From NCBI GenBank assembly GCA_963721525.1, contig CAVRJL010000008.1, positions 1 to 64,000 of the forward strand: a stretch of DNA of 64,000 nucleotides, read 5' to 3'. The stretch's first letter is position 1, and every line of letters begins with the position of its first letter. The DNA is from an uncultured Negativicutes bacterium. GTDB lineage: Bacteria > Bacillota > Negativicutes > JBAXTZ01. Under the pieces are notes generated by a model. That model made no database searches, was not told the DNA's origin, and was given only the letters and a program-made list of their open reading frames with translations. Shown piece by piece: positions 1 to 64,000 of the stretch. The position numbers and the translations under genes are program-made.

Positions 1-1091
1 GCGTTTATGAGCTTACCCTTGGTTAAATAGTCATGAGGGCTATGAAGAGTTCTATTTACTCCTATTTGAACGCTCTCGTTGGTGAGTTTTTGTGGCACAG
101 AAACAGTGTCACTTGCTCTTGAACGACTGAAATCCCAGAACAATTTTCCGGTATTGGAGAATATGCTTTTATCGAGACCGCAACCATCGTTGAAGATGGT
201 CGTCCATATTCCTCCCTTCTTGAATTTTATTGGGACGATTTCATTTTTGCTTGTTTTCTCATTTGCTGTGGAAGCAAACGAATTATCTTCGGTTATCTTG
301 CGAATTTCGTTTATGTCAAGAAAATCGGTAGGATAGAAACGAACTACTTTCTTTTCATTCTTTCTTGAAAGCAGAACCCAAGAACGGCTTATTACGCTAT
401 CGACTTCTATTCCGTGCCAGTTCTTTCTTTTTCCGTTCGTAACGTAAAGAAAGGCTCGGTTTCTGTCTCCGATTAGTTCCATTATACCAGTCCAATATGC
501 TCCGCCATCAAGGCAAAGGCAGGATTGCCAATCTTCTGCCGTGGAGCAAAGGAACCAATCTGCGAAATTACAGGAAAGAACAAGTTCCAATTCTGAATTA
601 GGAACTTTCTTGGTTCCTATTAATTCGAAAGCTTTTACAATGTATTTGTCGATTAGCAATGTATTCTTTTTGCTGGTTATGTCGTCGACATCGTAATTGG
701 CAAGAATACCAATTTCTGGTTTCAAGTCGCGAAGGAATGAACTGAAATTATTGATATACCAATCAGCCATTACCTTCTTAATTTTCATGCCATTTTTACC
801 TACCAATTTCTTATTGGTTTTGTATTCTTCATATCCTATATCCATGCTCTCGTAGTGAGCGAAATATTTCTTGAAATAGCTCCATCCTGCATCGTTGACG
901 GTTTGGTTTTTGCCGGTTATCTTCCATCGCTTTCGCAAATCATCACCGAGGAGCTTTTTATACTCATTATCGATTAAAGGATTTCGAAGAGCTGATATTG
1001 CGAACTTTTCATCTTCTTCTTCAAACCCATACACTTTGATATATTTTTCCAATAAATCAAAGTTCTTTAAGTCAGTAGAACTGAAATCCAT
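1..1091 (-). CDS. Hypothetical protein, runs off the window; paralog of 1795..3387
   Basis: Manual translation from ATG at 1091 (MDFSSTDLKNFDLL...ELVLSCNFADWFLCST...SRSWV...RFYP) aligns by eye with the 530-aa ORF (FELVFSCNFADYMMSST...SRSWV...KFYP). Confidence 0.8.
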   Translation of the reverse strand, partial: MDFSSTDLKNFDLLEKYIKVYGFEEEDEKFAISALRNPLIDNEYKKLLGDDLRKRWKITGKNQTVNDAGWSYFKKYFAHYESMDIGYEEYKTNKKLVGKNGMKIKKVMADWYINNFSSFLRDLKPEIGILANYDVDDITSKKNTLLIDKYIVKAFELIGTKKVPNSELELVLSCNFADWFLCSTAEDWQSCLCLDGGAYWTGIMELIGDRNRAFLYVTNGKRKNWHGIEVDSVISRSWVLLSRKNEKKVVRFYPTDFLDINEIRKITEDNSFASTANEKTSKNEIVPIKFKKGGIWTTIFNDGCGLDKSIFSNTGKLFWDFSRSRASDTVSVPQKLTNESVQIGVNRTLHSPHDYLTKGKLIN

Positions 1092-1131
1092 TTTACTCCC
1101 CCTGAAAGAATGTTAGTTTTTTTGAGAAAAA

Positions 1132-1216
1132 AGTCACCGGCGTGAGTTGAACACGCTATCTCTTTCGAGAACCCTAAATTTTGCAGATTTGGGACTTACC
1201 GATTGTCTACGGCGAC
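1132..1216 (-). tRNA. tRNA-Cys(GCA)-like gene with an atypical long variable arm
   Basis: Acceptor GTCGCCG/CGGTGAC, D arm GAC..GTC, anticodon loop CT-GCA-AA, variable hairpin TCTC-GAAA-GAGA, T arm GCGTG-TTCAACT-CACGC, discriminator U; no encoded CCA. Confidence 0.75.
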
Positions 1217-1515
1217 TATGTTATTACATTTATTATGCTATTTTTTTTATAATTTGTCAAGTGTTTTTGTTTCATCTTTCTACGAGATAAAATCTACACT
1301 TATTTGGTTGGAAATGATAACATTTATTGAAGATAAATGTTGTATATACAGGGAGCTTATCTGGTGAATAACTCTCTTCTTTTTCTATTTTTATACCGCG
1401 AGCGTCTGCTGGAATAAAGGGTTCCATTACATTATGGAGTATACAAATTTCTTTTACTCGCTCCATTATTGTCATGATAACCTCCTTATATCATAATTAT
1501 CTTTTCAAAAAGAAA

Positions 1516-1785
1516 TTATCTCAATTCCTCCTCTCTTGGTGTTATAAGAATAGAAAGTAATTTACCATCAACTAAAATCTTTTCGGTTTCAAAATACTCT
1601 GGTGTATTTATTGGTATCATTTTTTCTTTTACAAGCTTTTCTTTATCGCTATAAGTAGCCCCAGCTTCTATTGGCTTTTCTAGTTTGAAATATACTCTTT
1701 GAGTATAAGTTATAGAAAAAGTGTCACTTCCAGTGGTGTCATTGGCATAAATCTTTGGTTTGTCAATCTTGATTACGCGAGCCAT
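1516..1785 (-). CDS. Hypothetical protein
   Basis: ORF with GGAGG RBS, co-oriented with neighbours. Confidence 0.7.
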   Translation of the reverse strand: MARVIKIDKPKIYANDTTGSDTFSITYTQRVYFKLEKPIEAGATYSDKEKLVKEKMIPINTPEYFETEKILVDGKLLSILITPREEELR

Positions 1786-1794
1786 ACTGTCCTC

Positions 1795-3387
1795 CTATTT
1801 TTTGTCGTGACAGTTCTTACACACACCTCCATCATAAATTAATCTATTTTCCGGCCATAATTCATGGCATTGCGGGCAATATTTGTGAATGGGCCATTCT
1901 GCTTCGGCGCACTCTTTGCATCTATGCTTTCTCTTGCTAGCATCTATATCATGAACTATGACCATATTGCCAGTAAATTGCTTAGCAGCGCATCTCCTAC
2001 AATGAGGAAGATTGGCATAGCAAGTAACACAAATTTTTACTCCTTTATATAGAGTTCCTTCTATTTTATTTGCTCCACAAATAGGGCAAGTAAAAGGAAT
2101 AGGAGCACATTTTTCGCAATAACATCTTCCTTCAATACTTATTTTCTTTTCCAGTAAGTATATTGCGGCACAACGTGAGCATCTAAAAAGTTGCTTGTCA
2201 AAGCAAGTTCTACAATACATTTTGCCTTCAAACCCAGCAACTAAATTATTGGTATTTCCGCAGCTACACCTAGGGAGAGGCTTCATATAACTATCATAAG
2301 TTCTTCCATTTTTTTCTAATGTAGAGAAAAATGTTGAATTATTATAACCGCTATATGGAATTACTTTTTTCATTTCTTTATCTATAAACTGTATTCCGCC
2401 CATTGATCCAAAAGTCCAACGACCAAATCCATTCTTATCTATTTTCTCAATAGAACTGACATCATTTGAGGTAGTGCTTGCTATTTTTGCTTTATCAAAG
2501 AAAAGAAAATGAATGTCATTCTTCCCTTTATGACTTTTATCGTCATTGCCTTCCATATCAAAATAACTATTGTCTTTGGTTACTTCTTTGATGTTATTAA
2601 CATTATAGAAAGTGCTAGGATAAAACTTGACAATTGCTTTTTTGTTTTTTGAAGTAATGAAAACCCAACTTCTGGAAATCATGTTATCTACTTCTATTCC
2701 CATGAAGTTCTTTTTTCTTCCATCAGTTATATACATGATAGCCCTATCTTTATCTCCGATAAGACCAGGAACTCCATACCAATAACCGCCCTTCTCCAAA
2801 TCATAACATGAAGTCCAACTTTGTTTTGTTGAAGACATCATATAATCTGCGAAATTACAAGAAAAAACAAGTTCAAAATTCTTATCAGTTGGTTTTTTTA
2901 TAGTTCCTATTTCTTCAAAAGCTTTCACTATATATTTATCTATTTCCTCTTCTGTATGAGGAAGAGTAACCGCTAATTTTGTCTTTACATCATATTCCCA
3001 AGCTTCTCTGCTTTTCAAGTAATTAGCAGACATGTATTTCTTTATTTTTATTTCGTTCTTATCGATAAGGATAGTGTTATCCATAACATTTTTATCATTG
3101 ATATATTTGAAGCCATATTTATCAGAACATCCTACACATCTAAAACTATGAAAGTAATTAGCAAATATACTAACTGCTTCATCTTTTACACTCTTTTTGA
3201 AATCTTCTGTAATAGTTATAGGCCATCGAGCTCTTCTGTCTGCTCCGATGACCTTGGAAAATTCTTCATCTATAAATGGCTCATAGAGTTCTTTTTTGAA
3301 ATAGGTGAGACTTTCTTCGTCATATCCCATATACCTTTCAACGATAGTTTTGATTATATCAAAATTTCTCAAATCTTGTGGCGTCAA
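1795..3387 (-). CDS. Hypothetical protein with C-terminal multi-CxxC zinc ribbons
   Basis: 530 aa; repeated CxxC pairs in the last ~160 aa; paralog at 1..1091. Confidence 0.85.
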   Translation of the reverse strand: MTPQDLRNFDIIKTIVERYMGYDEESLTYFKKELYEPFIDEEFSKVIGADRRARWPITITEDFKKSVKDEAVSIFANYFHSFRCVGCSDKYGFKYINDKNVMDNTILIDKNEIKIKKYMSANYLKSREAWEYDVKTKLAVTLPHTEEEIDKYIVKAFEEIGTIKKPTDKNFELVFSCNFADYMMSSTKQSWTSCYDLEKGGYWYGVPGLIGDKDRAIMYITDGRKKNFMGIEVDNMISRSWVFITSKNKKAIVKFYPSTFYNVNNIKEVTKDNSYFDMEGNDDKSHKGKNDIHFLFFDKAKIASTTSNDVSSIEKIDKNGFGRWTFGSMGGIQFIDKEMKKVIPYSGYNNSTFFSTLEKNGRTYDSYMKPLPRCSCGNTNNLVAGFEGKMYCRTCFDKQLFRCSRCAAIYLLEKKISIEGRCYCEKCAPIPFTCPICGANKIEGTLYKGVKICVTCYANLPHCRRCAAKQFTGNMVIVHDIDASKRKHRCKECAEAEWPIHKYCPQCHELWPENRLIYDGGVCKNCHDKK

Positions 3388-3422
3388 AATAAACTCCTGA
3401 TATAATAAATTGTTTTAGACGA

Positions 3423-3722
3423 CTAACTAATTCTTCCCATTGACTTGAATTGCTGGAACGTGATTTCTTTTGCCATATATCTCTTCCAAGCATTGGAGGA
3501 AATGTCGGCTTGGAATGTATGAACTCTCTCTACGGTGACGTGAGGAGTGATACCCCATTTTGGGGATTTCATCTTGCTGGTGTGAACTTCATGAATACCG
3601 AGAGCTTTGGTGCGAGTTTTCCCTTGCTCGATACCAATACGTTGAAGAGCGAGTTCATCATTCTCATGCAAGGCCCGCTCAACTTGATGAACTAGTTTGT
3701 TACCCTTCTTTTTCTTGCCCAT
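3423..3722 (-). CDS. Basic hypothetical protein
   Basis: AAGGAG RBS, directly after a sigma70-type promoter. Confidence 0.75.
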   Translation of the reverse strand: MGKKKKGNKLVHQVERALHENDELALQRIGIEQGKTRTKALGIHEVHTSKMKSPKWGITPHVTVERVHTFQADISSNAWKRYMAKEITFQQFKSMGRIS

Positions 3723-3747
3723 GGTACACTCCTTTGTTTCTATAATA

Positions 3748-3776
3748 ATTATATCATTTTATAATTATTTTGTCAA
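3748..3776 (-). promoter_or_regulatory. sigma70-type early promoter
   Basis: TTGACA (3776-3771), 17 nt, TATAAT (3753-3748). Confidence 0.85.
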
Positions 3777-3933
3777 GAAATTTTAGTGAGTGTAATTCTT
3801 TATGTTAATTTTTTTATTTTCTATAATGAGTAGCAAAATGAAGTAGTGACTTTTATTCATAAAGCCTATACAAAACTTATATAAGTTTGCGTCTTTGTAT
3901 TTTCTTTTGAAAAAATAGTCCATTGGTTACTCC

Positions 3934-4212
3934 TCAAAAATCAAATTCTAATTGACCCGTTTCTGCGGTTTCAAAAAACCACCAAGGCCAATTGTATCCA
4001 TCTCTATAAATATTTACAGAACGACCATCTGGATGGATAAAGCTGGTTAATTTGATTTTTGTTCCAGCTTTTTTTAAAATATACTCAACATCAATTCCAT
4101 AATTACCATTTTCTCCTATTGCCTCTTCTAATTTTCTTTTATTCAGAAATTTTATTTCTTTTCCTAATCTTGTGAGTAAGTATTTACATGTTTTTTCTTT
4201 TTGTGTTATCAT
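3934..4212 (-). CDS. Small protein ending in QLEFDF
   Basis: C-terminus ...TGQLEFDF*. Confidence 0.8.
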   Translation of the reverse strand: MITQKEKTCKYLLTRLGKEIKFLNKRKLEEAIGENGNYGIDVEYILKKAGTKIKLTSFIHPDGRSVNIYRDGYNWPWWFFETAETGQLEFDF

Positions 4213-4220
4213 GATAATAT

Positions 4221-4247
4221 ATAGGGACAGTTATTAACTGTCCCTAT
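4221..4247. terminator. Intrinsic terminator-like hairpin
   Basis: ATAGGGACAG/CTGTCCCTAT inverted repeat between genes. Confidence 0.6.
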
Positions 4248-4284
4248 TTTATGCTCCTTTATTGGCAGTATTTGCATCGAGCAA

Positions 4285-5130
4285 CTATCTATAAGAAAGA
4301 ACCCCGCTGGCTTCGAGAGTATTGAAAAGGTTATTTATAATGCTATCTTCGAAATATCTGGTGAGTATTGCGGGATGAACCGGAAACTTTTCATGGAGAG
4401 TGTCGAGGATTGCTACCGCATAATTATATGCGTTCTCCATATGTTGCCATACTACGAATTCCTTATAGGAATGTGCTCCGTAGTAACCCGAGCTCAGATT
4501 GGCACAGGACATTACGTTCCTGATGAAATCAGCATCAGAACACATTCCCGTAGAAGGGAAATAACCAAATTGTTTTCCAACATTATGAAGTGCCGCTTCG
4601 AAATCAGGATGCCCGTATCTGTTGTTAGCGCAGATTATGTCTGTGTTTCCCTTCCTGTCGAGAATTATGCCGAATGGCAATACAGAAAGTTCCTTCTTGA
4701 ACTCTCTTACGAAAGTCTTGGCGCTGGCGGCTATTACTGTCTCTTCCCCGTCCGAGAAGATGAAGTTGAAGCGTTTTCCTGCTCGAAGCATTTCGAGGAT
4801 GATGAATACTCCGCACATATCATCGCCACCGAGAACTGCTTTTCTGTTACGAAATATAGTGAATACTTCACCTGTTTCTGTTGGCTCGCTGTCGAACATT
4901 TCGACGTTGAACTCAGCCCTACCGTCGCACCCTTTGGAGCGAACCGTATCTGTATGGGCCGAAAATAGAGGAAGCGTTGGGTCATCTATGTTATAGATGG
5001 TGGTACCTTCGTATATAGAATACGTGATACCGAGTTCTTCCAGATTTCTCTTGATGAACTCATGAATTGGCTGGTTGAAATTCTCTCTTGAAGGGAGCTT
5101 CAATAGCTCCAAAAATCGCTGTCGTTCCAT
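4285..5130 (-). CDS. M20/M28-family zinc metallopeptidase-like protein
   Basis: Motifs SAHTDTV, LGGDDMCG, DGEE, LDRKG, GYYGAHS. Confidence 0.8.
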   Translation of the reverse strand: MERQRFLELLKLPSRENFNQPIHEFIKRNLEELGITYSIYEGTTIYNIDDPTLPLFSAHTDTVRSKGCDGRAEFNVEMFDSEPTETGEVFTIFRNRKAVLGGDDMCGVFIILEMLRAGKRFNFIFSDGEETVIAASAKTFVREFKKELSVLPFGIILDRKGNTDIICANNRYGHPDFEAALHNVGKQFGYFPSTGMCSDADFIRNVMSCANLSSGYYGAHSYKEFVVWQHMENAYNYAVAILDTLHEKFPVHPAILTRYFEDSIINNLFNTLEASGVLSYR

Positions 5131-5152
5131 TCGAAAGCCCCCTTGTAAAAAA

Positions 5153-5446
5153 TTAAAAATCGAATTGTATTTGAGAAGAAGCTGGTTCTATCCAGTTTTC
5201 ATGAACTAATGAAATATAATCTCCGTTCTCTTTATCATTTTCTGTTTTGGATATTTTATAAATTTTAAACCACGAATCTGTTTCATTTATATAAAACGTA
5301 TCTGGAATGTATTCTTTTTCATTTATCCAAGCATCTACTGATAGCCTTGCTGTTTCTATACATCCTCCTATAAAGGGTCTCCCACTTATATCTTCATCTT
5401 TTATAAGAGATTTGTTTTTCAGTTTATATTTGATGGATAAATCCAT
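5153..5446 (-). CDS. Small protein ending in QIQFDF
   Basis: C-terminus ...SSQIQFDF*. Confidence 0.8.
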   Translation of the reverse strand: MDLSIKYKLKNKSLIKDEDISGRPFIGGCIETARLSVDAWINEKEYIPDTFYINETDSWFKIYKISKTENDKENGDYISLVHENWIEPASSQIQFDF

Positions 5447-5447
5447 A

Positions 5448-6176
5448 TTATCTCCTATCAGTTAATAGAACACGTTCAGCTCTTGCTAGCATCTTAAACT
5501 CGTCTTCATGACCGTTAGTTTCTAGGAGTTTATCCATTTCTTTCTCTTTCATATTGTAAATTTTCTTTGCTTCTTTGTCAAGGTTCCAGTAATTGAATTT
5601 GACATCAAGATGTTCTTTCTGGTCTTTTTCAAACCGATTATGAATGAGTCCATTTGCCTCTCGTAAAGCATTAGTCCATCGAACAAATTTATAGAACTCT
5701 TTCAAAGAAGAGAATACAAAGTATTCAAAGACACGAGTATTTCTTTTTTTTGCGCCTACTTGCGTTCTTGTTCCGTCTTTATTCACCCACCAAATAGGTT
5801 CCCCTAAATCAAGAGGGTCTTCTCGTTTTCTATCGATAGTTATTTTTATTCTCAAATTTTCAGCGAAATCTATTTCTGTTCCTTCTTCGGTTTTTACTGT
5901 AAAAGGAAAGCATGCTATTTTTCCAGATTGATAAGGATGATTCTCTATTTTCAAATCAAAACCTTTTTTTGCTCTGAACGATTGAAGAACTTGGAAAAAT
6001 TGCTCAAACGTGCCATAATGATTTTCAGGGTGGTCTTTTGCGTTATAAGAATATAACTTTATGAGGTTTTCATTTCTGTTGATAAAGAAATTATTCAGCA
6101 TATTCACCCCACGCCTTTGCATGAATATAATAGAGCCAGTAAATCCTAAAAGAATAAGAATAGTAGATAGCATCAT
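5448..6176 (-). CDS. Hypothetical protein (start may be internal MLNNF)
   Basis: 242-aa ORF in the minus-strand gene run. Confidence 0.7.
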   Translation of the reverse strand: MMLSTILILLGFTGSIIFMQRRGVNMLNNFFINRNENLIKLYSYNAKDHPENHYGTFEQFFQVLQSFRAKKGFDLKIENHPYQSGKIACFPFTVKTEEGTEIDFAENLRIKITIDRKREDPLDLGEPIWWVNKDGTRTQVGAKKRNTRVFEYFVFSSLKEFYKFVRWTNALREANGLIHNRFEKDQKEHLDVKFNYWNLDKEAKKIYNMKEKEMDKLLETNGHEDEFKMLARAERVLLTDRR

Positions 6177-6180
6177 ACCA

Positions 6181-6408
6181 TCACCACGGAATATATTCGT
6201 GTATTAGTTCTATATCATTATCGATGGCTAAATAAAAACCACCAAAACGATATACCGTAAAACCTATAACGTTCCGACCATGCTCTCTTGGATCTAATTC
6301 GGGTTCTCCAACCATATTTTCATTTTTTACTATTATTGGTTTCCACCAGTTAGTAATGGAGTTAAGCATATATATTTTAGTATTTGGTGGAATAAAATTG
6401 AGCATCAT
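6181..6408 (-). CDS. Hypothetical protein, weakly similar to 6806..7033
   Basis: Both have I-x-P-[ND]-T near the N-terminus, a WK motif and G-[FY]-T-x-[YF]-R-F. Confidence 0.65.
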   Translation of the reverse strand: MMLNFIPPNTKIYMLNSITNWWKPIIVKNENMVGEPELDPREHGRNVIGFTVYRFGGFYLAIDNDIELIHEYIPW

Positions 6409-6575
6409 TTTCTTTTCTCAAATGGTCTAAATGCTGGTAATTTTTCTTTTCCACTTCCTCCGCATTTTGCGCAAGGATGCTTTGTATCTATGAGTTTAGG
6501 AATGCCACCTTTTGTTATGAGTAGAAATAAAGTTTTTCCACTTCCATTACAACATTTACATTTCATAACTCACTC

Positions 6576-6809
6576 CTAAAAATCAAATTTCATTTGTCGG
6601 TTATATGGTATCAAATCGTCTTCTAAAAAGAAATCTCCACTTAACACGTAACTTTCATGAACTTTATAATCAGTTATTGTTAAAAATCCTTGTTTTTTAA
6701 ACAAAATAGCAGGAGTTCTTCTGCTTTCTATATATTCTTTTTGAGTTTTATATCTATCTCCTGCACTTTTTTTTATTGGAATAACTTTGTCACCGACTGA
6801 ATACTTCAT
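6576..6809 (-). CDS. Small KOW/SH3-like protein ending in QMKFDF
   Basis: MKYSVGDKV start; ...RQMKFDF*. Confidence 0.8.
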   Translation of the reverse strand: MKYSVGDKVIPIKKSAGDRYKTQKEYIESRRTPAILFKKQGFLTITDYKVHESYVLSGDFFLEDDLIPYNRQMKFDF

Positions 6810-7033
6810 ATTTCTTTTTCCTGTAATAAGGTTTTTTCAACGGCACAAATCCAGTTATGAAATCTAAATGTGGTATAACCTTCCACTGGAAATGCTATTC
6901 CATATTTATCTATTATTTGTTTATCACAGAAGGAAGTTTCTTTGGTAGCAGTAAACGATTTCCATACTCCTTCATTTATTTTTTTTATAAATAAAGGAGT
7001 ATCTGGTTGTATTATCATGAATAGAAATTTCAT
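6806..7033 (-). CDS. Hypothetical protein
   Basis: Overlap-coupled ORF. Confidence 0.65.
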   Translation of the reverse strand: MKFLFMIIQPDTPLFIKKINEGVWKSFTATKETSFCDKQIIDKYGIAFPVEGYTTFRFHNWICAVEKTLLQEKEI

Positions 7034-7320
7034 TTTATATAATAAGCCGTAGGAGGGTCGATGGCAAAACCAGTTCTACCATCAAACCTCTGCCCGTTTA
7101 CGTGGAGAACGTTATACGGCTTACCAGTATCTTCGTCATATTTTGTGGTTATTTCTGACACTTTCTGATATGAAGAATAACAGAAACCGCTATCGCCCGT
7201 AACGTAGACAGTACCTCCTTCTTTTGCTTCTTTGAAGGAGACAGTAATTTCTTTACTGCTATGAGACTCAACTACTTTTTCGTCTTCTATTGTTCGTTTT
7301 AACCAATTATAGTCGAGCAT
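7030..7320 (-). CDS. Hypothetical protein
   Basis: GGAGG RBS; 96 aa. Confidence 0.75.
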   Translation of the reverse strand: MLDYNWLKRTIEDEKVVESHSSKEITVSFKEAKEGGTVYVTGDSGFCYSSYQKVSEITTKYDEDTGKPYNVLHVNGQRFDGRTGFAIDPPTAYYIK

Positions 7321-7506
7321 TTCTGTCCTCCTACTTGCTAAAGAAATTGTAGAGCCTCACTTTCAAGTAAATGAAAGTATTGTAGAGCTGAGGAATGAAG
7401 TTCACATCGGCAGAAATAGCCATTACAATAGCATTGAAGTCCATATTCTTTCCTCCTAGAATAATCATAAACTTTTTTTAGAAAATTGTCAAGTAATTTT
7501 ATATTA

Positions 7507-7698
7507 TTAGAAATAAAACTCTAATTGTTCGCCTTTTGCTAAAACAAAATACTCATTGAACCAATAAGTTTTAGGAATTCCTTCTACTTCTATATGCTGT
7601 AATTTTAATTTTGATACTACATATACATTTCTTTGTATCATTTCTGGACAAGGTGAAAGTGCTATTCTTTTTACTTTATCTCCAACTTTGAAAGTCAT
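7507..7698 (-). CDS. Small KOW/SH3-like protein ending in QLEFYF
   Basis: MTFKVGDKV start; ...GEQLEFYF*. Confidence 0.8.
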   Translation of the reverse strand: MTFKVGDKVKRIALSPCPEMIQRNVYVVSKLKLQHIEVEGIPKTYWFNEYFVLAKGEQLEFYF

Positions 7699-7707
7699 TT
7701 TATTTCC

Positions 7708-7974
7708 TTAAAACTCAAATTCTATTTGCTCGCCAACAGATAAACTTTTTAAGATTAAATTGGCTTGCTTATGTCTTTCTTCTATATTGTCAAGAATACA
7801 AACAATATGTCCTTTTATGTCGAGCGGGCATCTGTTTTCATGGCAATAAGTTCCAATGCAATGACATATTCCATCTTTATTATTTATAAAGTTATAAACA
7901 ATGGATGCTTGAATTTTTTTAGTTATTTTTTCTTCTTTTATATCATTTATTTCTTCGGTAGTATAATACTTCAT
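7708..7974 (-). CDS. Small Cys-rich protein ending in QIEFEF
   Basis: CHC..C..CP motif; ...ILKSLSVGEQIEFEF*. Confidence 0.8.
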   Translation of the reverse strand: MKYYTTEEINDIKEEKITKKIQASIVYNFINNKDGICHCIGTYCHENRCPLDIKGHIVCILDNIEERHKQANLILKSLSVGEQIEFEF

Positions 7975-7983
7975 ATTAACTTC

Positions 7984-8307
7984 CTATAAAGACTGAACAT
8001 TGTTTTCAACCAAGTATCGTTCCAGATTATCATCTAGATTTTTTTTAAGTTTATCTGAAAAATCAACTATGGCAAGCACTACAGTTTCTAAGCCATCATC
8101 TCTATCTTTGGCATAGGTTTCAGTTTCAGGAATTTTTCTACCCATAACTTCAAGATAACAGAGAGCATATTCTTGGTCCGGCTTATCTATACACTGAAAT
8201 ACTTCAACTACTCCTATTACTACACCGCAATTTACAGTTGTTTTTCCTATTTTACTATCATATTCACAATTGAAAAAATTATGTGCTTCCATTATATTGC
8301 TCCTCAA
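7984..8307 (-). CDS. Hypothetical protein
   Basis: Likely start at MEAH after GAGGAG. Confidence 0.7.
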   Translation of the reverse strand: MRSNIMEAHNFFNCEYDSKIGKTTVNCGVVIGVVEVFQCIDKPDQEYALCYLEVMGRKIPETETYAKDRDDGLETVVLAIVDFSDKLKKNLDDNLERYLVENNVQSL

Positions 8308-8328
8308 AAGTCGTTCATTCCATAAGTT

Positions 8329-8637
8329 TTAGAAATCAAATTCTATTTGCTCACCAACAAATAAAGATTTCAGTATTTTATTTATAACGTCAACACTTAT
8401 TTTTCTATAATCAATTATAGGGCACGTATTATTAAATTTTTCTTTACATATGCTTTCACATATGAGATAATTTGTAACGCAACAATTAAGGGGGTATTTT
8501 TTAGTAAAAACATCTTTATATAGATGATGAAAAAACACATTACTTATTTCTTTTTTATTTTTTAAGACATAACTTACATTTTCTTCAGTAATTCTTTCAA
8601 AACCAAAATTATTTTCAATATCTTTTACAGTTATCAT
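8329..8637 (-). CDS. Small Cys-containing protein ending in QIEFDF
   Basis: ...ILKSLFVGEQIEFDF*. Confidence 0.8.
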   Translation of the reverse strand: MITVKDIENNFGFERITEENVSYVLKNKKEISNVFFHHLYKDVFTKKYPLNCCVTNYLICESICKEKFNNTCPIIDYRKISVDVINKILKSLFVGEQIEFDF

Positions 8638-8649
8638 AGCTGCATCTCC

Positions 8650-8889
8650 TCAAAAATCAAAAGATAATTGCTCGCCAATTTTTCTATATAAAATGAATCT
8701 TCTTTCTTCATAAAAACTACTTTTTCCTTTCAAGTTTACTAATGGCTGCCCTGTTTCAAAATGCTTGCCGACTACTTTGCTGATGATATATTTTTCGCCT
8801 TTTTTTATTGTTTTTAGTTTTTGAATATATCCATTATAGGTAGATGTGTCACTTACACATATTACTACATCATTGACTTTAAGCATCAT
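8650..8889 (-). CDS. Small SH3-like protein ending in QLSFDF
   Basis: LKVNDVV start; ...GEQLSFDF*. Confidence 0.8.
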   Translation of the reverse strand: MMLKVNDVVICVSDTSTYNGYIQKLKTIKKGEKYIISKVVGKHFETGQPLVNLKGKSSFYEERRFILYRKIGEQLSFDF

Positions 8890-9101
8890 TTATTCCTAAT
8901 AAAAAAAAGCATGGGCAAGCAGCATAGCAGGTTTAGTGGATGTTTTTCATTACCCACTATGCCATTTGTTTGCCCATTTGATTTTATCGCTTCTCAAAGA
9001 AATGAGGGCACATAACCAGTATGCCATAGCGATACCGCGTGTGTTTCAGGAAGATATAAATAGCATGGTGACTACTCTTCCGTTTTAACACTATTTATAT
9101 T

Positions 9102-9335
9102 TTAGAAATCAAACTCTATTTGCTCGCCTATATAATAATATGGTTTTATTGAAACCATATATCTCATATAAACATTATAGGAACATTTATCAACAATAAA
9201 TCTTACTAACGGATAAAAATCTCCATCTGCTCTAATTATTTTCCCTATCATTCCTTTTTTAAAATTTGAACTAATATCTTCTATTGTTATTACTTTGAGG
9301 CCATTTTTATATAATGATTTTTCTTTCTCTGTCAT
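9102..9335 (-). CDS. Small protein ending in QIEFDF
   Basis: ...IGEQIEFDF*. Confidence 0.8.
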   Translation of the reverse strand: MTEKEKSLYKNGLKVITIEDISSNFKKGMIGKIIRADGDFYPLVRFIVDKCSYNVYMRYMVSIKPYYYIGEQIEFDF

Positions 9336-9787
9336 GATTTATTAAACTCCTCAAAAGAAGCTGCTTTAAGCAATCTATTATATATTCCTTCATTGCATTT
9401 TATAGCATCTTTCAAGGTTCCACGAGGATAAATAAATCCATATTTATATGCTTTATCCTTTATACCTGCGATTTTATTTCTTATTTCTTGTGAAATAGTT
9501 ACATTAGAGCAATTCCACAATTTACACATAAGGGAATGAACGGAGCAACCTTTACTAATAATATAATGCTGGCAATGGTCACTATTCTTGGGACATTCTC
9601 CTCCTAATCCGCAACAGCAATAGGGGTCTCCTTCCTGCTCGTTTGAATAACATATTGCTTCCTTAACAATTTGCCTGTTGCATAATCCATTGTTTTTCTT
9701 AAACCCGCAGATGTCATTGTCATCGAATATCTTTTTAGCTTCTGCATAAAGTTCTTCATATTTGGCTTCGATAACTTCTGCCTTCAT
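9332..9787 (-). CDS. Cys-rich hypothetical protein (metal or Fe-S binding possible)
   Basis: About 10 Cys, including CCCG and CKLWNC. Confidence 0.7.
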   Translation of the reverse strand: MKAEVIEAKYEELYAEAKKIFDDNDICGFKKNNGLCNRQIVKEAICYSNEQEGDPYCCCGLGGECPKNSDHCQHYIISKGCSVHSLMCKLWNCSNVTISQEIRNKIAGIKDKAYKYGFIYPRGTLKDAIKCNEGIYNRLLKAASFEEFNKS

Positions 9788-9799
9788 AAAAAAAACTCC

Positions 9800-10039
9800 T
9801 TAAAAATCAAATTCTATTTGCGGCTTTGAATACCTTTTATACAATTCTAATGCTTTTTTATTTCTTATATATTTGAAATTAACATTACGAGGAGAACAAA
9901 GTTCTTGAACAGGGCAACACTCTCCATGACAGCCACCAATTATATAACTAGAGCTATCACATCCCTGATTGCCTTTTATGTCTAAACTTTTTTCACCGAT
10001 AGATTTCAAAAATAACATTTGATTTTTTGTATATTTCAT
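9800..10039 (-). CDS. Small Cys-rich protein ending in QIEFDF
   Basis: CCPVQELC; ...KPQIEFDF*; resembles 10049..10330. Confidence 0.8.
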   Translation of the reverse strand: MKYTKNQMLFLKSIGEKSLDIKGNQGCDSSSYIIGGCHGECCPVQELCSPRNVNFKYIRNKKALELYKRYSKPQIEFDF

Positions 10040-10048
10040 ATTAACTCC

Positions 10049-10330
10049 TTAAAAATCAAATTCTAATTGTTCTGGCTTGAAGGTTAGTTTTTTGTAAAGT
10101 TCATATGCTATTTTATTTCTCTTTATGCCTTTAATCGGACAATAATCTGTTACAAGACAATCCCTACATGTTATTATTCTGCTATCTGGACCATAGCATA
10201 ATCCTACTTCATGTCCATGTAGATAATTATCAGAAAGTTTTTTGAGTATTTTTAGTTGTTCTTTCTCTATCTGCTGCTGTTGTTTTGTTGCCATTATATT
10301 TTTAATTAGGAGGGTATTTCTACCCTCCAT
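10049..10330 (-). CDS. Small Cys-rich protein ending in QLEFDF
   Basis: CRDCLVTDYC; ...PEQLEFDF*. Confidence 0.8.
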   Translation of the reverse strand: MEGRNTLLIKNIMATKQQQQIEKEQLKILKKLSDNYLHGHEVGLCYGPDSRIITCRDCLVTDYCPIKGIKRNKIAYELYKKLTFKPEQLEFDF

Positions 10331-10333
10331 ACT

Positions 10334-10570
10334 TCACTTCTTCTTGGAGCTTATGGACTTATTCTTCGGATCGGCGGCGATAGAGCGAGCTATTACGCGA
10401 GCCTTGCGTTGATCGTGAGAAATCTTGGTGGAAGCGGTAGTTCTCGAACCGTTATGCTTTCCTTTCCACGGCTCTACCCTCGCCTGTATCCTGCTGTCCT
10501 CGTGCTTTCTTACCATGACAGCTATTTGAGCTCGGGTGGGAACGGGACCAGTGAAGACGGTGATAGCCAT
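10334..10570 (-). CDS. Small basic protein with GC-rich codon usage
   Basis: GGAGG RBS; preceded by TTGCCA-N17-TATAAT. Confidence 0.75.
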   Translation of the reverse strand: MAITVFTGPVPTRAQIAVMVRKHEDSRIQARVEPWKGKHNGSRTTASTKISHDQRKARVIARSIAADPKNKSISSKKK

Positions 10571-10828
10571 AACTTGCCTCCTGTGTATTTGATTGCTGTT
10601 TTCCTTGTGAGATAATTATAACTTTTTTACAGAACTTTGGCAAGGATTTATTTTTTTGTGAAAAGCAAACTTACTTCCCATAGAAATATACCTATGTAAA
10701 AGTTTATCCATTCACTACCTTCAATGGAAGATTTAGTAATTTGGAAGGAGAAAGGTAACGAAAAAACAGGTGATTTGTAGATACTTTTAGTTAGTTTTGT
10801 GTTTTTCATTACCCTTTCCTTCTAAAAA

Positions 10829-11368
10829 TTATTCCATCCTGATGGGGAGGATGAGCGCGACCTTGTTCTCCAGAGAGAACATCACGGGTTTCTCGGGAGA
10901 GTACCATGCCACGGAATACTTATCCTCCGAAGCGCCGAGCTCTTGAACGAAATCATAAGAAATAGTCGTGGGCTTTGGGAAGTTTCTGATGAGCTTGGCG
11001 TATTCGAGCGCCTGCGTCACCTTGTTGTTCGAGCAGATGAACTCTACTCTTTGTGCCGGGTCACCGTTTTCGAACTTGGAGTCGAAATTGGGAATCTTTT
11101 CTTTGAGCTCGGCTTCGGGGATGGCGAGGCAGATGCGGTCCGAAGAACAGACGATAATGGCATAGTTGCCATTGATGAAAATGTCCTTATCGAGTCCGGT
11201 GACCCGATGGATGCGATTTTTGTCGGTGACGGTGAGGACGCCATTCTTGATGTTGGCGTAGGAAATGAACTTGGTGGGGTCATCGTTCTTCACTATCTTG
11301 GTCGCCCAAAATAGGTCGGCGGCGAGTTTGGGGTCATCGACCTCAACCATAAACTTGAACTTATTCAC
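10829..11368 (-). CDS. Truncated beta-sliding-clamp (DnaN)-like protein
   Basis: Ordered motifs VTDKNRI (cf. ATDGHRL), IPNF (cf. FPDY), ISYDFVQEL (cf. FNxxYLxD), KPVMF and terminal LILPIR (cf. VVMPMR); 179 aa, about half of DnaN. Confidence 0.6.
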   Translation of the reverse strand: MNKFKFMVEVDDPKLAADLFWATKIVKNDDPTKFISYANIKNGVLTVTDKNRIHRVTGLDKDIFINGNYAIIVCSSDRICLAIPEAELKEKIPNFDSKFENGDPAQRVEFICSNNKVTQALEYAKLIRNFPKPTTISYDFVQELGASEDKYSVAWYSPEKPVMFSLENKVALILPIRME

Positions 11369-11459
11369 GAGTTTCTCCTTGGAGGTAAGTTTTATACTAA
11401 GCCCTATGGCATAGCTTCTTTGTTATATAACTATACATTTTTTTCAGGAAATTGTCAAG

Positions 11460-11747
11460 TTATTTTATTATTCCTTCTCTTAATTTATACTGTTCATACC
11501 ATACATAGTTGGCTACTATGAATTTGGCATCATCTCCAAACCACTGAACGGGAAATTCCTCTACCTTATCAACCTGCCTATCCAGCCAATCGATGTGCCT
11601 AATGCCATAAACCTTACTTAGGATATCTTGTAATTCTTGCCCGTCAGCCATGACAGCTTCTATTGCATTTATATCTTCTATGGGAATAGGAGTTTCCAAT
11701 CCCTTATACCAGTCGAAATTTCCTTCGCTTGAAATTATTCGTAGCAT
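11460..11747 (-). CDS. Hypothetical protein
   Basis: ORF in operon. Confidence 0.7.
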   Translation of the reverse strand: MLRIISSEGNFDWYKGLETPIPIEDINAIEAVMADGQELQDILSKVYGIRHIDWLDRQVDKVEEFPVQWFGDDAKFIVANYVWYEQYKLREGIIK

Positions 11748-11749
11748 AC

Positions 11750-11977
11750 TTAGCTCCTTGTTCTAAGACGTTCAACAAAATCTATGTTTTGCTCGTCTTT
11801 TATTCTCTTTATTTCTTTTTCCGCTTTATATTGTTCAAGAACTTGTTGCCTCATATGAGCATCTTTCTTCAATTCATTGAAGCGGTTTCTTTCATATATT
11901 TTTTCTTTTTTATTTTCGAGTATTTCTTTATATTCTTCTTCTTGCTTTTGTATAACAGAAATCTCATAGTTAGTCAT
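11750..11977 (-). CDS. Coiled-coil hypothetical protein
   Basis: K/E-rich ORF with RBS. Confidence 0.7.
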   Translation of the reverse strand: MTNYEISVIQKQEEEYKEILENKKEKIYERNRFNELKKDAHMRQQVLEQYKAEKEIKRIKDEQNIDFVERLRTRS

Positions 11978-11980
11978 ATC

Positions 11981-12751
11981 TTACTCCTTCATAAGAATTA
12001 ATTTCAAATGGGTATTGTCTTTTAGTTCAATACCGAAATCTTTTTCTACTCTTGTTTTCAAGAACGGTAATATGAAGTGTTCGTGAAAAGTTATTTCATA
12101 ATTTTCAGGTAAAGAGGAAAGCAATTCCTCTCTATTTATAGGGATATAATTCTCTTTTACTTCTCGTTTCCAATTTTGCGTATATCTGTATTTTAGTAAG
12201 TAATGAATTAGATTTTTATTATTTTCTATTGAACCGAAAGCGGTTTCAAAATCATAAAGAGTTTGCTTATCCGCTCTTCTGTATATTTTAGTTATATCGT
12301 TTATGTTGGAGCTTCTCTCTATGGTTTTTGAAGGAACCATATCTCGAATTATGATATAATCCCAACCATAACCAAATACTCTTTTCCAAAACTCTGAAAC
12401 ATCAGAAGTAGTTCCATAAGAATATACTTCATGTATTACCGATGAGAGAATAATTGCCCTCTTTTTTTCGGGATTTATTCTTTTATTCAGCTCTTCCCAA
12501 TTAGAGAAGAAACAGTTGTTCATTCCATCATTCTTTTTGCGAGCTTCTTCCAGCATTTCTTCTGAAATGTCATAGCCATAATACTCAAACTCAGGAAAAA
12601 GTGTTCGAGCAAAATGAATAAGAGAACCATCAGCGCAACCGTAATCTATGAAAACAGTGGCATCTATCTTATCCATGAAGAAAATTTTATCAAGGAGAGT
12701 TTTTCTCATGCTTGAGGTATAAGCTGAAAAATCCTTTATTTCAGCAGACAT
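11981..12751 (-). CDS. Class I SAM-dependent methyltransferase
   Basis: IDYGCADG motif I, GYDISEEM, SSVIHEVYSY. Confidence 0.85.
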   Translation of the reverse strand: MSAEIKDFSAYTSSMRKTLLDKIFFMDKIDATVFIDYGCADGSLIHFARTLFPEFEYYGYDISEEMLEEARKKNDGMNNCFFSNWEELNKRINPEKKRAIILSSVIHEVYSYGTTSDVSEFWKRVFGYGWDYIIIRDMVPSKTIERSSNINDITKIYRRADKQTLYDFETAFGSIENNKNLIHYLLKYRYTQNWKREVKENYIPINREELLSSLPENYEITFHEHFILPFLKTRVEKDFGIELKDNTHLKLILMKE

Positions 12752-13314
12752 GATTTACTCCTTTGAAAAAGATAAAAAAAATGAGAAGAGTTTATCATAG
12801 ACGAAAGACAGTTTTTCAACTATCTTCTGGTTAGGCAATTTCCAGTTTGTTTTCCATATTTCGGCGGCAATGCTTACTTTGAAAAACAGTCTTATTTTCC
12901 TCGCGTCGACCTCACTGTTGGAGTTCGATTAGGATAGCCACTCTCCTCATTCTACCCTTTTACATGATTTCGAGTCTAACAGTAAACTCAATTTCTGCTA
13001 CTTGGGATTTGCCTCATATTCCTCTCACGAGGAAAACAAGTTTGACGATGTTAGTATTGAAACCAGTTACGGGATTACTCCCTAAACCATCGTGCTACAC
13101 ATGCCGTTTCTTTAACTTCAGCCCGGCCAACATATCCTATGACCCAAGGGTGGGCAACCGTTTCTCCTATGAACGGAAGTGAATGTCAGTATAACGCCCT
13201 GATGACGCAACTACTTTTATCTAAAAGCAGGAGTAGAAAATGTGTTTGTCAGCACAAGTAAGAACCGAAGTCCTATTCATCTGCCTTAGCACCTATTTTA
13301 TTACTTATACAATA

Positions 13315-13343
13315 ATTATAGCAAAACTAAAACATTTTGTCAA
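13315..13343 (-). promoter_or_regulatory. sigma70-type promoter driving non-coding units
   Basis: TTGACA-N17-TATAAT with extended TG. Confidence 0.8.
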
Positions 13344-13742
13344 GAAAAAAATGGTAATGTCTAAGGTAGTAAAGCTACTGCTTCGATACCGGTATCTAAG
13401 CTGTTGTGACTTATCATTGCCTGAGAATAGTGGCACTTATGCCTGTTCTCTAAGAAAAATAAAGCGGTGCAGGCGCTGCCCCTGCTGACTGGAAACTGCA
13501 ATAGTTCCAACTACCATACCACCGCAAGGATGGGATTAGCGTCTCTACTTCCGCCTTTGGCCAATGTTTAGCGAGGCGTCAAAGACCTCCCTCTATGGTT
13601 TCCCATAGGTTGACAACTATTTTGCGACTACGTTGTCAAAGTACGTTGTCAAAGTCGTTTGAGCTACTTCGCACCGGACTTCAAGCAAGGGGTTGCGGTC
13701 CCTCATTGTGATAGAACGATGCTGATACCTCATTTACAAAAT

Positions 13743-13837
13743 TATCCCAGCTTGGATTTGAACCACAAGGCTAATTTTTTACAATTAGCAGATTTCTCGA
13801 TTGAAGTCGAGCGTCCTTGGCATTAGACGACTGGGAC
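13743..13837 (-). tRNA. tRNA-Glu-like or pseudo-tRNA with abnormal anticodon loop and extra hairpin
   Basis: Acceptor GTCCCAG/CTGGGAT, Glu-type D arm GTCT..GGAC, stem CTCGA/TCGAG with 6-nt loop CTTCAA, inserted hairpin GCTAATT..AATTAGC, T loop TTCAAAT. Confidence 0.55.
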
Positions 13838-14777
13838 ATGCGTTGTGACTGTAGCTGACAGTAAGCAGGTTGAAAACCTACCATCACCTTGTTTGGGCAC
13901 TCACATCAACATAGCGCCAGACTTGTTACAATCACTATTTATTTACATGAAAAAAGCAATAGCAGATGACGATACCTTCATCCCCTTCTTATCTCCTCGA
14001 GGGAGAACTTTGGCATGCGTGTTTAAACGCACACTGCTCCGGTTGCTATTGCTACTTTATTACATAAAATGAGGATTGCTTCAGAAGGTGCTCTCTGTCA
14101 CCCCTCAATGGGGATGGTAATCTCTCTTTTGTATGGCTACTGCACCGTCTAAATTGTTTAGGGTATGAGATATAGTAGGCGCTAACCTACTTCTATCTAC
14201 TTCCACCCCGACACCATACTCAACCTACCCTAGAAATAGGATTTTTATTTATTTACATGAAAAAAATAATGGCAGATGGCGAGTTCTCCATCCCATACAG
14301 GGGCATTTTTACCTCCACCAAGGAGAAACCCTACTTCACGTTTTTAGACGCGCGTTTTCTTTGGTATGTTGCCATTACTTTTTATAAGACGTTTGGTATT
14401 GAAACCAGTCCCGATTACTCATTAGTTTCCTAACTTTCACCAAACACGTCTTTATCCAACCCGCCCTACACGGGTCTTGTAGGGATTTTTCTCTTGTATG
14501 GCCTACGGTTTTACCGTATCAACTACAAGAAGGTTATCCGCAGGCTTCCTGCTTTTCTTGGTATGTAGTAACCAGCAAGAAGATAACCTGTACGGAGTTT
14601 CACCGTTGCCACGCGAAGTGTGGGTGGCAGTAGGACTTTCTTCAAGGAATTACTTCCGAGAAGTGCCTTTACCTTCTAACATCATTGGCGGAGTGCGAGC
14701 GAGGAACGTCCTGCCCCGCACTCAGGCCATGTTAGTTGGTTATGCGGGCCATTCCACTAGGGAAGTGGCCGGCTCGG

Positions 14778-15152
14778 CTACGCTACACGCTCCTCGGAAC
14801 CCTCGGCATCTTCTGCCTGGGTCTTAGGAGCCTCGATTCCGCCCACCACGTTGGTGATGAAACGGAACTGGATGTAGCGGGTGCCCTCGTCAAGCTTGAC
14901 AGTGGCGGTCTTCTCGTTGACCTTGAGAACGACGGATTCGCGGGTGGCGCCCTTCATGGTGAAGGTTATCTTCGCGCCTGGCGCGAGCTTAGCCTTGGCA
15001 TCTTCGATGCGCTTGGCCTCGATTTCGGCCTTGGATGCCTTAGCGGCTTCCTTGACCTCATCCTTGCGGGACCTCAGAAGCTCAGTGGCCTTGGCCTTGA
15101 CGGCTTCCAGATCTTCGACGGAAAGTCCGTCTAGGATAGTGAGATCGAACAT
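14778..15152 (-). CDS. Lys/Ala-rich protein, helical N-terminus plus SH3/KOW-like C-terminus; paralog of 25498..25986
   Basis: FDLTILDGLSVEDL...ELL...KITFTMKG...RYIQF versus FDMSILDTLSIDEL...ELL...SITFTMNG...RYIHF; strong RBS; GC-rich codons. Confidence 0.85.
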   Translation of the reverse strand: MFDLTILDGLSVEDLEAVKAKATELLRSRKDEVKEAAKASKAEIEAKRIEDAKAKLAPGAKITFTMKGATRESVVLKVNEKTATVKLDEGTRYIQFRFITNVVGGIEAPKTQAEDAEGSEERVA

Positions 15153-16030
15153 GGTTCAACCTCCTTTATCTGAAATAACCGTAGGGAAGGCCCGCGACGC
15201 GAGCTTCTTTATTCCCTCGGTAACATAAACATAACATTTTCCAAAGTTTTTGTCAAGGAAAATGTTTGCCCATTGTTCCTAAAAGAAGGGCAAGCTGAGT
15301 CGAACTTACGTCCGCGCTCCTCCTATCAGAGTGCTTGCCCCAGAGCATTTCTGCCCGTATAGCGCTTATGCGTTTAGATAACCTTTTCAGGTTAGCCATT
15401 CGCAAGTGCCGGAAACCCGGCGAGCGGCCAGTATGCAATGGGAATTACTTCCCGGGTTGCCTAAAAAATAGGCGGTGCTTTGACGGATGGGTTGGGCTGG
15501 CTCACTGAGAGCTCTGGCCGAATTGGTTGTCGTCCGTGTTACTGGCTACCGCCCTATACAAATGGAGTTACCTCCAAATTGCCTAAAATAAGAAGCAGTA
15601 AAACTTTCGTTCTCGTAAAGGGCACCTCCCCTTTACTACTGCTCCAAGCTGGTGTTTTCTGCCCTCCGTAGGGAGCAACGATAGCCAGCAAAACGTATTC
15701 GGTGGCTTTATGCTTTTTGCATAGGTGAACCGCCGAAAGAGCCCTTGACGTTCGCACGCAATTTGCGGGCCAGCCGTTAGGCAAAGCCGATTGCGGAACT
15801 ACTTGTCTGAACGCCGCGTTTGGCACCCGAAGGGCCTAACAGGATGATGGCGTTCTCGGACTTAACAGGTCATTACATCCTGCATTGTAGATTGCCGTTC
15901 GTTGACGGTCAGGGGGTGCTTTCATCCCTGCTTTTACCCACATAGTCCATTTATTGGAAAGCTCAGTAGCCCATTAGAGGTATCGGAGGGTCTTGCCGAC
16001 TGCCCGAACTTCCCTTTTTATTTCCTTACA

Positions 16031-16065
16031 TAATAATTGTAGCATTTTCCAGAAACTTTGTCAAG
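16031..16065 (-). promoter_or_regulatory. sigma70-type promoter, exact 35-bp duplicate of 17158..17192
   Basis: TTGACA-N17-TACAAT; identical TAATAATTGTAGCATTTTCCAGAAACTTTGTCAAG at both sites. Confidence 0.85.
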
Positions 16066-16216
16066 TTTTTTTTATTTTCCTTTTGGCTGGATAAGTTTTA
16101 TTCAGGAAACTTCCTCTGCCACGCTACGAGCAGATTGAAACCTGCTGAAATGCTGTTTGACCCTCTTGTGAAAGGAAACGTCTAACAGGTAATTCCGTTC
16201 TCCAAGGTCATACTAT

Positions 16217-16293
16217 TGCACCGGCAGAAGTCGAATCTGCTATTACTGGCATATGAAACCAGTGTGATTTGTATGTCCGTTTCACTCAGGTGC
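16217..16293 (-). tRNA. tRNA(CAT)-like gene (Met/Ile2) with enlarged D loop
   Basis: Acceptor GCACC../..GGTGC, anticodon stem ACTGGT/GCCAGT with loop TT-CAT-AT, T arm GCAGA-TTCGACT-TCTGC. Confidence 0.6.
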
Positions 16294-17157
16294 TATATTT
16301 TTATATCTAAAGTAGGAAGGTTGGAAAGGCATTTCGGATTTCCTCGGCGCGCTGAACTCCCCCTTCTGAGACGGGCTATAACCGCATCCAACTTTCTATT
16401 TTATTACATTGAAAATGTTTTCTGGAAGGGTCTGGATTACTCCAGAATTGTAGAAACCAACTACTCAGCACGACCGATGGTTCAATCGGATGTTGATACT
16501 TTATTGTGCCTTACACCTTCCAGAAATCATTCTCTATTTATTTGTGTTGAAAAATAGAGCCGTGCCAAGTGGAACTCTGTAATACCGTCCCGTCTTATCG
16601 GGGGAAAGCATACATTATCCACAATGCGCCAACATATCTTCTCACTCCATCTCGGAATTTGAAGTGCCTTGCGTGAGCTTGGCGTTCTCACGTTGATTAG
16701 GCTATTGGCACAGCCCATAGAAAATTTTATTTTATTACATTGAAAGTATTTTATGGTTGGTTGGAGGCTGGATTGCTCCAAAGTGTAGAAACCAACTACT
16801 CGGCACAACCAATGGCTTTGGTCTCTTTTCCGTGCCCTACACTCCAACCATAAAATACTCTCTAAAAAATGGAGGACAGAAAGTCATTCCCTTTAAGGTC
16901 CGGTTTACCGGAACCCGCCCATATCAAGCTCTGGCAGTTTTATTTAAGTCTGTCAACTCTATCTACAAAGCGCTAACGCGCAAAGCAAGCACCCGAGGGT
17001 GGACCGGTATCCTGGCGTGGCCTTTGTAGGCTCAACACTTTCAGTGAAATATCCGGTCTCATTTTAGGAAGCTTGTCAGATGGATATTTGGTTTATGACG
17101 ACCAACTAGTCCAACTAAACTTTCTTCCTTTTTTATATATTTAACTTTCTCTTTCTG

Positions 17158-17192
17158 TAATAATTGTAGCATTTTCCAGAAACTTTGTCAAG
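17158..17192 (-). promoter_or_regulatory. sigma70-type promoter (duplicate copy)
   Basis: TTGACA 17191-17186, TACAAT 17168-17163. Confidence 0.85.
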
Positions 17193-17831
17193 AAAATTGC
17201 TTACAAGGTTTGCTTTTACGCCAAAGGAAAGTACGTCCACCTACCCATCGTTCCACGACCTCTTGGTGATTACGCCTACGTCCAGTTATCTGCCATCAGT
17301 CCCAATGGCCATTGGGATACTCCAACAGCAAACAGCCTACTGTCCCACTTATTTATGGATGGCTGTTCCTAAGCCTACCACCTTATAAACTATTTATTTA
17401 CATAAAATCAGATGGCCAGCGCTAAACGAATTTTGCGCTTTCGCGCCAGCCACCTCATCAATCAAAAATTTATCAGGTTATTTATCAGGTTATTTATCAG
17501 GTTTTTCCCGGGCCTTTACCTTACACCATACTGGCTTGTTTTACCAGTATTTTGTTTCCTAGTGACTGGTGCGCTTTCAGGTAGGCCCGCGAAGTCGAGA
17601 GGCACTCTGCTTGGCATCCATCCCCCTCCTGGTTTTAGACCGATTGTTAGCCCGAAGAACTTGGGCTGGAGATTGACCTTCGAGCCATTTTCGTTTGCTT
17701 TCCGGTCTTTTCTCTTCCTTACATAAAAATTATAACAGTTTCCAGTTTTTTTGACAAGGGAATTTTTTATAATTTTAGATTAATGAATAAATAATATCCT
17801 CACGGAATGAACGACGTTTGAAAGACAAATA

Positions 17832-17866
17832 AAAAGGCCCTACCGTTTTATTTGGTAGGGCCTTTT
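17832..17866. terminator. Bidirectional intrinsic terminator
   Basis: AAAAGGCCCTACC/GGTAGGGCCTTTT. Confidence 0.8.
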
Positions 17867-17975
17867 CTACATACTTGCTACGGAGCCATATCTTGTTGGC
17901 TTCATTAAGTATCACCTGCCTTTATTGTTTTTTTACTTTAAGTGGGAACCTTTCTTTTCAAAGGTTCCCACTGTT

Positions 17976-18233
17976 TCAACTCATCAACTCCGCAGGGTCT
18001 CCCTTCACAAGGATTTCCTGCGCAAGCTTTTCTGAAATACAGACGATGATGACGCCATTAGCATCAAGCGGTCTTGCGTCTGCGTATTCAGGGTCTGCCA
18101 TGAGGCGACCAAGTACTTCTTCCGAAGTATGAGCCCAAATGCCTTGGGAAGATACCGTTGATTGAACATCATCGTTTTCGTCGAAGTCAAAGTAGGAGAT
18201 ATATGATGCTATGAAAAACTTTAAGTATTCCAT
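17976..18233 (-). CDS. Hypothetical protein
   Basis: ORF coupled to the upstream gene. Confidence 0.65.
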   Translation of the reverse strand: MEYLKFFIASYISYFDFDENDDVQSTVSSQGIWAHTSEEVLGRLMADPEYADARPLDANGVIIVCISEKLAQEILVKGDPAELMS

Positions 18234-18239
18234 AGTTCA

Positions 18240-19127
18240 TTACCAAGTCTGGAAGCGATGCTCTGCGGGACGGTTATCCTTCCATTCATCGTATATCTTC
18301 CAGCCGGCGTAAAGAGCCAAACATCCCAGAGTAATCATGACGATGAAGATAAGAATTGCTAATGCGACAACTCCACCCCAATTCTGATTTATTGACACCA
18401 TTCCCTGTGCTATCTGAACCGTTTGGGACTTCGTGTGTAGGAACCACCATTGCTTATCGGAGTTGGGAATAATGATTTCTTTTCCCTTCATCACGATGAC
18501 GATGCCGTCCTCGGTTCTCTGGATACTATCCACCGCTTGATATGCCTTCACATAGGTGGCATAACCACCATCCCACGTAAACTTAGCGGTCTGATAACCC
18601 TCGTCATCATTTGAGTTCATAATAGGTTGATACACCCCATATGTGTAGTAATGAGGAAAATACACATATGAAGTGTCATAGCCATTCATGTAGAGCATTC
18701 GCCCTGCCGATGGCGTATAGATGCTGGTGTAATACGTTGGAGTGTATGAGGTCGAGCCAAACCTTCTTGGGGTGAACGATGTTGAATTGCTCGCGGTGAA
18801 GTTCGAACTCTTCGACGCAGAAAAAGACCCACCAGCAACGATAGCCCTTGAACTTGAATTGGTTATCGTTGATGGACGGGACAAGCTGAAACTATTTGAC
18901 TTGGAGGATGAAAATCCAGATGACGATACCTTGGGCGAGAAGATGCTTGAACTTCGAGAAGCCTTGAAACCTCCCGAAGAAGTTGATGGCCGAATGATGG
19001 GGGATGTGTGAATACTGGGAGATGCGTGGAAGGACGAGGCGTGGAAACTGGACGAAACGTGGGCCGAGAAGCCGAACATCGGCATTGCCAGTAGCAGGAC
19101 GAGAAGAACAATCAGAAATCTCTTCAT
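18240..19127 (-). CDS. Ser-rich membrane protein (signal peptide plus C-terminal TM helix)
   Basis: Likely start MKRFLIVLLVLLLAMPMFG at 19127; low-complexity Ser region; TM segment VVALAILIFIVMITLG. Confidence 0.75.
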   Translation of the reverse strand: MKRFLIVLLVLLLAMPMFGFSAHVSSSFHASSFHASPSIHTSPIIRPSTSSGGFKASRSSSIFSPKVSSSGFSSSKSNSFSLSRPSTITNSSSRAIVAGGSFSASKSSNFTASNSTSFTPRRFGSTSYTPTYYTSIYTPSAGRMLYMNGYDTSYVYFPHYYTYGVYQPIMNSNDDEGYQTAKFTWDGGYATYVKAYQAVDSIQRTEDGIVIVMKGKEIIIPNSDKQWWFLHTKSQTVQIAQGMVSINQNWGGVVALAILIFIVMITLGCLALYAGWKIYDEWKDNRPAEHRFQTW

Positions 19128-19158
19128 GGAAGCCTCTTTATGACCTAAAATATATAAC

Positions 19159-19362
19159 TTAGCGCTCGTATTTGGCTTTGCGGATGACTTGGATTTCTTC
19201 GGGAGTTTTCCCTTTACGTTCGGCCTTGGTAAGCTGAATACTATCCCACGGTTTTGAATGATGATGGCAAGAGCACGAGATGCCATGCTCATGGTTTGTT
19301 GGCACTAAATCAGTAAATGCTCCAAGTGCCAAAGCGTGCAGTAATAATTTATCCTTAAACAT
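19159..19362 (-). CDS. Small hypothetical protein
   Basis: AAGGAG RBS; motif QLTKAERKGKTPEEIQ. Confidence 0.65.
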   Translation of the reverse strand: MFKDKLLLHALALGAFTDLVPTNHEHGISCSCHHHSKPWDSIQLTKAERKGKTPEEIQVIRKAKYER

Positions 19363-19365
19363 GAT

Positions 19366-19674
19366 TTACTCCTTATCAATCAAACGAGATTTAGATTTTA
19401 GAGATGGCCCTTCATTATAAAAAACAAATAGTATGCTAATGAAGCCATCATGAGAACAGTTCTCTACTATTTGTATCCATTTATAATGATTCTGTTTAGC
19501 TGTTTCGACACCTTTTGCTAAAAGTTTAGTAAAAGCTTGATTATAATTTATAGATGAGTAATTGATGGAAATAAGCCAAAGTTTCTCACCCATTTGATGA
19601 ACTTCATAATTCTCTTCTGAAAAAATGAATGAGCTTATGATTGAAAGAGCAACCACTAATAGTAGCTTTTTCAT
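19366..19674 (-). CDS. Secreted hypothetical protein
   Basis: MKKLLLVVALSII signal peptide. Confidence 0.7.
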   Translation of the reverse strand: MKKLLLVVALSIISSFIFSEENYEVHQMGEKLWLISINYSSINYNQAFTKLLAKGVETAKQNHYKWIQIVENCSHDGFISILFVFYNEGPSLKSKSRLIDKE

Positions 19675-20126
19675 ATCTACTCCTTATTATTTATTTACAT
19701 TATAAGCGTGAAGGGGCCAATGCTAGAAATCTATTATGAAGTTCAAGGTATGGCCCCTTCAATAACTAACAAAAACCCTCAGAGACGAAAAGTAGATGGC
19801 GTTTCATAGTGGCTCCTGTAAAGGATTATTCTATGTTACTTCTTCACGGTCTCCTCCTTATCTAATGAACTTCTTGGAAACTTCAAACTCACCGATACCG
19901 AGGCTTTTAGCTATAAGTTGTCTTGACTTACCACGGAAGAATACGGTATCCATGTGATTTCTCACTATTTCGGCCCATTCTTCCGTAGTCATTTTCTGGT
20001 GATAATCTTCCGATAACCAGTGGTAAGGATTTCGTGGGTCGCCGTCCATTAGCTTGCCTTCCTTGCAGAATTGTTTATTTTATTACATTCCGTGGCTATC
20101 ATATTACAGATAGCCACGGATGGCAT

Positions 20127-20549
20127 TCAGGCGGTCTGCTTGACTGCCGTTATGAAGCCGTAGTCGACGGTGATCTCGGGGTCGTAATCGTGAAGGATTC
20201 CGGCGGAAGCGGCGTCCACTTTTACTCCGAAAGCGGTTGCTTTGGTGACCTTACCGAGATAGGTCTTGCCTTTGAGGAGGAAGGACACCATGTCGCCCTT
20301 CTTGACCTTGCCGGTGTAAATAGTGCGGCGCTCGTTCTTGAGTTTCTGCTTGAGAGCATCGGCCTCTTCCTTCTTGAGGACGGTCATGAGCTTCTTGTCG
20401 GCGAGCTTCTTGATATAGGCATCCTTGCGAGCCTGCTTGTCGGCGTTTGCCTTCTTGGCCTTGGCTTCGACCTTGGCCTGTTTGGCGATGAAGTCGAGCT
20501 CCTCGACGCTGTAGCTGGTGAGACTGGCGGTAAAATCCTGCTTGTCCAT
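20127..20549 (-). CDS. Lys-rich protein with KOW-like C-terminus; distant paralog of 14778 and 25498
   Basis: LTSYSVEELDFI; VKKGDMVSF...GKVTK; GGAGG RBS; GC-rich codons. Confidence 0.8.
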   Translation of the reverse strand: MDKQDFTASLTSYSVEELDFIAKQAKVEAKAKKANADKQARKDAYIKKLADKKLMTVLKKEEADALKQKLKNERRTIYTGKVKKGDMVSFLLKGKTYLGKVTKATAFGVKVDAASAGILHDYDPEITVDYGFITAVKQTA

Positions 20550-20638
20550 ATCTACCTCCGTAGATGTTTGGTTGGAAGATGCTAATTTTTTTTACTTGAT
20601 GTGGCCCACCATATTTTCAGGTGAGCCACCTGGAACGT

Positions 20639-20848
20639 TCAATACTCTTCTTCTACCAAGTCCCTTACGGGCTCGGCGCGCTTGGTATCGGCGATGAGTG
20701 AACGAACCTCGTAATCGCGCTGGCTGGTGACGATTTCAATGCCCTTCTTGTCCTTGGACCTGAAGGTAGCCGTGGGAACGAAACCGCCCTCGTAACGAGC
20801 GATGGTTGCCCTGATTGAGCGCCTCGCATTCTTCATTGCCTGAGCCAT
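20639..20848 (-). CDS. Hypothetical protein with GC-rich codon usage
   Basis: RBS and codon bias. Confidence 0.7.
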   Translation of the reverse strand: MAQAMKNARRSIRATIARYEGGFVPTATFRSKDKKGIEIVTSQRDYEVRSLIADTKRAEPVRDLVEEEY

Positions 20849-20920
20849 AAATACCTTCCTTGTTCTTGGGGGATTACTAATTTTATTACATCGTTATAAT
20901 TTTGTCAAGAAAATTGTCTA

Positions 20921-21514
20921 TTACTTTCCTTCCATTTCCATAAGGGCACTTTCAGCCAAAAGATTATAGAGAGACTCCGCTTCTGAAAAAGTTAGAGTTG
21001 CTCCTTTGCCCATTTCTGTATGGTCTGTATTCCACTCGCGAATGTCTAATTTTGGTTCTTTGTCATTCCATGACACGAGATTGAGTTCTTTGTTCCAGCC
21101 ACCTTTGGTAGTGGAAAGAATACCATAGGTTTTTATTACTTTGCCAGAAAAGTCAAATGTCTTTAGCGTTTGACATGAATGGCAAAATTATTTAAATTAT
21201 CTTGCTAAAAGCATATATAATTGTGTAGAACAAAAACCAAGTTCTACAGTGTTCTTTGAAAAAATTAATTTGATGGCTGTACTAAAAAATCTTGTAAAAG
21301 GCCTTTAGCACGTAAGATTAATTAGGTTCAAATTTAGATTCAATTCTATAAGAATTATTCTAAAACTAGGGTCGGGAGGATCCAATGTTAAGCCTATGGA
21401 GAATTAGATGCACAAGGTCTATTCTATGAAGTAGGAATTTCTAGGAGTGATCCTAGAAGATTAACCGTCTTTAGCGGTTAATAGCTTCACTACTTTGAAC
21501 TTGAACTCTGCCAT
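20921..21514 (-). pseudogene. PC4/YdbC-family ssDNA-binding protein interrupted by an insertion
   Basis: Deleting 21137..21490 gives MAEFKFKVIKTYGILSTTKGGWNKELNLVSWNDKEPKLDIREWNTDHTEMGKGATLT..., the YdbC signature; GGAGG RBS at the ATG. Confidence 0.85.
21137..21490 (+). mobile_element. Non-autonomous IS200/IS605-type element (no tnpA/tnpB) with omega-RNA-like right end
   Basis: Subterminal hairpins GTCAAA..TTTGAC and TTAACCG..CGGTTAA share the core GTCTTTAGCG; ends in TCAC; preceded by TTTAT; right part has GCCTATGGAGA..TATGAAGTAGGAA typical of tnpB 3' ends. Confidence 0.75.
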
Positions 21515-21598
21515 CTTATTCCTCCTTCTTCATAAAGCATATAATCTTGATAATCCCGCCATCGGCCATGATTATTTCTGCATCTCGCGATTAATCAT

Positions 21599-22315
21599 TT
21601 ACTCCTTCCACTCGTAAACAATCTTCGCGTTTTTCCCTGAATGCAATCTCCAGGTCGTACCATCAAACGATGGCACTAATCCACGCTCCCATAGCTTATT
21701 GTTCGCGTTAAAATTATACGCATAGTCTATGTCTACAAAAGTACTGCAATAAGCCCACACGCTGTCCCACACGCTGTCCCCCACGCTGTCCCCCACGCTG
21801 TCCCACACGCTGTCCCCCACGCTGTCCCCCACGCTGTTCCCCACGCTGTCCCCCACGCTGTCCCCCACGCTGTCCCCCACGCTGTCCCCCACGCTGTCCC
21901 CCACGCTGTCCCACACGCTGTTCCCCACGCTGTTCCTCACGCTGTTCCACACACTGCCCCACTCCTTCAGTAACTTTATATCTTTTGCTGTAGGTTCTAT
22001 GATCTTTCTTAATGGATTAATAATCGGCTTTATTATCAATTGCGGCACAATCTGCTTGAAATCCAGCGCATTAACCCATGCCTCGGCCGATTCGTGATCG
22101 TGGCCCTCGACCGGTTCGTCAATTGTAAACGTCTTAGTCAATGGGTTGTATTCATATTTACTCCATCGGTCTTGCATTCTGGGTGGAATCTTGTTTACTG
22201 TTAAAGTAGCAGTATGGCTATCGCAGTTTTCTTTTAGGTGATCTTTGCGATACTCCCAGTCCAAATACTTGTAATTCCCCAATCCATTACCCAAAAAAGA
22301 AAAGAAACTGCACAT
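21599..22315 (-). CDS. Protein with a tetrapeptide (SVGD/SVWD/SVGN) repeat tract
   Basis: 238 aa; about 17 repeats of S-V-[GWR]-[DN]. Confidence 0.85.
   Translation of the reverse strand: MCSFFSFLGNGLGNYKYLDWEYRKDHLKENCDSHTATLTVNKIPPRMQDRWSKYEYNPLTKTFTIDEPVEGHDHESAEAWVNALDFKQIVPQLIIKPIINPLRKIIEPTAKDIKLLKEWGSVWNSVRNSVGNSVWDSVGDSVGDSVGDSVGDSVGDSVGNSVGDSVGDSVWDSVGDSVGDSVWDSVWAYCSTFVDIDYAYNFNANNKLWERGLVPSFDGTTWRLHSGKNAKIVYEWKE
21756..21960. repeat. 12-bp tandem repeat (CCCACGCTGTCC variants)
   Basis: About 17 near-identical units inside the CDS. Confidence 0.95.
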
Positions 22316-22326
22316 CTTATTCCTCC

Positions 22327-22548
22327 TTATGGTTCTATGAAAGTCGAAGTAGCTGTAATAATAGAAATGGATAAATCAATTTTTCTTTTATCGCCTACTA
22401 AACTCTTGTAGAATTGTATAGTTTCCCTAACTTCTTCTACTGTTGGAAATCGATCTGCTTCGAAAATGTCATTAGTATAAAAAACTTCACCAAGGGGAAT
22501 AAATCCTCGTATAAACAATTTGTTTTCTCTATCATAAATAATATACAT
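22327..22548 (-). CDS. Hypothetical protein
   Basis: GGAGG RBS. Confidence 0.7.
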   Translation of the reverse strand: MYIIYDRENKLFIRGFIPLGEVFYTNDIFEADRFPTVEEVRETIQFYKSLVGDKRKIDLSISIITATSTFIEP

Positions 22549-22615
22549 TCTAGTCCTCCATAATTGCTATATTTTTACACAGGGTGGGTTATATAAGAAA
22601 TAACCCACCCTATAA

Positions 22616-22918
22616 TCAGCTCTCGTCTACCCAGGTATAGGTGGACGGCCAGTAGTGGGACTTGTTGTCGTTATCGACAAAGTAGATGGAGCTTCCCTTG
22701 TCCTCGTCAATAGCGCCGGTGGTAGTGATGGACCTCTTGATGAACGCTCCCGGCTTCTCGATGTCAGGGATGAAGGTAGTAATAGTCCTGTTGAGGCCGA
22801 CGAGACCGGATTTGAGATGCTTGATGTTGTTGGAGCAGGAGTTGCAGGACGTGGTGGCGAAAGATAAGGATATGACGGCGATAAGAACGAGAGAGATTAG
22901 CAGAATCTTCTTCATCAA
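22616..22918 (-). CDS. Putative lipoprotein
   Basis: Signal peptide followed by TTSCNSC; GC-rich codons. Confidence 0.7.
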   Translation of the reverse strand: MMKKILLISLVLIAVISLSFATTSCNSCSNNIKHLKSGLVGLNRTITTFIPDIEKPGAFIKRSITTTGAIDEDKGSSIYFVDNDNKSHYWPSTYTWVDES

Positions 22919-22960
22919 AACCTCCTAAAAAGATTGTTTATGCTTTTACATAATATGTAA

Positions 22961-23197
22961 TCACTCTATATCTACGGGATATATTATATATGAAATACAG
23001 AGAAGGTCGCCTGAATTAATAGAACCGTTCCTTCCTATCTTCCAGTTTATTTGCTTTTTGCCATATTCTTCTTGAGCGAACTCTTTGGCTTTTTCTATTG
23101 ATAGAAATGGCTTTTCGTAATTTATTTCTGTATGTTCGGTTCCCATCGGCCCACCCAATCCGCTTAAATCAAGAGAGCGTAACATGTGTGCTGTCAT
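22961..23197 (-). CDS. Hypothetical protein
   Basis: GGAGG RBS. Confidence 0.7.
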   Translation of the reverse strand: MTAHMLRSLDLSGLGGPMGTEHTEINYEKPFLSIEKAKEFAQEEYGKKQINWKIGRNGSINSGDLLCISYIIYPVDIE

Positions 23198-23256
23198 TTG
23201 GTTTCCTCCACTATATTTTTACTTGGGATAGCCCATTTAGGGCTACCCCATAGTTA

Positions 23257-23436
23257 TTACTCCTCGATGACGAGGTTACCGGTCTTGAAGACCTCGGAGC
23301 TGAGGAAGGCGAGACGGGAGAAGAAAGCCTCGATTTCGCCGGGGCTCTTGTAACCATTACCGTTCAGAACGATTTCCTTGCTCTGTTTGAGCTCGTAAGA
23401 GTAGGTTCCGTAGTCGTCCTTGAAAATCCGTAGCAT
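23257..23436 (-). CDS. 59-aa protein, possibly YegP/DUF1508-like (not in the ORF track)
   Basis: AAGGAG RBS; MLRIFKDDYGTYSYELKQSKEIVLNGNGYKS...; GC-rich codons; followed by a hairpin. Confidence 0.65.
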   Translation of the reverse strand: MLRIFKDDYGTYSYELKQSKEIVLNGNGYKSPGEIEAFFSRLAFLSSEVFKTGNLVIEE

Positions 23437-23488
23437 GGTTTGCTCCTTGATTGAAGAGATTATATTTTTACATTTCTATAGAAATATA

Positions 23489-24037
23489 TCAAGGTTTTTG
23501 AGCAGGATTTTTTGTAAATATATAATTTTCCATAGAATTGGATGATTTCAAGTCTTTGGTTCCAAAATTAGTAACGCAACTCATAATCTCATAATAGCTA
23601 AAAGTGTTTTCTGTTGAAAGAAGAGTTCCATCACCGATTGTATAATATATACCACAAATCTGCGGTTCAAGATAATGTCCATGATATAATACTATAGCAT
23701 GTTTTTTACCCGAGCTACAGAAACTAGTATTGCAGATTATAAAAGAAGCATCAGGACCAAGATGATATATCAAGTCAACAGCAAATCCGACACATTCTCC
23801 ACCACCAGCATTTTCAAATTGATCGGGAGATTGCCAATAATCAACTATTAAATATTTGTGATTCGGCATGGCTACCGTTTTCCAAGCAGGCATCAGCTCC
23901 TCGTGATTGATCGTATATCCCTTAGTGTTGAGCACAAATGGGTTGGAACATGAACTAAAGCAAATCATGAAAAAGAAAATGACGAAAAGAATAATAAAAG
24001 AAGCAATTAATACTTTGAGATAATCTGTAATTTTCAT
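23489..24037 (-). CDS. Lipoprotein with transglutaminase-like/cysteine-peptidase motifs
   Basis: Lipobox-like FSSC; YWQSP..GGGECVGFA...HA...LEPQ. Confidence 0.65.
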   Translation of the reverse strand: MKITDYLKVLIASFIILFVIFFFMICFSSCSNPFVLNTKGYTINHEELMPAWKTVAMPNHKYLIVDYWQSPDQFENAGGGECVGFAVDLIYHLGPDASFIICNTSFCSSGKKHAIVLYHGHYLEPQICGIYYTIGDGTLLSTENTFSYYEIMSCVTNFGTKDLKSSNSMENYIFTKNPAQKP

Positions 24038-24427
24038 TGCTTATTCCTTACCAAACTTTGTTTGGGTCATTAAGAATAGCATCAGCTATCTTTGATAAGT
24101 CATCGGTATCGATAAGATGATAGGGCACATTAAGAACGCCGGTATATCCTTCGATAGCACTTATCATTTTTTCCCTTTTGTTATACTCTTCTTTTGTTCG
24201 TTCGGCCATAATTTCCTCCGATAGATAAGTATAGCAAAAAACAATAAAATTGTCAATAAAAAAAGGGTCGCAGCCGACAGACCAATGGTTCACATTGTTA
24301 GCTTTCGGTCGCAGCCCATATTTACAATAAAAAAAAGGTTCTCAAAAGGCAAGTTTTCGCCTCATCGGCTTTCATCTTGGACCCTTTAAGAATCTATTAT
24401 TCTTTATCTTTACTGATATCATTTTAT

Positions 24428-24652
24428 TTACAACGAATAATGTCTATCTCTATTTTGTTTATTTATTAATCTACTAAACAACTTTTTGGGCATAAACATT
24501 TTAGCAACTTCACGTAATTCAATATATTGTTCTTCTATTCTTGAATAATTAGTTTCTTCATCTCTATTTTCAATATAATCAAAAGAATTTTTAATTCCTT
24601 GTTTATAAACCCTTTCATTTTCTTTATCAATATCTTCGTCTAATAGGTTCAT
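24428..24652 (-). CDS. Hypothetical protein
   Basis: AAGGAG RBS. Confidence 0.7.
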   Translation of the reverse strand: MNLLDEDIDKENERVYKQGIKNSFDYIENRDEETNYSRIEEQYIELREVAKMFMPKKLFSRLINKQNRDRHYSL

Positions 24653-24667
24653 GTTTATTTCTCCTTG

Positions 24668-25095
24668 ATCATCCTATTGACATGCTCCTTTTATTCAAAA
24701 GAAAGCCAACTAATCTTGGCAGGATACTAACGGTGTTGCCGACCCGCTTTCTGGCTACGGGCTCCGCTGTCTTTCGACTAAAGAAAAGCGGGGAAGCTCA
24801 ATGCTCTCTGCGGACGGTCTTTTACCGAACCCCACTATCGCCTTATCAGCATTAGGAGGGCCCTCCCTTTGCTTTCGGCTATTGGCATTATTAGAGCCCG
24901 AAGGCTCAGGGATTCACCAAACGAAACCCCAACTGGTCTTTTGTCTTCGCTTACGCTAAACAAGGCTCCAATCTGTGCACTACCGATTTACTTAATCTCT
25001 CTTGTGGAAAGAAACCCCCATCGGCAGGGTTGAAGGTTGAAGTACTCTGGGGAATTTGTCGAATAATGCTAGGCATCATCCTATTGACATGCTCC
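24668..25095 (-). ncRNA. Structured leader or ncRNA bounded by a 21-bp direct repeat
   Basis: ATCATCCTATTGACATGCTCC at 24668-24688 and 25075-25095; internal GAGCC-TTCG-GGCTC and GTC-GAAA-GAC hairpins; promoter TTGACA-N17-TACAAT at 25147-25119. Confidence 0.6.
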
Positions 25096-25497
25096 ATTGT
25101 TCTCTCCCTTACATAATAATTGTAATAAATTTGTAATTTTTTGTCAAGAAATATTTTTTATTTTTATGTATTTTGACGCAAAATTAAAAATTGCGGCAAA
25201 TGCATTTTTTACTATTCATGTTAGTAGTTCAATACAAAGCAATCTTATCAGCTCAATGTCCGTCATTCCATAATTACTATATAATGATTTCCATATATAA
25301 TAAAATAATTTGGGTATAAAAAAAAAGACCCTAGCCGAGAGTGGCTAAGGTCTTGCTATCGGCTGGCTTCCAGCTTAATTCGTGGTATGTAGTAACCGGC
25401 ACGAATAGATAACAGTAGCAAGGGAAGGAAGGACTAACCTTTTAGCCAAGGTATGATAACCGGCTTGGCGCTTCCTTTGCTACGTTGAATCGGTCGG

Positions 25498-25986
25498 TTA
25501 GACCGCGGAGGCGAGATCGGCGACGGCTTCGAGAGCGGCGATGCCCTCATTGGAAGCCTTGCCCTCGGAGGTGGCGCCCTTCTTGATCAGGTTGGCCTTC
25601 GGAGCCTCGACTATGGCCTCGACGCCGGCGCCAACCGGAGTCAAGCCGGTTATCTTGTCGAAATGGATGTACCGGACCTTGCGGGGCGTGTCCACGTCGG
25701 CGCCCATATCGACCGCTACGGTCTTGTCGCTGATCTTGCCGGCGAGCTTCGTCCAGGTCTTGCCGTTCATCGTGAACGTGATGCTCGCCTTGCCCTCGAC
25801 GAGGACCTTAGCGGCGATCGCGGCCTTGACCATTTGCTCGGCGGTCTGCTTGACCTCGGCCTTCTTTTCGGCCTCGATGACCTTGACCTCTTCCTTCTTG
25901 CTCTTGAGGAGCTCGGTCGTCCTTTCCTTGATAGCCTTGAGCTCGTCGATGGAAAGCGTATCCAGAATGCTCATGTCGAAAGCCAT
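25498..25986 (-). CDS. Lys/Ala-rich protein, paralog of 14778..15152
   Basis: Clear pairwise similarity; GGAGG RBS; GC-rich codons. Confidence 0.85.
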   Translation of the reverse strand: MAFDMSILDTLSIDELKAIKERTTELLKSKKEEVKVIEAEKKAEVKQTAEQMVKAAIAAKVLVEGKASITFTMNGKTWTKLAGKISDKTVAVDMGADVDTPRKVRYIHFDKITGLTPVGAGVEAIVEAPKANLIKKGATSEGKASNEGIAALEAVADLASAV

Positions 25987-26044
25987 GTTTGGCCTCCTAT
26001 GAAAAAATGTAGGGAAGTCCTAAGCCTCCCGTGTTATCGAAAGA

Positions 26045-26392
26045 ACTATAAAATTATTTTTTTACATTGTCAAGAGCATTTTCCTATTCTCTATAAATAC
26101 TTTTTTCTTCCCAACAACACAATACTATACTCATATAAAATTGTCAAGTAACTTTATTACTTTTATTTATAGAAGGATTTTATTTTATCCTTCTATATTT
26201 TTTCTTTTCCTTACACTTTGATTTTATATCAAATAAAAAACATTGTCAAATGCCCTTCCTATAAGCCTTTGAAACGTCCGTTATATCATAAGTTTTTCAT
26301 TTTGTCAAGTATTCTATTTTTACATTGTAAGCCTTTATTTATTGATTTTCCAGTAAACATAACAAAAAGCCTATATATATAATAAATGTCAA
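26045..26392 (-). promoter_or_regulatory. Cluster of five tandem TTGACA promoters at a strand-divergence point
   Basis: TTGACA at 26073, 26147, 26249, 26308, 26392; several have -10-like boxes 17 nt downstream. Confidence 0.7.
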
Positions 26393-26616
26393 GCGTTTAT
26401 TTACTATTGAATACACCCCATATATATCGCATATAGCCCTATATAGCTAGGCATTTTGGAATATAGGAAAAACTACCCTAACATAGCAAGCCCAATAAAT
26501 AGAGCATAAAAAAAATAAAAAGGGCATATTCCTAATAAATGGACTTATAATGCATAATTGAATGTCTGTCATTTCATAATTATATCAAAAGTAAAGGTAA
26601 ACGGGAAGGTAGTAGA

Positions 26617-26931
26617 ATGACATACCGTGAAACATTGATGTTAAATTTAACAGGCAAATTACCCCCTAAACCAGCAAAGTCAATAAAAAAGGATATTATA
26701 GCTGAGGAAGTTAGTCAAGGACTTGAGTGGCAAATGGCTGAGGGATTTAAAATTGAACACGAACACCAACCTACTTATAACTTTATAGTAAAATACCTTG
26801 AAGAAAATAAGAAACTGCCACCTGCGGATGAATTATTTAAGCATATAGCAGAAGACCATTTGAATGATGATAAGCAATATTATACCCACCTTGTAGCTAT
26901 GTTAAAAAAAAGTGGAGAAACTGATTACTAA
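26617..26931 (+). CDS. Hypothetical (putative virion) protein with HEH..HI..DHL..YY motif
   Basis: ORF preceded by GTAAAGGTAA. Confidence 0.75.
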   Translation: MTYRETLMLNLTGKLPPKPAKSIKKDIIAEEVSQGLEWQMAEGFKIEHEHQPTYNFIVKYLEENKKLPPADELFKHIAEDHLNDDKQYYTHLVAMLKKSGETDY

Positions 26932-27566
26932 TGAATATGATTAATATACTGGAAGAACTTCACAATAGTTCTAAACTAGACAAAATAGCAGAACATATTT
27001 ATTTACGGCATTTTGTAACAGAAATAATGAATTTTCCTATAAATAAATATTTTGAAGACGAAGGATATAATTTATATGATTGGTATGTATTTTGTGAATT
27101 TGATAAAACAAAAAGTTCATATATAGATATATCTTATAGTAGACATAGATTGAAGATTTATATTGATTCAAAAGATAGAAACTATGATGATGTATTGCAA
27201 AGCATAAAACATGAAGTAATACATATTTTAGATTTTTTGAAGTCAATAGAAAAAAATAAAGGAATATTATTAGATAAAAAGTTTAGAAAGGGTTATAATG
27301 ATAACTCTTTGTCATATTATAACTATTCACAGGAATTCAATCAACTTATTCATTATTTAGATAAGCTTTCAAAGAAAATTAAATTCAATAATTATCAAGA
27401 TTTAATAGAATATCTACGTGGAGAAGAAAGTCTTTATATAGACAAAGAAGCAACAAAAGACCCAAGTTTCAAAAAAAGATTGTTATCTCGTATAGCTCGC
27501 GAAAATATAAATATAATAAAAAAGCCCACCCCTTCAGGTGAGCTTCCAAATAAAACTCGAAAATGA
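26931..27566 (+). CDS. HExxH (zincin-like) protein, paralog of 52134..52868
   Basis: KHEVIHILD; E-x-NQ; DPSFKKRLLSRIAREN. Confidence 0.75.
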   Translation: MNMINILEELHNSSKLDKIAEHIYLRHFVTEIMNFPINKYFEDEGYNLYDWYVFCEFDKTKSSYIDISYSRHRLKIYIDSKDRNYDDVLQSIKHEVIHILDFLKSIEKNKGILLDKKFRKGYNDNSLSYYNYSQEFNQLIHYLDKLSKKIKFNNYQDLIEYLRGEESLYIDKEATKDPSFKKRLLSRIARENINIIKKPTPSGELPNKTRK

Positions 27567-27570
27567 TTAA

Positions 27571-27726
27571 TTAAAAATCGTCATCGTCTTCATAATCGTC
27601 ATCGTCATCATCTTCGTAATCATCTGGCTCGCCATATTCACCAGCATCAGCTCCATCAGTGTCTTCGTCAGAATAATCTTCATAGTCGCTTTCGGCTACA
27701 CCGTCAAAGTCTTCGTCTCTACTCAT
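27571..27726 (-). CDS. 51-aa extremely acidic protein (not in the ORF track)
   Basis: MSRDEDFDGVAESDYEDYSDEDTDGADAGEYGEPDDYEDDDDDDYEDDDDF; AGGAG RBS; overlaps the upstream stop. Confidence 0.75.
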   Translation of the reverse strand: MSRDEDFDGVAESDYEDYSDEDTDGADAGEYGEPDDYEDDDDDDYEDDDDF

Positions 27727-28336
27727 TTGGTTGCACTCCTATTGTTTTATTAGGCCAAGGGATATTAGATGAACCACCTACACGTATCTCTCGCCATTTA
27801 GTATATTTATCTTGTTGTAAATCAAAAAACACATAATAGCCATTTAAAGATAATAGAACTTGATTGCTTTTATTAGCCTCTACTATTTTAAATACTTCTT
27901 TCCCAACCTCTACTACGTGACGATAACTCTTGCCATTATCTTCAAGATATCTTGTATATAATCGTCTTATTTCTTTTTCAGCAATTGAAGATAATGGCTT
28001 CTTTGATTTAACTCTTCCTGCTTCATAAGCAACTGCTGGAACTTTATCTAATTCAAAACCATCATATGAAGCTAACATTCCTCCGTTTTGCTCCATAAAT
28101 ATTTTCCAGGTGGTGCCGGATTCTTTTCTTTCCCATCTCGTTATTATAACAATATATGTCTCTTCACCACAATAAAACGACTTTTCATTTATTTTATAAA
28201 TGAAAAACGACCTTCCATTTTTAGAGACTTTAGCCCCTAATCTGGCATTGTCTCTACTAAGTATTGGCAACAGCTCTACTCCCAGGAACAAGCGATAAGG
28301 CATTTGAATATATGAAAGAATAAATACCACAATCAA
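27719..28336 (-). CDS. Hypothetical protein
   Basis: 205-aa ORF; start uncertain. Confidence 0.7.
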   Translation of the reverse strand: MIVVFILSYIQMPYRLFLGVELLPILSRDNARLGAKVSKNGRSFFIYKINEKSFYCGEETYIVIITRWERKESGTTWKIFMEQNGGMLASYDGFELDKVPAVAYEAGRVKSKKPLSSIAEKEIRRLYTRYLEDNGKSYRHVVEVGKEVFKIVEANKSNQVLLSLNGYYVFFDLQQDKYTKWREIRVGGSSNIPWPNKTIGVQPNE

Positions 28337-28550
28337 CCAAGTCTTTCAAATCATGCTCGAAAATATTGGCTTCAAGAAATGGATCAATTTTTTCCAAAAT
28401 TATTCCTTCTGGTATTTTAGAAAGACATTCAATGTTATTCTTAACACTTTCCTTTAATTCTTCCGGCATTGGAATATTTCCAATAAAATACTTCAATGCT
28501 ACCTCAAGCATTTCTAACGGTTCTTCCGAAAAATCACTTTTTGTTCTCAT
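28257..28550 (-). CDS. Hypothetical protein
   Basis: ORF with GGAG RBS. Confidence 0.6.
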   Translation of the reverse strand: MRTKSDFSEEPLEMLEVALKYFIGNIPMPEELKESVKNNIECLSKIPEGIILEKIDPFLEANIFEHDLKDLVDCGIYSFIYSNALSLVPGSRAVANT

Positions 28551-28598
28551 AAAAACTCCAAATATATTGTAATACGACTTCGTGCGAAATCGTTTATT

Positions 28599-29499
28599 TT
28601 AAAAATCAAATTCTAATTGTTCTTGCCTAAGTAATTTATAATATTTTTCATATTCTTTATATTCAGCTAATAATTGTTTGTCGGTGTTTTTAATTTTCAC
28701 AAACATACTATTGCTATCAGCATTATCTATTGTAATAACATCACCTTCTTTAAGAGTATATCCATCAAACCAAGTTATTTGTTGTATAATTTTTAATTTA
28801 TCTCCTGTTTTAAGCTTCAAAATTCAAACTCCAATTGCTGATTCGCCTTTCTAAAATAGCTTTTTGGAAGTTGTAAACTTTTTCCAGTTCTATATATATA
28901 GACATCTATCCAAACATCTATATCTGAATTATCTGATAATAATTTTGCTTTTTCATTTTCGTGTATAATATCCATGACTGTTCTGGTTATTATAACTTCT
29001 TCATTTTTTTTATACATCATTAAAATCAAACTCCAATTGACCTAGTGTTGCCATTACAAACCAATCTTCCGGCCAGCCGTAAATTTTTTCTTCATCTTCT
29101 AAAAGCCTATAAGTCGTATAATATAAAAATGATTTATCGTTTGTACTTCTTATATGAAGTATTTTATTTTCATATTCTTTTACAATATTTTTTGAAAAAG
29201 AAGGACATAGTTTTTCTATTTCTTCTATTGATAGAAGCTTTACTTTATCGCCTTGTTTATACTTCAAAATCAAACTCCAATTGTTTATTTACTGCTTCCC
29301 ATTCACCTTCTATAAAAATAAATTCTCTACCTTGCTTTTTAGATTTTATTTTTATATCTTCTTTCTCCCATCCTTTTGGACCTATTTCATATTCAACATA
29401 ATTATCAGAAAATTCTTCTATGGCAAGTCTATACTCTAGCAAAGCACTTATATTTTCTAATTTTTCTTTATTGAGTTTTATTATTCCCTTAACAAGCAT
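28599..29499 (-). CDS. Four overlapping small ORFs (28599-28820, 28817-29029, 29010-29273, 29257-29499), each ending in QLEF[DE]F
   Basis: C-termini QEQLEFDF*, QQLEFEF*, GQLEFDFNDV*, KQLEFDFEV*; promoter TTGACA-N17-TATAAT at 29552-29524. Confidence 0.8.
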
Positions 29500-29566
29500 T
29501 GAATATTTTTCTCCCTGTGAATAATTATATAATTTTTATAAGTTTTTGTCAAGATATTTTTTTTTG

Positions 29567-29872
29567 TTATTTCAGTATTCTTTCTATTTTTTCAGCAAGA
29601 AGTTTTTCAGTTATAACGCCTTGAATAGAAGTCAATACGGAGTTATCTTGTAGAAAGATTATTGTTGGAGAAGAGCGTATATTGTATTCCTCACCCAAAC
29701 CATTAATATCATCAACTGAAATAATTGTAAAACAAATGTCTTCAAATTCTTCTGATAATCTATGAATTATAGGTTCCATGGCTTGACTTTGTATTGAATA
29801 GTCCTTAATGAAAAGGATATTCAACCCCGTTTCTATATCTAAATCCATACCCATGTCATATTCTATAAGCAA
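29567..29872 (-). CDS. Thioredoxin-fold protein lacking CxxC
   Basis: SIQS replaces CxxC; MEPII..L, ISVD, YNIRSSPTIIF. Confidence 0.7.
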   Translation of the reverse strand: MLIEYDMGMDLDIETGLNILFIKDYSIQSQAMEPIIHRLSEEFEDICFTIISVDDINGLGEEYNIRSSPTIIFLQDNSVLTSIQGVITEKLLAEKIERILK

Positions 29873-29919
29873 TTTCTTTACCTTCTATAACTCTAATATA
29901 TCAAAAAAATTGAATCTTG

Positions 29920-30570
29920 TCAAGTGTTTATTCCCGTGAGGTCTTTGAAATATGGTAGCGACGAGCACCAATCACAAAAATATCCCCAATCCTCAACTAA
30001 TTTATGCCCCTTACGTTGATTATACATAGTTTTAAGTTGAAGATAATTAGTTTTTATTGTCATCCACATTTCAAATCCCATAGGAAGATTGGAAAGTATT
30101 TCCATAAATTTTTCATAGTTTTCCTGTAGTTCTTTTTTAGACCAGATATGTCCATGAGAAGGTTTTCTATCGTTATATTCGTTTATAGTAATGGCAATTT
30201 TTTCTATTGTTTCTTTCCATACATATTTATTAAACATAGTTTGAAATTCATCACTTTTTCCCATAGCAAGAAGTTTATGCATTTTAGACTGACTACTTAT
30301 TATTTGATTGAAATGATATCGTTGAAACTCCATGCTCCAATACATACTGTACTTTACATCATAATATACGTCTACACCTGATAGAAAATTATCGTGGCCT
30401 GACCCTTGTTTAGCAGAGCCTAATCTATTTCCTCTCTCTAAAACTTCTACTTGCGGCCCTAAATCTTCATCAACTGGCTTAGTATTTATTTCTCCTATTT
30501 TCATAGGGTTTCCACTGGCTAATAAACTTCTTTCCAACCCTACCACTTCTACGTTCTTTATTTCTAACAC
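29920..30570 (-). CDS. Phage ThyX-like (thymidylate-synthase-complementing fold) protein
   Basis: GHDNFL, EFQRYHF..ISSQS, LPMG, TNYLQLK..QRKGHKL..W motifs. Confidence 0.55.
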   Translation of the reverse strand: MLEIKNVEVVGLERSLLASGNPMKIGEINTKPVDEDLGPQVEVLERGNRLGSAKQGSGHDNFLSGVDVYYDVKYSMYWSMEFQRYHFNQIISSQSKMHKLLAMGKSDEFQTMFNKYVWKETIEKIAITINEYNDRKPSHGHIWSKKELQENYEKFMEILSNLPMGFEMWMTIKTNYLQLKTMYNQRKGHKLVEDWGYFCDWCSSLPYFKDLTGINT

Positions 30571-30572
30571 TT

Positions 30573-30806
30573 TTACTCCTTAAAATTAAACTCTAATTGT
30601 TTAGGGTTTAATTTTCTATATTTAATATATTCTATTAATTTTGGACTATAAATATTAAAATAATTCATTCTATGTAGATAGAATATACTTCCAGCATCTT
30701 TCTTACTCCATTCATTATATTCTTCTAAAAACTTTTGACCAAATAATTTTCTAATATCATCAAATGGAGTATCATGAAATACTGGTAATTTTAATGTTTC
30801 TAACAT
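30573..30806 (-). CDS. Small protein ending in QLEFNFKE
   Basis: C-terminal motif variant. Confidence 0.75.
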   Translation of the reverse strand: MLETLKLPVFHDTPFDDIRKLFGQKFLEEYNEWSKKDAGSIFYLHRMNYFNIYSPKLIEYIKYRKLNPKQLEFNFKE

Positions 30807-31916
30807 TTATTCTCCTCCAGTTTTTTCTCGCACACGCATGTGCTCGTAATCTACATTAAAGTATATTTTATTTCCGCTTTCGCCATTTCTATTAGCATCA
30901 ATATATAACATAATATCTCCACGAGTTTTATCACGAGCAGTTTGATTTATTGTAATAAAATAATCTACTGTATCCAGTATGCCACGACTTTCAGAAACAT
31001 CTTTTGACGTAGTTAATGGTTTGCTTCCACCTCGTTCATCCATACTATTTCTATTTAGCTGTGAAGCCGTTACAATTGGTATTTTGTATAGTTTAGCAAT
31101 GTTTCTCATTTCTTCTGTTACTTTTTTGAAATACATGTATTTGTCTTCAACAGATAGACGAGGGTCATTAGTTTTCATAATAAGAATATAATCTATAATA
31201 ACTAAATCTGGTTTCCATTTCTTATACATAATCAAATCATTTATATTAGCACATAAATCATTTGACGAAGTAGTATTAGCCCCATATTCTTTTATTATTA
31301 TATCACCTTCCATAGAGGATAGTTTTTCTTTTATATCTTTTTTTGCTTTTTCTGGGTCGGCTATTATTTCTCGTGTAGACATACCAATAAGATTAGCATA
31401 GTAACGGGCAAGCAATCGAGTGGTAGAAGTTTCAAAAGAATATACTAAAACTTTTTTACCTTGTTCAAAAACGTTTATTGCTATATTACCTAAAAAATTA
31501 GTATTATGAGAAACTATTCCATTTGTATAATAACATTTATTTTCAGTGACTTGTAAATCATACATATTAGAATATTTACCATTGAAATAAACTTTACTTA
31601 TATGTTCTATTCCATTTTTAGTTACTATTTTATCATTAGTTAGATTTTTTACATTTTTCCATTTTCTATTTGTATCTATTAAATCTTCATTTTCTATAAC
31701 TTCTATTTTATGAAAATCGGTAAAGCAAGCTTTTGTTCCTTCAATGGTCTCTATCTCATATTCTGGATTTGGCTGCGTTTTTATTCCAGCAACAACTTTT
31801 TTGAATCCATCGGGAGTTTCTATTTTTAAAGATGGTGGAATAATATAATCACCATTTTCATTTACCTTGAAAGTTTTAAATAAATCACCTATTGCTATTT
31901 CTTTTGTTATTTTCAT
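30807..31916 (-). CDS. dnaB: Split intein C-fragment (138 aa) plus C-terminal part of DnaB/gp41-like replicative helicase
   Basis: Intein blocks (FTDFH; MYDLQV..CYYTNGIVSHN|T), then SFET, VIIDY, TASQLNR, SES, ANRNG. Confidence 0.9.
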   Translation of the reverse strand: MKITKEIAIGDLFKTFKVNENGDYIIPPSLKIETPDGFKKVVAGIKTQPNPEYEIETIEGTKACFTDFHKIEVIENEDLIDTNRKWKNVKNLTNDKIVTKNGIEHISKVYFNGKYSNMYDLQVTENKCYYTNGIVSHNTNFLGNIAINVFEQGKKVLVYSFETSTTRLLARYYANLIGMSTREIIADPEKAKKDIKEKLSSMEGDIIIKEYGANTTSSNDLCANINDLIMYKKWKPDLVIIDYILIMKTNDPRLSVEDKYMYFKKVTEEMRNIAKLYKIPIVTASQLNRNSMDERGGSKPLTTSKDVSESRGILDTVDYFITINQTARDKTRGDIMLYIDANRNGESGNKIYFNVDYEHMRVREKTGGE

Positions 31917-32848
31917 TGTTCCTCTTCGTGCGGATTGTATCGTATGTCCAATCTATCATTATATTTTTCTTTCATTGTTCTCAAAAATAATTTAGCCGAA
32001 GTTCCAGTTTCTATATTATTTATATAAATATATTTATCACCAAACGCTTTTATCCCAGCATTTTTTTTATTGATAGTGTTTTCTCTTCCTTCGTTCCCTT
32101 TTATTTCAACTATGTATTCTTCATCTATTATATAATCTGGAAAATAATGGTGAGGTTTTTTTTCATCATCTTCATAATATAATGGCTCTAAATTATATCT
32201 TTTTATATGTAAATTGTTTTCTATTCTATCAATTATATATTTCAGTTCCCAGGTTCCTTGCCAATATATTTCATCAAAATACCCACAGGAAAAATGATAT
32301 GAAGAATACAATCCATTTTTTTCAAAAGTTTCCATCATTTGTATTTTGCTTTCAATAGAATGATGCTCTCCAAACATTGGATGAAGTTCCCCCATTCTTC
32401 CAAAAGTAGGTGTAAGCAAATGTGCTTCTTCCAAAGAGCATTCATTTCTTTTTGCTATTGATTGTAGAGACATAGGATTATTATCGCCAGTAGATTTATT
32501 TGACATAGTTTCTTTTGCTTTTTTCGCTGTTTCTTCTCCAAATATTTCTTCAAAAGTTTTTCCTTTTCTTGGGCTGAGAACTTCTTTCGCCATCCACTTT
32601 CTATAGTCATCAATCATTTCTTGCGTCCATCCTCTTTCTGCAAGAGGTTTTGAATTTATTTTAGACAGTTTTTCTTTTTTTAGTTTTGCTTTTTCTTCAC
32701 CATATATTTCTTCATATGTTTTTCCGGCATTGGCTTTATTCATTTCTATAAATTTGGTTGTAAATTTTGAACTGCAACTACAAGAACAGCATATTCTTTC
32801 TTTTCTACCAATAAATTCTTTATTGCATTTGGGGCAAATATGTATCAT
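31913..32848 (-). CDS. Free-standing homing endonuclease between the intein halves
   Basis: N-terminal CxxC, repeated GKT[YF]EEI[YF]GEE, C-terminal PD-(D/E)xK motif YFPDY..IVEIKG. Confidence 0.75.
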   Translation of the reverse strand: MIHICPKCNKEFIGRKERICCSCSCSSKFTTKFIEMNKANAGKTYEEIYGEEKAKLKKEKLSKINSKPLAERGWTQEMIDDYRKWMAKEVLSPRKGKTFEEIFGEETAKKAKETMSNKSTGDNNPMSLQSIAKRNECSLEEAHLLTPTFGRMGELHPMFGEHHSIESKIQMMETFEKNGLYSSYHFSCGYFDEIYWQGTWELKYIIDRIENNLHIKRYNLEPLYYEDDEKKPHHYFPDYIIDEEYIVEIKGNEGRENTINKKNAGIKAFGDKYIYINNIETGTSAKLFLRTMKEKYNDRLDIRYNPHEEEQ

Positions 32849-33552
32849 ATTATTTCTCCTGTGAGGTCATCTATTTCATACTCCACGGTTATCTTTACAT
32901 CAGCCCGCGAGCACTTACCAACTTTTGGAACTCCACACATACAAGTTATTTCATTTGGATATAATTTTATTCCTATTCTATCAAATGAAGGAAATCCTGT
33001 TGAGATAGCATTCAAATCTGATAATTCAGTAGTCATTCTATCTACCGCAACATCAAAATCTTTTGCTGATAAACCTAAATCTTTATCAAAATTTATAGTT
33101 ATAGCTTCACGAACTTTTTCTACTATTGCCCCATAATTTCTATCATCCATATCAGTTTGCGATAGAGCAATGGCTTCAATCAATCTATTTTGCGTGATAA
33201 AATCTTGTGCTTCTTCAAGCAAATTTTGTTCGTTATAACCAGATGTATCTTCTGTATAATACTTATTTACTAATGCTTTTAGATATAATTTTACATCATC
33301 TTCTTCATTTACTTTATCAATAAATAATTCCATTTCTTTTTTATGAGGAAAAGAATTGAACTTTCCATACCAGCTGGAAAGAACATTAAAGATAAATTGA
33401 TTTTTGATGTCATTAAAGAATGATTTCTTTTTGTAGTTTGATGTTGCTAAATAAGGTTTTATTTTTAAAAAGAAAGACACATTATGAAGCGAATAAGCGA
33501 GCATCATTTGCTCTAATAAGGAACTGGGTATCTTGATGTTATCTTCTGCCAT
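32845..33552 (-). CDS. dnaB: N-terminal part of DnaB/gp41-like helicase plus 22-aa intein N-fragment
   Basis: ISTGFPSFD..., Walker A GVPKVGK| then CSRADVKITVEYEIDDLTGEII*. Confidence 0.9.
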   Translation of the reverse strand: MAEDNIKIPSSLLEQMMLAYSLHNVSFFLKIKPYLATSNYKKKSFFNDIKNQFIFNVLSSWYGKFNSFPHKKEMELFIDKVNEEDDVKLYLKALVNKYYTEDTSGYNEQNLLEEAQDFITQNRLIEAIALSQTDMDDRNYGAIVEKVREAITINFDKDLGLSAKDFDVAVDRMTTELSDLNAISTGFPSFDRIGIKLYPNEITCMCGVPKVGKCSRADVKITVEYEIDDLTGEII

Positions 33553-34151
33553 CTATTATCCTTTTTTCTGTTTCAAGAAAATCTTTTATATCATACCAAA
33601 AACACCCTTTACAACCAATTTCTTCTGTATAGTTTTCATCACCAAACGTCCAACTAAATATATGATAAAGTGTTTTTGCGTCAAACCTTTTATTTGTTTC
33701 TTTACATTTTTTACAATGTTGTCTTTTATTTTCATTCGCGGGACGACATAATGGTTGGAAATCTTCCAACTTTAAATCTACATCAGGGTATCTTCCATTC
33801 TTATGATCACATTCTATACCCGCTCTTGCTCCAGTTAAAGCACAAGGCAGTTTTATTATTTCGCTATATATTTCTTTACTTGTATCGTGGTTTTGCTTAT
33901 CTTTTCTAAATCCGTTTAATTTTATTTGTCTTATTTGACTTCCAAATCCTTTTATTCTTTTGGTTTCTATTTCAAAATTCACCCATAATGTCATCGCTTT
34001 TTCTCCTCCAAGCGCCGCCATTTTCGGTTAAAAAACCTTTTTCACCTGTTTTTTCTCCTAATTCTTGTAGATCAATCCAATCACTATAACCATTTTTATC
34101 TATACCTACATTATTTATAAATATAGAAGCCAATCTACTTTTACTCAACAT
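33539..34151 (-). pseudogene. IceA1/NlaIII-like HNH restriction endonuclease split by a +1 frameshift
   Basis: 59-codon ORF 34151-33972 (NGYSDW..NGGAWRR..EF*) continues in the +1 frame (EIETKR..IKLNGF..ECDHKNGR..DFQPLC..NENKRQHCKKCKETNKRFDA). Confidence 0.7.
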
Positions 34152-34851
34152 TTGCCCCTAACATTTTTAATCTTAATAATGATTTTTCATAATATTCTTT
34201 ATCTATTTCACAACCAATAAAGTTTCTATTTAATTCGCAACAAGCAACCGCTGTTGTAGCACTACCAGAAAAAAAATCTAAAACTAAATTGTTTTCATTT
34301 GAATGTTTTTTTACAAGTTCTTTTATTAAATTTAATGGTTTTTGTGTTGGATGAAATCTGCCTTTTTCATGGCATATTGGAAAACTATATATTCCATTAT
34401 CATAAGATGAATTAAATGTTGGATTTGATTTTTTTATACCCAAAACGGCTACTTCACGAGAATTGGTAAGATAATTTATTTTGCTGTTAATTGGGACCGG
34501 ATTAGTTTTTATCCACTCTAAAAATCTTATCTGTTTAAATCCTGAACTTACTAAATTATTTTTTAAACTTTCTATCTTCCATAAATCATAAAAACATATT
34601 ATAGTTCCACCATCTTTTAATACTTTATACGATGTGGATAATAATTCTTCAAGTCCAGAAAAATCTTTATCCCAACTTCCAAATTCATAACTCATTTTAA
34701 ATCGTTCTATTGTTTTTTCACCACTGGAAGCTTCAAAACCTGTTTTTCTTGAAATTTCATAAGGAGGATCTATTAGAACTAAATCTATTGTTTTTTCATC
34801 TATTGTCTTTACAAATTCGAGGCAATCTTCATTTTTTAATATTATACTCAC
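34141..34851 (-). CDS. DNA amino-methyltransferase (beta class, N6A/N4C)
   Basis: IDPPY, HPTQKP, VLDFFSGSATT. Confidence 0.9.
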   Translation of the reverse strand: MSIILKNEDCLEFVKTIDEKTIDLVLIDPPYEISRKTGFEASSGEKTIERFKMSYEFGSWDKDFSGLEELLSTSYKVLKDGGTIICFYDLWKIESLKNNLVSSGFKQIRFLEWIKTNPVPINSKINYLTNSREVAVLGIKKSNPTFNSSYDNGIYSFPICHEKGRFHPTQKPLNLIKELVKKHSNENNLVLDFFSGSATTAVACCELNRNFIGCEIDKEYYEKSLLRLKMLGANVE

Positions 34852-34905
34852 TATTTTATTATCCTTGTAATAAGGATAACAATAGTTTATTTTCTTGTCA
34901 AGACA

Positions 34906-35487
34906 TTATGCGCCACGAATTCTCTTATGCCAAAATGGGGAGCGCATGTTGAACAAGCCACAGTTATATAATTCATTTACAAATAGTTTTCTTCCCTTTG
35001 AATTTAAAGCAGACCATCCGATTTCTCCGTTCATCAAATAAGCTAATACTTCATATTCATCTTTACTTGGTAACTGCTGTGGCCTTCCAGTTAGGAACTC
35101 TGAAATGCTACCAACGAGATTTTTTCTTACTATATCGTATAAATCTTCACCAAGACGATGCAATTCGGGGAAGGTTTTTACTACTACAAAATTTCTCCTG
35201 TTTTGTAGAACATGCGTAAACTCATGGAGCAGATACTTTATTTGTTCGGTTTTATTTTTTTTAAAAAAAACATTTTTGTTTACATAAATAGTAGAGCCAT
35301 TATTCCAAGCAACTATATTTTGTTTTTGATTATCAATTTCTTTTACATCTATTCTATTTTTTATAAAAGAATTTATTTTAGTCATAAATGAAGGGGAATA
35401 CACTGTTGTTAACGCATGATTAAACAAGGATTCAATGTTTTCGTTTGTTCCTAATTCTACTTCGATTAGATAATCTTTTACTATCAT
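34906..35487 (-). CDS. HExxH (zincin-like) protein
   Basis: LLHEFTHVLQ; distal EVLAY. Confidence 0.75.
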   Translation of the reverse strand: MIVKDYLIEVELGTNENIESLFNHALTTVYSPSFMTKINSFIKNRIDVKEIDNQKQNIVAWNNGSTIYVNKNVFFKKNKTEQIKYLLHEFTHVLQNRRNFVVVKTFPELHRLGEDLYDIVRKNLVGSISEFLTGRPQQLPSKDEYEVLAYLMNGEIGWSALNSKGRKLFVNELYNCGLFNMRSPFWHKRIRGA

Positions 35488-35746
35488 TCTTCGTTTTCCT
35501 TGTTTCTATTACCTTTGCTTTGTCAATGTCATCTGCTTTGTTAAATGTATACTGTCTAACTTTTATATAGTAATCTATTTCTAATTTTAAGTTTTTTAGA
35601 ACATCTTCTATTAGTCCAAGGTCTCCATCTTTTATTGTAATGCCAGAGTATCTATTATAAGCATACACATCCCATTCATTCTGAAACAACCGTATTTCTA
35701 CAAATGGATAATCAATTTTTATAAGTTCTGCTATTTCTGCTACCAT
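35432..35746 (-). CDS. Hypothetical protein
   Basis: 104-aa ORF. Confidence 0.6.
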   Translation of the reverse strand: MVAEIAELIKIDYPFVEIRLFQNEWDVYAYNRYSGITIKDGDLGLIEDVLKNLKLEIDYYIKVRQYTFNKADDIDKAKVIETRKTKNDSKRLSNRSRIRNKRKH

Positions 35747-35777
35747 TTTACTCTATATACGTAGTAAAGATAAATTT

Positions 35778-36794
35778 ATGGCAAAACTTATATTAAGTAG
35801 AATAAATAAAAATAAAAAAATAAAATTTGACCAGCAACAGTTATCAAAAGCCATCACTTTATTGACGCAGATTATAGCAAAAGAAAAAGATCCAACAATA
35901 AGAAATAATTTTAAAAACATTAAAGCAGTTTTTATTGGCACTTATCCTAATTTATTTGCTTTAAAACAATCTGCTTTGGGTTTAAAAAAAATATTAAAAA
36001 ATACAGTTTCTGCTATAAATGAAGAAGAAGACGATAACAAAAAGAAAGCCAAGAAAAAAGCTGTAAAAAAAATACTTTCCAAGGTTTTAATTATACTTAC
36101 TGCTTCTATAAGCTTGGCTTCTTGCGGTTATAACACTTCTTTTTCTGCAGAAAAAACTTATGATTTATATGGAGCAGCGTTAACCATACGGTCTGATGAT
36201 ATCGTCTATGCTATTCGAATTGAACCGCAAACTATAAAATCATTAGAAACGGCATTGCAAACTTATCAAGATAAAGGAGATGTTTCTGGTCTTAACTTTA
36301 TGCAAATAAGCATAACAGATTCTATTTCAAATGTTGGTAATTTAGAAGCTATTGCTATAACTCATCCTAGCGGCAATATTGAAATGAGAAAGGATGTTCA
36401 AAAAAACGATCAGTTTGGAGTTTTAACTCATGAGCTTACTCACAGAATTCAATTTGAAAAAAATATTACAAGAACAGCAGGAGAAGAAAATCAATCAGCA
36501 GTATATAATTTTAATCCGATGGAAATAAATGCTACTTTTAGTTCATTTCTTCAACAATTAAAAAACAATAAAAATTATGTAGATGGAAGTTCTGATTTGG
36601 CTATTGCCACATTACTTGTTTATAGACCAACTTATTCTTTTAATAATTATAGTAGTACAGACATAAAAGCTGTTCATTCTTGGGTAAAGCAAAACAATCC
36701 AAGTTTGTATAAACATTATACTATATTAGCTAGCTCATCACCTGAAACTATTAGGTCTTACTTTTTATATGGAACTACGCCGAAGGGCTGGTAA
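35778..36794 (+). CDS. HExxH protein with an internal hydrophobic, lipobox-like segment
   Basis: VLIILTASISLASC; THELTHRIQ..PMEINA; preceded by GTAAAGATAA. Confidence 0.75.
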   Translation: MAKLILSRINKNKKIKFDQQQLSKAITLLTQIIAKEKDPTIRNNFKNIKAVFIGTYPNLFALKQSALGLKKILKNTVSAINEEEDDNKKKAKKKAVKKILSKVLIILTASISLASCGYNTSFSAEKTYDLYGAALTIRSDDIVYAIRIEPQTIKSLETALQTYQDKGDVSGLNFMQISITDSISNVGNLEAIAITHPSGNIEMRKDVQKNDQFGVLTHELTHRIQFEKNITRTAGEENQSAVYNFNPMEINATFSSFLQQLKNNKNYVDGSSDLAIATLLVYRPTYSFNNYSSTDIKAVHSWVKQNNPSLYKHYTILASSSPETIRSYFLYGTTPKGW

Positions 36795-37263
36795 AAAAAA
36801 CATCTGGTAGTTTCAAAAAATCTTCAAGCCAATAGCAAAACCAGCCCTTATATTCAAAATAATAGTCATTTACTTTATCGTGTGAAAAAACTATTCGTTT
36901 ATGATTGTTATATTTTACTATTAGTAATGGTTCTTTTTTGGCAAAATCAGCATCTGACTGAACTTGAATTATCCATTGATTTATACTTGAACTTTCATTG
37001 AAAAAATCCCATATAGTTGCTTTATCTGCATAAGCTTTACATTCTATAACAAATCTAAACCACACAGGACAAATAAGATCAGAAGTAAAAGCTAATCTTT
37101 GTTCTTCCGATAAAACCGATGCTCTATACCTATTATTTCCTCCAACCCAAGCTCCAGAGCTTACAGCACGACCAAAAAGTCCATCGCCAAAACGAGAGTT
37201 TAAAAGTTTAGCACAATCACGTTCATTTGTATTTCCTTTAGATTTTGAATTTAGCTTCGCCAT
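36775..37263 (-). CDS. Holliday junction resolvase (Hjc-like PD-(D/E)xK)
   Basis: SKSKGNTNER, SGA, SDL, IECK, W..Q...DA. Confidence 0.8.
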   Translation of the reverse strand: MAKLNSKSKGNTNERDCAKLLNSRFGDGLFGRAVSSGAWVGGNNRYRASVLSEEQRLAFTSDLICPVWFRFVIECKAYADKATIWDFFNESSSINQWIIQVQSDADFAKKEPLLIVKYNNHKRIVFSHDKVNDYYFEYKGWFCYWLEDFLKLPDVFFTSPSA

Positions 37264-37768
37264 TATCTTCTACTTTTTCGTTTTGTCCTATTTGAGGAGT
37301 TCCATATTGTTTTATGGTAGTTCCTATTTTATCTTCTCCATTTCCTACATGGAGACATTCGTGAGCATAAACAATCGCTTTGTTTCCAGTTAAATCATAT
37401 CCTCTTTTTATCATCTTTTTTTGTTCATAAACATAAAAAACAGCTTGTATTTCTTTATAACGAGGAACAAGATAGGATTTTCCAGGGTATGTCATACAAC
37501 CTTCAAGAACCTTAATTTGCCTTTTGCTAACTGGATAGAATTTTGGATTGATTACTATCTGAAAACTATTTTCAGTTTTTCTAAAAACAAACATTTTTTT
37601 ATAAACACCTATTTGTGGACAAGCAAGTCCTACAGCACCATTTTTGGCACAAAATTCTATCATTCTTTTTCCAAGTTCAATTATTTCTTTAATTTCACTA
37701 AATTGTATTTCTTCACAAATACAGTTTTCTACTAATTCAGGTGCTACAATTTTTAGCTCTTCATCCAT
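37238..37768 (-). CDS. def: Peptide deformylase
   Basis: AVGLACPQIG, EGCMT, HECLH. Confidence 0.9.
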   Translation of the reverse strand: MDEELKIVAPELVENCICEEIQFSEIKEIIELGKRMIEFCAKNGAVGLACPQIGVYKKMFVFRKTENSFQIVINPKFYPVSKRQIKVLEGCMTYPGKSYLVPRYKEIQAVFYVYEQKKMIKRGYDLTGNKAIVYAHECLHVGNGEDKIGTTIKQYGTPQIGQNEKVEDNGEAKFKI

Positions 37769-37938
37769 TTTTCATTCCTTTCATCTACAATTTCTTGAAA
37801 TTTTATAGTATTCAAATATGCTGTTATAGCGGCCTCAACGATATATTTTATTTTTATACCTGTTTTTTTTGAATACTCTTTTAATTTATCGTGTATTTCT
37901 TTTTCTAATTGAACTGGATGCGTTTTTTCCATTGGCAT
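37753..37938 (-). CDS. Ribbon-helix-helix DNA-binding protein
   Basis: THPVQLEKEIHDKLKEYSKKTGIKIKYIVEAAI pattern. Confidence 0.65.
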   Translation of the reverse strand: MPMEKTHPVQLEKEIHDKLKEYSKKTGIKIKYIVEAAITAYLNTIKFQEIVDERNEKWMKS

Positions 37939-38018
37939 ACTTTATATATGACGTAATATATTTTTCTATATTACCTTTACTTGGCTTGAGTAAAGATACT
38001 TTATATAAGGAGATTTTT

Positions 38019-38963
38019 ATGCCACATTTTCAACCACGAATGAATTCTTTCATGTCTATTTTATCACTTCCCACTAGCTATAGTGCTGGAACTGCTATTA
38101 CTTTTTCTAGTTCCGTATTTAAAATGACACAAAATTCTGGATATTCAACTTTGAATAGCGCTACTACTGTTTATGTTCCTGGAAATGCTTATAAGACAGA
38201 GATAGTAGTTCACGCAAGCGACTATACCAAGATTACTAACAATGGCACTGGTTCATGTATTCCAGTAAATCTTATGGGCTCTTGGGATGGAAACAATTTC
38301 TTTTTACTTCAATCTAATGGTGGTTCTGCTAGTGGCGCTTCTAATAATGCTACTGCTCCAACAAAATTTGAGCTTGTTCCTGCTCATGCTAATTATTTCC
38401 GAATCGACTTAGTTCTTGATGCCACAGGCGCACTTGTTAGTGGTCATGGCTTAAATGTTGATTTAGTTATTATGGATGATCCAATTCAAGGAGCTAGAGT
38501 TTGCTATTATGGTTCTGCGGTAAATGCAGCTGCCACTTCTACGTTTACTTTGGCACAAAATGCTACTTCTACTGGAAGCGTTTTAGGCCTTTCTTCCAAT
38601 CTTACTCAAACTGCCATTACTGCTGGTTCACTTACCACTCCTATTGCAATGAACGATAATGTGCAAAAGTTATATATTTTTGCCGCTCTTCAAGGCGTTT
38701 CAACTCCTCTAACTGGCTCTAACTGCACAATAGCTCTTCAAGGTTCTATGGATGGAGTTAACTGGTATACTGTAACCATAACTAATACCGCTTTGGCAGC
38801 TACGGCTAAAACTATTGTCATTAACGAAGTAATAGCTAATACTAATGTATCTGGTGCTTTTATTGGTAGTTTCTTCCGATTTAATGTTGTTGATGGAGGT
38901 ACTACTACTTGGACCAATACATCTACTGCTTATCTATATACCGCTATTACGGCTGTATATTAA
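38019..38963 (+). CDS. Thr/Ser/Ala-rich beta-sandwich protein, probable virion component
   Basis: Start MPHFQPRMN after AAGGAG; tandem paralog of 38980..40560; two GSxDGxN[FW] repeats. Confidence 0.8.
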   Translation: MPHFQPRMNSFMSILSLPTSYSAGTAITFSSSVFKMTQNSGYSTLNSATTVYVPGNAYKTEIVVHASDYTKITNNGTGSCIPVNLMGSWDGNNFFLLQSNGGSASGASNNATAPTKFELVPAHANYFRIDLVLDATGALVSGHGLNVDLVIMDDPIQGARVCYYGSAVNAAATSTFTLAQNATSTGSVLGLSSNLTQTAITAGSLTTPIAMNDNVQKLYIFAALQGVSTPLTGSNCTIALQGSMDGVNWYTVTITNTALAATAKTIVINEVIANTNVSGAFIGSFFRFNVVDGGTTTWTNTSTAYLYTAITAVY

Positions 38964-38979
38964 GGAATAGGAGAATAAT

Positions 38980-40560
38980 ATGCCACATTTTCAACCACGA
39001 ATGAATTTTTTCCAAGCAGTTTTAACTCCTCCTGCTACATATACTGCTGGAACTGCTGCTACATTTTCTAGTCCTATATTTAAAATGACAGCAAATACTG
39101 GATATTCAACAGCAAATACGGCAAATGTAATTTATGTTCCTGGAAATGCTTATAAGACAGAAGTTCTTATAAGAGTTGCTGATAAGTCAAAGGTAACCAA
39201 TAATGCTACTGGCTCATGCATTCCAGTAAATCTTATGGGTTCTTGGGATGGAAATAACTTCTTTTCACTAGGAAGCTATACTGATGTTGCAAATGGCTCA
39301 GGAGCAATTTCAGTAAAAGAAGAACTTGTTCCTGCTCATGCAAACTTTTTTCGTATAGATTTTGTTCTTGATACTACAGGAGCACTTACCACAGGACATG
39401 GTATTGTTATAGATTTGGTTATAGAAGATGATCCAGTTCAAGGAGCTAGAGCTTGTTTTTATGGAACATCTGTAAATGCCGTAGCTTCACCGACATTTTC
39501 TTTACTAACTAATACTACTTCTGGTGAAACATGGAGCTCACAAACATTTAGTAGTTCTTCAGTATTCCTTATTGGAACCAATACTCAGCAAGCTATTTCT
39601 GCTGTTGCAATAAGCTATGGAACAATTACTGGCGTTACTGCTGTTGTTTCTGTTATTCAAGCTGGCTCTGCTTCTCAATATCCTTCTCAAGTTATTACTT
39701 TTACAGGAACTGCTGGCGGAACAAGTGGAAATATAACAGTTGATGGCAAAACTACAGCAATAACTGTTGGAGATACCGCTGCTGCTATAGCTTTTAAGAT
39801 TGCTGCAACTACATATACCACCACAACATCTACAGAAAACTGGACGGCTAAAGGTGGTGGAGTGCTTATTATTACTGGCACTAATACCAAGCAATCTGTA
39901 GCTGGTGTAACAGTAAGTGCTGGAAGTGTTGGAAACGTTACTGTCACTGCGACACAAATAGTTGCTGGTTCTGGTTCTTTATATCCACAGCAAGCAATAG
40001 TATTTGTCGGTGGAGGCACAGGACTTTTAGCTACTACCACATTTGGTACAGTTACTATTGATGGCGTTGCTTTACCAGTAACAGTTGGGACAACTGCTCA
40101 AACACTTTCTACTACTTTTGGTAGCGTAATGAGTTCTGCTACTGCTTCTGGTGGACTTACTTCTTACGGTTCAACTCTTACAATTCCAGGAAATAATACA
40201 GCCGCTGCAATATCTGCTGGCTCAATCACTGTTCCTATTACTTATAATGATTGCGTGCAGAAGTTATATGCTACTGCTATTTTAGTTGGAACGCCATTGG
40301 TTGGAAGCAATGCCACCATAGCTCTTCAAGGTTCTTTAGATGGCGCGAATTGGTATACAGTAAGTCTTACTAATGCTGCTGTTAGCGCTTCTGCCGGAAC
40401 TATTGTTGTAAACGAGGTAATATCCAATAGTAGTAGCGCAGCATCTGCTGGTGCTTTTGTTGGCAATTTCTTTCGATTAAATGTTGTTGATGGAGCTACC
40501 ACAGGATGGTTAAATTCTTCAACTGCTTATCTCTACACTGCCATTACGGCACTGTATTAA
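38980..40560 (+). CDS. Paralogous probable virion protein with a ~210-aa internal insertion
   Basis: Same MPHFQPRMN start and STAYLYTAITA end. Confidence 0.8.
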   Translation: MPHFQPRMNFFQAVLTPPATYTAGTAATFSSPIFKMTANTGYSTANTANVIYVPGNAYKTEVLIRVADKSKVTNNATGSCIPVNLMGSWDGNNFFSLGSYTDVANGSGAISVKEELVPAHANFFRIDFVLDTTGALTTGHGIVIDLVIEDDPVQGARACFYGTSVNAVASPTFSLLTNTTSGETWSSQTFSSSSVFLIGTNTQQAISAVAISYGTITGVTAVVSVIQAGSASQYPSQVITFTGTAGGTSGNITVDGKTTAITVGDTAAAIAFKIAATTYTTTTSTENWTAKGGGVLIITGTNTKQSVAGVTVSAGSVGNVTVTATQIVAGSGSLYPQQAIVFVGGGTGLLATTTFGTVTIDGVALPVTVGTTAQTLSTTFGSVMSSATASGGLTSYGSTLTIPGNNTAAAISAGSITVPITYNDCVQKLYATAILVGTPLVGSNATIALQGSLDGANWYTVSLTNAAVSASAGTIVVNEVISNSSSAASAGAFVGNFFRLNVVDGATTGWLNSSTAYLYTAITALY

Positions 40561-40592
40561 GCGCACGAGGGCTATGCCCTTATTAAATATAA

Positions 40593-40622
40593 AGGCTACC
40601 AGAAATGGTAGCCTATTTTTTT
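40593..40622 (+). terminator. Intrinsic terminator
   Basis: AGGCTACC-AGAAAT-GGTAGCCT followed by a T-run. Confidence 0.75.
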
Positions 40623-41248
40623 CAACGTAATTCAGTGTTCCAGTATGAACTATCCAAAAAGTCTCCCCAGCATTTATATTTTGGTTCCTTACTTTTTTCA
40701 TAAAGCGTAAGATTATAATGCGGCATGAATGGTTTTCTTATTAACTTCATTCCAGCTTCAGCAGGAGTTTTGTCACCTTTTTTAGAGTTACATTTTATAC
40801 ACGAACAAACAACATTGGTCCATGTAGTTGTTCCACCACGACTTTTTGGTAGAACATGCTCCAAATTTAATTCACTTGGAGCAAAATGCTTCCCGCAATA
40901 TTGGCAAAAATTGCAGTCTCGAAGATATATATTTCTTCTGGTAAGAACAACTCCTCTTATTGGAATTTTGTCATAGACAATTGTTCGTATTATACGAGGA
41001 ACTACGATTTTTTGTTCTGTTCCAGTTATTATACTTTCATCGTCTCTTATTCCTTCTGCTATTCTTAATTCAGAAATAGCAAACCAGCTATCAAGACTAT
41101 AACTTTTATAATAACCATCTTCAACATAAACTACTTCTGCTCTACCTCTTTTTAATAAAGACAGAGCTCTCCATGCTTTCACTACATTTATTATAACATA
41201 GTTTTTATTGAGAACTAAACAACTTTCTTCTAATGCGAAATCTGACAT
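40622..41248 (-). CDS. HNH endonuclease (McrA-like)
   Basis: RRNIYLRD..CQYCG..EHVLPKSRGG..WTNVV.SC..CN..KG. Confidence 0.9.
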   Translation of the reverse strand: MSDFALEESCLVLNKNYVIINVVKAWRALSLLKRGRAEVVYVEDGYYKSYSLDSWFAISELRIAEGIRDDESIITGTEQKIVVPRIIRTIVYDKIPIRGVVLTRRNIYLRDCNFCQYCGKHFAPSELNLEHVLPKSRGGTTTWTNVVCSCIKCNSKKGDKTPAEAGMKLIRKPFMPHYNLTLYEKSKEPKYKCWGDFLDSSYWNTELR

Positions 41249-41253
41249 ATAAC

Positions 41254-42252
41254 CTACACTTCAAGCAACACCTTTTTAGATGGTTTTAATTGCATTTTTT
41301 TACTTTCATTAAACGGAATACATTCTTCTATATTTATAGTATCTTTTCCAGTTTTAGTCAACCTACTATTCAAATCTTTTATTCCAGGTTCGAGTCTATA
41401 AACTAAAATCTGTGTAGTAAAAGAAGGTGGTTGATATTTTATTAACATTTTAACATTATCTTCAAGAGTTTTTTCTCCAGTTTCATCATTATCAGGAACT
41501 ATTATTATTTTACTTGGTGCGTTAGCCATTATTTTTTGAGCTTGTAGCTCTCCCAAGTTAGCGGATAGTATTGCTGTTCCAATTATATTTTTTATTGAAA
41601 TAGCGTCAAATACTCCTTCACAAATAAAAAGTGTATCTTGTAATTTATCTATATTATAAACAAATTGTTTACTATTTATATTATGTGGATTAGCGTATCT
41701 TATATATGAAGTTCCTGTAAAATCTCTACATATATAATATACTATTTCTCCATTTTCAAAAAATGGAATAAAAATTCTATTATTATATTCTGAACCAGGG
41801 TCATATATATATCCCATTTCTTGTATATATTCTTCTGGTATTAATCTATCTCTTAAATATGATAAAGCCATATTGCCAAAAAGTCCCATTTTATTTTCAG
41901 AGAAAAAATGTAATCCTTTTGGTAATTCAAGAGTTATTTTTTTATCTTCTTCCTCTATTAATTTTACTAATTCTTTATTTTCTTTTTTCCCAAAACCATA
42001 CTCTTTTGCAAGATATAATAATACCTCTTTTTCTGATATATCTAAATATTTTGAAATAAAATAAGAAAACGAACCAGACAAACCCGACTTATAGTCATAG
42101 AATAAGCTTTTCTCAGCAGATACATAAAGATGAAATTTATTATCCTGCTCAAACGGAGAATTTATTCTTATCTCTCCAGTAGAGCCTTCTCTTGTTTCGA
42201 AATTATCATGTAAAAAAGAAACAATAGTGTTTTGAGGTAATTTAGATTTCGT
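41254..42252 (-). CDS. DNA primase (TOPRIM); frame open up to an ACG codon at 42252
   Basis: YLRDR, RIFIPF, ICEGVFDA, PDND..G; AAGGAG lies 6 nt before the ACG. Confidence 0.85.
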   Translation of the reverse strand, partial: TKSKLPQNTIVSFLHDNFETREGSTGEIRINSPFEQDNKFHLYVSAEKSLFYDYKSGLSGSFSYFISKYLDISEKEVLLYLAKEYGFGKKENKELVKLIEEEDKKITLELPKGLHFFSENKMGLFGNMALSYLRDRLIPEEYIQEMGYIYDPGSEYNNRIFIPFFENGEIVYYICRDFTGTSYIRYANPHNINSKQFVYNIDKLQDTLFICEGVFDAISIKNIIGTAILSANLGELQAQKIMANAPSKIIIVPDNDETGEKTLEDNVKMLIKYQPPSFTTQILVYRLEPGIKDLNSRLTKTGKDTINIEECIPFNESKKMQLKPSKKVLLEV

Positions 42253-42270
42253 ATATATCTCCTTAAAGTA

Positions 42271-42753
42271 TCAGGTTTTAAATAAGGACCTTTGTTTAAA
42301 AACTACGCAGCGATGTAACGCTTTTGCTATCGTTTGTTTTTTTAATTCGCAATTAATAATTCCATCTTTTTTATTACAATAAATACAATACTCACACCCA
42401 CTACAACCAGGAAGAAAAGAAGCTATTACAAAAAAATAATTTACTAATATCTCTTTGTTTATCTTACCATTTATTGAGTATTCAATAATTATATTTTTAT
42501 CTTCTTCTATTCTTGAAGTAAAAGTAAAAATGTCTGATAAATTTGAAAGCATAACTTCATTTATTTTTGAGTTTAATTTATCATATAAATCATATCTTTT
42601 ATCTGATGCTATTTTTAATACAGGTTTGTTAGCTGATAATTCAAAAATTTGAAAACATCTATTTCCTTCATTTTGGAATTTCACCGCAACTAATAACTCT
42701 ACTGATTTTATCCCTGTAAACACTGTTGACCAGTTCATATAAATCCTTCTCAT
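42271..42753 (-). CDS. Hypothetical protein with C-terminal Cys cluster
   Basis: CSGCEYCIYC..C..C. Confidence 0.6.
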   Translation of the reverse strand: MRRIYMNWSTVFTGIKSVELLVAVKFQNEGNRCFQIFELSANKPVLKIASDKRYDLYDKLNSKINEVMLSNLSDIFTFTSRIEEDKNIIIEYSINGKINKEILVNYFFVIASFLPGCSGCEYCIYCNKKDGIINCELKKQTIAKALHRCVVFKQRSLFKT

Positions 42754-43390
42754 AATGTAATACTATTCGTAATCTTGCTAATGTTTTCTTTCCAACGTTT
42801 CCTATGTTTCCACAATTAAATGTCATAGCGGCTATATCCCAGACGCCAGTTTTTTTATACTCATAAGATAAATGCTCGTTTCCTTGTTTTATATTACTTT
42901 CCAAAGAGCCAAACTTATTTATGACATCTGGATATGTTTTACTGTTTAATTGATAAATACCCCAATCAAAACTTCCATCTTCGTTTACATTAACTGGTCT
43001 TTTTGGATTATAATTTATTAATTCACTTTCTTCAAGACCAACTGCTAAACTCAAATTAAATGGAACATTATAATGTGAAGACCATTTCCATATTAACTGT
43101 ATAGTAAGTAGATTTCTATTTAAGTTATACGCATATTTTTGTAAGTAGAAAACTGGATCTCTTGCTATAATTTCATTTATATTATCTCTGGTTATACTAT
43201 CAAAAAATACAATCTGCTTTTGTGGAATGTCAACACTTATTGGTATAGCATCAGCTGATATAAAAGTAGCGGATACTATTATTATAGCAATAGTAAAAAT
43301 AAAGTGTTTAAATAATCTGAATAATTCAGTTTTTGTTCTCAAGGAAGCCACCTTCTTTGGTTTCGATTTCTCTATGATACTCTGTATCAT
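42668..43390 (-). CDS. Lytic transglycosylase (SLT domain) with N-terminal TM segment
   Basis: LAVGLEES, DWGIYQLN, FNCG. Confidence 0.8.
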   Translation of the reverse strand: MIQSIIEKSKPKKVASLRTKTELFRLFKHFIFTIAIIIVSATFISADAIPISVDIPQKQIVFFDSITRDNINEIIARDPVFYLQKYAYNLNRNLLTIQLIWKWSSHYNVPFNLSLAVGLEESELINYNPKRPVNVNEDGSFDWGIYQLNSKTYPDVINKFGSLESNIKQGNEHLSYEYKKTGVWDIAAMTFNCGNIGNVGKKTLARLRIVLHYEKDLYELVNSVYRDKISRVISCGEIPK

Positions 43391-43479
43391 ATTGCCGAAA
43401 AACTCTCAAGAGCTCTTCTTGCTTTTCAAGCATTTTTTCAAGTAAAAATATAACTTTTCTGGAATCAGCATCATTCATT

Positions 43480-43731
43480 TTAATTCCTAAATACGGTTTC
43501 TATTATTATATCAACTTCATCACTTGGATTGTCTTCACCTTCCATCTTCTTTTTCAAAGCAGTAAATAATTTATTAATTACTGTTTTCTTTACATCAAGA
43601 AGTTGAGCCGTGTCACCAACAATGGCATCGTTCTCTGACTTCAATTCTCTCTTCCTGTCTTGAATTTCCAAATAACTCTCAAAATTTAATTTGGCCCGTC
43701 TCTTTTCTTCGTCACCTATGTTACTTATCAT
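43480..43731 (-). CDS. Small helical DNA-binding protein (T4 DsbA/GapR-like)
   Basis: EIQDRKREL...DVKKTVINKL...KK pattern. Confidence 0.45.
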   Translation of the reverse strand: MISNIGDEEKRRAKLNFESYLEIQDRKRELKSENDAIVGDTAQLLDVKKTVINKLFTALKKKMEGEDNPSDEVDIIIETVFRN

Positions 43732-44444
43732 TAATCAATTACCTCCACTCCTATTTCACTTATAACTTCTTGGGCACGTGGAGTTTCTTTCTTTTGTCTT
43801 TTTAGATACTCACTATATTTTTGTGCTATTGAAGATAACTCTCTATTATAAGCATCATTCTTATATGGTCTTTGATATACAAAATGTTTTACTGGATTCA
43901 GTATAACTTGATTGCCATATTCATCTGTATATGGAATAAGATGATTTGCTGAACGTAGTAACTGAAAAATTTCTTTTCTATCTGATGTTCTATTACCCAT
44001 TTTTACTCCTATACTAACTTTTTTAATCTTTCAATGTTCTCATGATAATTTTTTACTGCTATTTCCATTCGTTTATTTACTTGTGCCTTTAAACTAATAT
44101 TAAGTTTTTCTTGAAGTTCCTCTTCTGTAAATTTATCATCCTCTACTTCCATAAAGGCAGAAGTTTCCAAGCTTTCAAACGGTGCTATCTGTATTTTGTA
44201 ACTTACAGAACCTCCTACTTTTATTTTAGCCATTCTTTGCCAACCATTTTCTCAAATGCCGTAAAGTATTGTCAGTATCTACTTTCTGATGCTTAATAGC
44301 TTTATTTTTTATAATTTCATCTATCGATGCAGATTCAGCATAAACCTTTTTGATTTTCTTAGTCAATCTTTTTGTTTTAATTGGAATAGCACCAAAACCT
44401 TTTGAAATCTCTGTCTTTTTTCTTTCGGCTTCATTCATTCTCAT
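43731..44444 (-). CDS. Three small hypothetical ORFs (43731-44000, 44009-44233, 44226-44444)
   Basis: RBS-preceded, coupled ORFs after promoter TTGACT-N17-TATAAT (44489-44461). Confidence 0.7.
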
Positions 44445-44493
44445 CTCCTTATTTATTTTTATTATAAACTAATTTTATTTCTTAGTCAAGTAT

Positions 44494-45051
44494 TTACACA
44501 TAATCGTTTCCTAAAATCTTTTTTACTAATGTTAACAATTTTTGATTTTGAGCTACTATCATTCTTTTTGTATTGTTTGTTCCAAAAATAGAAATATATG
44601 CTTTTGAAAATACAAATAAATAAATAGGATAAGCTTCTATTTCTAATTGCCTTCTTTGAAACTTATCACTCAAAAACAAAAATATGCTAAAAGGACTTTT
44701 TCTATCAGAGCAAAAAGATTTTACCAGCTGATATCCAGTTATTACATCTTTAATTATTTGTTCGTTTTTATCTGGTTGCCCTTCAAAACGAAATTTATAT
44801 TCTTGAAATGTATTCCAAGCTCGTTCTGTAACAAGTTGCGGTGGATATATTTTTCCAAAGCTTTCAAATTGACATTTTATAAAAATAGATGGATTCCATC
44901 CTTCTCTTCCTGAAAACTTTTCAATAGTTTCTTCAAAGTATTTCCACCACTTACTGTTTTTTACAGTAGTAATGGTAAAAATACGTCTATCATATTTTAA
45001 AAATTCACTACGATAATACATTGCTAAATTGAATATATCAAGCTGTTCCAT
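44494..45051 (-). CDS. Hypothetical protein starting MEQLDIF
   Basis: 185 aa; N-terminal QLDIF resembles the canonical clamp motif QL[SD]LF. Confidence 0.7.
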   Translation of the reverse strand: MEQLDIFNLAMYYRSEFLKYDRRIFTITTVKNSKWWKYFEETIEKFSGREGWNPSIFIKCQFESFGKIYPPQLVTERAWNTFQEYKFRFEGQPDKNEQIIKDVITGYQLVKSFCSDRKSPFSIFLFLSDKFQRRQLEIEAYPIYLFVFSKAYISIFGTNNTKRMIVAQNQKLLTLVKKILGNDYV

Positions 45052-45501
45052 CAGCTTCCTTTGCCTCCACTATAAATTTGTTTTTAACACACCACTCAGT
45101 AAAACCTTCCCAATCTATTTCAAAATTTGAAATAAGACAACCAGCTACTTTTTCACAATCCTCTGGACAATGCAAAAAGGTCTTTTTTACGTATTTATTA
45201 AATAATTCTTTCACTTTTGGATTTACCATACCGTGAGAACAACCTTCGCAGAAATGGTTCATTCGTCACCTAACATTTTTTCTAAAAGGAATGTTCGATA
45301 TGCTTTTTTTACAAAAGGATTTATTTTTTCTTCATACTCTTTTTGAATTTGTATAGCTTGTTTTTGTTCTTCTTCTGACAATAATGTAAAATCTAAACCG
45401 CTTCTATGCTTTTCGTTACTATCAAGTAAAAGTAACGTATGCTGTTTTACGTCCCCCTCCTTCTTTTCATATTTAAAATCCTCCAAAATACATCTGGTCA
45501 T
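45038..45501 (-). CDS. Two small hypothetical ORFs (45038-45262, 45259-45501)
   Basis: Overlap-coupled ORFs. Confidence 0.65.
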
Positions 45502-45515
45502 TCAATCTCCTTTTT

Positions 45516-45767
45516 TTAATTTGCTATTTCTGATAGTATATCTCCATGACAATCTAATGGAGAACACCAACATCCTAAAATTTTTCCTTTTAATTCTTCT
45601 TGTATTTGCTCCTTCGTGAATTTTTCTAAAATATATTTTTTATATTTTTCAATTACTTCTTTTCTACTTCCATCTTCACCAATAACAAATGGATTTCCCC
45701 ATTTTGATGGCCTTCCAATATAAACATCATAATGTTTTTTCTTGCAATGAACTACATTTGGATTCAT
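45516..45767 (-). CDS. DUF4326-family protein
   Basis: DVYIGRPSKWGNPF...LGCWCSPLDCHGDIL. Confidence 0.85.
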   Translation of the reverse strand: MNPNVVHCKKKHYDVYIGRPSKWGNPFVIGEDGSRKEVIEKYKKYILEKFTKEQIQEELKGKILGCWCSPLDCHGDILSEIAN

Positions 45768-45808
45768 GCTTTTATTTTAGAGTATTTTTGTAAACTTGTC
45801 AAGTAAAA

Positions 45809-46522
45809 TCACTCTCCTATTCTTGCTTTAGAAATTTCAAAGTAATCTTTGTCTAATTCTATTCCTGTAAAATCTCTATTTGTTTCTTTACAAACAACTC
45901 CAGTAGTTCCAGTTCCCATAAATGGATCTAGTATTCTATCTTCTTCTTTTGAAAAATTAATAATTATTTTTTCTACAAGTTCTTTTGGAAAGACAGCTCC
46001 GTGGGTATCGGATATTTTTTTTCCTCTTCTTATCTGCCATAAATTTTGTAGCTCTCCTCTATTAAATTGAGCATTGTCAAATTTTCTACTTATGGCGTTT
46101 TTTTCTTCAAAAACTAATAAAACTTCAAAACGAGAATTTAATATTCCATCTCCAATCGCTGGTTGAGCGTTTACTTTATCCCATATTATTATTTCTTTCA
46201 ATACTTCATTGAAATAACCCATTATCTTAAATAATGCTCTTTTATTTCCAGTTAAAAATTGAATATTATAAAAGGTCATTCTGGAAACTCTAAGGCACTC
46301 TTTTATTATTTTTTTATTAAATTCAAAATATTCTTCCATTGGAAGGTTGTCGTCATAATTTTCATATTTGGTAGATAGTTCTTTTACTATTTGCCTTGAG
46401 CAATACTTTCCATTTCTTATTCTTAAATTCATATTATATGGAGGACTTGTTATTACTAAATCAAAAAAATTATTTTGAAACTTAGACAATTCTTCTAATG
46501 AGTTTCCTTTTATTAAATTCAT
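45809..46522 (-). CDS. DNA amino-methyltransferase (beta class, likely N4C)
   Basis: TSPPY, HGAVFP, ILDPFMGTGTT. Confidence 0.9.
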   Translation of the reverse strand: MNLIKGNSLEELSKFQNNFFDLVITSPPYNMNLRIRNGKYCSRQIVKELSTKYENYDDNLPMEEYFEFNKKIIKECLRVSRMTFYNIQFLTGNKRALFKIMGYFNEVLKEIIIWDKVNAQPAIGDGILNSRFEVLLVFEEKNAISRKFDNAQFNRGELQNLWQIRRGKKISDTHGAVFPKELVEKIIINFSKEEDRILDPFMGTGTTGVVCKETNRDFTGIELDKDYFEISKARIGE

Positions 46523-47235
46523 ATTTCCTCCGCTGTTTCATATAATTTACTAGAAATGCCTTTAGCTCCCCTAAAAGCAGTTCCGTGATCGTGACCATCA
46601 GGTCCAACTCTATTGGATAAGTGTATTTTTCCTTCTAATATATTTTCAAAAAATTTATCCGTCGAAACATTTTTATATATTATAGTTTCTCTTATTATTA
46701 TATAATTTTCTATTATGTCTGCTTTTACATAATATTGATTTTTAAGTTTATTTGTTAAATTTTGTTTTATTTGATCATTATCTTGTTCATAAATAATTTC
46801 TTTATTATTAGATTTTACAAATATATTGTTTCTTTCAATATATAATCTTAATCCATGTTCGTTTTCATATGTAGCAAATATATCTATATATCCTGTTCCA
46901 TATTTTTTATGGAAATCAAATTTATCTGGACTTCTCCAATTAGCTATTGGATTCTTTTTGCTTGGGACTCTTATTCCAGCAGAAAGTAATGTATCAGAAG
47001 CATCACTAAATAAATTTTTTGTTTTTAGCTCAGCAAAACCTAAATCTGGAGTTTTATTATTGTTTTCTTTAATTCCTAAATAGTGTTCTACTGTGCTACC
47101 GATTATTCCATCTCCTCCCCTTATTAAGATTTTTATTGGAATTAATAACGGTTTATTTTTGTTTTCTGCTATAAAATCTCTAAAATTTTCTTCTGTTATA
47201 ACTTTTTCTGGATCATTATTTTTCTCTAATAACAT
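46519..47235 (-). CDS. MvaI/BcnI- or MutH-like restriction endonuclease
   Basis: IGSTVEHYLGIKENN..PDLG..ELKT; HDHGTAFR; coupled to the MTase. Confidence 0.7.
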   Translation of the reverse strand: MLLEKNNDPEKVITEENFRDFIAENKNKPLLIPIKILIRGGDGIIGSTVEHYLGIKENNNKTPDLGFAELKTKNLFSDASDTLLSAGIRVPSKKNPIANWRSPDKFDFHKKYGTGYIDIFATYENEHGLRLYIERNNIFVKSNNKEIIYEQDNDQIKQNLTNKLKNQYYVKADIIENYIIIRETIIYKNVSTDKFFENILEGKIHLSNRVGPDGHDHGTAFRGAKGISSKLYETAEEI

Positions 47236-47303
47236 TACTATTTTATCTACCTATAAATATAGGTTTATATTATTTATATTTTATTGTCAAGTAAAATTGT
47301 TTA

Positions 47304-47687
47304 TTATTTAGAAGGTCCGGGATTAGAAGCACCAGTTGTAACTTGTGGTCCTAATAGACCTTTCATTTTTTCACCAGGAAGCTCTCTACGAGTTCCAGGA
47401 GAAGATGAAGTAAGCCTGCTTTTTTGAGCGTCAGCTTTCATTTTTTCATCTTGTGCTTTTTTTGCTTCTAAATCTGCCTGTTGCTTTTGCTGTTCTCGAG
47501 CTTGTATATAAGCTTTATAACTTTGCAATGAAGTATTTATACTACTTATTGGTTTAGATAGTAATCCAGACAAAGCAGGGTTCTGTGTAAGAACAGTATT
47601 GATAGAACCAATTTCTTTTTCCATATTGCCAAAATAATCAGAATCATTTTTATCAAGCACGTCTTCTATCAAATCACCAAGTGTCAT
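47304..47687 (-). CDS. Hypothetical (putative late) protein
   Basis: GTAAAGATAA about 25 nt upstream. Confidence 0.7.
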   Translation of the reverse strand: MTLGDLIEDVLDKNDSDYFGNMEKEIGSINTVLTQNPALSGLLSKPISSINTSLQSYKAYIQAREQQKQQADLEAKKAQDEKMKADAQKSRLTSSSPGTRRELPGEKMKGLLGPQVTTGASNPGPSK

Positions 47688-48094
47688 ATATATTCCTCAT
47701 TATTACTAATGTTATCTTTACTAACTACTTTTTCATCATCTTTCTTTATTAATTTTTTTGTTATTTTTTGCCTATCCTTTGATTCTTTTAATTCCTTCTT
47801 ATCTAGCTTTATTTCTTCCTTCTTTTCTAGCTTTATTTCTTCTTTCTTTACTGCTTTTGGTTCTTCTACGATTGCAGGAACTATTTTTTTTACTGGTTCT
47901 TTTACTGGTTTTTTATTTTTTGGAACAGCAGTGATTGTTTTATTTTCTTTCTGCGTCGTAAAATCAAATTCATCCTGCTTCCTATATACAGTTGTTCCTT
48001 GACGAGTAGCACAGAGAATAAACTCTCCTTCTCCTATTATTGGTGTGAGAAATTCCCCTTTTTTAGTTTTACATTCCTTATTATAATCGAACAT
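47684..48094 (-). CDS. Lys/Glu-rich hypothetical protein
   Basis: KKEEIKL repeat. Confidence 0.65.
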   Translation of the reverse strand: MFDYNKECKTKKGEFLTPIIGEGEFILCATRQGTTVYRKQDEFDFTTQKENKTITAVPKNKKPVKEPVKKIVPAIVEEPKAVKKEEIKLEKKEEIKLDKKELKESKDRQKITKKLIKKDDEKVVSKDNISNNEEYI

Positions 48095-49319
48095 TTTCTT
48101 TTAATAACAATTCGCTTGTAAGCAAATATATTTTTATAGCTTCTTCCATATTGCCATATGAGCCTAATGATTTTTCTGGTTTAGTTCCAACTTTTGCTTT
48201 TACAAACAAAGTAAATCTTTTAGTTCCCATTCTATCAGACCCAAGGCCAACAGAAAATTCAAGCTGTTTCGGAGAGAATACGCCAACTTCTGTTTTATCA
48301 GAAGCAGAACCACAAAGAGCTATCATATGTATATTATTTTTTAGCATAGCTGAACGTATAGCTTGCGTTATTTTATTTTGAAATAATGGTTCAGCTACTA
48401 TTTTTTGTATGATGTTATTATAATAAAAAATGCCATCTTGCCCCATAGTTTTTGTAAGTTTTTTTAACGAACTATCAGTAGCTACTTTCCATACTTCTCC
48501 AAATATAGATTTATTATATATATTTTGTTTCTTTACTTCATACTTTGTGCCATTATATTCAAAATCTGATTTAGACATCTGTTCTACGCTTGGGTCTATT
48601 TCATTTATTATTTTATATACATCATCATATGATACAGTTGGCGCCTTTGCTTTACTTGGATTTTTTTGTAATAGATTATAAATCTTATCTGCTATACTTT
48701 CTCCTTCTCCTGGAAAATTTATAGTTACTTTATTATTTAGCCACTTTACGCTATCAATTTTTTTCTTAGCCATAGCTTTGGCAACTTTCATTTCAAATTC
48801 TTGTCCACCAAAATGTCTTTCAGAACCCTTTTTTAGAACTGGTTCTTTTCTAAGTCCTACTTCGGCATCTTTTATTTGCTGTTGAGATTTAGTTAATTTA
48901 GGTGTTGGCGTAGTTTTTTCTATTTCTTTTTCTATTTCTTCATATTCACGAGGATTTCTATACTTCTCAATTCTTTCAGCGCCTTCATCTGTAAGGAGTT
49001 TTATTTGCTTTCTTAAATAAGTTTGTATTTCTGGTCTGCTTTGAAGCAAGTTCAAGTATTTATTTTCTTTTACTTTTGCTTTAATCAAAGCGTTCATGTC
49101 AACGTTCACGCGTTTTTTTGGGTCAAGCCCTCTTTTTTTTAAATCTTCTATATACCTATGAGCCACTTTATCAAAAATAGGTTTCCAGTTTTCTGAACTA
49201 TGGAGTTTGCTTTTGCCAGCCTCTCCCTCTTTTTTCAAATAAGCATTAGTTTCATAAGAGAAAGCTCTAACTAAATCTGCTACTGCTTCAAATATAAGTA
49301 TTTCATTTACATTGCTCAT
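48081..49319 (-). CDS. Hypothetical protein with possible PD-(D/E)xK-like C-terminal part
   Basis: SKSDF..KYEVKK; GTAAAGATAA just upstream. Confidence 0.7.
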   Translation of the reverse strand: MSNVNEILIFEAVADLVRAFSYETNAYLKKEGEAGKSKLHSSENWKPIFDKVAHRYIEDLKKRGLDPKKRVNVDMNALIKAKVKENKYLNLLQSRPEIQTYLRKQIKLLTDEGAERIEKYRNPREYEEIEKEIEKTTPTPKLTKSQQQIKDAEVGLRKEPVLKKGSERHFGGQEFEMKVAKAMAKKKIDSVKWLNNKVTINFPGEGESIADKIYNLLQKNPSKAKAPTVSYDDVYKIINEIDPSVEQMSKSDFEYNGTKYEVKKQNIYNKSIFGEVWKVATDSSLKKLTKTMGQDGIFYYNNIIQKIVAEPLFQNKITQAIRSAMLKNNIHMIALCGSASDKTEVGVFSPKQLEFSVGLGSDRMGTKRFTLFVKAKVGTKPEKSLGSYGNMEEAIKIYLLTSELLLKENVRL

Positions 49320-49329
49320 GAAGTTATCT

Positions 49330-50847
49330 TTACCCTAACTTACGAGCCATTCTTTTCTTTTCTTCATCAGAAGAAAATTTCTTTGTTCCAAACAATATAC
49401 TATTTTTATCCGTATCTCTATATAAAGAAAATAGATATACAGTATTAGGAAGTATTTTTTCTTTAATATTTTTCCAATAATTCCAAAATACTGGAACACT
49501 TATATTATTTCCTCTCATATCAGAGCAATCGACAAATGCCATCTCTCTTCCATTTTTATCATTAAAGGCTCTAAATTTTTCAACTATAACGGGAACAGGA
49601 AGTGAAGTTTGAAAATTCGTTATATCTTCAAAATATCTTCCGCATAAACCTTTTCTAAATCCTTGATTTATAACTGTAACCATTTTATCTGTAAACAAAG
49701 TATGAAAGAAATTAAAACCAAGAAATTCTTTTTCATATTGAGCGAGTAACAATCCTGTTGTTTCAAGACCTGGAATTCTATCTGCTTCTGCTTCTATTTT
49801 ATCCCATACATCAACAAGTTTTTCTGCTATTTTTATATTCTTTTTCTTTTCCAAATATTGTTCGAGAATAAATATGTTTTTAGTTCTTTCGCTACCAATA
49901 AGTTCATCAAATGCTCCAACAGAAACCAAAGCATTAATTACTGTTTTTGTTATTCTTTCACCTTTTATTTTATGCATAAAATCGAAAAAAGAAATATATG
50001 GTTGATTATCTACTATTTTTGTAGCAGGAACATCGCCTATACTTTTTACTTCATTTAGCCCAAAACGAATATTGTTTCCTTCTGGATGAAAATGAATTTT
50101 TGATTTATTTATATCAGGAGGAAGAATAGAAAATCCTTGTAGTTTACATAAAGTAAGTTTTTCTTTTAAAGGAGCATCTTCTTTTCCTTTGTAAGTTAAG
50201 ATAGAACTAAAATAATAAACTTTAAAATAAAATGATAAATAAAGATTTATCATAGATATATAAGTATAAGCTACACAATGACTTAAATTAAAAGAATAAG
50301 ATGATAATTTTAATAAATCATCAGCAACAACTTTTGCATCACTTTTTTTTATTCCTTTGCTTACTGCACCATTTTCAAACTTTTTAACAACCTCATCCCA
50401 TCTATCCAAATCTATTTTTTTCTTATCTGCCTTTCCCAAAATTTTCATTAATGCACGAACTTCATTAGTTTCCGAAAGGGTAAAGCCACCAATAATATTA
50501 AATATAGACATACATTGTTCTTGATATATAGCACATCCTGCCGTATCTTTTAAAACTTCTTGAACTTGTTGAGGATATTTATTTATTCCATTATCTCTAC
50601 TATTTAAATAATCATCTACAAAATTAATGGTTCCTGGTCTCGCAAACGCAGAAACTGCACAAACTTCATCAAAATTTTTTGGTTTTATTTTTTTAACAAG
50701 ACCTTCTGCGGTTTGGGCCGATAATTGAAATGTATTTATACTTCTATCTTCATTTAACTCTTCATATAAATTTTTATCAGTTAAATCTAAATCATAAAGA
50801 AAATCTTTTAGTTCTTGCTTTGAAACTTCGCGAACTATCTTAATCAT
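49330..50847 (-). CDS. dnaE: DNA polymerase III alpha, piece 4 (fingers, HhH, OB fold)
   Basis: TFQL, ARPG, IYQEQ, YSFNLSH..AY, ILPPDINKS, IRFGL..VKSIG, KNGREMAF. Confidence 0.9.
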   Translation of the reverse strand: MIKIVREVSKQELKDFLYDLDLTDKNLYEELNEDRSINTFQLSAQTAEGLVKKIKPKNFDEVCAVSAFARPGTINFVDDYLNSRDNGINKYPQQVQEVLKDTAGCAIYQEQCMSIFNIIGGFTLSETNEVRALMKILGKADKKKIDLDRWDEVVKKFENGAVSKGIKKSDAKVVADDLLKLSSYSFNLSHCVAYTYISMINLYLSFYFKVYYFSSILTYKGKEDAPLKEKLTLCKLQGFSILPPDINKSKIHFHPEGNNIRFGLNEVKSIGDVPATKIVDNQPYISFFDFMHKIKGERITKTVINALVSVGAFDELIGSERTKNIFILEQYLEKKKNIKIAEKLVDVWDKIEAEADRIPGLETTGLLLAQYEKEFLGFNFFHTLFTDKMVTVINQGFRKGLCGRYFEDITNFQTSLPVPVIVEKFRAFNDKNGREMAFVDCSDMRGNNISVPVFWNYWKNIKEKILPNTVYLFSLYRDTDKNSILFGTKKFSSDEEKKRMARKLG

Positions 50848-51065
50848 TATCTATTTCCAGTAGTGCTTGTGTTAGGATTCCATAAATTAGTAATAGCAGC
50901 AGTAGTAGTAGTAATATTACTATATGCTATTGTATTTATTGTATAATAGAAGTTAGTATGGTTACTATATATTTTGGTTAATTTACTCATAGCTTCTTTT
51001 GCTAATTGTGCTTTTTCTTCATTGCCATCGAAATCGAATTCTAATTGCCTCGGGTCCCTTTTCAT
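50847..51065 (-). CDS. Small protein with N-terminal RQLEFDF
   Basis: MKRDPRQLEFDFD; stop overlaps the dnaE piece-4 start. Confidence 0.7.
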   Translation of the reverse strand: MKRDPRQLEFDFDGNEEKAQLAKEAMSKLTKIYSNHTNFYYTINTIAYSNITTTTAAITNLWNPNTSTTGNR

Positions 51066-51076
51066 TTATTTCCTTT

Positions 51077-51505
51077 TTATACTATTACCGATATATTATA
51101 ATTTTCACGCTCACCATAATTATTTATTGTAAATGTAATACTTACCCTACTGCCATATAAACTATAATTTCTTTCAATAGTAAAATTTATAATTTTTTCA
51201 GCAACTAAAAAATCAGACATTGCTAATCGCAATCGTTCCATAAATTCATTAATTCTTGTTTCAGTTACTGGAATAAATACAAGTTGACTACGCACAACAT
51301 TTACAGTTTCTTGTATTTGTGCTCTGATTTCAGCATTAGTAAGAGGTCTTTCAAGATTAACATCATAAATAAGTTGCTGATAATAAATAGTGTTATCAAA
51401 AGTTGAAGGAGCCATTGGATACACTTCAGCAATATTTATCCAGAAAGTATCTTTTTTTGGCTTCTCGTCAAAGTCAAATTCCAACTGCCTGTTCTCTTTC
51501 TTCAT
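51077..51505 (-). CDS. Protein with N-terminal RQLEFDF
   Basis: Start MKKENRQLEFDFD after AAGGAG. Confidence 0.7.
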   Translation of the reverse strand: MKKENRQLEFDFDEKPKKDTFWINIAEVYPMAPSTFDNTIYYQQLIYDVNLERPLTNAEIRAQIQETVNVVRSQLVFIPVTETRINEFMERLRLAMSDFLVAEKIINFTIERNYSLYGSRVSITFTINNYGERENYNISVIV

Positions 51506-51851
51506 CTTCAAGCTCCTTATCCCAAACTTTTTCAACTATATTATCATAACTTATAAATTTAGCAATAGTATCACGCTTACGAGACTTCCTTAAAATCTCA
51601 CGTATTCTAAAATCAGAATTAGCCCACATAAAACTAAATATATTTTTATCTGGATTTACTTTCCCTTCTAACACTTTTTTGTATAAGTTTAAACAGCATT
51701 CTTGTGCCATATCTTGGCGTATATCTTCACTACTTATTTTATATTTTTGTGAAAGAAGAAAATCACTTATTTTGTATGCTTCCTTGAATACATAATCCCA
51801 ATTTTCTTTTAGAAATTCTTGCTTCAATTTTATTTTATCTACCGCTAACAT
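51474..51851 (-). CDS. Short sigma-factor-like protein (region 2; T4 gp55-like candidate)
   Basis: EDIRQDMAQECCLNLYK...KNIFSFM...IREILRK. Confidence 0.5.
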   Translation of the reverse strand: MLAVDKIKLKQEFLKENWDYVFKEAYKISDFLLSQKYKISSEDIRQDMAQECCLNLYKKVLEGKVNPDKNIFSFMWANSDFRIREILRKSRKRDTIAKFISYDNIVEKVWDKELEDEEREQAVGI

Positions 51852-51862
51852 TTAATTCCTTA

Positions 51863-52123
51863 TTAATCAGATTTTGGAAAGATTTCTAATAGTGTTGCTA
51901 TATCGCTAAAATCTACCATCAATTTCCCTACCATTATTGCTATCTTTGGTATAGATTGAGCTGGGTCTCCTTCTGTATCAGAACTATTATAAAATATAGT
52001 TTCCAACGCATTGAAATAAGCTTGGCACTCTTCAAACTTACTTTTCACTAACAAAACTTGGTCTTCCCCTTTAATCATTTTTTTCTCCTTACTATTCTTA
52101 TACCATTTATAAAATCTCGTCAA
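51863..52123 (-). CDS. Hypothetical protein (likely start MIKG)
   Basis: AAGGAG before the internal ATG. Confidence 0.6.
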   Translation of the reverse strand: MTRFYKWYKNSKEKKMIKGEDQVLLVKSKFEECQAYFNALETIFYNSSDTEGDPAQSIPKIAIMVGKLMVDFSDIATLLEIFPKSD

Positions 52124-52133
52124 GATAATATAA

Positions 52134-52868
52134 ATGGATAATACAACAAATATCTTGACCGAAAGCCTTTACAATCTTACTTTTTTCAATCGTTTATATA
52201 GATATATAATTTCTGAATATAGTGGGGTTACTATAAAGTCTGGTGAGAGTTTTCAAGCTGAAATTACTAGATATTTCCCAGAACAGCTTATTGTTTTAAA
52301 AGATAAAAATGGAGTTCCTCGGAAAACGCACAAGGTTATATTTGATTATAACTATTCTACAAAACGTAAATCCAGTAAACCTCTCTGTTTTTATTCAGAT
52401 AAAGGTGAAATAGTAATTCAAATAAATGCTGCTGTTACTTTTGACAAGTTGATTAATAATCTTGAATCTCCTACTTTTAAAGATATGCTACGGCACGAAG
52501 TTATCCATGCTATGGATATGTTAAGAAGCACAGAAGCATTAGAAGATGAAGACGTAGATGTAGATAAAAAATCAAAGTCAAAACATCATCAAAGTAAGCA
52601 AGCAGAAACATCTAATTATTGGAAAGATGAATATGAAATGAATCAATTTATTCACACAATGGCTCGGTATAAGACGCAATGGCCTACAAAATATAGTAAA
52701 ATAACAAATTTAGATGATATTTTTGACATTATGGATAGTCCTAAATATGGACTTACTGCTTATAAAAGTACCAAATCAATGAGAAACGACCCGAAGCTTA
52801 GAAAAGAAATTTTGAAACGTTTAGCTCGCGAAAATTTACTTCCGCTTGGGTTACGTTCTAAAATTTAG
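52134..52868 (+). CDS. HExxH protein, paralog of 26931..27566
   Basis: RHEVIHAMD; EMNQ; DPKLRKEILKRLAREN. Confidence 0.8.
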   Translation: MDNTTNILTESLYNLTFFNRLYRYIISEYSGVTIKSGESFQAEITRYFPEQLIVLKDKNGVPRKTHKVIFDYNYSTKRKSSKPLCFYSDKGEIVIQINAAVTFDKLINNLESPTFKDMLRHEVIHAMDMLRSTEALEDEDVDVDKKSKSKHHQSKQAETSNYWKDEYEMNQFIHTMARYKTQWPTKYSKITNLDDIFDIMDSPKYGLTAYKSTKSMRNDPKLRKEILKRLARENLLPLGLRSKI

Positions 52869-53298
52869 CTATTTCTTTATTTAAATAACTTTCAGGAACT
52901 ACCTTGGTCAAACCATCGTTGTCTATTATTAAATACAATTTTTCCGAAATCATTTCTATTGTTTGCTCTATAACGTCTAAAATACTTATTCCCAATATAT
53001 CTATTTTTACAATTCCCATACTTTCCAAAATAGATTCACTTCCACTTTCAGGAAATGCCGTTATAATCTCTCCATTTACTCTATCAACTGGTATATAGTT
53101 ATACAAAGGTTTTGGGGTTATTACTACTCCACCAGCATGAGTTCCACAATTATGAACTAAGACATCATCAACGAAAAAATTTGGTTCATTATTGAAAAAG
53201 TCATTCTCGTTATTTGAAATATCATAGCATTCTTCATAACCTATTTCTATGATTGAACAAACTCTGTCAATTTTAGTTTGTTTATTTTTATTACACAT
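52858..53298 (-). CDS. dnaE: Split intein C-fragment (50 aa) plus DnaE piece 3
   Basis: CYDI..NFFVDDVLVHN|CGTHAGGVVI..VKIDILG (third catalytic Asp). Confidence 0.9.
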   Translation of the reverse strand: MCNKNKQTKIDRVCSIIEIGYEECYDISNNENDFFNNEPNFFVDDVLVHNCGTHAGGVVITPKPLYNYIPVDRVNGEIITAFPESGSESILESMGIVKIDILGISILDVIEQTIEMISEKLYLIIDNDGLTKVVPESYLNKEIAKF

Positions 53299-53407
53299 TT
53301 TTTCCCCTCCTCTAAGCTATCATTGTTATATTTATCTCTATTAAATTTATTATACCTATTATCATTTAATTTTTGTAATATTACTAATAATATTTTTTGA
53401 GGAATGA

Positions 53408-54262
53408 TTATTGTTTTACCATTAGTTTATCACCTATCTTCAAATCTTTCATTTTTTTCATTCCGTCTACTGTAAATAAAATATGCTCGTCAGAAGTTCT
53501 TATTTTTTTTCCACTTTCAAGAGTTATTTCAAATACTTTTTTCTTTCCGCTTTTTATGAGTTCATAGTTTTTTGTATATGATAGATCACCATTTGATCTT
53601 AGATAAAGAATAGCATCCTGTTTATTTAGATCTTCTATTTTTTTCTTTCCGCTAGAAGTATCAACGAGCTGATAATGTGGCAAACACTGTCGTATTTTAC
53701 CTATAAAATAGGGAACCAAATCGAGAACAGTTTTATGTTCTGTATAGAACTGATACTGTGCCGGTGAGGTTTCTTGTATTACTTTTATGTTTTCTTCCCA
53801 TGTCAAATCCTTTTGTAAAAATGAAGTAAACAATTTTGAAACTTTGAAATCTACATTATAAATACGCAATAAATCAGAAGCAGCAGAAGCAGGACCCATT
53901 ATTGAATAAGTTCCAACATGAGCAAAGCAATCAGCACCATATTTTTCTTTCAAATGATTTTGTATTTTTGCCTTACCTTCTGATGACCAGTCAGTATCAA
54001 TATCTGGCAAAGAGAAACTTCCATTTTTTACTTGTATTAAATTAGGTTTTTTATCTATCACTTCGTTGGTAATACCAAGTAAAAATGGTATAATATATCT
54101 CTTATCTATTTTATCTTTTTTTTCAAGAAGTTCTTTGTGAAGGTTTCTACCATTATCATAAAATCTTTTTGCTGCTAACATTTCTCTTTTATATGCTAAT
54201 AGATACTGAGGATATTTTTGTATTTCTTTATCGCAATAATTTTTTAATTCTTCATATGTCAA
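53408..54262 (-). CDS. dnaE: DnaE piece 2 (PDIDTD palm) plus intein N-fragment (92 aa)
   Basis: SLPDIDTDW; GKIRQ|CLP...IRTSDEH...DLKIGD. Confidence 0.9.
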   Translation of the reverse strand: MTYEELKNYCDKEIQKYPQYLLAYKREMLAAKRFYDNGRNLHKELLEKKDKIDKRYIIPFLLGITNEVIDKKPNLIQVKNGSFSLPDIDTDWSSEGKAKIQNHLKEKYGADCFAHVGTYSIMGPASAASDLLRIYNVDFKVSKLFTSFLQKDLTWEENIKVIQETSPAQYQFYTEHKTVLDLVPYFIGKIRQCLPHYQLVDTSSGKKKIEDLNKQDAILYLRSNGDLSYTKNYELIKSGKKKVFEITLESGKKIRTSDEHILFTVDGMKKMKDLKIGDKLMVKQ

Positions 54263-54444
54263 AATTCAAACTCCATTTGTCCTTTTTGTGGTTTTATCAT
54301 ATGTATAAAAAGCTGAAATTCACTTGGTATGACAAATACGTAACCTTTTTCTTGCCAACCTTTTTTAACTAATTCGTATCGTATTTTTGCTAATTCTTCA
54401 TGAGTTTCAGCATGGACAGTTATTTCATATTTCATTGATTTCAC
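54259..54444 (-). CDS. Small protein ending in QMEFEF
   Basis: ...KGQMEFEF*; overlaps the dnaE piece-2 start. Confidence 0.75.
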   Translation of the reverse strand: MKSMKYEITVHAETHEELAKIRYELVKKGWQEKGYVFVIPSEFQLFIHMIKPQKGQMEFEF

Positions 54445-54640
54445 CTAAGGAAATTATTCCAGCAAGCAAACTTGTAAAACATACAATTCTCATTATTCCA
54501 GCAAATCCTGTTGTTCCAAGTATATACAATGGTGTAAAATGTAGCGTCCAAATAAACAAACCGATTGCTCCAAATAGATAACAGCCAATAGCCCATAAAA
54601 TACCAGTTCCAATTCCTCTCAAAACATTTAATAAATTCAT
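54425..54640 (-). CDS. Small membrane protein
   Basis: Two hydrophobic segments. Confidence 0.65.
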   Translation of the reverse strand: MNLLNVLRGIGTGILWAIGCYLFGAIGLFIWTLHFTPLYILGTTGFAGIMRIVCFTSLLAGIISLGEINEI

Positions 54641-55915
54641 TTATTCTCCTTCATTAAAATAATCATAACAAAAATCTATAAGTCTAGCTTGACTGATAAA
54701 TCTTTCAAAAAATAATCCATATTTTATGGGGTCAAGTGTGGTTATTCCTAAGCAAAACACTACTAATGAACCTGAACTTGAACCTCTACCTGTGCTATGA
54801 GTTATTTCATTTTTTTTAGCAAAATCAAATATATCTTCAAGTATTAGTAAGTAACTACAAAAACCTTTTCGTATAATAGTCGAAAGTTCATAAGCAAGTC
54901 TTCTTTTATATTCCAAAGGGCATTCTTCAAAAGGTTTCTTAAAGTAATTAGATAAACCCTCTTTCGCTTTATTTACTAACAATACTTCATCATCATCTGA
55001 TATATTTGGTAATATAATTTTATTTCTTTCTGGTATTTGAAAATCAATTCTATCTGCTATCAATCCCGCATTATTATATATTTCTTCTATAAAATCTTCT
55101 TTATAATTATATCCAAAATCTTTATTGAATTTCTGATAATCAGAAATGTTATGATAGTATAAATGTTTACTTTCAAGTTCAAAAGTTAATTTGTCTATTG
55201 TTGATTTATCTCTAATAGCAATGGAAAGTGTTTGAAGTTTATCCTGCCCTGCTTCTGCGTAATGAACGTCTCCTGTAAGAACTATTGGAACGCCATTACC
55301 TTTCGCTCTATCTATTACCCAATCATTATACTGTGCCTGTCCTCTTTTTAAGGAACCCATCTCACCTGTTAATTCATTTAATTGTATTTCAGCATATAAT
55401 CTGTCTTTAAAAACTTCTAAAAATTTAAAAAACAATTTATCTGCTATTCCATCATAACCACCATTTATTAGTGCTTGAGAAAATGGAGAGCCAAGGCATG
55501 CGGTTCCACAAAATAAACCATTTGAATGCTCGAATAATTCTTCTTTGGTTATTCGTGGAGCATAATAAAAATGTTTATCATCTGCCATTGATAGGTAATT
55601 TAAATAGAGTAGATTTTGATAACCTTCTTTATTTTGCGCTAAAAGAATAACATGCTGATTTTTTGTTCTCTTTCTTTTTTCATCTACTATTGTAACAAGT
55701 TCAGGGGCTATATACATTTCGATTCCTAAAATTGGTTTTATTCCATTTTTTAGACATGCTTGCTGATGACTCCACCACCCATTACATTTTCCATGGTCGG
55801 TAATTGCTAATGATGGATGATTGTATTGTTGTGCTTTTTTAGCATATTCATTTGAACTACCTATTCCATCCAAAATACTATACGTAGTATGAAGATGAAG
55901 CTGCGCGAAACTCAT
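54641..55915 (-). CDS. dnaE: DnaE piece 1 (PHP domain and start of palm)
   Basis: LHLHTTYSILDG, AITDHG, GIEMY, GDVHY, GRGSSSGS, FERF. Confidence 0.9.
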   Translation of the reverse strand: MSFAQLHLHTTYSILDGIGSSNEYAKKAQQYNHPSLAITDHGKCNGWWSHQQACLKNGIKPILGIEMYIAPELVTIVDEKRKRTKNQHVILLAQNKEGYQNLLYLNYLSMADDKHFYYAPRITKEELFEHSNGLFCGTACLGSPFSQALINGGYDGIADKLFFKFLEVFKDRLYAEIQLNELTGEMGSLKRGQAQYNDWVIDRAKGNGVPIVLTGDVHYAEAGQDKLQTLSIAIRDKSTIDKLTFELESKHLYYHNISDYQKFNKDFGYNYKEDFIEEIYNNAGLIADRIDFQIPERNKIILPNISDDDEVLLVNKAKEGLSNYFKKPFEECPLEYKRRLAYELSTIIRKGFCSYLLILEDIFDFAKKNEITHSTGRGSSSGSLVVFCLGITTLDPIKYGLFFERFISQARLIDFCYDYFNEGE

Positions 55916-56210
55916 TTATATTTCCATTCCTTTATTTTTTGCTTATAAATATTTTTATACCATGCCGTATCGATTTGTAACAAATTTCACATAAATCCAT
56001 ATCTGTTGTTTTATCACTATCATCACACATTCTTAAAGAGAAAACACTTTCACCGTCACAATCTATTTCAATATCTCTTCCACAGCAATCACATATTATT
56101 TTTTTCATTCATTCTCCTATACAAAATTATTATAGCAATCTTTTATTTTTTAGTCAAGCAATTTATCTAAGTCAACAACGGTAAAGATAATACAAAGGGA
56201 AAATCAGCAA

Positions 56211-57944
56211 ATGAAAGATTTCCGTAAATATTTAACAGAAGCAGATACAAGAGCAAGTACTTCTTTTTACAATTTCAAAGAAATAGGTTCCGCTCAAAAT
56301 TATCAGCATGCTAAAAATGAACTTGAAAAGATAGCAAAAGACAAAGAACACGCCAAAGAATATATTGATGAGTTTAAGGGCGATATAAATGCCATAAAAG
56401 ATAAAGATATAAAATTTGCTATTGCTATAATCAGTCATAAAGCAAATGTGAAAGAAGACCAAGCTAAACCATCAGATAGCGTCCAAAGCGCTATAAGAAA
56501 TAAAAATACACCCAAAGAAGCAGAAGAACTTCTTAATAGTATTGGTTTTAAACCTTTGGATAGCAAAGAAGCACAAACTCTTTATTCTTCGTTGCTGCCA
56601 GAAATAAAAACTCATCAAGAAAATAGAGAATCACAGCAAACAGAAAAGATTCCAGAAACTGCCAAAGAGCAACCTTCTGAAAAAGAATCAGATGATGAAG
56701 AACCAGAAGAAGATAATGGTGAAGATTCAAAGGAAGATTCAGAGGAAGAGCCAGAAAAGGATAATACGGAAGAAGAGAAACCTTCTGAAGAAACCCCGCC
56801 TGAACGTTATGCTGGCAAAGACCCTAGTGAAATAGCTTCAAAAATAGAAGCCCTAGCAAAAGAAGAAAACGAAAAATTAAGAACTAAATCAAAAGAAAAT
56901 CCCCGTTCCCAAAGAATATATGCTGCCGCTCAAAATGAGCTTGATGCCAAACTTCGTAAATATGCTGAAAGAGCTGAAAAGCAACAAAGTAGATTTTCGG
57001 TTCATCCAACTCCACTATCAAAGCAAAGAGCTCTTACTAATGCTCAAATAGCTTATAACTACGCCCAGAGCGAAGTTAGAATGGTAAACAATAAGTATCT
57101 TCGTAAAGAACTTGGTTCTACCGCTTCTAATATGGCTAAATCAGTCGCTGGCGCCTTAAAGAATGCCAAAGAAAATGTAAAAGGAAAGATAGAAAACTCA
57201 CGAGCTATACAAAATACTTCTGATTTAGTAAAAAGAGGAATTCAAGCCGCAGCAGAAGGTGTTAAATCTGGTTATGCTAAAACCAAGGAAGGCGTTGAAC
57301 GTGGAGTTCAAAATGTAATAGACACACACGATGCCAAAGTTGCTTCTGCTAAAACTAATCCTATTGAAAAATCTCACTCTACTCTAAATAAAGCCGTTCA
57401 GGATATTATTGGAAAGTATCAGGCTGTTCCAGCACCGGTTCAAACTACCCAAGCACAAAACAACGTTCAGGATACTACTGACGGTCAAGCAGTTACGCAA
57501 CCAGTTGCTCTTGCTCAACCTGTTCCTACTCCACAACCAGCACCGGCCCCACAACCAGTAGCACAAGTTCAAACTTCTGTTCCACGAGTAGTAAAGGCAG
57601 TAAAGAAGCCAGTTCCAGCTAAAGAAGCAGACACAAAGGCAAAACGTGCTCCAAGAACATTTACTGTTGAAAAGAAAGCAGAAGAGCCAGAAAAAAAAGA
57701 AAAGAAAAAAGTTGCTCCAAATAAACAACTTCATTTTACTGAAAAAAGCTTTAATCAAAAGAAAAATAAGCTAACTCCAGAACAAGTGTTAGAAAGAAAA
57801 CGAGCTGGTGCTAAAAAAGCTGCTGAAGCTAAAAAGAAAACTCCTGAAGATAAAAGTCAAGGTATGTTGAATTTTAGTGCTTCGGTAGATACTTCATCAA
57901 AAAGTATTTCCAAAAATATACGCAATAGAATAAGGGGCAAATAA
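56211..57944 (+). CDS. Large low-complexity putative internal head protein
   Basis: MKDFRKYLTEA start resembles T4 capsid-targeting sequences; acidic, P/Q-rich and K-rich tracts; GTAAAGATAA upstream. Confidence 0.6.
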   Translation: MKDFRKYLTEADTRASTSFYNFKEIGSAQNYQHAKNELEKIAKDKEHAKEYIDEFKGDINAIKDKDIKFAIAIISHKANVKEDQAKPSDSVQSAIRNKNTPKEAEELLNSIGFKPLDSKEAQTLYSSLLPEIKTHQENRESQQTEKIPETAKEQPSEKESDDEEPEEDNGEDSKEDSEEEPEKDNTEEEKPSEETPPERYAGKDPSEIASKIEALAKEENEKLRTKSKENPRSQRIYAAAQNELDAKLRKYAERAEKQQSRFSVHPTPLSKQRALTNAQIAYNYAQSEVRMVNNKYLRKELGSTASNMAKSVAGALKNAKENVKGKIENSRAIQNTSDLVKRGIQAAAEGVKSGYAKTKEGVERGVQNVIDTHDAKVASAKTNPIEKSHSTLNKAVQDIIGKYQAVPAPVQTTQAQNNVQDTTDGQAVTQPVALAQPVPTPQPAPAPQPVAQVQTSVPRVVKAVKKPVPAKEADTKAKRAPRTFTVEKKAEEPEKKEKKKVAPNKQLHFTEKSFNQKKNKLTPEQVLERKRAGAKKAAEAKKKTPEDKSQGMLNFSASVDTSSKSISKNIRNRIRGK

Positions 57945-57972
57945 AATTAATAATGACATAATTTCCAACATA

Positions 57973-58401
57973 ATGAAACTTGCTGGTGTATTAAATAGTG
58001 CTGATGTGAAAGCACTTATCCCTCAAATAAGTAGTTTAGCCGCGCAAAAAGCACAGCAAGAACAAGCTACTCAGCAAACAGCTCAACAAGCACAAGTAAA
58101 GCAACAGCAAGTTCCAGTTGCGCCGATTCAGCAACCAGTAGCACAAGTTCCAGTAGCTCCCGCTCCTATTCAAGCATCAGTTGATACTTCTGGTAAGTAT
58201 GGCGCTATGCGAAGAGTAAAAAACAATATACAAGAAGGTTTTATACAAAATTATAAAATAGGAAAAGATTTTGTAAAAAAACTAAAAAAGCAAGGGGTTG
58301 ACTTCTCTGATAATGGAGAGTTAATGTCAGCCATAAAGAAAGAACATCCAGAATGGTCTATTTCTGATATAATGGAAATAGTAAAAAAAATTAAAAACTA
58401 A
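57973..58401 (+). CDS. Q/P/A-rich protein sharing segments with 56211..57944
   Basis: QPVAQV and ASVDTS are shared. Confidence 0.7.
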   Translation: MKLAGVLNSADVKALIPQISSLAAQKAQQEQATQQTAQQAQVKQQQVPVAPIQQPVAQVPVAPAPIQASVDTSGKYGAMRRVKNNIQEGFIQNYKIGKDFVKKLKKQGVDFSDNGELMSAIKKEHPEWSISDIMEIVKKIKN

Positions 58402-60500
58402 ATAATTTTACTAAATCCATTTTCGTTTTCTATGTTTATTATATCATCAAAACTATCTTTGATAGCATCTTGATGGGATATAATAAATATTGAAGAGCTA
58501 TCCATACCTTTTATTACTTCTACTACTGAATTGAAACCTTCTTCGTCAAGATTTTGATCTAAAATTTCATCAAAAACAAGTAAGTTAGTATCGGACGAAA
58601 AGAATGTTTTACTTAGAGCATGTAATGCGAATGCTGTGGCAATTTCAATACGAGTTTTACCACCAGCAGAAAATGACTTGAAATTTACTTCTCTATCATC
58701 ATAATTAATTGTCTCATTCAAATCTTTATCAAACTCAACTTTTATTTCTTTGTTGAAGAAAAATGGTAAATAGAAGTTGATACTCTCATTGAAGAAACCT
58801 ATCATCTTACCAATAAAATACTTTTTAAAACCAGCTTCTTTATTAGAAAATAACACTGAAAATATATCATAGTATTTCTTCTCATCGTTTATTTCTTTTA
58901 CTTCTTTTTCTTCAATTGAAAGAATAGATTGAATAGATTTCATTCTTTCTTCGTGTTGTTCTACAAATGTTTTATCATATACATTTTTAGCAGTTTCATC
59001 AATAACATTTATTCTGTTAGTATGCTCTTGAATAAACTTATTTATTGTTTCTTTTCTACTAGAAAGATTAGTAAGAAATTTTCTATCATATTTGGAAGCA
59101 TCTACATCAAACAATTCTCTTCTTAATAAAGAAATAGATTGTGAGGTATTTATATTTGTTCTTTCACTTTCTTCTACTCTTGTTTTTAATATAGATAGTT
59201 CATTGTTTAAAGTATTGAATTTTTCATAAGCACTGGATAATTGTTCTCTTGTATAATATGGAACACTTATTTGTTCTTTTAATAAGTTTATTTTTTCTGA
59301 TATTATTCTGTTTTTTTCTTTATTTTTCTTTATGGTATCTTCTAGCATAGGAATAAAATCAGAAATTTCTTTTATTTCTTTGGAGTAATTTTTTCGTAAC
59401 TCTTCTTTTATGGCATCTTTTATTTCTTGATGGCATACAGGGCATTCTGATTTATCATCTATATTTTCTAAAAATTTAGTTTGCTGCTGTAATTTTTGTT
59501 TATTCTCTTCTAACTGTATTTCCTCTGGCCCTTCATAAGCTTTTGAGTATTCTAATTCTTTTATTTTATTATTTAAATCTTCATATTTATTTATTATATT
59601 AGTTTCTTTATTTATATCAATAGATTTTAATTTCTCTATTTTTTCTAGTAAGTTCATTATTTGAACTTCCATGGTAGAGACATCAATGAGTTTTTGTTTT
59701 TCTGCGTTTATTCTTTGAGTAGTGATAGCATTCTTTTCTAACTTCTCTACGTTAGAGAGTTCATTAGAAACATCTATTTTATCTATTTCTTTTATATCAT
59801 TATTTAACGTTTCAATAGCAAGTAATAATTCAGAACGTTCTGTTTTTAAAGCTGTAAGAGTTGATTTTGCTTTTTCTTTATATTGTTCTATTGTTTGCTT
59901 TATAGTTTCAATACCAACAGTTGCTTTACCTATTTTCTCTTTATGAATAAATAAATTTTCATCAAGTTCTGCTATTATACCTTTTACTTTATCATAATAA
60001 GTTCCTATTTCTCTCAAAGAGAGAACGCTTTCTAACACTTTTAATCTATCTGCCCTTGAAGAACGAAGAAATGATGAATATAATTCTGATGAAAACAAAA
60101 TTGAGTTAGTGAGAGCAATAAATGGAACTTGAATTATATCAAGAATAAGATTTTGTGTATCTGCCATGTTCTTCATTGATAAATTCTTATCACCTTGAAA
60201 AATATAAAGAGCATTACCGTGAATTTCATGAGCCCTATATCTATAGATAGTATAAAGGGCTTCTTGTATCTCTAATTCAACTGAAACTTTACAATTTTTA
60301 TTAGTATTCCAATTTATAACGTCATCAACATTTTCTTGTAAAGATTTTCCATAAAGACACCAAAGAATGGCTTCAAACATAGAGGAATTATGACTAAGTA
60401 TTCCATTAGAAAAATATCTTTTTACTTCATTTACTTGTATATCATAACATGTCTCTTTTTTTTCTAATTTATGTATAGATTTTATTTTTGATAATATCAA
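58398..60500 (-). CDS. sbcC: Split intein C-fragment (38 aa) plus SbcC/Rad50 (gp46-like) main part
   Basis: CYDIQV..YFSNGILSHN|SS; coiled coil with CPVC hook; FSAGG signature; VFDE; ISH. Confidence 0.9.
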   Translation of the reverse strand: MILSKIKSIHKLEKKETCYDIQVNEVKRYFSNGILSHNSSMFEAILWCLYGKSLQENVDDVINWNTNKNCKVSVELEIQEALYTIYRYRAHEIHGNALYIFQGDKNLSMKNMADTQNLILDIIQVPFIALTNSILFSSELYSSFLRSSRADRLKVLESVLSLREIGTYYDKVKGIIAELDENLFIHKEKIGKATVGIETIKQTIEQYKEKAKSTLTALKTERSELLLAIETLNNDIKEIDKIDVSNELSNVEKLEKNAITTQRINAEKQKLIDVSTMEVQIMNLLEKIEKLKSIDINKETNIINKYEDLNNKIKELEYSKAYEGPEEIQLEENKQKLQQQTKFLENIDDKSECPVCHQEIKDAIKEELRKNYSKEIKEISDFIPMLEDTIKKNKEKNRIISEKINLLKEQISVPYYTREQLSSAYEKFNTLNNELSILKTRVEESERTNINTSQSISLLRRELFDVDASKYDRKFLTNLSSRKETINKFIQEHTNRINVIDETAKNVYDKTFVEQHEERMKSIQSILSIEEKEVKEINDEKKYYDIFSVLFSNKEAGFKKYFIGKMIGFFNESINFYLPFFFNKEIKVEFDKDLNETINYDDREVNFKSFSAGGKTRIEIATAFALHALSKTFFSSDTNLLVFDEILDQNLDEEGFNSVVEVIKGMDSSSIFIISHQDAIKDSFDDIINIENENGFSKII

Positions 60501-61485
60501 AAGTTATCTCCTTGTTATTATTGAAAATAAACAATAGATATCCATTATATCCATTATTTTTAGCATACTCTTCTGCTGCTCTTCTTTTACACATATTTGT
60601 TTCTATTTGTAATTTCCAAAAATAAGAACTTTTTACCTCTATCAAGTAGTTATTCAAAACAAAATCTATAAAATATATTTTTACTTTGTTATCATAAGTG
60701 TCAAAATATTCTATATTAGGACCCCTATCTATATTTAAATTATTATCCAAAACCTCTAATAAAAACTTTTTTTCATATGAACTTTCAACATAAATATTGC
60801 CTATTGTTTCTTTTTTGAAATAACCACTTCCGTGATAATTTTTTTTGGTTCTTTCTAATATTTCTTCTTTTGTCAATCTATCCCAAAATTCTTTTGAAAC
60901 TTTTCCAAGAAACTTTGTCTTTTCTTTTTTTTGTTCGTCAGTAAAGTAGTTCCAACCATTTCTTTTTATATTTATTTCTTTTTGTTCTTCTTTCGGTCTG
61001 CTGTGAAAAGTATTTGCTTTTTTTATTGCTATTTCTTTTTTCTTTTCTTCTGATAACGATAATATCAAATTTCTTTGTGTAGTTTTATTTGTTTCTATTC
61101 TTCTTTTACTATACTGTTCTCTCAATAAACTAAATCTACCATTTTTCCAACTTTCTGTTCTTATATCTCCCATAATAGTTTTGTTTAGTTTTTTTAGATT
61201 TCTACTTCTTGAACAGTAAGAACAAACATTTTTATTTTCATCTTTTTTCCTTACATAATAAGAAAAGGCTACATCAAATTTACAACCACATACCAAACAT
61301 TCAATTGTTATTTTTCCACATTTAGAAAATAGTGGTTGTTTAAGTTTATCAATCCAAAGTCCATCACAAAAATCTACAATAGATAAATCATCAATAGTTA
61401 TTCCAAGCTGATTTATTTGTCTAATAAAAAATCTTCTTTTTGTATTTTTATCTTCAATATATTTAGTAAGCTCTTCGTTAGTCAT
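60469..61485 (-). CDS. Free-standing homing endonuclease between the intein halves
   Basis: CxxC..CxxC; ESSYE..YFIDF..IEVKS PD-(D/E)xK motif. Confidence 0.75.
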   Translation of the reverse strand: MTNEELTKYIEDKNTKRRFFIRQINQLGITIDDLSIVDFCDGLWIDKLKQPLFSKCGKITIECLVCGCKFDVAFSYYVRKKDENKNVCSYCSRSRNLKKLNKTIMGDIRTESWKNGRFSLLREQYSKRRIETNKTTQRNLILSLSEEKKKEIAIKKANTFHSRPKEEQKEINIKRNGWNYFTDEQKKEKTKFLGKVSKEFWDRLTKEEILERTKKNYHGSGYFKKETIGNIYVESSYEKKFLLEVLDNNLNIDRGPNIEYFDTYDNKVKIYFIDFVLNNYLIEVKSSYFWKLQIETNMCKRRAAEEYAKNNGYNGYLLFIFNNNKEITFDIIKNKIYT

Positions 61486-61503
61486 AGTAAAAAATGGTTC
61501 CTT

Positions 61504-61947
61504 TTATTTATCATTCTTTACCTTTGCGTCATCACAAACTATCTCATCACTATTACTCAAATCTCTTACAAATACCCATCCTCTTTGCGTCATAACTCTA
61601 TGTTCCCCAGAACATTTCATTTTTTTTCCATTTTCTAATTCAAATTCATACATATCTTGTTCTTCTGTAATGAACATTCCTTCTATAAGTTTCCAACCTT
61701 CATCTGTTTTTACGTGAATTTTGTCTTCAATCAAGTAAATATCATTAGGTAATCCATCTTCTGGAAATAAACTCCCTATTTCTATTATTCCAAATTCTTT
61801 TGTTTCTATCAGCGTATTTTTAGAAACGCATTTACCAATCATATTCTTACCAGACACAAGACGTATTCCTGTATGGTCCAGATTTAAAGTTTGTTCTTCA
61901 TCACCATATGACTTGAAATTTTTCAATGAAATTTTTCTAAATACCAA
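61504..61947 (-). CDS. sbcC: SbcC N-terminal 39 aa plus intein N-fragment (108 aa)
   Basis: LKNFKSY..SGKNMIGK|CVSKNT...KCSGEHRV. Confidence 0.9.
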   Translation of the reverse strand: MVFRKISLKNFKSYGDEEQTLNLDHTGIRLVSGKNMIGKCVSKNTLIETKEFGIIEIGSLFPEDGLPNDIYLIEDKIHVKTDEGWKLIEGMFITEEQDMYEFELENGKKMKCSGEHRVMTQRGWVFVRDLSNSDEIVCDDAKVKNDK

Positions 61948-61956
61948 TTACTTCTC

Positions 61957-62190
61957 CTAAATTCCCATCATTTTTAAAAAACCAAGTATTACAACTACAG
62001 CACCGATAGTATAAATAATTATCATTATAGAGTAACAAATAATTTTCTTTATTTTATCAAGTTTTGGATTTTTTATATTTTTACAATTATGAGCGTCTCC
62101 AGAAATGAACTCTATCCATCGGCCAACTAAACCTATATCATCTCCACATTGCTGACATTGAGACCATTTATATTTTTGTAAATTATTCAT
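61957..62190 (-). CDS. Small membrane protein with CxxC
   Basis: CQQCG; C-terminal TM segment. Confidence 0.6.
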   Translation of the reverse strand: MNNLQKYKWSQCQQCGDDIGLVGRWIEFISGDAHNCKNIKNPKLDKIKKIICYSIMIIIYTIGAVVVILGFLKMMGI

Positions 62191-62341
62191 TTTTCCACTT
62201 TTAACAATAAAAGATTATATGTAATTAATGATAAAGCTAACCCTGATAAAACTATTCCAGCCGTTGGAAATCCAATAATACTTGTTATTACTCCAGTCAA
62301 AGCCATTACAATAGATGTAATACTTCTTGCTAATTTCTCTG

Positions 62342-63304
62342 TCATTTTATTTCCTCCACTAACTTGTCAAATCTTTTTATTAATTCTTTATTTTCAACAC
62401 CTTCAATTTTCACTTCATTTAAATATTGTTTAATGATAGTTGAAATGCTGCCACTTCCATCAAGTTTTACATCTTGTAAGGAAACTTCTTCTGCTTCTTT
62501 TTCAAATAATGGTCTTACTTCTATGGCGCCACGAGAGTATAAAAGGTGACGTAGTTTTACAAAATTTTCTACTTTCTTGTTAATTTTCACTTGAACGAAA
62601 GTATTTTTATATTCATACTTATCGAAATCTTCTATATTTATAGTAAGATGTTTTGGAGCATTAGTATAGGGAACAAATTTACTCTTTCCTTCATTTATAA
62701 CTAAAAATCCCTTTTCTTGTCCTTCTTCTCCAAAGTTTTTTTCATAAGGAGAACCAGCATAAACTATATTACCGTTTTTCTGATGTCTGTGAAAATGCCC
62801 CGACGCAACCAAATTATAATTAGAAAAATCTTCTGGGGAAAATCCATCATCAACATTAGTAAAACCATTATCAAATTGAAAAGAAGTTATTGGCAAATGT
62901 GTAAGCAAAGTTTTATTACGATTTGGAATTTTGGATTTGTCTTTTGTATATGATAATAAATCGAAATAATCATTTTCTATTTCCAAAGAACAACTATCTT
63001 TTATTACTCTTCCAAAAGGAGAAAAAGTTTCAACTATACTATCATTACTATCGTTCCATATATCATGATTCCCTAAAAGGAAAATAAGTTCAAATCCTTC
63101 TTTTTTCATTTCTATAAATTTCATAAATAATGGAACAAATGCTTCATTATGAATTTTAGTAGCTTTTTCAAATATGTCCCCGTTTATGACAAGCGTTCGT
63201 AGAGAACGTTCTTTACAATACTGACATAAATAATTTAGATAATCAATTGTAATAGATATCCAAATACCTTTCTCTATATGAAAATCACCTGTAAAAACAA
63301 TCAC
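62342..63304 (-). CDS. sbcD: SbcD/Mre11 (gp47-like) metallophosphoesterase nuclease
   Basis: GDFH, NGDIF, GNHD, SGHFH, YAGSP. Confidence 0.9.
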   Translation of the reverse strand: MIVFTGDFHIEKGIWISITIDYLNYLCQYCKERSLRTLVINGDIFEKATKIHNEAFVPLFMKFIEMKKEGFELIFLLGNHDIWNDSNDSIVETFSPFGRVIKDSCSLEIENDYFDLLSYTKDKSKIPNRNKTLLTHLPITSFQFDNGFTNVDDGFSPEDFSNYNLVASGHFHRHQKNGNIVYAGSPYEKNFGEEGQEKGFLVINEGKSKFVPYTNAPKHLTINIEDFDKYEYKNTFVQVKINKKVENFVKLRHLLYSRGAIEVRPLFEKEAEEVSLQDVKLDGSGSISTIIKQYLNEVKIEGVENKELIKRFDKLVEEIK

Positions 63305-63306
63305 AC

Positions 63307-63549
63307 TTATTCCCTTCTTGGAGTTCCATCGCTATTTCTTTTTATTGGCGTATAATTACTGTTGCTTCCACCAATACTTCTGTCAAACAAGCATAAATCA
63401 ATAGGACCTCTCATTATATCATCATATGACACTAAACAAGTACTTCGTCCTTCGTTCCCTTCATAGTGAATAATTACGGAAAGTCGTGAAACTTCTTTTA
63501 TTATTTTTGCTGATTTACCATTAGTTAATCTTACTTTTTGTCCTATCAT
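63307..63549 (-). CDS. Hypothetical protein
   Basis: 80-aa ORF in operon. Confidence 0.6.
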   Translation of the reverse strand: MIGQKVRLTNGKSAKIIKEVSRLSVIIHYEGNEGRSTCLVSYDDIMRGPIDLCLFDRSIGGSNSNYTPIKRNSDGTPRRE

Positions 63550-64000
63550 CTTTCATCCTTTTTTCTATATATTCTCTATATGACGCAATTTCCATTACAT
63601 CTTTATCTATATCACCAGTTAATAATGCGGCCACTTCACAATCTTCAAGATTAGGAATTGGTGAATTTGTATTAATCATCTTTTACCCTTTTTTTATGTA
63701 TTATATTACCAAAACTATCATATTGTTCTACAACTATTCTTTCTCTTTTAGGTTTGATATCTTCTTTTATAAACTCTCTTGCTTTTTTTAAAGAATAAAA
63801 TGGTCCTGTACAAGCAAGACCTTGATGAACTTCAAAATACTCCCCATTATCAATTATTGTATATCCGATATCCTCTTCTTGAGGATATATTTCTGGAGCA
63901 GGGGTTTTGCTTTTTTGGAGTATTTTTTAAATGTTTCAAAAGACATCTTTCATTTTCTGTCATATATTTATTATACTATTTCTATAAAATCTTGTCAAGC

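Follow-up and report, generated by a model that had tools for sequence, protein, structure and literature searches.

The window analysed here, the first 64,000 nucleotides of contig CAVRJL010000008.1 in the assembly of an uncultured Negativicutes bacterium, lies on an 83-kb phage piece, a fragment of a probably much larger genome. Its minus strand encodes 18 small proteins that share a six-residue tag, Q[LIM]xFxF, at the coordinates listed in an earlier note on this DNA, which had also correctly placed the tag at the exact C-terminus in 13 of them, sub-terminally in three and near the N-terminus in two.

The largest cluster comprises ten genes, all encoding proteins that end with the tag. Two have singleton bodies: 3934..4212 (92 aa, QLEFDF, tag nucleotides 3937-3954) and 5153..5446 (97 aa, QIQFDF). 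An N-terminal pattern that appears SH3/KOW-like by eye is seen in 6576..6809 (77 aa, QMKFDF), 7507..7698 (63 aa, GE-QLEFYF) and 9102..9335 (77 aa, GE-QIEFDF), while 7708..7974 (88 aa, GE-QIEFEF), 8329..8637 (102 aa, GE-QIEFDF) and 9800..10039 (79 aa, QIEFDF) have five Cys residues each and 10049..10330 (93 aa, QLEFDF) has four. The product of 8650..8889 (79 aa, GE-QLSFDF) is predicted to form a small all-beta domain with a coil tail. Directly upstream of these ten genes, at the head of the cluster, the minus strand encodes a tag-free 179-aa protein (10829..11368), a candidate clamp-fragment-like partner of the tag. A second group consists of 28599..28820 (73 aa, SH3/KOW-like pattern, terminal QLEFDF), 28817..29029 (70 aa from the likely start at 29020, terminal QLEFEF), 29010..29273 (87 aa, likely start 29267, QLEFDF-NDV) and 29257..29499 (80 aa, QLEFDF-EV). 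The gene at 30573..30806 (77 aa, QLEFNF-KE) is located immediately 3' of a DnaB-like helicase gene. The two N-terminally tagged proteins are encoded by 50847..51065 (72 aa, QLEFDF at residues 7-12), immediately upstream of the C-terminal piece of a split Pol III alpha, and by 51077..51535 (152 aa; the likely start at 51505 also places the tag at residues 7-12). Finally, 54259..54444 (61 aa) ends with QMEFEF, and its tag DNA contains the GGAG and the TTG start codon that serve the following Pol III alpha piece; likewise, the tag DNA of 28817 contains the GGAG and start of the following gene, and that of 29010 the following gene's GGAG. A Shine-Dalgarno-like site precedes the start codon in 15 of the 18 tagged ORFs.

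Gln at position 1 and Phe at positions 4 and 6 are invariant in all 18 copies, and position 2 is always aliphatic (Leu in 11, Ile in five, Met in two). The tag lies within the last 10 residues in 16 of the 18 proteins; in the three sub-terminal cases (29010, 29257 and 30573) it is 2-3 residues from the C-terminus. Its carriers make up 18 of the 140 minus-strand ORFs of at least 50 aa on the contig, and 17 of them are among the 83 ORFs of up to 110 aa, with only one among the 57 longer ones. In 5000 within-protein shuffles the motif occurred on average 0.30 times anywhere (maximum 5) and 0.009 times C-terminally (maximum 1). In the remainder of the assembly, which comprises 15 contigs, none of the 675 ORFs of at least 100 aa ends with Q[LIM]xFxF, and no such tail was found among 80 other phage loci (plus-strand ORFs of at least 45 aa). 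The shared tag is thus confirmed.

The earlier note called the bodies unrelated. Indeed, no pair of sequences stripped of the tag matches at E<0.01, but the word is slightly too strong: about seven of the 18 share by eye the N-terminal MxxKxGDKV pattern, and four a Cys cluster, so that the bodies fall into roughly two loose groups and seven singletons. None of them matches a Pfam family, and we therefore assign no effector activity to them. In the predicted model of the 8650 product the all-beta domain has a pLDDT of 75 and the coil tail about 57; the best fold matches, SH3, KOW and Tudor, reach a Z-score of only 4.7 (rmsd 1.8, 49 aligned residues), and the Foldseek matches are weak (E>0.01). 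The tag thus occupies terminal or flexible positions, near the C-terminus in 16 proteins, near the N-terminus in two, and in a low-confidence coil in this one model.

A pattern scan revealed a near-consensus sigma70-type promoter on the minus strand (10615..10643), upstream of the run of genes from 10570 to 9102, with similar sites at 11458-11430, 7492-7464 and 5581-5553. A consensus TTGACA-17-TATAAT promoter (29524..29552, minus strand) lies immediately upstream of four tagged genes. If these sites function as promoters, as their patterns suggest, most tagged genes would be expressed early.

The tag also occurs in related phages. One phage fragment (L074), whose DnaB matches that of the phage studied here at 82%, has three tagged genes. 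A tagged gene of L074 is weakly similar to 29257, and one of the three occupies the slot downstream of the DnaB gene, with a body that does not match that of 30573. Another fragment (L067) carries two such genes in tandem, of which one is a homolog of 8650 (E 1.4e-5), and P0014, from another assembly, shows the same build, an SH3-like body followed by QLEFDF. The tag was not found in two further family members, both of them fragments (55.9 kb and 28.8 kb), which suggests that the tag system is accessory.

Selection acts on the peptide, as the earlier note had proposed from three codon strings, which are those of 3934, 9102 and 51077. All 17 DNA copies with at most three mismatches to the commonest tag sequence are in frame, with none out of frame, in intergenic regions or on the plus strand, and all seven differences at Gln-1, Phe-4 and Phe-6 are synonymous third-position changes. 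The DNA is nevertheless less free than the peptide would require: the codon for Leu-2 is TTR in 11 of 11 cases against a background of 0.53 (p 9e-4), and this narrower choice indicates that the history or function of the DNA matters too. In four tags TGGAG doubles as the Shine-Dalgarno sequence of the following gene, and one could thus regard the peptide as incidental, with upstream ORFs simply reading through a ribosome-binding region, a recombination site or some such element in the DNA or RNA. We consider this highly improbable and largely refuted by the single reading frame and the synonymous changes, by the Shine-Dalgarno sequence, whose place relative to the tag varies and which does not follow every tag, and by the two tags that lie inside genes near the N-terminus. 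The likeness of the tail DNA (-9 to +18) is 0.70 for genes less than 2 kb apart and 0.63 otherwise (permutation p 4e-4), and it is not raised within a body class (p 0.23). Tail DNA therefore tracks genome position and not body type, which points to local swapping of tails.

To what would such a peptide bind? The earlier note compared it to the motifs of beta-clamp ligands. The tag resembles the hexameric motif Q-phi-x-[L/M]-x-[F/L], known in E. coli from Pol IV (QLVLGL), Hda (QLSLPL) and the C-terminus of Pol III alpha (QVELEF), in its Gln-1, aliphatic-2, hydrophobic-4 and -6 and terminal place; it has the Gln, the aliphatic residue and the Phe/Leu-6 of the canonical definition, but Phe instead of Leu/Met at position 4. 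It also differs from the E. coli hexamers, found on DNA enzymes, in its 18 small carriers without known enzyme domains. According to one review, position 4 of known clamp ligands is Leu or Met only, and Phe at this position weakened inhibition in one peptide series (PMC11139829). The same source reports that the phage-display peptide LQLELDF binds at low micromolar concentration, and E. coli Pol III QVELEF binds the clamp with a KD of 2.5 uM, while the B. subtilis clamp binds hexamers 10-20-fold more weakly (bioRxiv 2026.05.27.728225).

A scan of GTDB genomes for Q[LIM]EFDF followed by TAA yielded 62 loci, 31 of them in open frames of at least 60 codons, of which Pfam named 25: 16 DinB/IMS (Pol IV), three IS200 Y1 transposases, and one each of PolB, Mor, an IS transposase (DUF772), gyrase/topo IV A, an ORC-CDC6-like protein and GGDEF. 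These counts do not measure enrichment, because the DinB matches are mostly kin from Bacteroidota and only this one peptide was queried. In DinB the hexamer follows the IMS_C domain, at the place where other DinBs have QLSLF, QLDLF or QLELEF. In the class of the binned bacterium, which may not be the host of the phage, a pentamer such as QLSLF follows the RLLG motif of DinB in 17 of 29 loci and QxxFxF in none of the 29; the PolC-like protein of this bacterium ends with QISLF. Among the 20 scorable of 30 Bacteroidota DinB loci we found eight pentamers, five Leu-4 hexamers (QLELEF, QLELDL) and two QxxFxF, one of the latter in the seed genome. Published clamp clients include the tails of Pol II and Pol IV (PMC11139829), transposases (PMC4549789) and Mor/MuC (PMC12867686). 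The comparison with clamp ligands is thus partly supported: it is strengthened by the hexamer ending DinB, PolB, IS200 and Mor proteins, in DinB in the slot of QLSLF, and weakened by its departure from the published consensus at position 4. Since natural DinB tails with Phe-4 exist, we class the tag not as a canonical motif but as a variant, likely a form of the beta-clamp-binding motif with Phe at position 4.

The clamp in question could instead be encoded by the phage, either elsewhere in a genome that is probably much larger than these 83 kb, or as 10829..11368. The place of this protein at the head of the ten tagged genes would suit such a role, and an invariant, off-consensus Phe-4 could fit a private pocket. 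The Pfam-bearing Atlas cluster nearest to it is DNA_pol3_beta_2 (score 0.93, 175 shared features), a domain found on 21% of the members of that cluster, and TDKxRIH, PNFD and a terminal MPIR-like end in 10829..11368 resemble, by eye, the pocket motifs of DnaN. However, this protein, which has three homologs at 57-65%, matches DnaN neither by HMM nor by hhalign (probability under 1%, four-sequence profile), and its structure model (pLDDT 35) is too poor to judge the fold. On this fragment, no clamp or clamp loader was found among 137 proteins by Pfam or 82 by PHROGs, and neither pentameric nor hexameric clamp motifs occur in the Pol III alpha pieces, DnaB, primase, SbcC/D-like and gp32-like proteins. 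A replicase without the motif is unlike T4, whose polymerase shares its tail with gp33 and gp55, and cellular DinBs carry the same hexamer; we therefore regard a phage-encoded partner as unlikely, though worth keeping in mind.

Rather unlikely, too, is that the tagged proteins are mere competitive inhibitors, with the tag filling the host pocket and the bodies serving as inert carriers. Many copies of the tag behind consensus promoters, in a phage whose replicase lacks the motif, would fit competition; overproduced MuC is reported to kill E. coli via its clamp motifs (PMC12867686), SocB to act on the same cleft and so block elongation (PMC9690074), and Gp168 of phage Twort attests that phages do shut off the clamp (PMC8565349). 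Yet one strong inhibitor would suffice where we find 18 different bodies, and pure competition predicts neither the replacement of bodies in syntenic slots nor a sub-optimal Phe-4 motif. C-terminal degrons and mimics of the SSB tail need a free C-terminal Phe. A different hub, namely a protease, the pocket for acidic, Phe-ending SSB tails, or a virion or packaging protein, would agree with the exact acidic-x-Phe-COOH end of 13 of the 18 proteins, and clamp binding is itself a prediction from sequence. We consider such a hub quite improbable, as the free Phe is missing in five of the 18 copies and in one from L074, a Gln that never varies and an aliphatic residue at position 2 fit clamp motifs, and the clamp-motif slot of DinB holds the same peptide.

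Among known systems, MuC and Mor of phage Mu likewise bear clamp motifs at either protein end and use the host clamp through them, with motif-dependent toxicity on overproduction; there, however, pentamers sit on one or two transcription factors, unlike the hexamer found here on many non-homologous proteins without a Mor domain (PMC12867686). Twort Gp168 (PMC8565349) and Caulobacter SocB (PMC9690074) are also small proteins, and they stop replication by targeting the host clamp, but each is a single dedicated inhibitor and not a tagged library, and Gp168 plugs the DNA channel and not the peptide pocket (PMC8565349). The LDFL tails of T4 gp43, gp55 and gp33, which bind gp45, are described as one short C-terminal peptide on unrelated phage proteins (PMC9690074), and the present phage has T4-like replication genes, among them one for a gp32-like SSB; however, its tag is QxxFxF and not LDFL, its polymerase is of the Pol III alpha type without the motif, and the T4 clamp is phage-encoded whereas none was identified on this 83-kb contig. 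Proteins of mobile elements have repeatedly gained C-terminal clamp motifs, though one per element and on an enzyme of known function (PMC4549789); our GTDB scan found IS200 transposases ending with QLEFDF.

On balance, Q[LIM]xFxF is probably, with somewhat better than even confidence, a Phe-4 variant clamp motif that serves as an address label to the host clamp; a peptide shared with some bacterial repair polymerases at their clamp-site position is likely a reusable label for a fast-changing set of proteins. Host sigma70 RNA polymerase would transcribe most tagged genes early, the tag would dock in the peptide pocket of the host beta-clamp on DNA, and the small folded body (SH3/KOW-like or Cys-rich) would then act at or near the clamp, on replisome, repair or defence proteins or on a second clamp surface. 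The crowd of tags may also compete with host polymerases and Hda, while the replicase of the phage would be spared, since it lacks the motif. The effect on the host may be hijacking, blocking or delivery. New tagged genes likely arise when genes are duplicated locally and neighbours exchange their 3' ends. A bolder reading, which we hold to be less likely than not, is that the motif is a portable anchor and that this swapping constantly renews a library of clamp-docked effectors, possibly regulated by the phage's own clamp-fragment protein.

The small genes of phages mostly lack an assigned function, and a fifth of those on this fragment bear the tag. Should the tag prove to be a clamp anchor, 18 orphans would gain a cellular address at once, and they would supply natural ligands and effectors directed at the beta-clamp pocket, which is an antibiotic target. 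The consensus of clamp motifs would then extend to hexamers with Phe-4, and the tag would represent a short linear motif spread over unrelated viral genes by recombination. On the bolder reading of a renewed library, any of the tagged orphans might inhibit or modulate a replisome, repair or anti-phage protein of the host, and such effectors could be found by the tag alone.

The window covers the first 64,000 bases of an 83,287-base contig (C8) of a 769-kb, 16-contig bacterial assembly. C8 is phage DNA, with a gene content comprising a gp32-like SSB, a DnaB-like helicase, a Toprim primase, a Rad50/metallophosphoesterase pair, a DEAD/ResIII helicase and a tail-tube gene. Its Pol III alpha is spread over four minus-strand ORFs across 49330-55915: a PHP/NTPase piece (54641-55915), two pieces with intein pieces (53408-54262 and 52858-53298) and a finger/HhH piece (49330-50847), with small genes between them and remnants of an intein. 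In G001 and G002, fragments from two members of the same phage family, a three-piece split is kept without the intein break. Since G001, a syntenic relative of 55.9 kb, is rated 24% complete, the full phage genome is probably about 200 kb or more. Relatives among annotated phage genomes are all distant (about 33% on Pol III alpha), and nothing there resembles the untagged 179-aa protein encoded at 10829..11368 (minus strand). Neither the 530-aa protein nor the 14778 protein nor the 10829 alignment, used as queries, revealed close relatives.

Several other features of the contig deserve mention. The DnaB-like helicase and Rad50-like genes (30807-33552 and 58398-61947, minus strand) each consist of two ORFs flanking an endonuclease-like ORF, together with intein fragments, and G001 keeps each as a single ORF. 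Two N6/N4 methyltransferases (45809-47235 and 33539-34851, minus strand), one beside an MvaI/BcnI-family endonuclease and one beside an ICEA-family nuclease, form candidate phage-borne restriction-modification-like pairs. The region 12800-26400 is GC-richer (0.38-0.50), with few long ORFs, many near-consensus sigma70 promoters and three paralogs (14778, 20127, 25498); a similar region occurs in the tagged relative L067, and it may encode non-coding RNAs or a host-takeover module. Rfam matches are absent from the window. ORF 21599-22315 holds a tandem 12-base repeat (about 16 copies, 21718-21996), and past the window, where the contig ends (C8:81001-83287), a GC content of about 0.3 gives way abruptly to 0.6, which suggests a chimeric join or insertion.

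Among the 140 ORFs on the minus strand that reach 50 aa, 18 carry the hexapeptide "tag" Q[LIM]xFxF, and 17 of these belong to the 83 that are no longer than 110 aa; the tag stands at the exact C-terminus in 13 cases, two to three residues short of it in three and near the N-terminus in two, just as the earlier note had placed them. The count against shuffled sequences that it had proposed gives an expectation of 0.30 tags anywhere and 0.009 at the C-terminus (5000 shuffles). The assembly's other contigs hold 675 long ORFs, not one of which has the tag at its end, and it likewise ends none of the plus-strand ORFs of 80 other phage loci (each up to 20 kb). The constraint acts on the peptide, and the claim to that effect in the earlier note holds: every DNA stretch that differs from the commonest tag sequence by no more than three bases (17 in total) sits in frame within a tagged ORF, with none on the opposite strand, and wherever the codons for Gln-1, Phe-4 or Phe-6 differ, the change is a synonymous one in the third position (seven cases out of seven). 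In four tags TGGAG doubles as the ribosome-binding site of the next gene; at others this site follows the stop codon or is missing, hence a translation signal does not explain the motif.

Of the 18 tagged genes, 15 have a start codon behind a Shine-Dalgarno-like site. A pattern scan found near-consensus TTGACA-17-TATAAT sites upstream of gene runs at 29552, 11458, 10643, 7492 and 5581, and thus suggests transcription by the host sigma70 polymerase. As a contrast case, several early genes of G001 (L048, about 40-46 kb) end in IDKK or IDKE, which may be read-through of a TTGACA promoter element, i.e. a putative false "tag" made by DNA.

The bodies to which the tag is attached are diverse. None of the 18 proteins has a Pfam match, one shows a weak PHROG match to a family of unknown function, and no pair of tag-free bodies is similar at E<0.01, although inspection by eye shows an MxxKxGDKV start in seven and 4-5 cysteines in four. 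ORF 8650 is predicted to fold into a small, all-beta domain (pLDDT 75) followed by a coil tail. SH3, KOW and Tudor domains match this structure best, albeit weakly (Z 4.7); in the Atlas the protein falls close to small viral ones, with Phage_T4_Y07B on 35% of one cluster. Signal peptides are absent, so the tagged proteins would be cytoplasmic, and an outer-membrane beta-signal or a PDZ ligand was rejected as the nature of the tag.

When GTDB genomes were scanned for Q[LIM]EFDF-TAA, 62 loci came up, half of them in open frames of 60 codons or more and half (31) in short frames. Pfam names 25 of the 31 long frames: 16 DinB/Pol IV, three IS200 transposases, and one each of PolB, Mor, IS transposase, gyrase/topo IV A, ORC-CDC6-like ATPase and GGDEF protein. 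The DinB matches are mostly kin and were therefore counted as one family, not 16 events; in them the hexamer comes after RLLG, a motif of the little-finger domain. In the class of the binned bacterium, which may not be that of the host, this slot holds a pentamer such as QLSLF in 17 of 29 cases and QxxFxF in none, while the 20 scorable of 30 Bacteroidota loci have eight pentamers, five Leu-4 hexamers, two QxxFxF (one being the seed genome), one other motif and four without any. Mor/MuC proteins (PMC12867686) and transposases (PMC4549789) are described as clamp clients. Bacteroidales gyrase/topo IV A subunits end in GAIQIEFDF, and the ORC-CDC6-like ATPase and the GGDEF protein in Q[LM]EFDF (L115, L116, L082, L086); these are candidate unreported clamp clients.

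PMC11139829 gives two forms of the clamp motif, Q-phi-x-[L/M]-[F/L] and Q-phi-x-[L/M]-x-[F/L], which Pol II and Pol IV carry in their C-terminal tails. It names LQLELDF as a phage-display winner and lists only Leu or Met at position 4, Phe there having weakened one peptide. The tag departs from the canonical hexamer at this single position. Thus, the resemblance to clamp ligands proposed in the earlier note stands insofar as the same hexamer occupies the clamp-motif slot of DinB, whereas Phe-4 falls outside the published consensus, and across genomes the tag likely behaves as a natural Phe-4 variant of the beta-clamp-binding motif. In a preprint (10.64898/2026.05.27.728225), QVELEF binds the clamp of E. 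coli with a KD of 2.5 uM, and the affinity of hexamers for that of B. subtilis is 10-20-fold lower. Pentamer-like words occur in two untagged conserved minus-strand genes: 44494-45051 starts with MEQLDIF, which is not kept in the G001 ortholog, and 42271-42753 ends in QRSLFKT (QKAGLFKT in G001).

A metagenome scan for tag-stop-GGAG yielded 26 loci, 21 of which belong to one family of unrelated phages with a 107-aa nuclease-like protein ending in DPRQ[LM]EFDF, presumably a VRR-NUC protein, for which Pfam gave no match. This family is found among L035, L041, L042 and L051-L076; window ORF 50847 begins MKRDPRQLEFDF. L074, one of the remaining five loci, is a syntenic relative (DnaB 82%, 29920 protein 67%, thioredoxin 54%). 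It carries three tagged genes, and the one that takes the slot behind DnaB encodes a 107-aa protein in which no similarity to 30573 of the window could be detected. On L067, two tagged genes stand in tandem, one of them homologous to 8650, and there is a homolog of window ORF 14778 (64%). L054 and L075 share the same SH3-like gene ending in QLEFDF, at loci that do not indicate kinship to this phage, and the L072 match is a short, doubtful reading frame. Searched against 5.8 billion proteins, the profile of eight tagged SH3-like proteins recovered none but those of the window; against 1.84 billion representatives it gave three outside sequences: P0014, from another assembly, with the same SH3-like-plus-tag build, P0012, an SH3-like tandem without tag, and P0013, discarded as a spurious repeat protein. 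In viral contigs, QLEFDF-stop occurs at 37 loci, 36 of them outside any ORF of at least 35 aa (mostly antisense chance) and one a real gene; tag-stop-GGAG occurs at three, all from one family of unrelated phages, and EQ[LIM]EFDF-stop at none. Five records reached via the conserved 29920 protein include no close relatives and no 10829 homolog, and contain one DNA match to the tag pattern altogether (G064).

G001 and G002 (Pol III alpha 48-49%) are tagless in the portions covered by these fragments, and all eight tagged genes that the window has in its replication region are missing from G001; therefore the tag system is accessory, confined to a sub-lineage. An essential adaptor linking the split Pol III alpha to a clamp was rejected, because the three tagged genes of this locus are absent from G001; G002 has none there either, in the part covered.

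Over the 27 bases around the tag, genes less than 2 kb apart resemble each other more closely (0.70) than distant ones do (0.63; permutation p 4e-4), with no such effect for the same body class, grouped by eye (p 0.23), and neighbors with different bodies (22 pairs, 0.69) are as alike as neighbors overall. A GE-Q junction is shared by five consecutive tagged genes spanning two body types, and position-2 codons are narrower than background (Leu TTR in 11 of 11 vs. 0.53). This pattern suggests that neighboring genes copied their 3' ends from one another, and not that the tag was invented 18 times independently. At the sub-terminal tags (29010, 29257, 30573 and L074:271-537) the T-run is one base too short for a stop right after Phe-6, which suggests slippage from terminal tags, a pattern seen in two assemblies.

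No clamp or clamp loader was recognized on the 83,287-base contig, a genome fragment, and an ordinary DnaN is encoded on other contigs of the assembly. The 10829..11368 protein, which the earlier note had put forward as a candidate partner and which lies directly upstream of ten tagged genes, has three homologs at 57-65% and an Atlas lead to DNA_pol3_beta_2 (score 0.93, family on 21% of that cluster); its four-sequence profile gave no match to DnaN profiles, and its structure model has pLDDT 35. Pentamer or hexamer motifs are lacking in the phage Pol III alpha pieces, helicase, primase, Rad50/nuclease pair and SSB, and one methyltransferase has an internal QIRFL; the motif-free Pol III alpha agrees with a report that most viral C-family polymerases are without a bacterial clamp site (PMC3201878). 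The host clamp is quite likely the partner of the tag, whatever its role. Plain competition for the clamp pocket recalls MuC toxicity (PMC12867686), SocB (PMC9690074) and the shut-off of the clamp by Gp168 (PMC8565349), but changing folded bodies and a motif short of the tightest known fit it less well, and we consider it improbable as the sole role.

No paper with QLEFDF, QLSFDF, QIEFDF or QLxFxF, nor any on many phage orphans sharing one clamp motif, was found in the literature searched (mostly outside subscription journals). The motif class is already known; that a phage should use it as a portable tag, on a fifth of its small genes, is undescribed as far as these searches reach. The constant anchor on changing folded bodies leads us to favor, with moderate confidence, delivery, in which the tag would dock effector bodies on the host clamp and so bring them to clamp-loaded DNA, with crowding of the clamp pocket as a likely added effect.

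Follow-up and report, generated by a model that had tools for sequence, protein, structure and literature searches.

The DnaE proteins (Pol III alpha) of E. coli, T. aquaticus and M. tuberculosis are single chains. The phage enzyme described here has the same domain order, PHP ligands, GRGS motif and three catalytic aspartates; unlike those proteins, it would consist of three chains, with a putatively duplicated palm segment, an extra hairpin module and no recognisable clamp motif. Cyanobacterial DnaE is split within the fingers. In the available text of the reports on it, the cyanobacterial halves are joined by a split intein into one chain (PMC2677866, PMC3919608); a split intein also interrupts subunit B of our locus, but at a different site, and the cyanobacterial product is a single chain. 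Dassa et al. in 2009 (PMC2677866) described fractured genes, three dnaE loci among them, in which split inteins occur together with homing endonucleases; as far as the available part of that report goes, these match one junction of our locus (B1/B2), its counterpart in the relative L026 and a Rad50-like gene, explaining one of three junctions only. For jumbo phages of group 2.2, a minimal split Pol III alpha was reported by Iyer et al. in 2021 (PMC7824862), with separate NTP-binding and Mg2+/template-binding proteins. By its published description, on which the comparison relies, that module also belongs to T4-like jumbo phages and is divided as at our A-B break, where GRGS falls on A and DxD on B, has none of the remaining Pol III domains and occurs alongside PolB, whereas the present enzyme is full-length, is broken a second time and has a putatively duplicated head, PolB being found in 0 of 5 incomplete genomes or records. 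A further parallel is the NrdA of phage Aeh1, split by mobE into NrdA-a and NrdA-b with tails that are essential for activity (Crona et al., PMC3045599). In the part of that account available, it likewise shows an essential phage enzyme split by a nuclease gene with no intein involved; the enzyme is different, and its tails came from the insertion, while the appendage at our A-B break would be a second copy of the palm of the enzyme itself. The look-ups and literature searches made here gave no three-subunit DnaE; the precedents they gave are the minimal split Pol III and the fractured genes.

The window, that is, the whole stretch of 64,000 nucleotides analysed, comes from a phage-like contig, though one binned with a bacterium that has DnaE and PolC genes of its own. 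A preliminary description held that DnaE is encoded here in four pieces, and all four ORFs were confirmed on the minus strand at the coordinates first reported (Table 1), with matching domains: PHP, palm/thumb/fingers and HhH follow in DnaE order, a Pol-beta-like palm carries the three catalytic aspartates (DxD and KxD), and profile and fold searches matched the single-chain DnaE structures 2HNH/5FKU, 2HPI/3E0D and 5LEW/7PU7. As the clade profiles map onto E. coli alpha at residues 6-408 (A), 395-574 (B) and 589 onward (C), the set is complete, with an overlap at 395-408. Genes for a primase, DnaB, a gp32-like SSB and Mre11/Rad50 are neighbours of the split dnaE, and the source of the pieces is an uncultured T4-like jumbo phage clade, not the cell. 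The A-B gap measures 378 nt with two ORFs, the B-C gap 2010 nt with five ORFs, one of them on the opposite strand, and the intein gap holds no ORF of at least 50 aa. The gap genes had been called unrelated. The cargo of the first gap (54259..54640) is not conserved in the clade and is replaced by other genes in other loci; the 86-aa and 125-aa genes of the second gap are no random cargo, being kept there in nearly all loci. The latter is likely a minimal sigma-70-type factor by its sequence, with weak, sub-cut-off TIGR02937 matches in 16 of 28 family members. A promoter scan was uninformative (20 sites against 41.5 in shuffles).

Table 1. Features of the split dnaE locus, in gene order (positions in the window).
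Feature	Position	Strand	Basis or remark
Subunit A, 424 aa	54641..55915	-	Pfam/PHROG; PHP E 3e-38; E. coli alpha 6-408; DNA_pol3_alpha (Pfam) 3-98
GRGS motif, residues 376-379	54779..54790	-	sequence
Candidate pseudo-catalytic strand, R411-F420	54656..54685	-	no Asp at equivalent of E. coli D403
71-aa hydrophobic ORF, gap 1	54425-54640	-	phmmer matches in 3 loci
61-aa ORF with QMEFEF end, gap 1	54259-54444	-	phmmer matches in 1 locus
ORF of B N-extein and IntN, 284 aa	53408-54262	-	DNA_pol3_alpha 100-209
B head, residues 1-82 (~85-residue), putative palm-helix duplicate without GRGS loop	54017..54262	-	profile link and fold search
B N-extein, residues 1-192, PDIDTD (D87, D89)	53687..54262	-	comparison with intein-free B
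IntN, 92 aa, Cys1, block-B S-x-x-H	53408..53686	-	Pfam Intein_splicing
Spacer between intein halves, 109 nt	53299..53407		
ORF of IntC and B C-extein, 146 aa	52858-53298	-	DNA_pol3_alpha 207-260
IntC, 50 aa, terminal His-Asn then Cys+1	53149..53298	-	sequence
B C-extein, HAGG, third catalytic Asp in KIDILG (D100 of ORF)	52858..53148	-	
B C-terminal hairpin-helix tail, conserved, ~28 residues	about 52858-52944	-	
244-aa ORF, gap 2	52134..52868	+	homologues in 5 loci
86-aa conserved ORF	51863..52123	-	B-C gap in 33/37 loci
125-aa conserved ORF	51474..51851	-	B-C gap in 33/37 loci
Two ORFs, 152 aa and 72 aa, QLEFDF motifs	50847..51535	-	lineage-restricted
Subunit C, 505 aa: ~20-residue conserved head, fingers, HhH, OB region	49330..50847	-	Pfam finger and HHH_6

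The three proteins divide the motifs between them: A has the PHP site and GRGS, B the three catalytic aspartates, and C the fingers, HhH and OB regions. GRGS, which binds the triphosphate of the dNTP, is carried by 25 of 26 A proteins. All nine PHP metal ligands, taken as the motif HHDHEH[C/H]DH defined in PMC12926913, are kept in 23/23 aligned A proteins. Behind the palm helices with GRGS, the C-terminus of A, judged by its residues, repeats the catalytic strand in a non-catalytic version; an Asp at the position equivalent to D403 occurs in none of the 25 tails parsed (26 examined). In B, by comparison, the catalytic Asp columns are invariant across 121 proteins. The window's B N-extein is 62% and 49% identical to the intein-free B of the relatives L004 and L005, respectively, and when 173 homologues of this intein-free form are ranked, the best 120 have lengths of 283 to 325 aa; among cultured phages, 0/571 and 0/746 matching records cover 80% of B.

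The head of B was described as looking like a decayed copy of the end of piece 1. Indirect evidence suggests that it is indeed a duplicated, degenerate version of the palm helices, without GRGS. Profile comparison links the head of three-piece loci to that of two-piece loci (probability 97%, score 60 against a shuffle maximum of 34), and the latter to the canonical palm (98%, 78 against 53) with a deletion of about 10 residues over GRGS, the bridging two-piece set having been chosen by a profile that itself contains the head. A fold search of 48,161 chains with the head model placed C-family polymerases in the top six (Z 4.4-6.5, rmsd 3.9-4.2, 80-84 residues aligned), although Z below 8 for a helical bundle can arise by chance. 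Direct comparison of the head with the canonical palm is weak (6.5%), and the likeness to the A tail first noticed (Y..RE against Y..RL) is by itself not significant (hhalign probability 2%, 1/30 shuffles higher). Longer fused proteins sought with the head alone gave none, which is weak evidence, the known fusions having come from other searches. The other part of the claim, decay, does not hold: the head is conserved under purifying selection, with dN/dS of 0.09-0.29 in seven pairs.

The multimer prediction proposed at the outset supports an association of the chains. For L004, A, C(1-285) and B gave a complex score of 0.83 against 0.54 for the best of three controls; the mark for this score was reached by 116/157 solved pairs and 2/215 mismatched pairs, a calibration unlike the present three-chain job on a relative's proteins, and part of the score may be owed to likeness with solved single-chain DnaE. 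Contacts agreed between runs to at least 95%, partner pLDDT was at least 86, and the predicted interface includes residues 410-422 of A, 263-285 of B and 1-24 of C from L004. We consider that three genes, A, B and C, encode a non-covalent polymerase, likely the replicase of the phage, with the window's B made from two genes likely joined by trans-splicing (probability about 0.78); the three-chain enzyme of the preliminary description is favoured by breaks conserved across the clade, by intein-free B in relatives and by the complex model. Three chains would form one active site, appendages at each break adding a docking surface: at A-B, the non-catalytic strand copy of A and the duplicated helical head of B; at B-C, the hairpin tail of B and the first strand and helix of C.

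The OB part of C, without a Pfam match, is backed solely by profile coverage, which reaches residues ~1081-1102 of the chains from Taq and M. tuberculosis. A clamp motif is expected after the HhH region; no beta-clamp-binding motif was found there by eye in the 20 fully displayed of 25 C proteins, in agreement with the missing QxxLF first reported for piece 4. Three ORFs with QLEFDF or QMEFEF motifs do lie near the pieces, but the suggestion that the QLEFDF ORFs supply clamp contact in trans is not supported, since apart from the window their homologues occur only in L042 and L043, the two relatives nearest to it (3 loci in all). Searches for beta clamp and loader families matched bacterial contigs only, and gp45 was found in 0/5 genomes or records, though divergent clamps would be missed. 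The missing motif, clamp and loader are odd for a replicase, and would fit an enzyme with an auxiliary role in repair, recombination or the synthesis of one strand, bulk replication being left to the Pol III of the host or to some polymerase that escaped recognition. Iyer et al. (PMC7824862), in the part of their text available, proposed such a role for their minimal module, and the phage records are incomplete. We regard it as unlikely in view of the full domain set, the intact PHP ligands, the surrounding replication and recombination genes listed above, and PolA and PolB, each found in 0/5 genomes or records (the four records searched being 54-88% complete).

As in the preliminary description, only one junction has an intein: IntN and IntC were found at B1/B2 alone. 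All splicing residues are intact (Cys1, block-B His, His-Asn and the +1 nucleophile), and splicing at RQ/CGTHAGG would regain, beside HAGG, the exact register of intein-free relatives. L026 has allelic IntN and IntC (IntC E 8e-11) in the layout IntN-HNH-IntC, with a free-standing HNH endonuclease gene where the window has only its spacer. The window's Rad50-like gene shows the same type of fractured layout. The split intein is likely an add-on to the three-gene scheme that restores B by trans-splicing, as its residues suggest. That the halves merely associate, giving a four-chain enzyme, seems quite improbable: IntN is barely above the Pfam cut-off (36.1 against 35.8 bits), IntC has no Pfam match, the nuclease gene is missing, and other phages (L102-L104) bear dead intein-like tails at their DnaE breaks; against this stand the intact residues, the regained register and the opposite charge of the halves (IntN 19 basic/13 acidic, IntC 4/10). 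A dead-intein origin of the appendages at the B-C break gained no support from comparison with intein sequences, in which the B tail scored 10.9 against IntN (shuffle maximum 16.5) and the C head 6.1 against a three-sequence IntC profile (10.3), the segments being very short; an Atlas search with the natural junction returned DnaE-type clusters only.

Synteny in relatives, a check suggested earlier, shows that both intein-less breaks are clade traits. Of 53 non-duplicate loci, 32 show both junctions; 29 of these are three-piece, two AB+C and one ABC. Gap lengths include -4, 7, 26 and 36 nt, extend to 7892 nt and cover all three frames. Joining into one chain during RNA processing or translation (by introns, trans-splicing or bypassing) could draw on group-I-like introns within B in clade members and on appendages that all stay in frame in the natural fusions L013, L020, L022 and L029. 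A scan against Rfam at gathering score had no match in the window and chance matches only in the gaps, but it says nothing on introns because the control, what seems to be a group I intron in L018, was likewise missed; with blastn, two group-I-like introns had no significant match in the window. Joining is nevertheless very unlikely: gaps of -4 to 36 nt are too short for an intron, the long ones contain entire genes that in some cases run on the opposite strand, the A-to-B frame of the window has seven stops, and in the 208-kb record G002 B lies at about 113.4 kb (+), some 84 kb from A and C (197.5-201.0 kb, -). A decaying pseudogene or assembly artefact, to which the single assembly and the bin's other DnaE and PolC genes might point, is largely refuted and hardly credible, since the same breaks recur on dozens of independent contigs, the pieces show purifying selection (dN/dS 0.06-0.29 for all, dS being near saturation in several pairs) and invariant catalytic residues, the bin carries its other polymerases on different contigs, and a search of 30 relatives of the bacterium did not find the B head. 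Each piece has one locus in 4/4 records.

Among close relatives, fused forms alternate with split ones: the DNA of the fused L022 shares 78-87% identity with that of L023 and L028, which have a nuclease-like gene in their gap, and P0136 and P0294 represent an unduplicated sister form. In tree tests, a single A-B fission was rejected (p-AU 4e-49), as was one origin for two-piece and three-piece heads (p-AU 0.016, under LG+G4 with two two-piece rows only), whereas a nested position of the unduplicated pair was not (p-AU 0.38); a motif filter left 15/105 rows out of the first tree, and the second left out L020. Duplication within the palm probably created a linker that tolerates interruption, where a homing-endonuclease or other gene could insert and split the gene without loss. 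More tentatively, the whole jumbo-phage clade might possess a heterotrimeric C-family replicase with a single three-chain active site that needs no sliding clamp, having arisen by steps kept in living relatives, namely palm-fingers fission, then internal duplication with reciprocal motif loss, then reversible homing-endonuclease cutting; the catalytic subunit would then be a free gene, able to change its position and to be regulated or exchanged alone.

Annotation pipelines would label such genes fragments or pseudogenes. The locus is a source of a new split intein, and separate subunits permit nucleotide binding, metal binding and proofreading to be studied chain by chain. With near-identical fused and split pairs (L022 against L023/L028) and the unduplicated sister form, fission by duplication and reciprocal degeneration is directly testable. 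If the model holds, C-family replicases tolerate two cuts in the catalytic core, with docking appendages supplied naturally.

The four dnaE ORFs of the preliminary description were confirmed at the positions it assigned to them. By Pfam, piece 1 of the window holds the PHP domain and DNA_pol3_alpha positions 3-98, piece 2 positions 100-209 plus the intein, piece 3 positions 207-260, and piece 4 the finger and HhH modules. With piece 1 taken as A, pieces 2 and 3 together as B and piece 4 as C, the clade profiles cover residues 6-408 (A), 395-574 (B) and 589 onward (C) of E. coli alpha; judged from these alignments, the set is complete, with the catalytic-strand region present twice. All nine PHP ligands are kept in 23 of 23 A proteins and GRGS in 25 of 26, and the A tail is a copy of the catalytic strand in which none of the 25 parsed tails has Asp at the position equivalent to D403. 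All three Asp residues proposed as catalytic are located on B, an assignment that follows from alignment to Taq alpha and from known biochemistry. Homologues of the intein-free B ORF number 173 in the size range 158-506 aa; the best 120 of them measure 283-325 aa, and the DxDxD, HAGG and KxD columns are invariant in their alignment.

The comparison with relatives suggested in the preliminary description bore it out: the intein-less A|B and B|C breaks recur throughout the clade. In two related loci (L004 and L005), pieces 2 and 3 form a single intein-free ORF and both other breaks are as in the window. Of the 76 sequences in the initial locus set, which included the window, 11 were duplicates and 12 were PolC-like and distant; 53 remained once these were removed. 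The A-B junction can be seen in 37 of the 53 and is split in 33 and fused in 4; the B-C junction can likewise be seen in 37, of which 36 are split and one is fused. Of the 32 loci that show both junctions, 29 are three-piece, two are AB+C and one is ABC. The loci were found via B-based patterns, so the counts hold for the clade only. Between A and B the gap measures -4 to 4147 nt, and between B and C 7 to 7892 nt; in a 208-kb related record (G002) B lies far from A and C, on the other strand.

Decay of the pieces, which the preliminary description allowed for, is unlikely: across seven pairs of relatives, dN/dS is 0.06-0.29 for A, B, C and the head of B, some of the pairs approaching saturation in dS. 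The DnaE and PolC-like genes that the bin also holds lie on different contigs. Joining in RNA is likewise unlikely, given these gaps and the seven stops in the A-to-B reading frame of the window. An Rfam scan for introns found nothing and is uninformative because an intron-like positive control was also missed. In two metagenome loci (L044 and L050), a frameshift or a further split breaks A near profile positions 208-230.

The B fold was predicted with confidence (pLDDT 90, pTM 0.55) and resembles DnaE structures. Multimer prediction, proposed in the preliminary description, was favourable to assembly: A, C(1-285) and B of L004 scored 0.83 together, against 0.54 for the best control, which still contained chain C. 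The runs shared at least 95% of contacts, with partner pLDDT of at least 86. The mark used for such scores was reached by 116 of 157 solved pairs and 2 of 215 mismatched pairs; the score supports binding without showing it, because split-gene halves can score well through their resemblance to solved DnaE. Among the segments in the confident interface are A 410-422, parts of B 28-60 and 70-87, B 263-285 and C 1-24, which for the most part fall beyond the reach of profile matches to solved chains. As previously noted, piece 4 has no clear QxxLF motif, and none was seen in 20 C proteins inspected (of 25). Clamp contact supplied in trans by the QLEFDF ORFs was not supported, such ORFs being confined to the window, L042 and L043. 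Searches of four phage records yielded no beta clamp, gp45 or loader. In 33 of 37 loci, the B-C gap contains genes for an 86-aa protein and for a 125-aa sigma-70-like protein; the 86-aa protein is a candidate accessory factor of conjectural role.

The B head, the first ~85 residues of B, is likely a palm duplication. For the earlier suggestion that piece 2 starts with a decayed copy of the end of piece 1, the register was reproduced and the direct comparison was not significant; three-piece head against canonical palm reached a probability of 6.5%. A 1.84-billion search recovered distant proteins, many of 800-940 aa, that begin with a similar head and have neither PHP nor GRGS. In two checked records, one 100% complete, head-bearing two-piece proteins stand beside a separate A and the first ~98 positions of PF07733 are matched twice; a third record has additional breaks. 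Profile comparison linked three-piece to two-piece heads (probability 97%, score 60, shuffle maximum 34) and two-piece heads to the canonical palm (98%, 78, shuffle maximum 53, ~10 residues deleted over GRGS), the bridging two-piece set having been chosen by a profile that itself includes the head. Modelled alone, the head has pLDDT 84, and its top six matches among 48,161 chains are C-family polymerases with modest Z of 4.4-6.5. A weak hint of the same kind came from the Atlas (score 0.90, 133 shared features).

In two related proteins, P0136 and P0294 (607 and 614 aa), the A-B junction is of canonical form, and the chain terminates at the B|C break in a similar hairpin tail. Since both trees place them as sister to the clade (100/95, inner 88/82; second tree 97, inner 90), the phylogeny favours B|C fission before the A|B split; a nested position was not rejected (p-AU 0.38). 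A single A|B fission was rejected (p-AU 4e-49). Locus L022 is fused; in L023 and L028, 78-87% identical to it in DNA, the linker houses a nuclease-like gene. A shared origin of the two- and three-piece heads was weakly rejected (p-AU 0.016 under a simple model), and the two-piece forms are scattered on a short tree. A 595-kb phage (L094, LR756511.1) encodes an unsplit 1183-codon DnaE, 40% identical to the two-piece protein P0246 and possibly an outgroup for the lineage of P0246.

In the window, the 92-aa IntN begins with Cys directly after RQ, and the 50-aa IntC ends in His-Asn directly before CGTHAGG; once spliced, B would regain the register of intein-free relatives. L026 has an allelic intein pair with an HNH gene between the halves, the fractured-gene layout of Dassa et al. 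(PMC2677866), whereas only 109 nt separate the halves in the window. The dnaE gene is a hotspot for insertions. Probable cis-inteins account for the longer ones in C (L008, L009, L013, L027) and A (L015, L041, L048); further insertions are tabulated. In three distant phages (L102-L104), DnaE is split just before PDxD, A has an IntN-like tail (probability 15-50%) and there is no duplicated head.

Coordinates of loci and features in the window and related records
Feature	Record	Position	Strand	Remark
86-aa and sigma-70-like genes	window	51474-52123	minus	
Rad50/gp46-like gene, fractured	window	58398-61947	minus	includes 338-aa endonuclease-like ORF
N part + IntN of same	window	61504-61947	minus	
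IntC + C part of same	window	58398-60500	minus	
N6/N4 methyltransferase adjoining MvaI/BcnI-like endonuclease	window	45809-47235	minus	possible phage restriction-modification pair
Second methyltransferase	window	34141-34851	minus	
tRNA-Cys	window	1131-1217		
Region of higher, variable GC	window	1-28000		up to 0.50; few long ORFs
B	G002	~113.4 kb	plus	
A and C	G002	197.5-201.0 kb	minus	
Insertion (~200-230 nt) in B just before DxD strand	L018	~10267-10468		looks like group I intron by eye; missed by Rfam
Same	L021	~10252-10453		looks like group I intron by eye
Same	L027	~10249-10475		looks like group I intron by eye
Split intein with nuclease gene, inside C or A	L014	11510-14320		
Same	L018	12719-15529		
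Same	L027	3259-6010		
712-aa ORF with intein + HNH domain	L090	13498-15636	minus	adjoins gp32-like gene
Bin's own DnaE (L002)	G000:C15	~134400-137100		two ORFs, 745 + 169 aa in stretch covered; possibly frameshift or assembly error

The window makes up the first 64 kb of a contig of 83 kb, which belongs to a 769-kb bin. The contig encodes a primase, a DnaB-like helicase, Mre11/Rad50-like proteins, a gp32-like SSB and many nucleases. Related records are IMG/VR contigs of 126-208 kb (54-88% complete), three of four with a gp23 capsid gene, and the B head was not found in 30 relatives of the binned bacterium. We interpret the contig as a fragment of a T4-like jumbo phage, bin membership being no proof of host. 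Each dnaE piece lies at one locus in all four phage records, and PolA and PolB were each found in none of five genomes or records, the phage records among them being 54-88% complete.

Among known systems, Iyer et al. (PMC7824862) describe a minimal Pol III alpha that accompanies a PolB and whose NTP-binding and Mg-binding parts are separate proteins, and Crona et al. (PMC3045599) an intein-free split NrdA whose tails are required for activity. No description of a three-subunit full-length DnaE was found in the literature searched, which covered few subscription papers, and the available parts of PMC12926913, PMC11348598 and PMC3919608 make no mention of one. Judged from conservation and predicted three-chain docking, the split DnaE is a real, conserved three-subunit architecture to which an ordinary split intein has been added.
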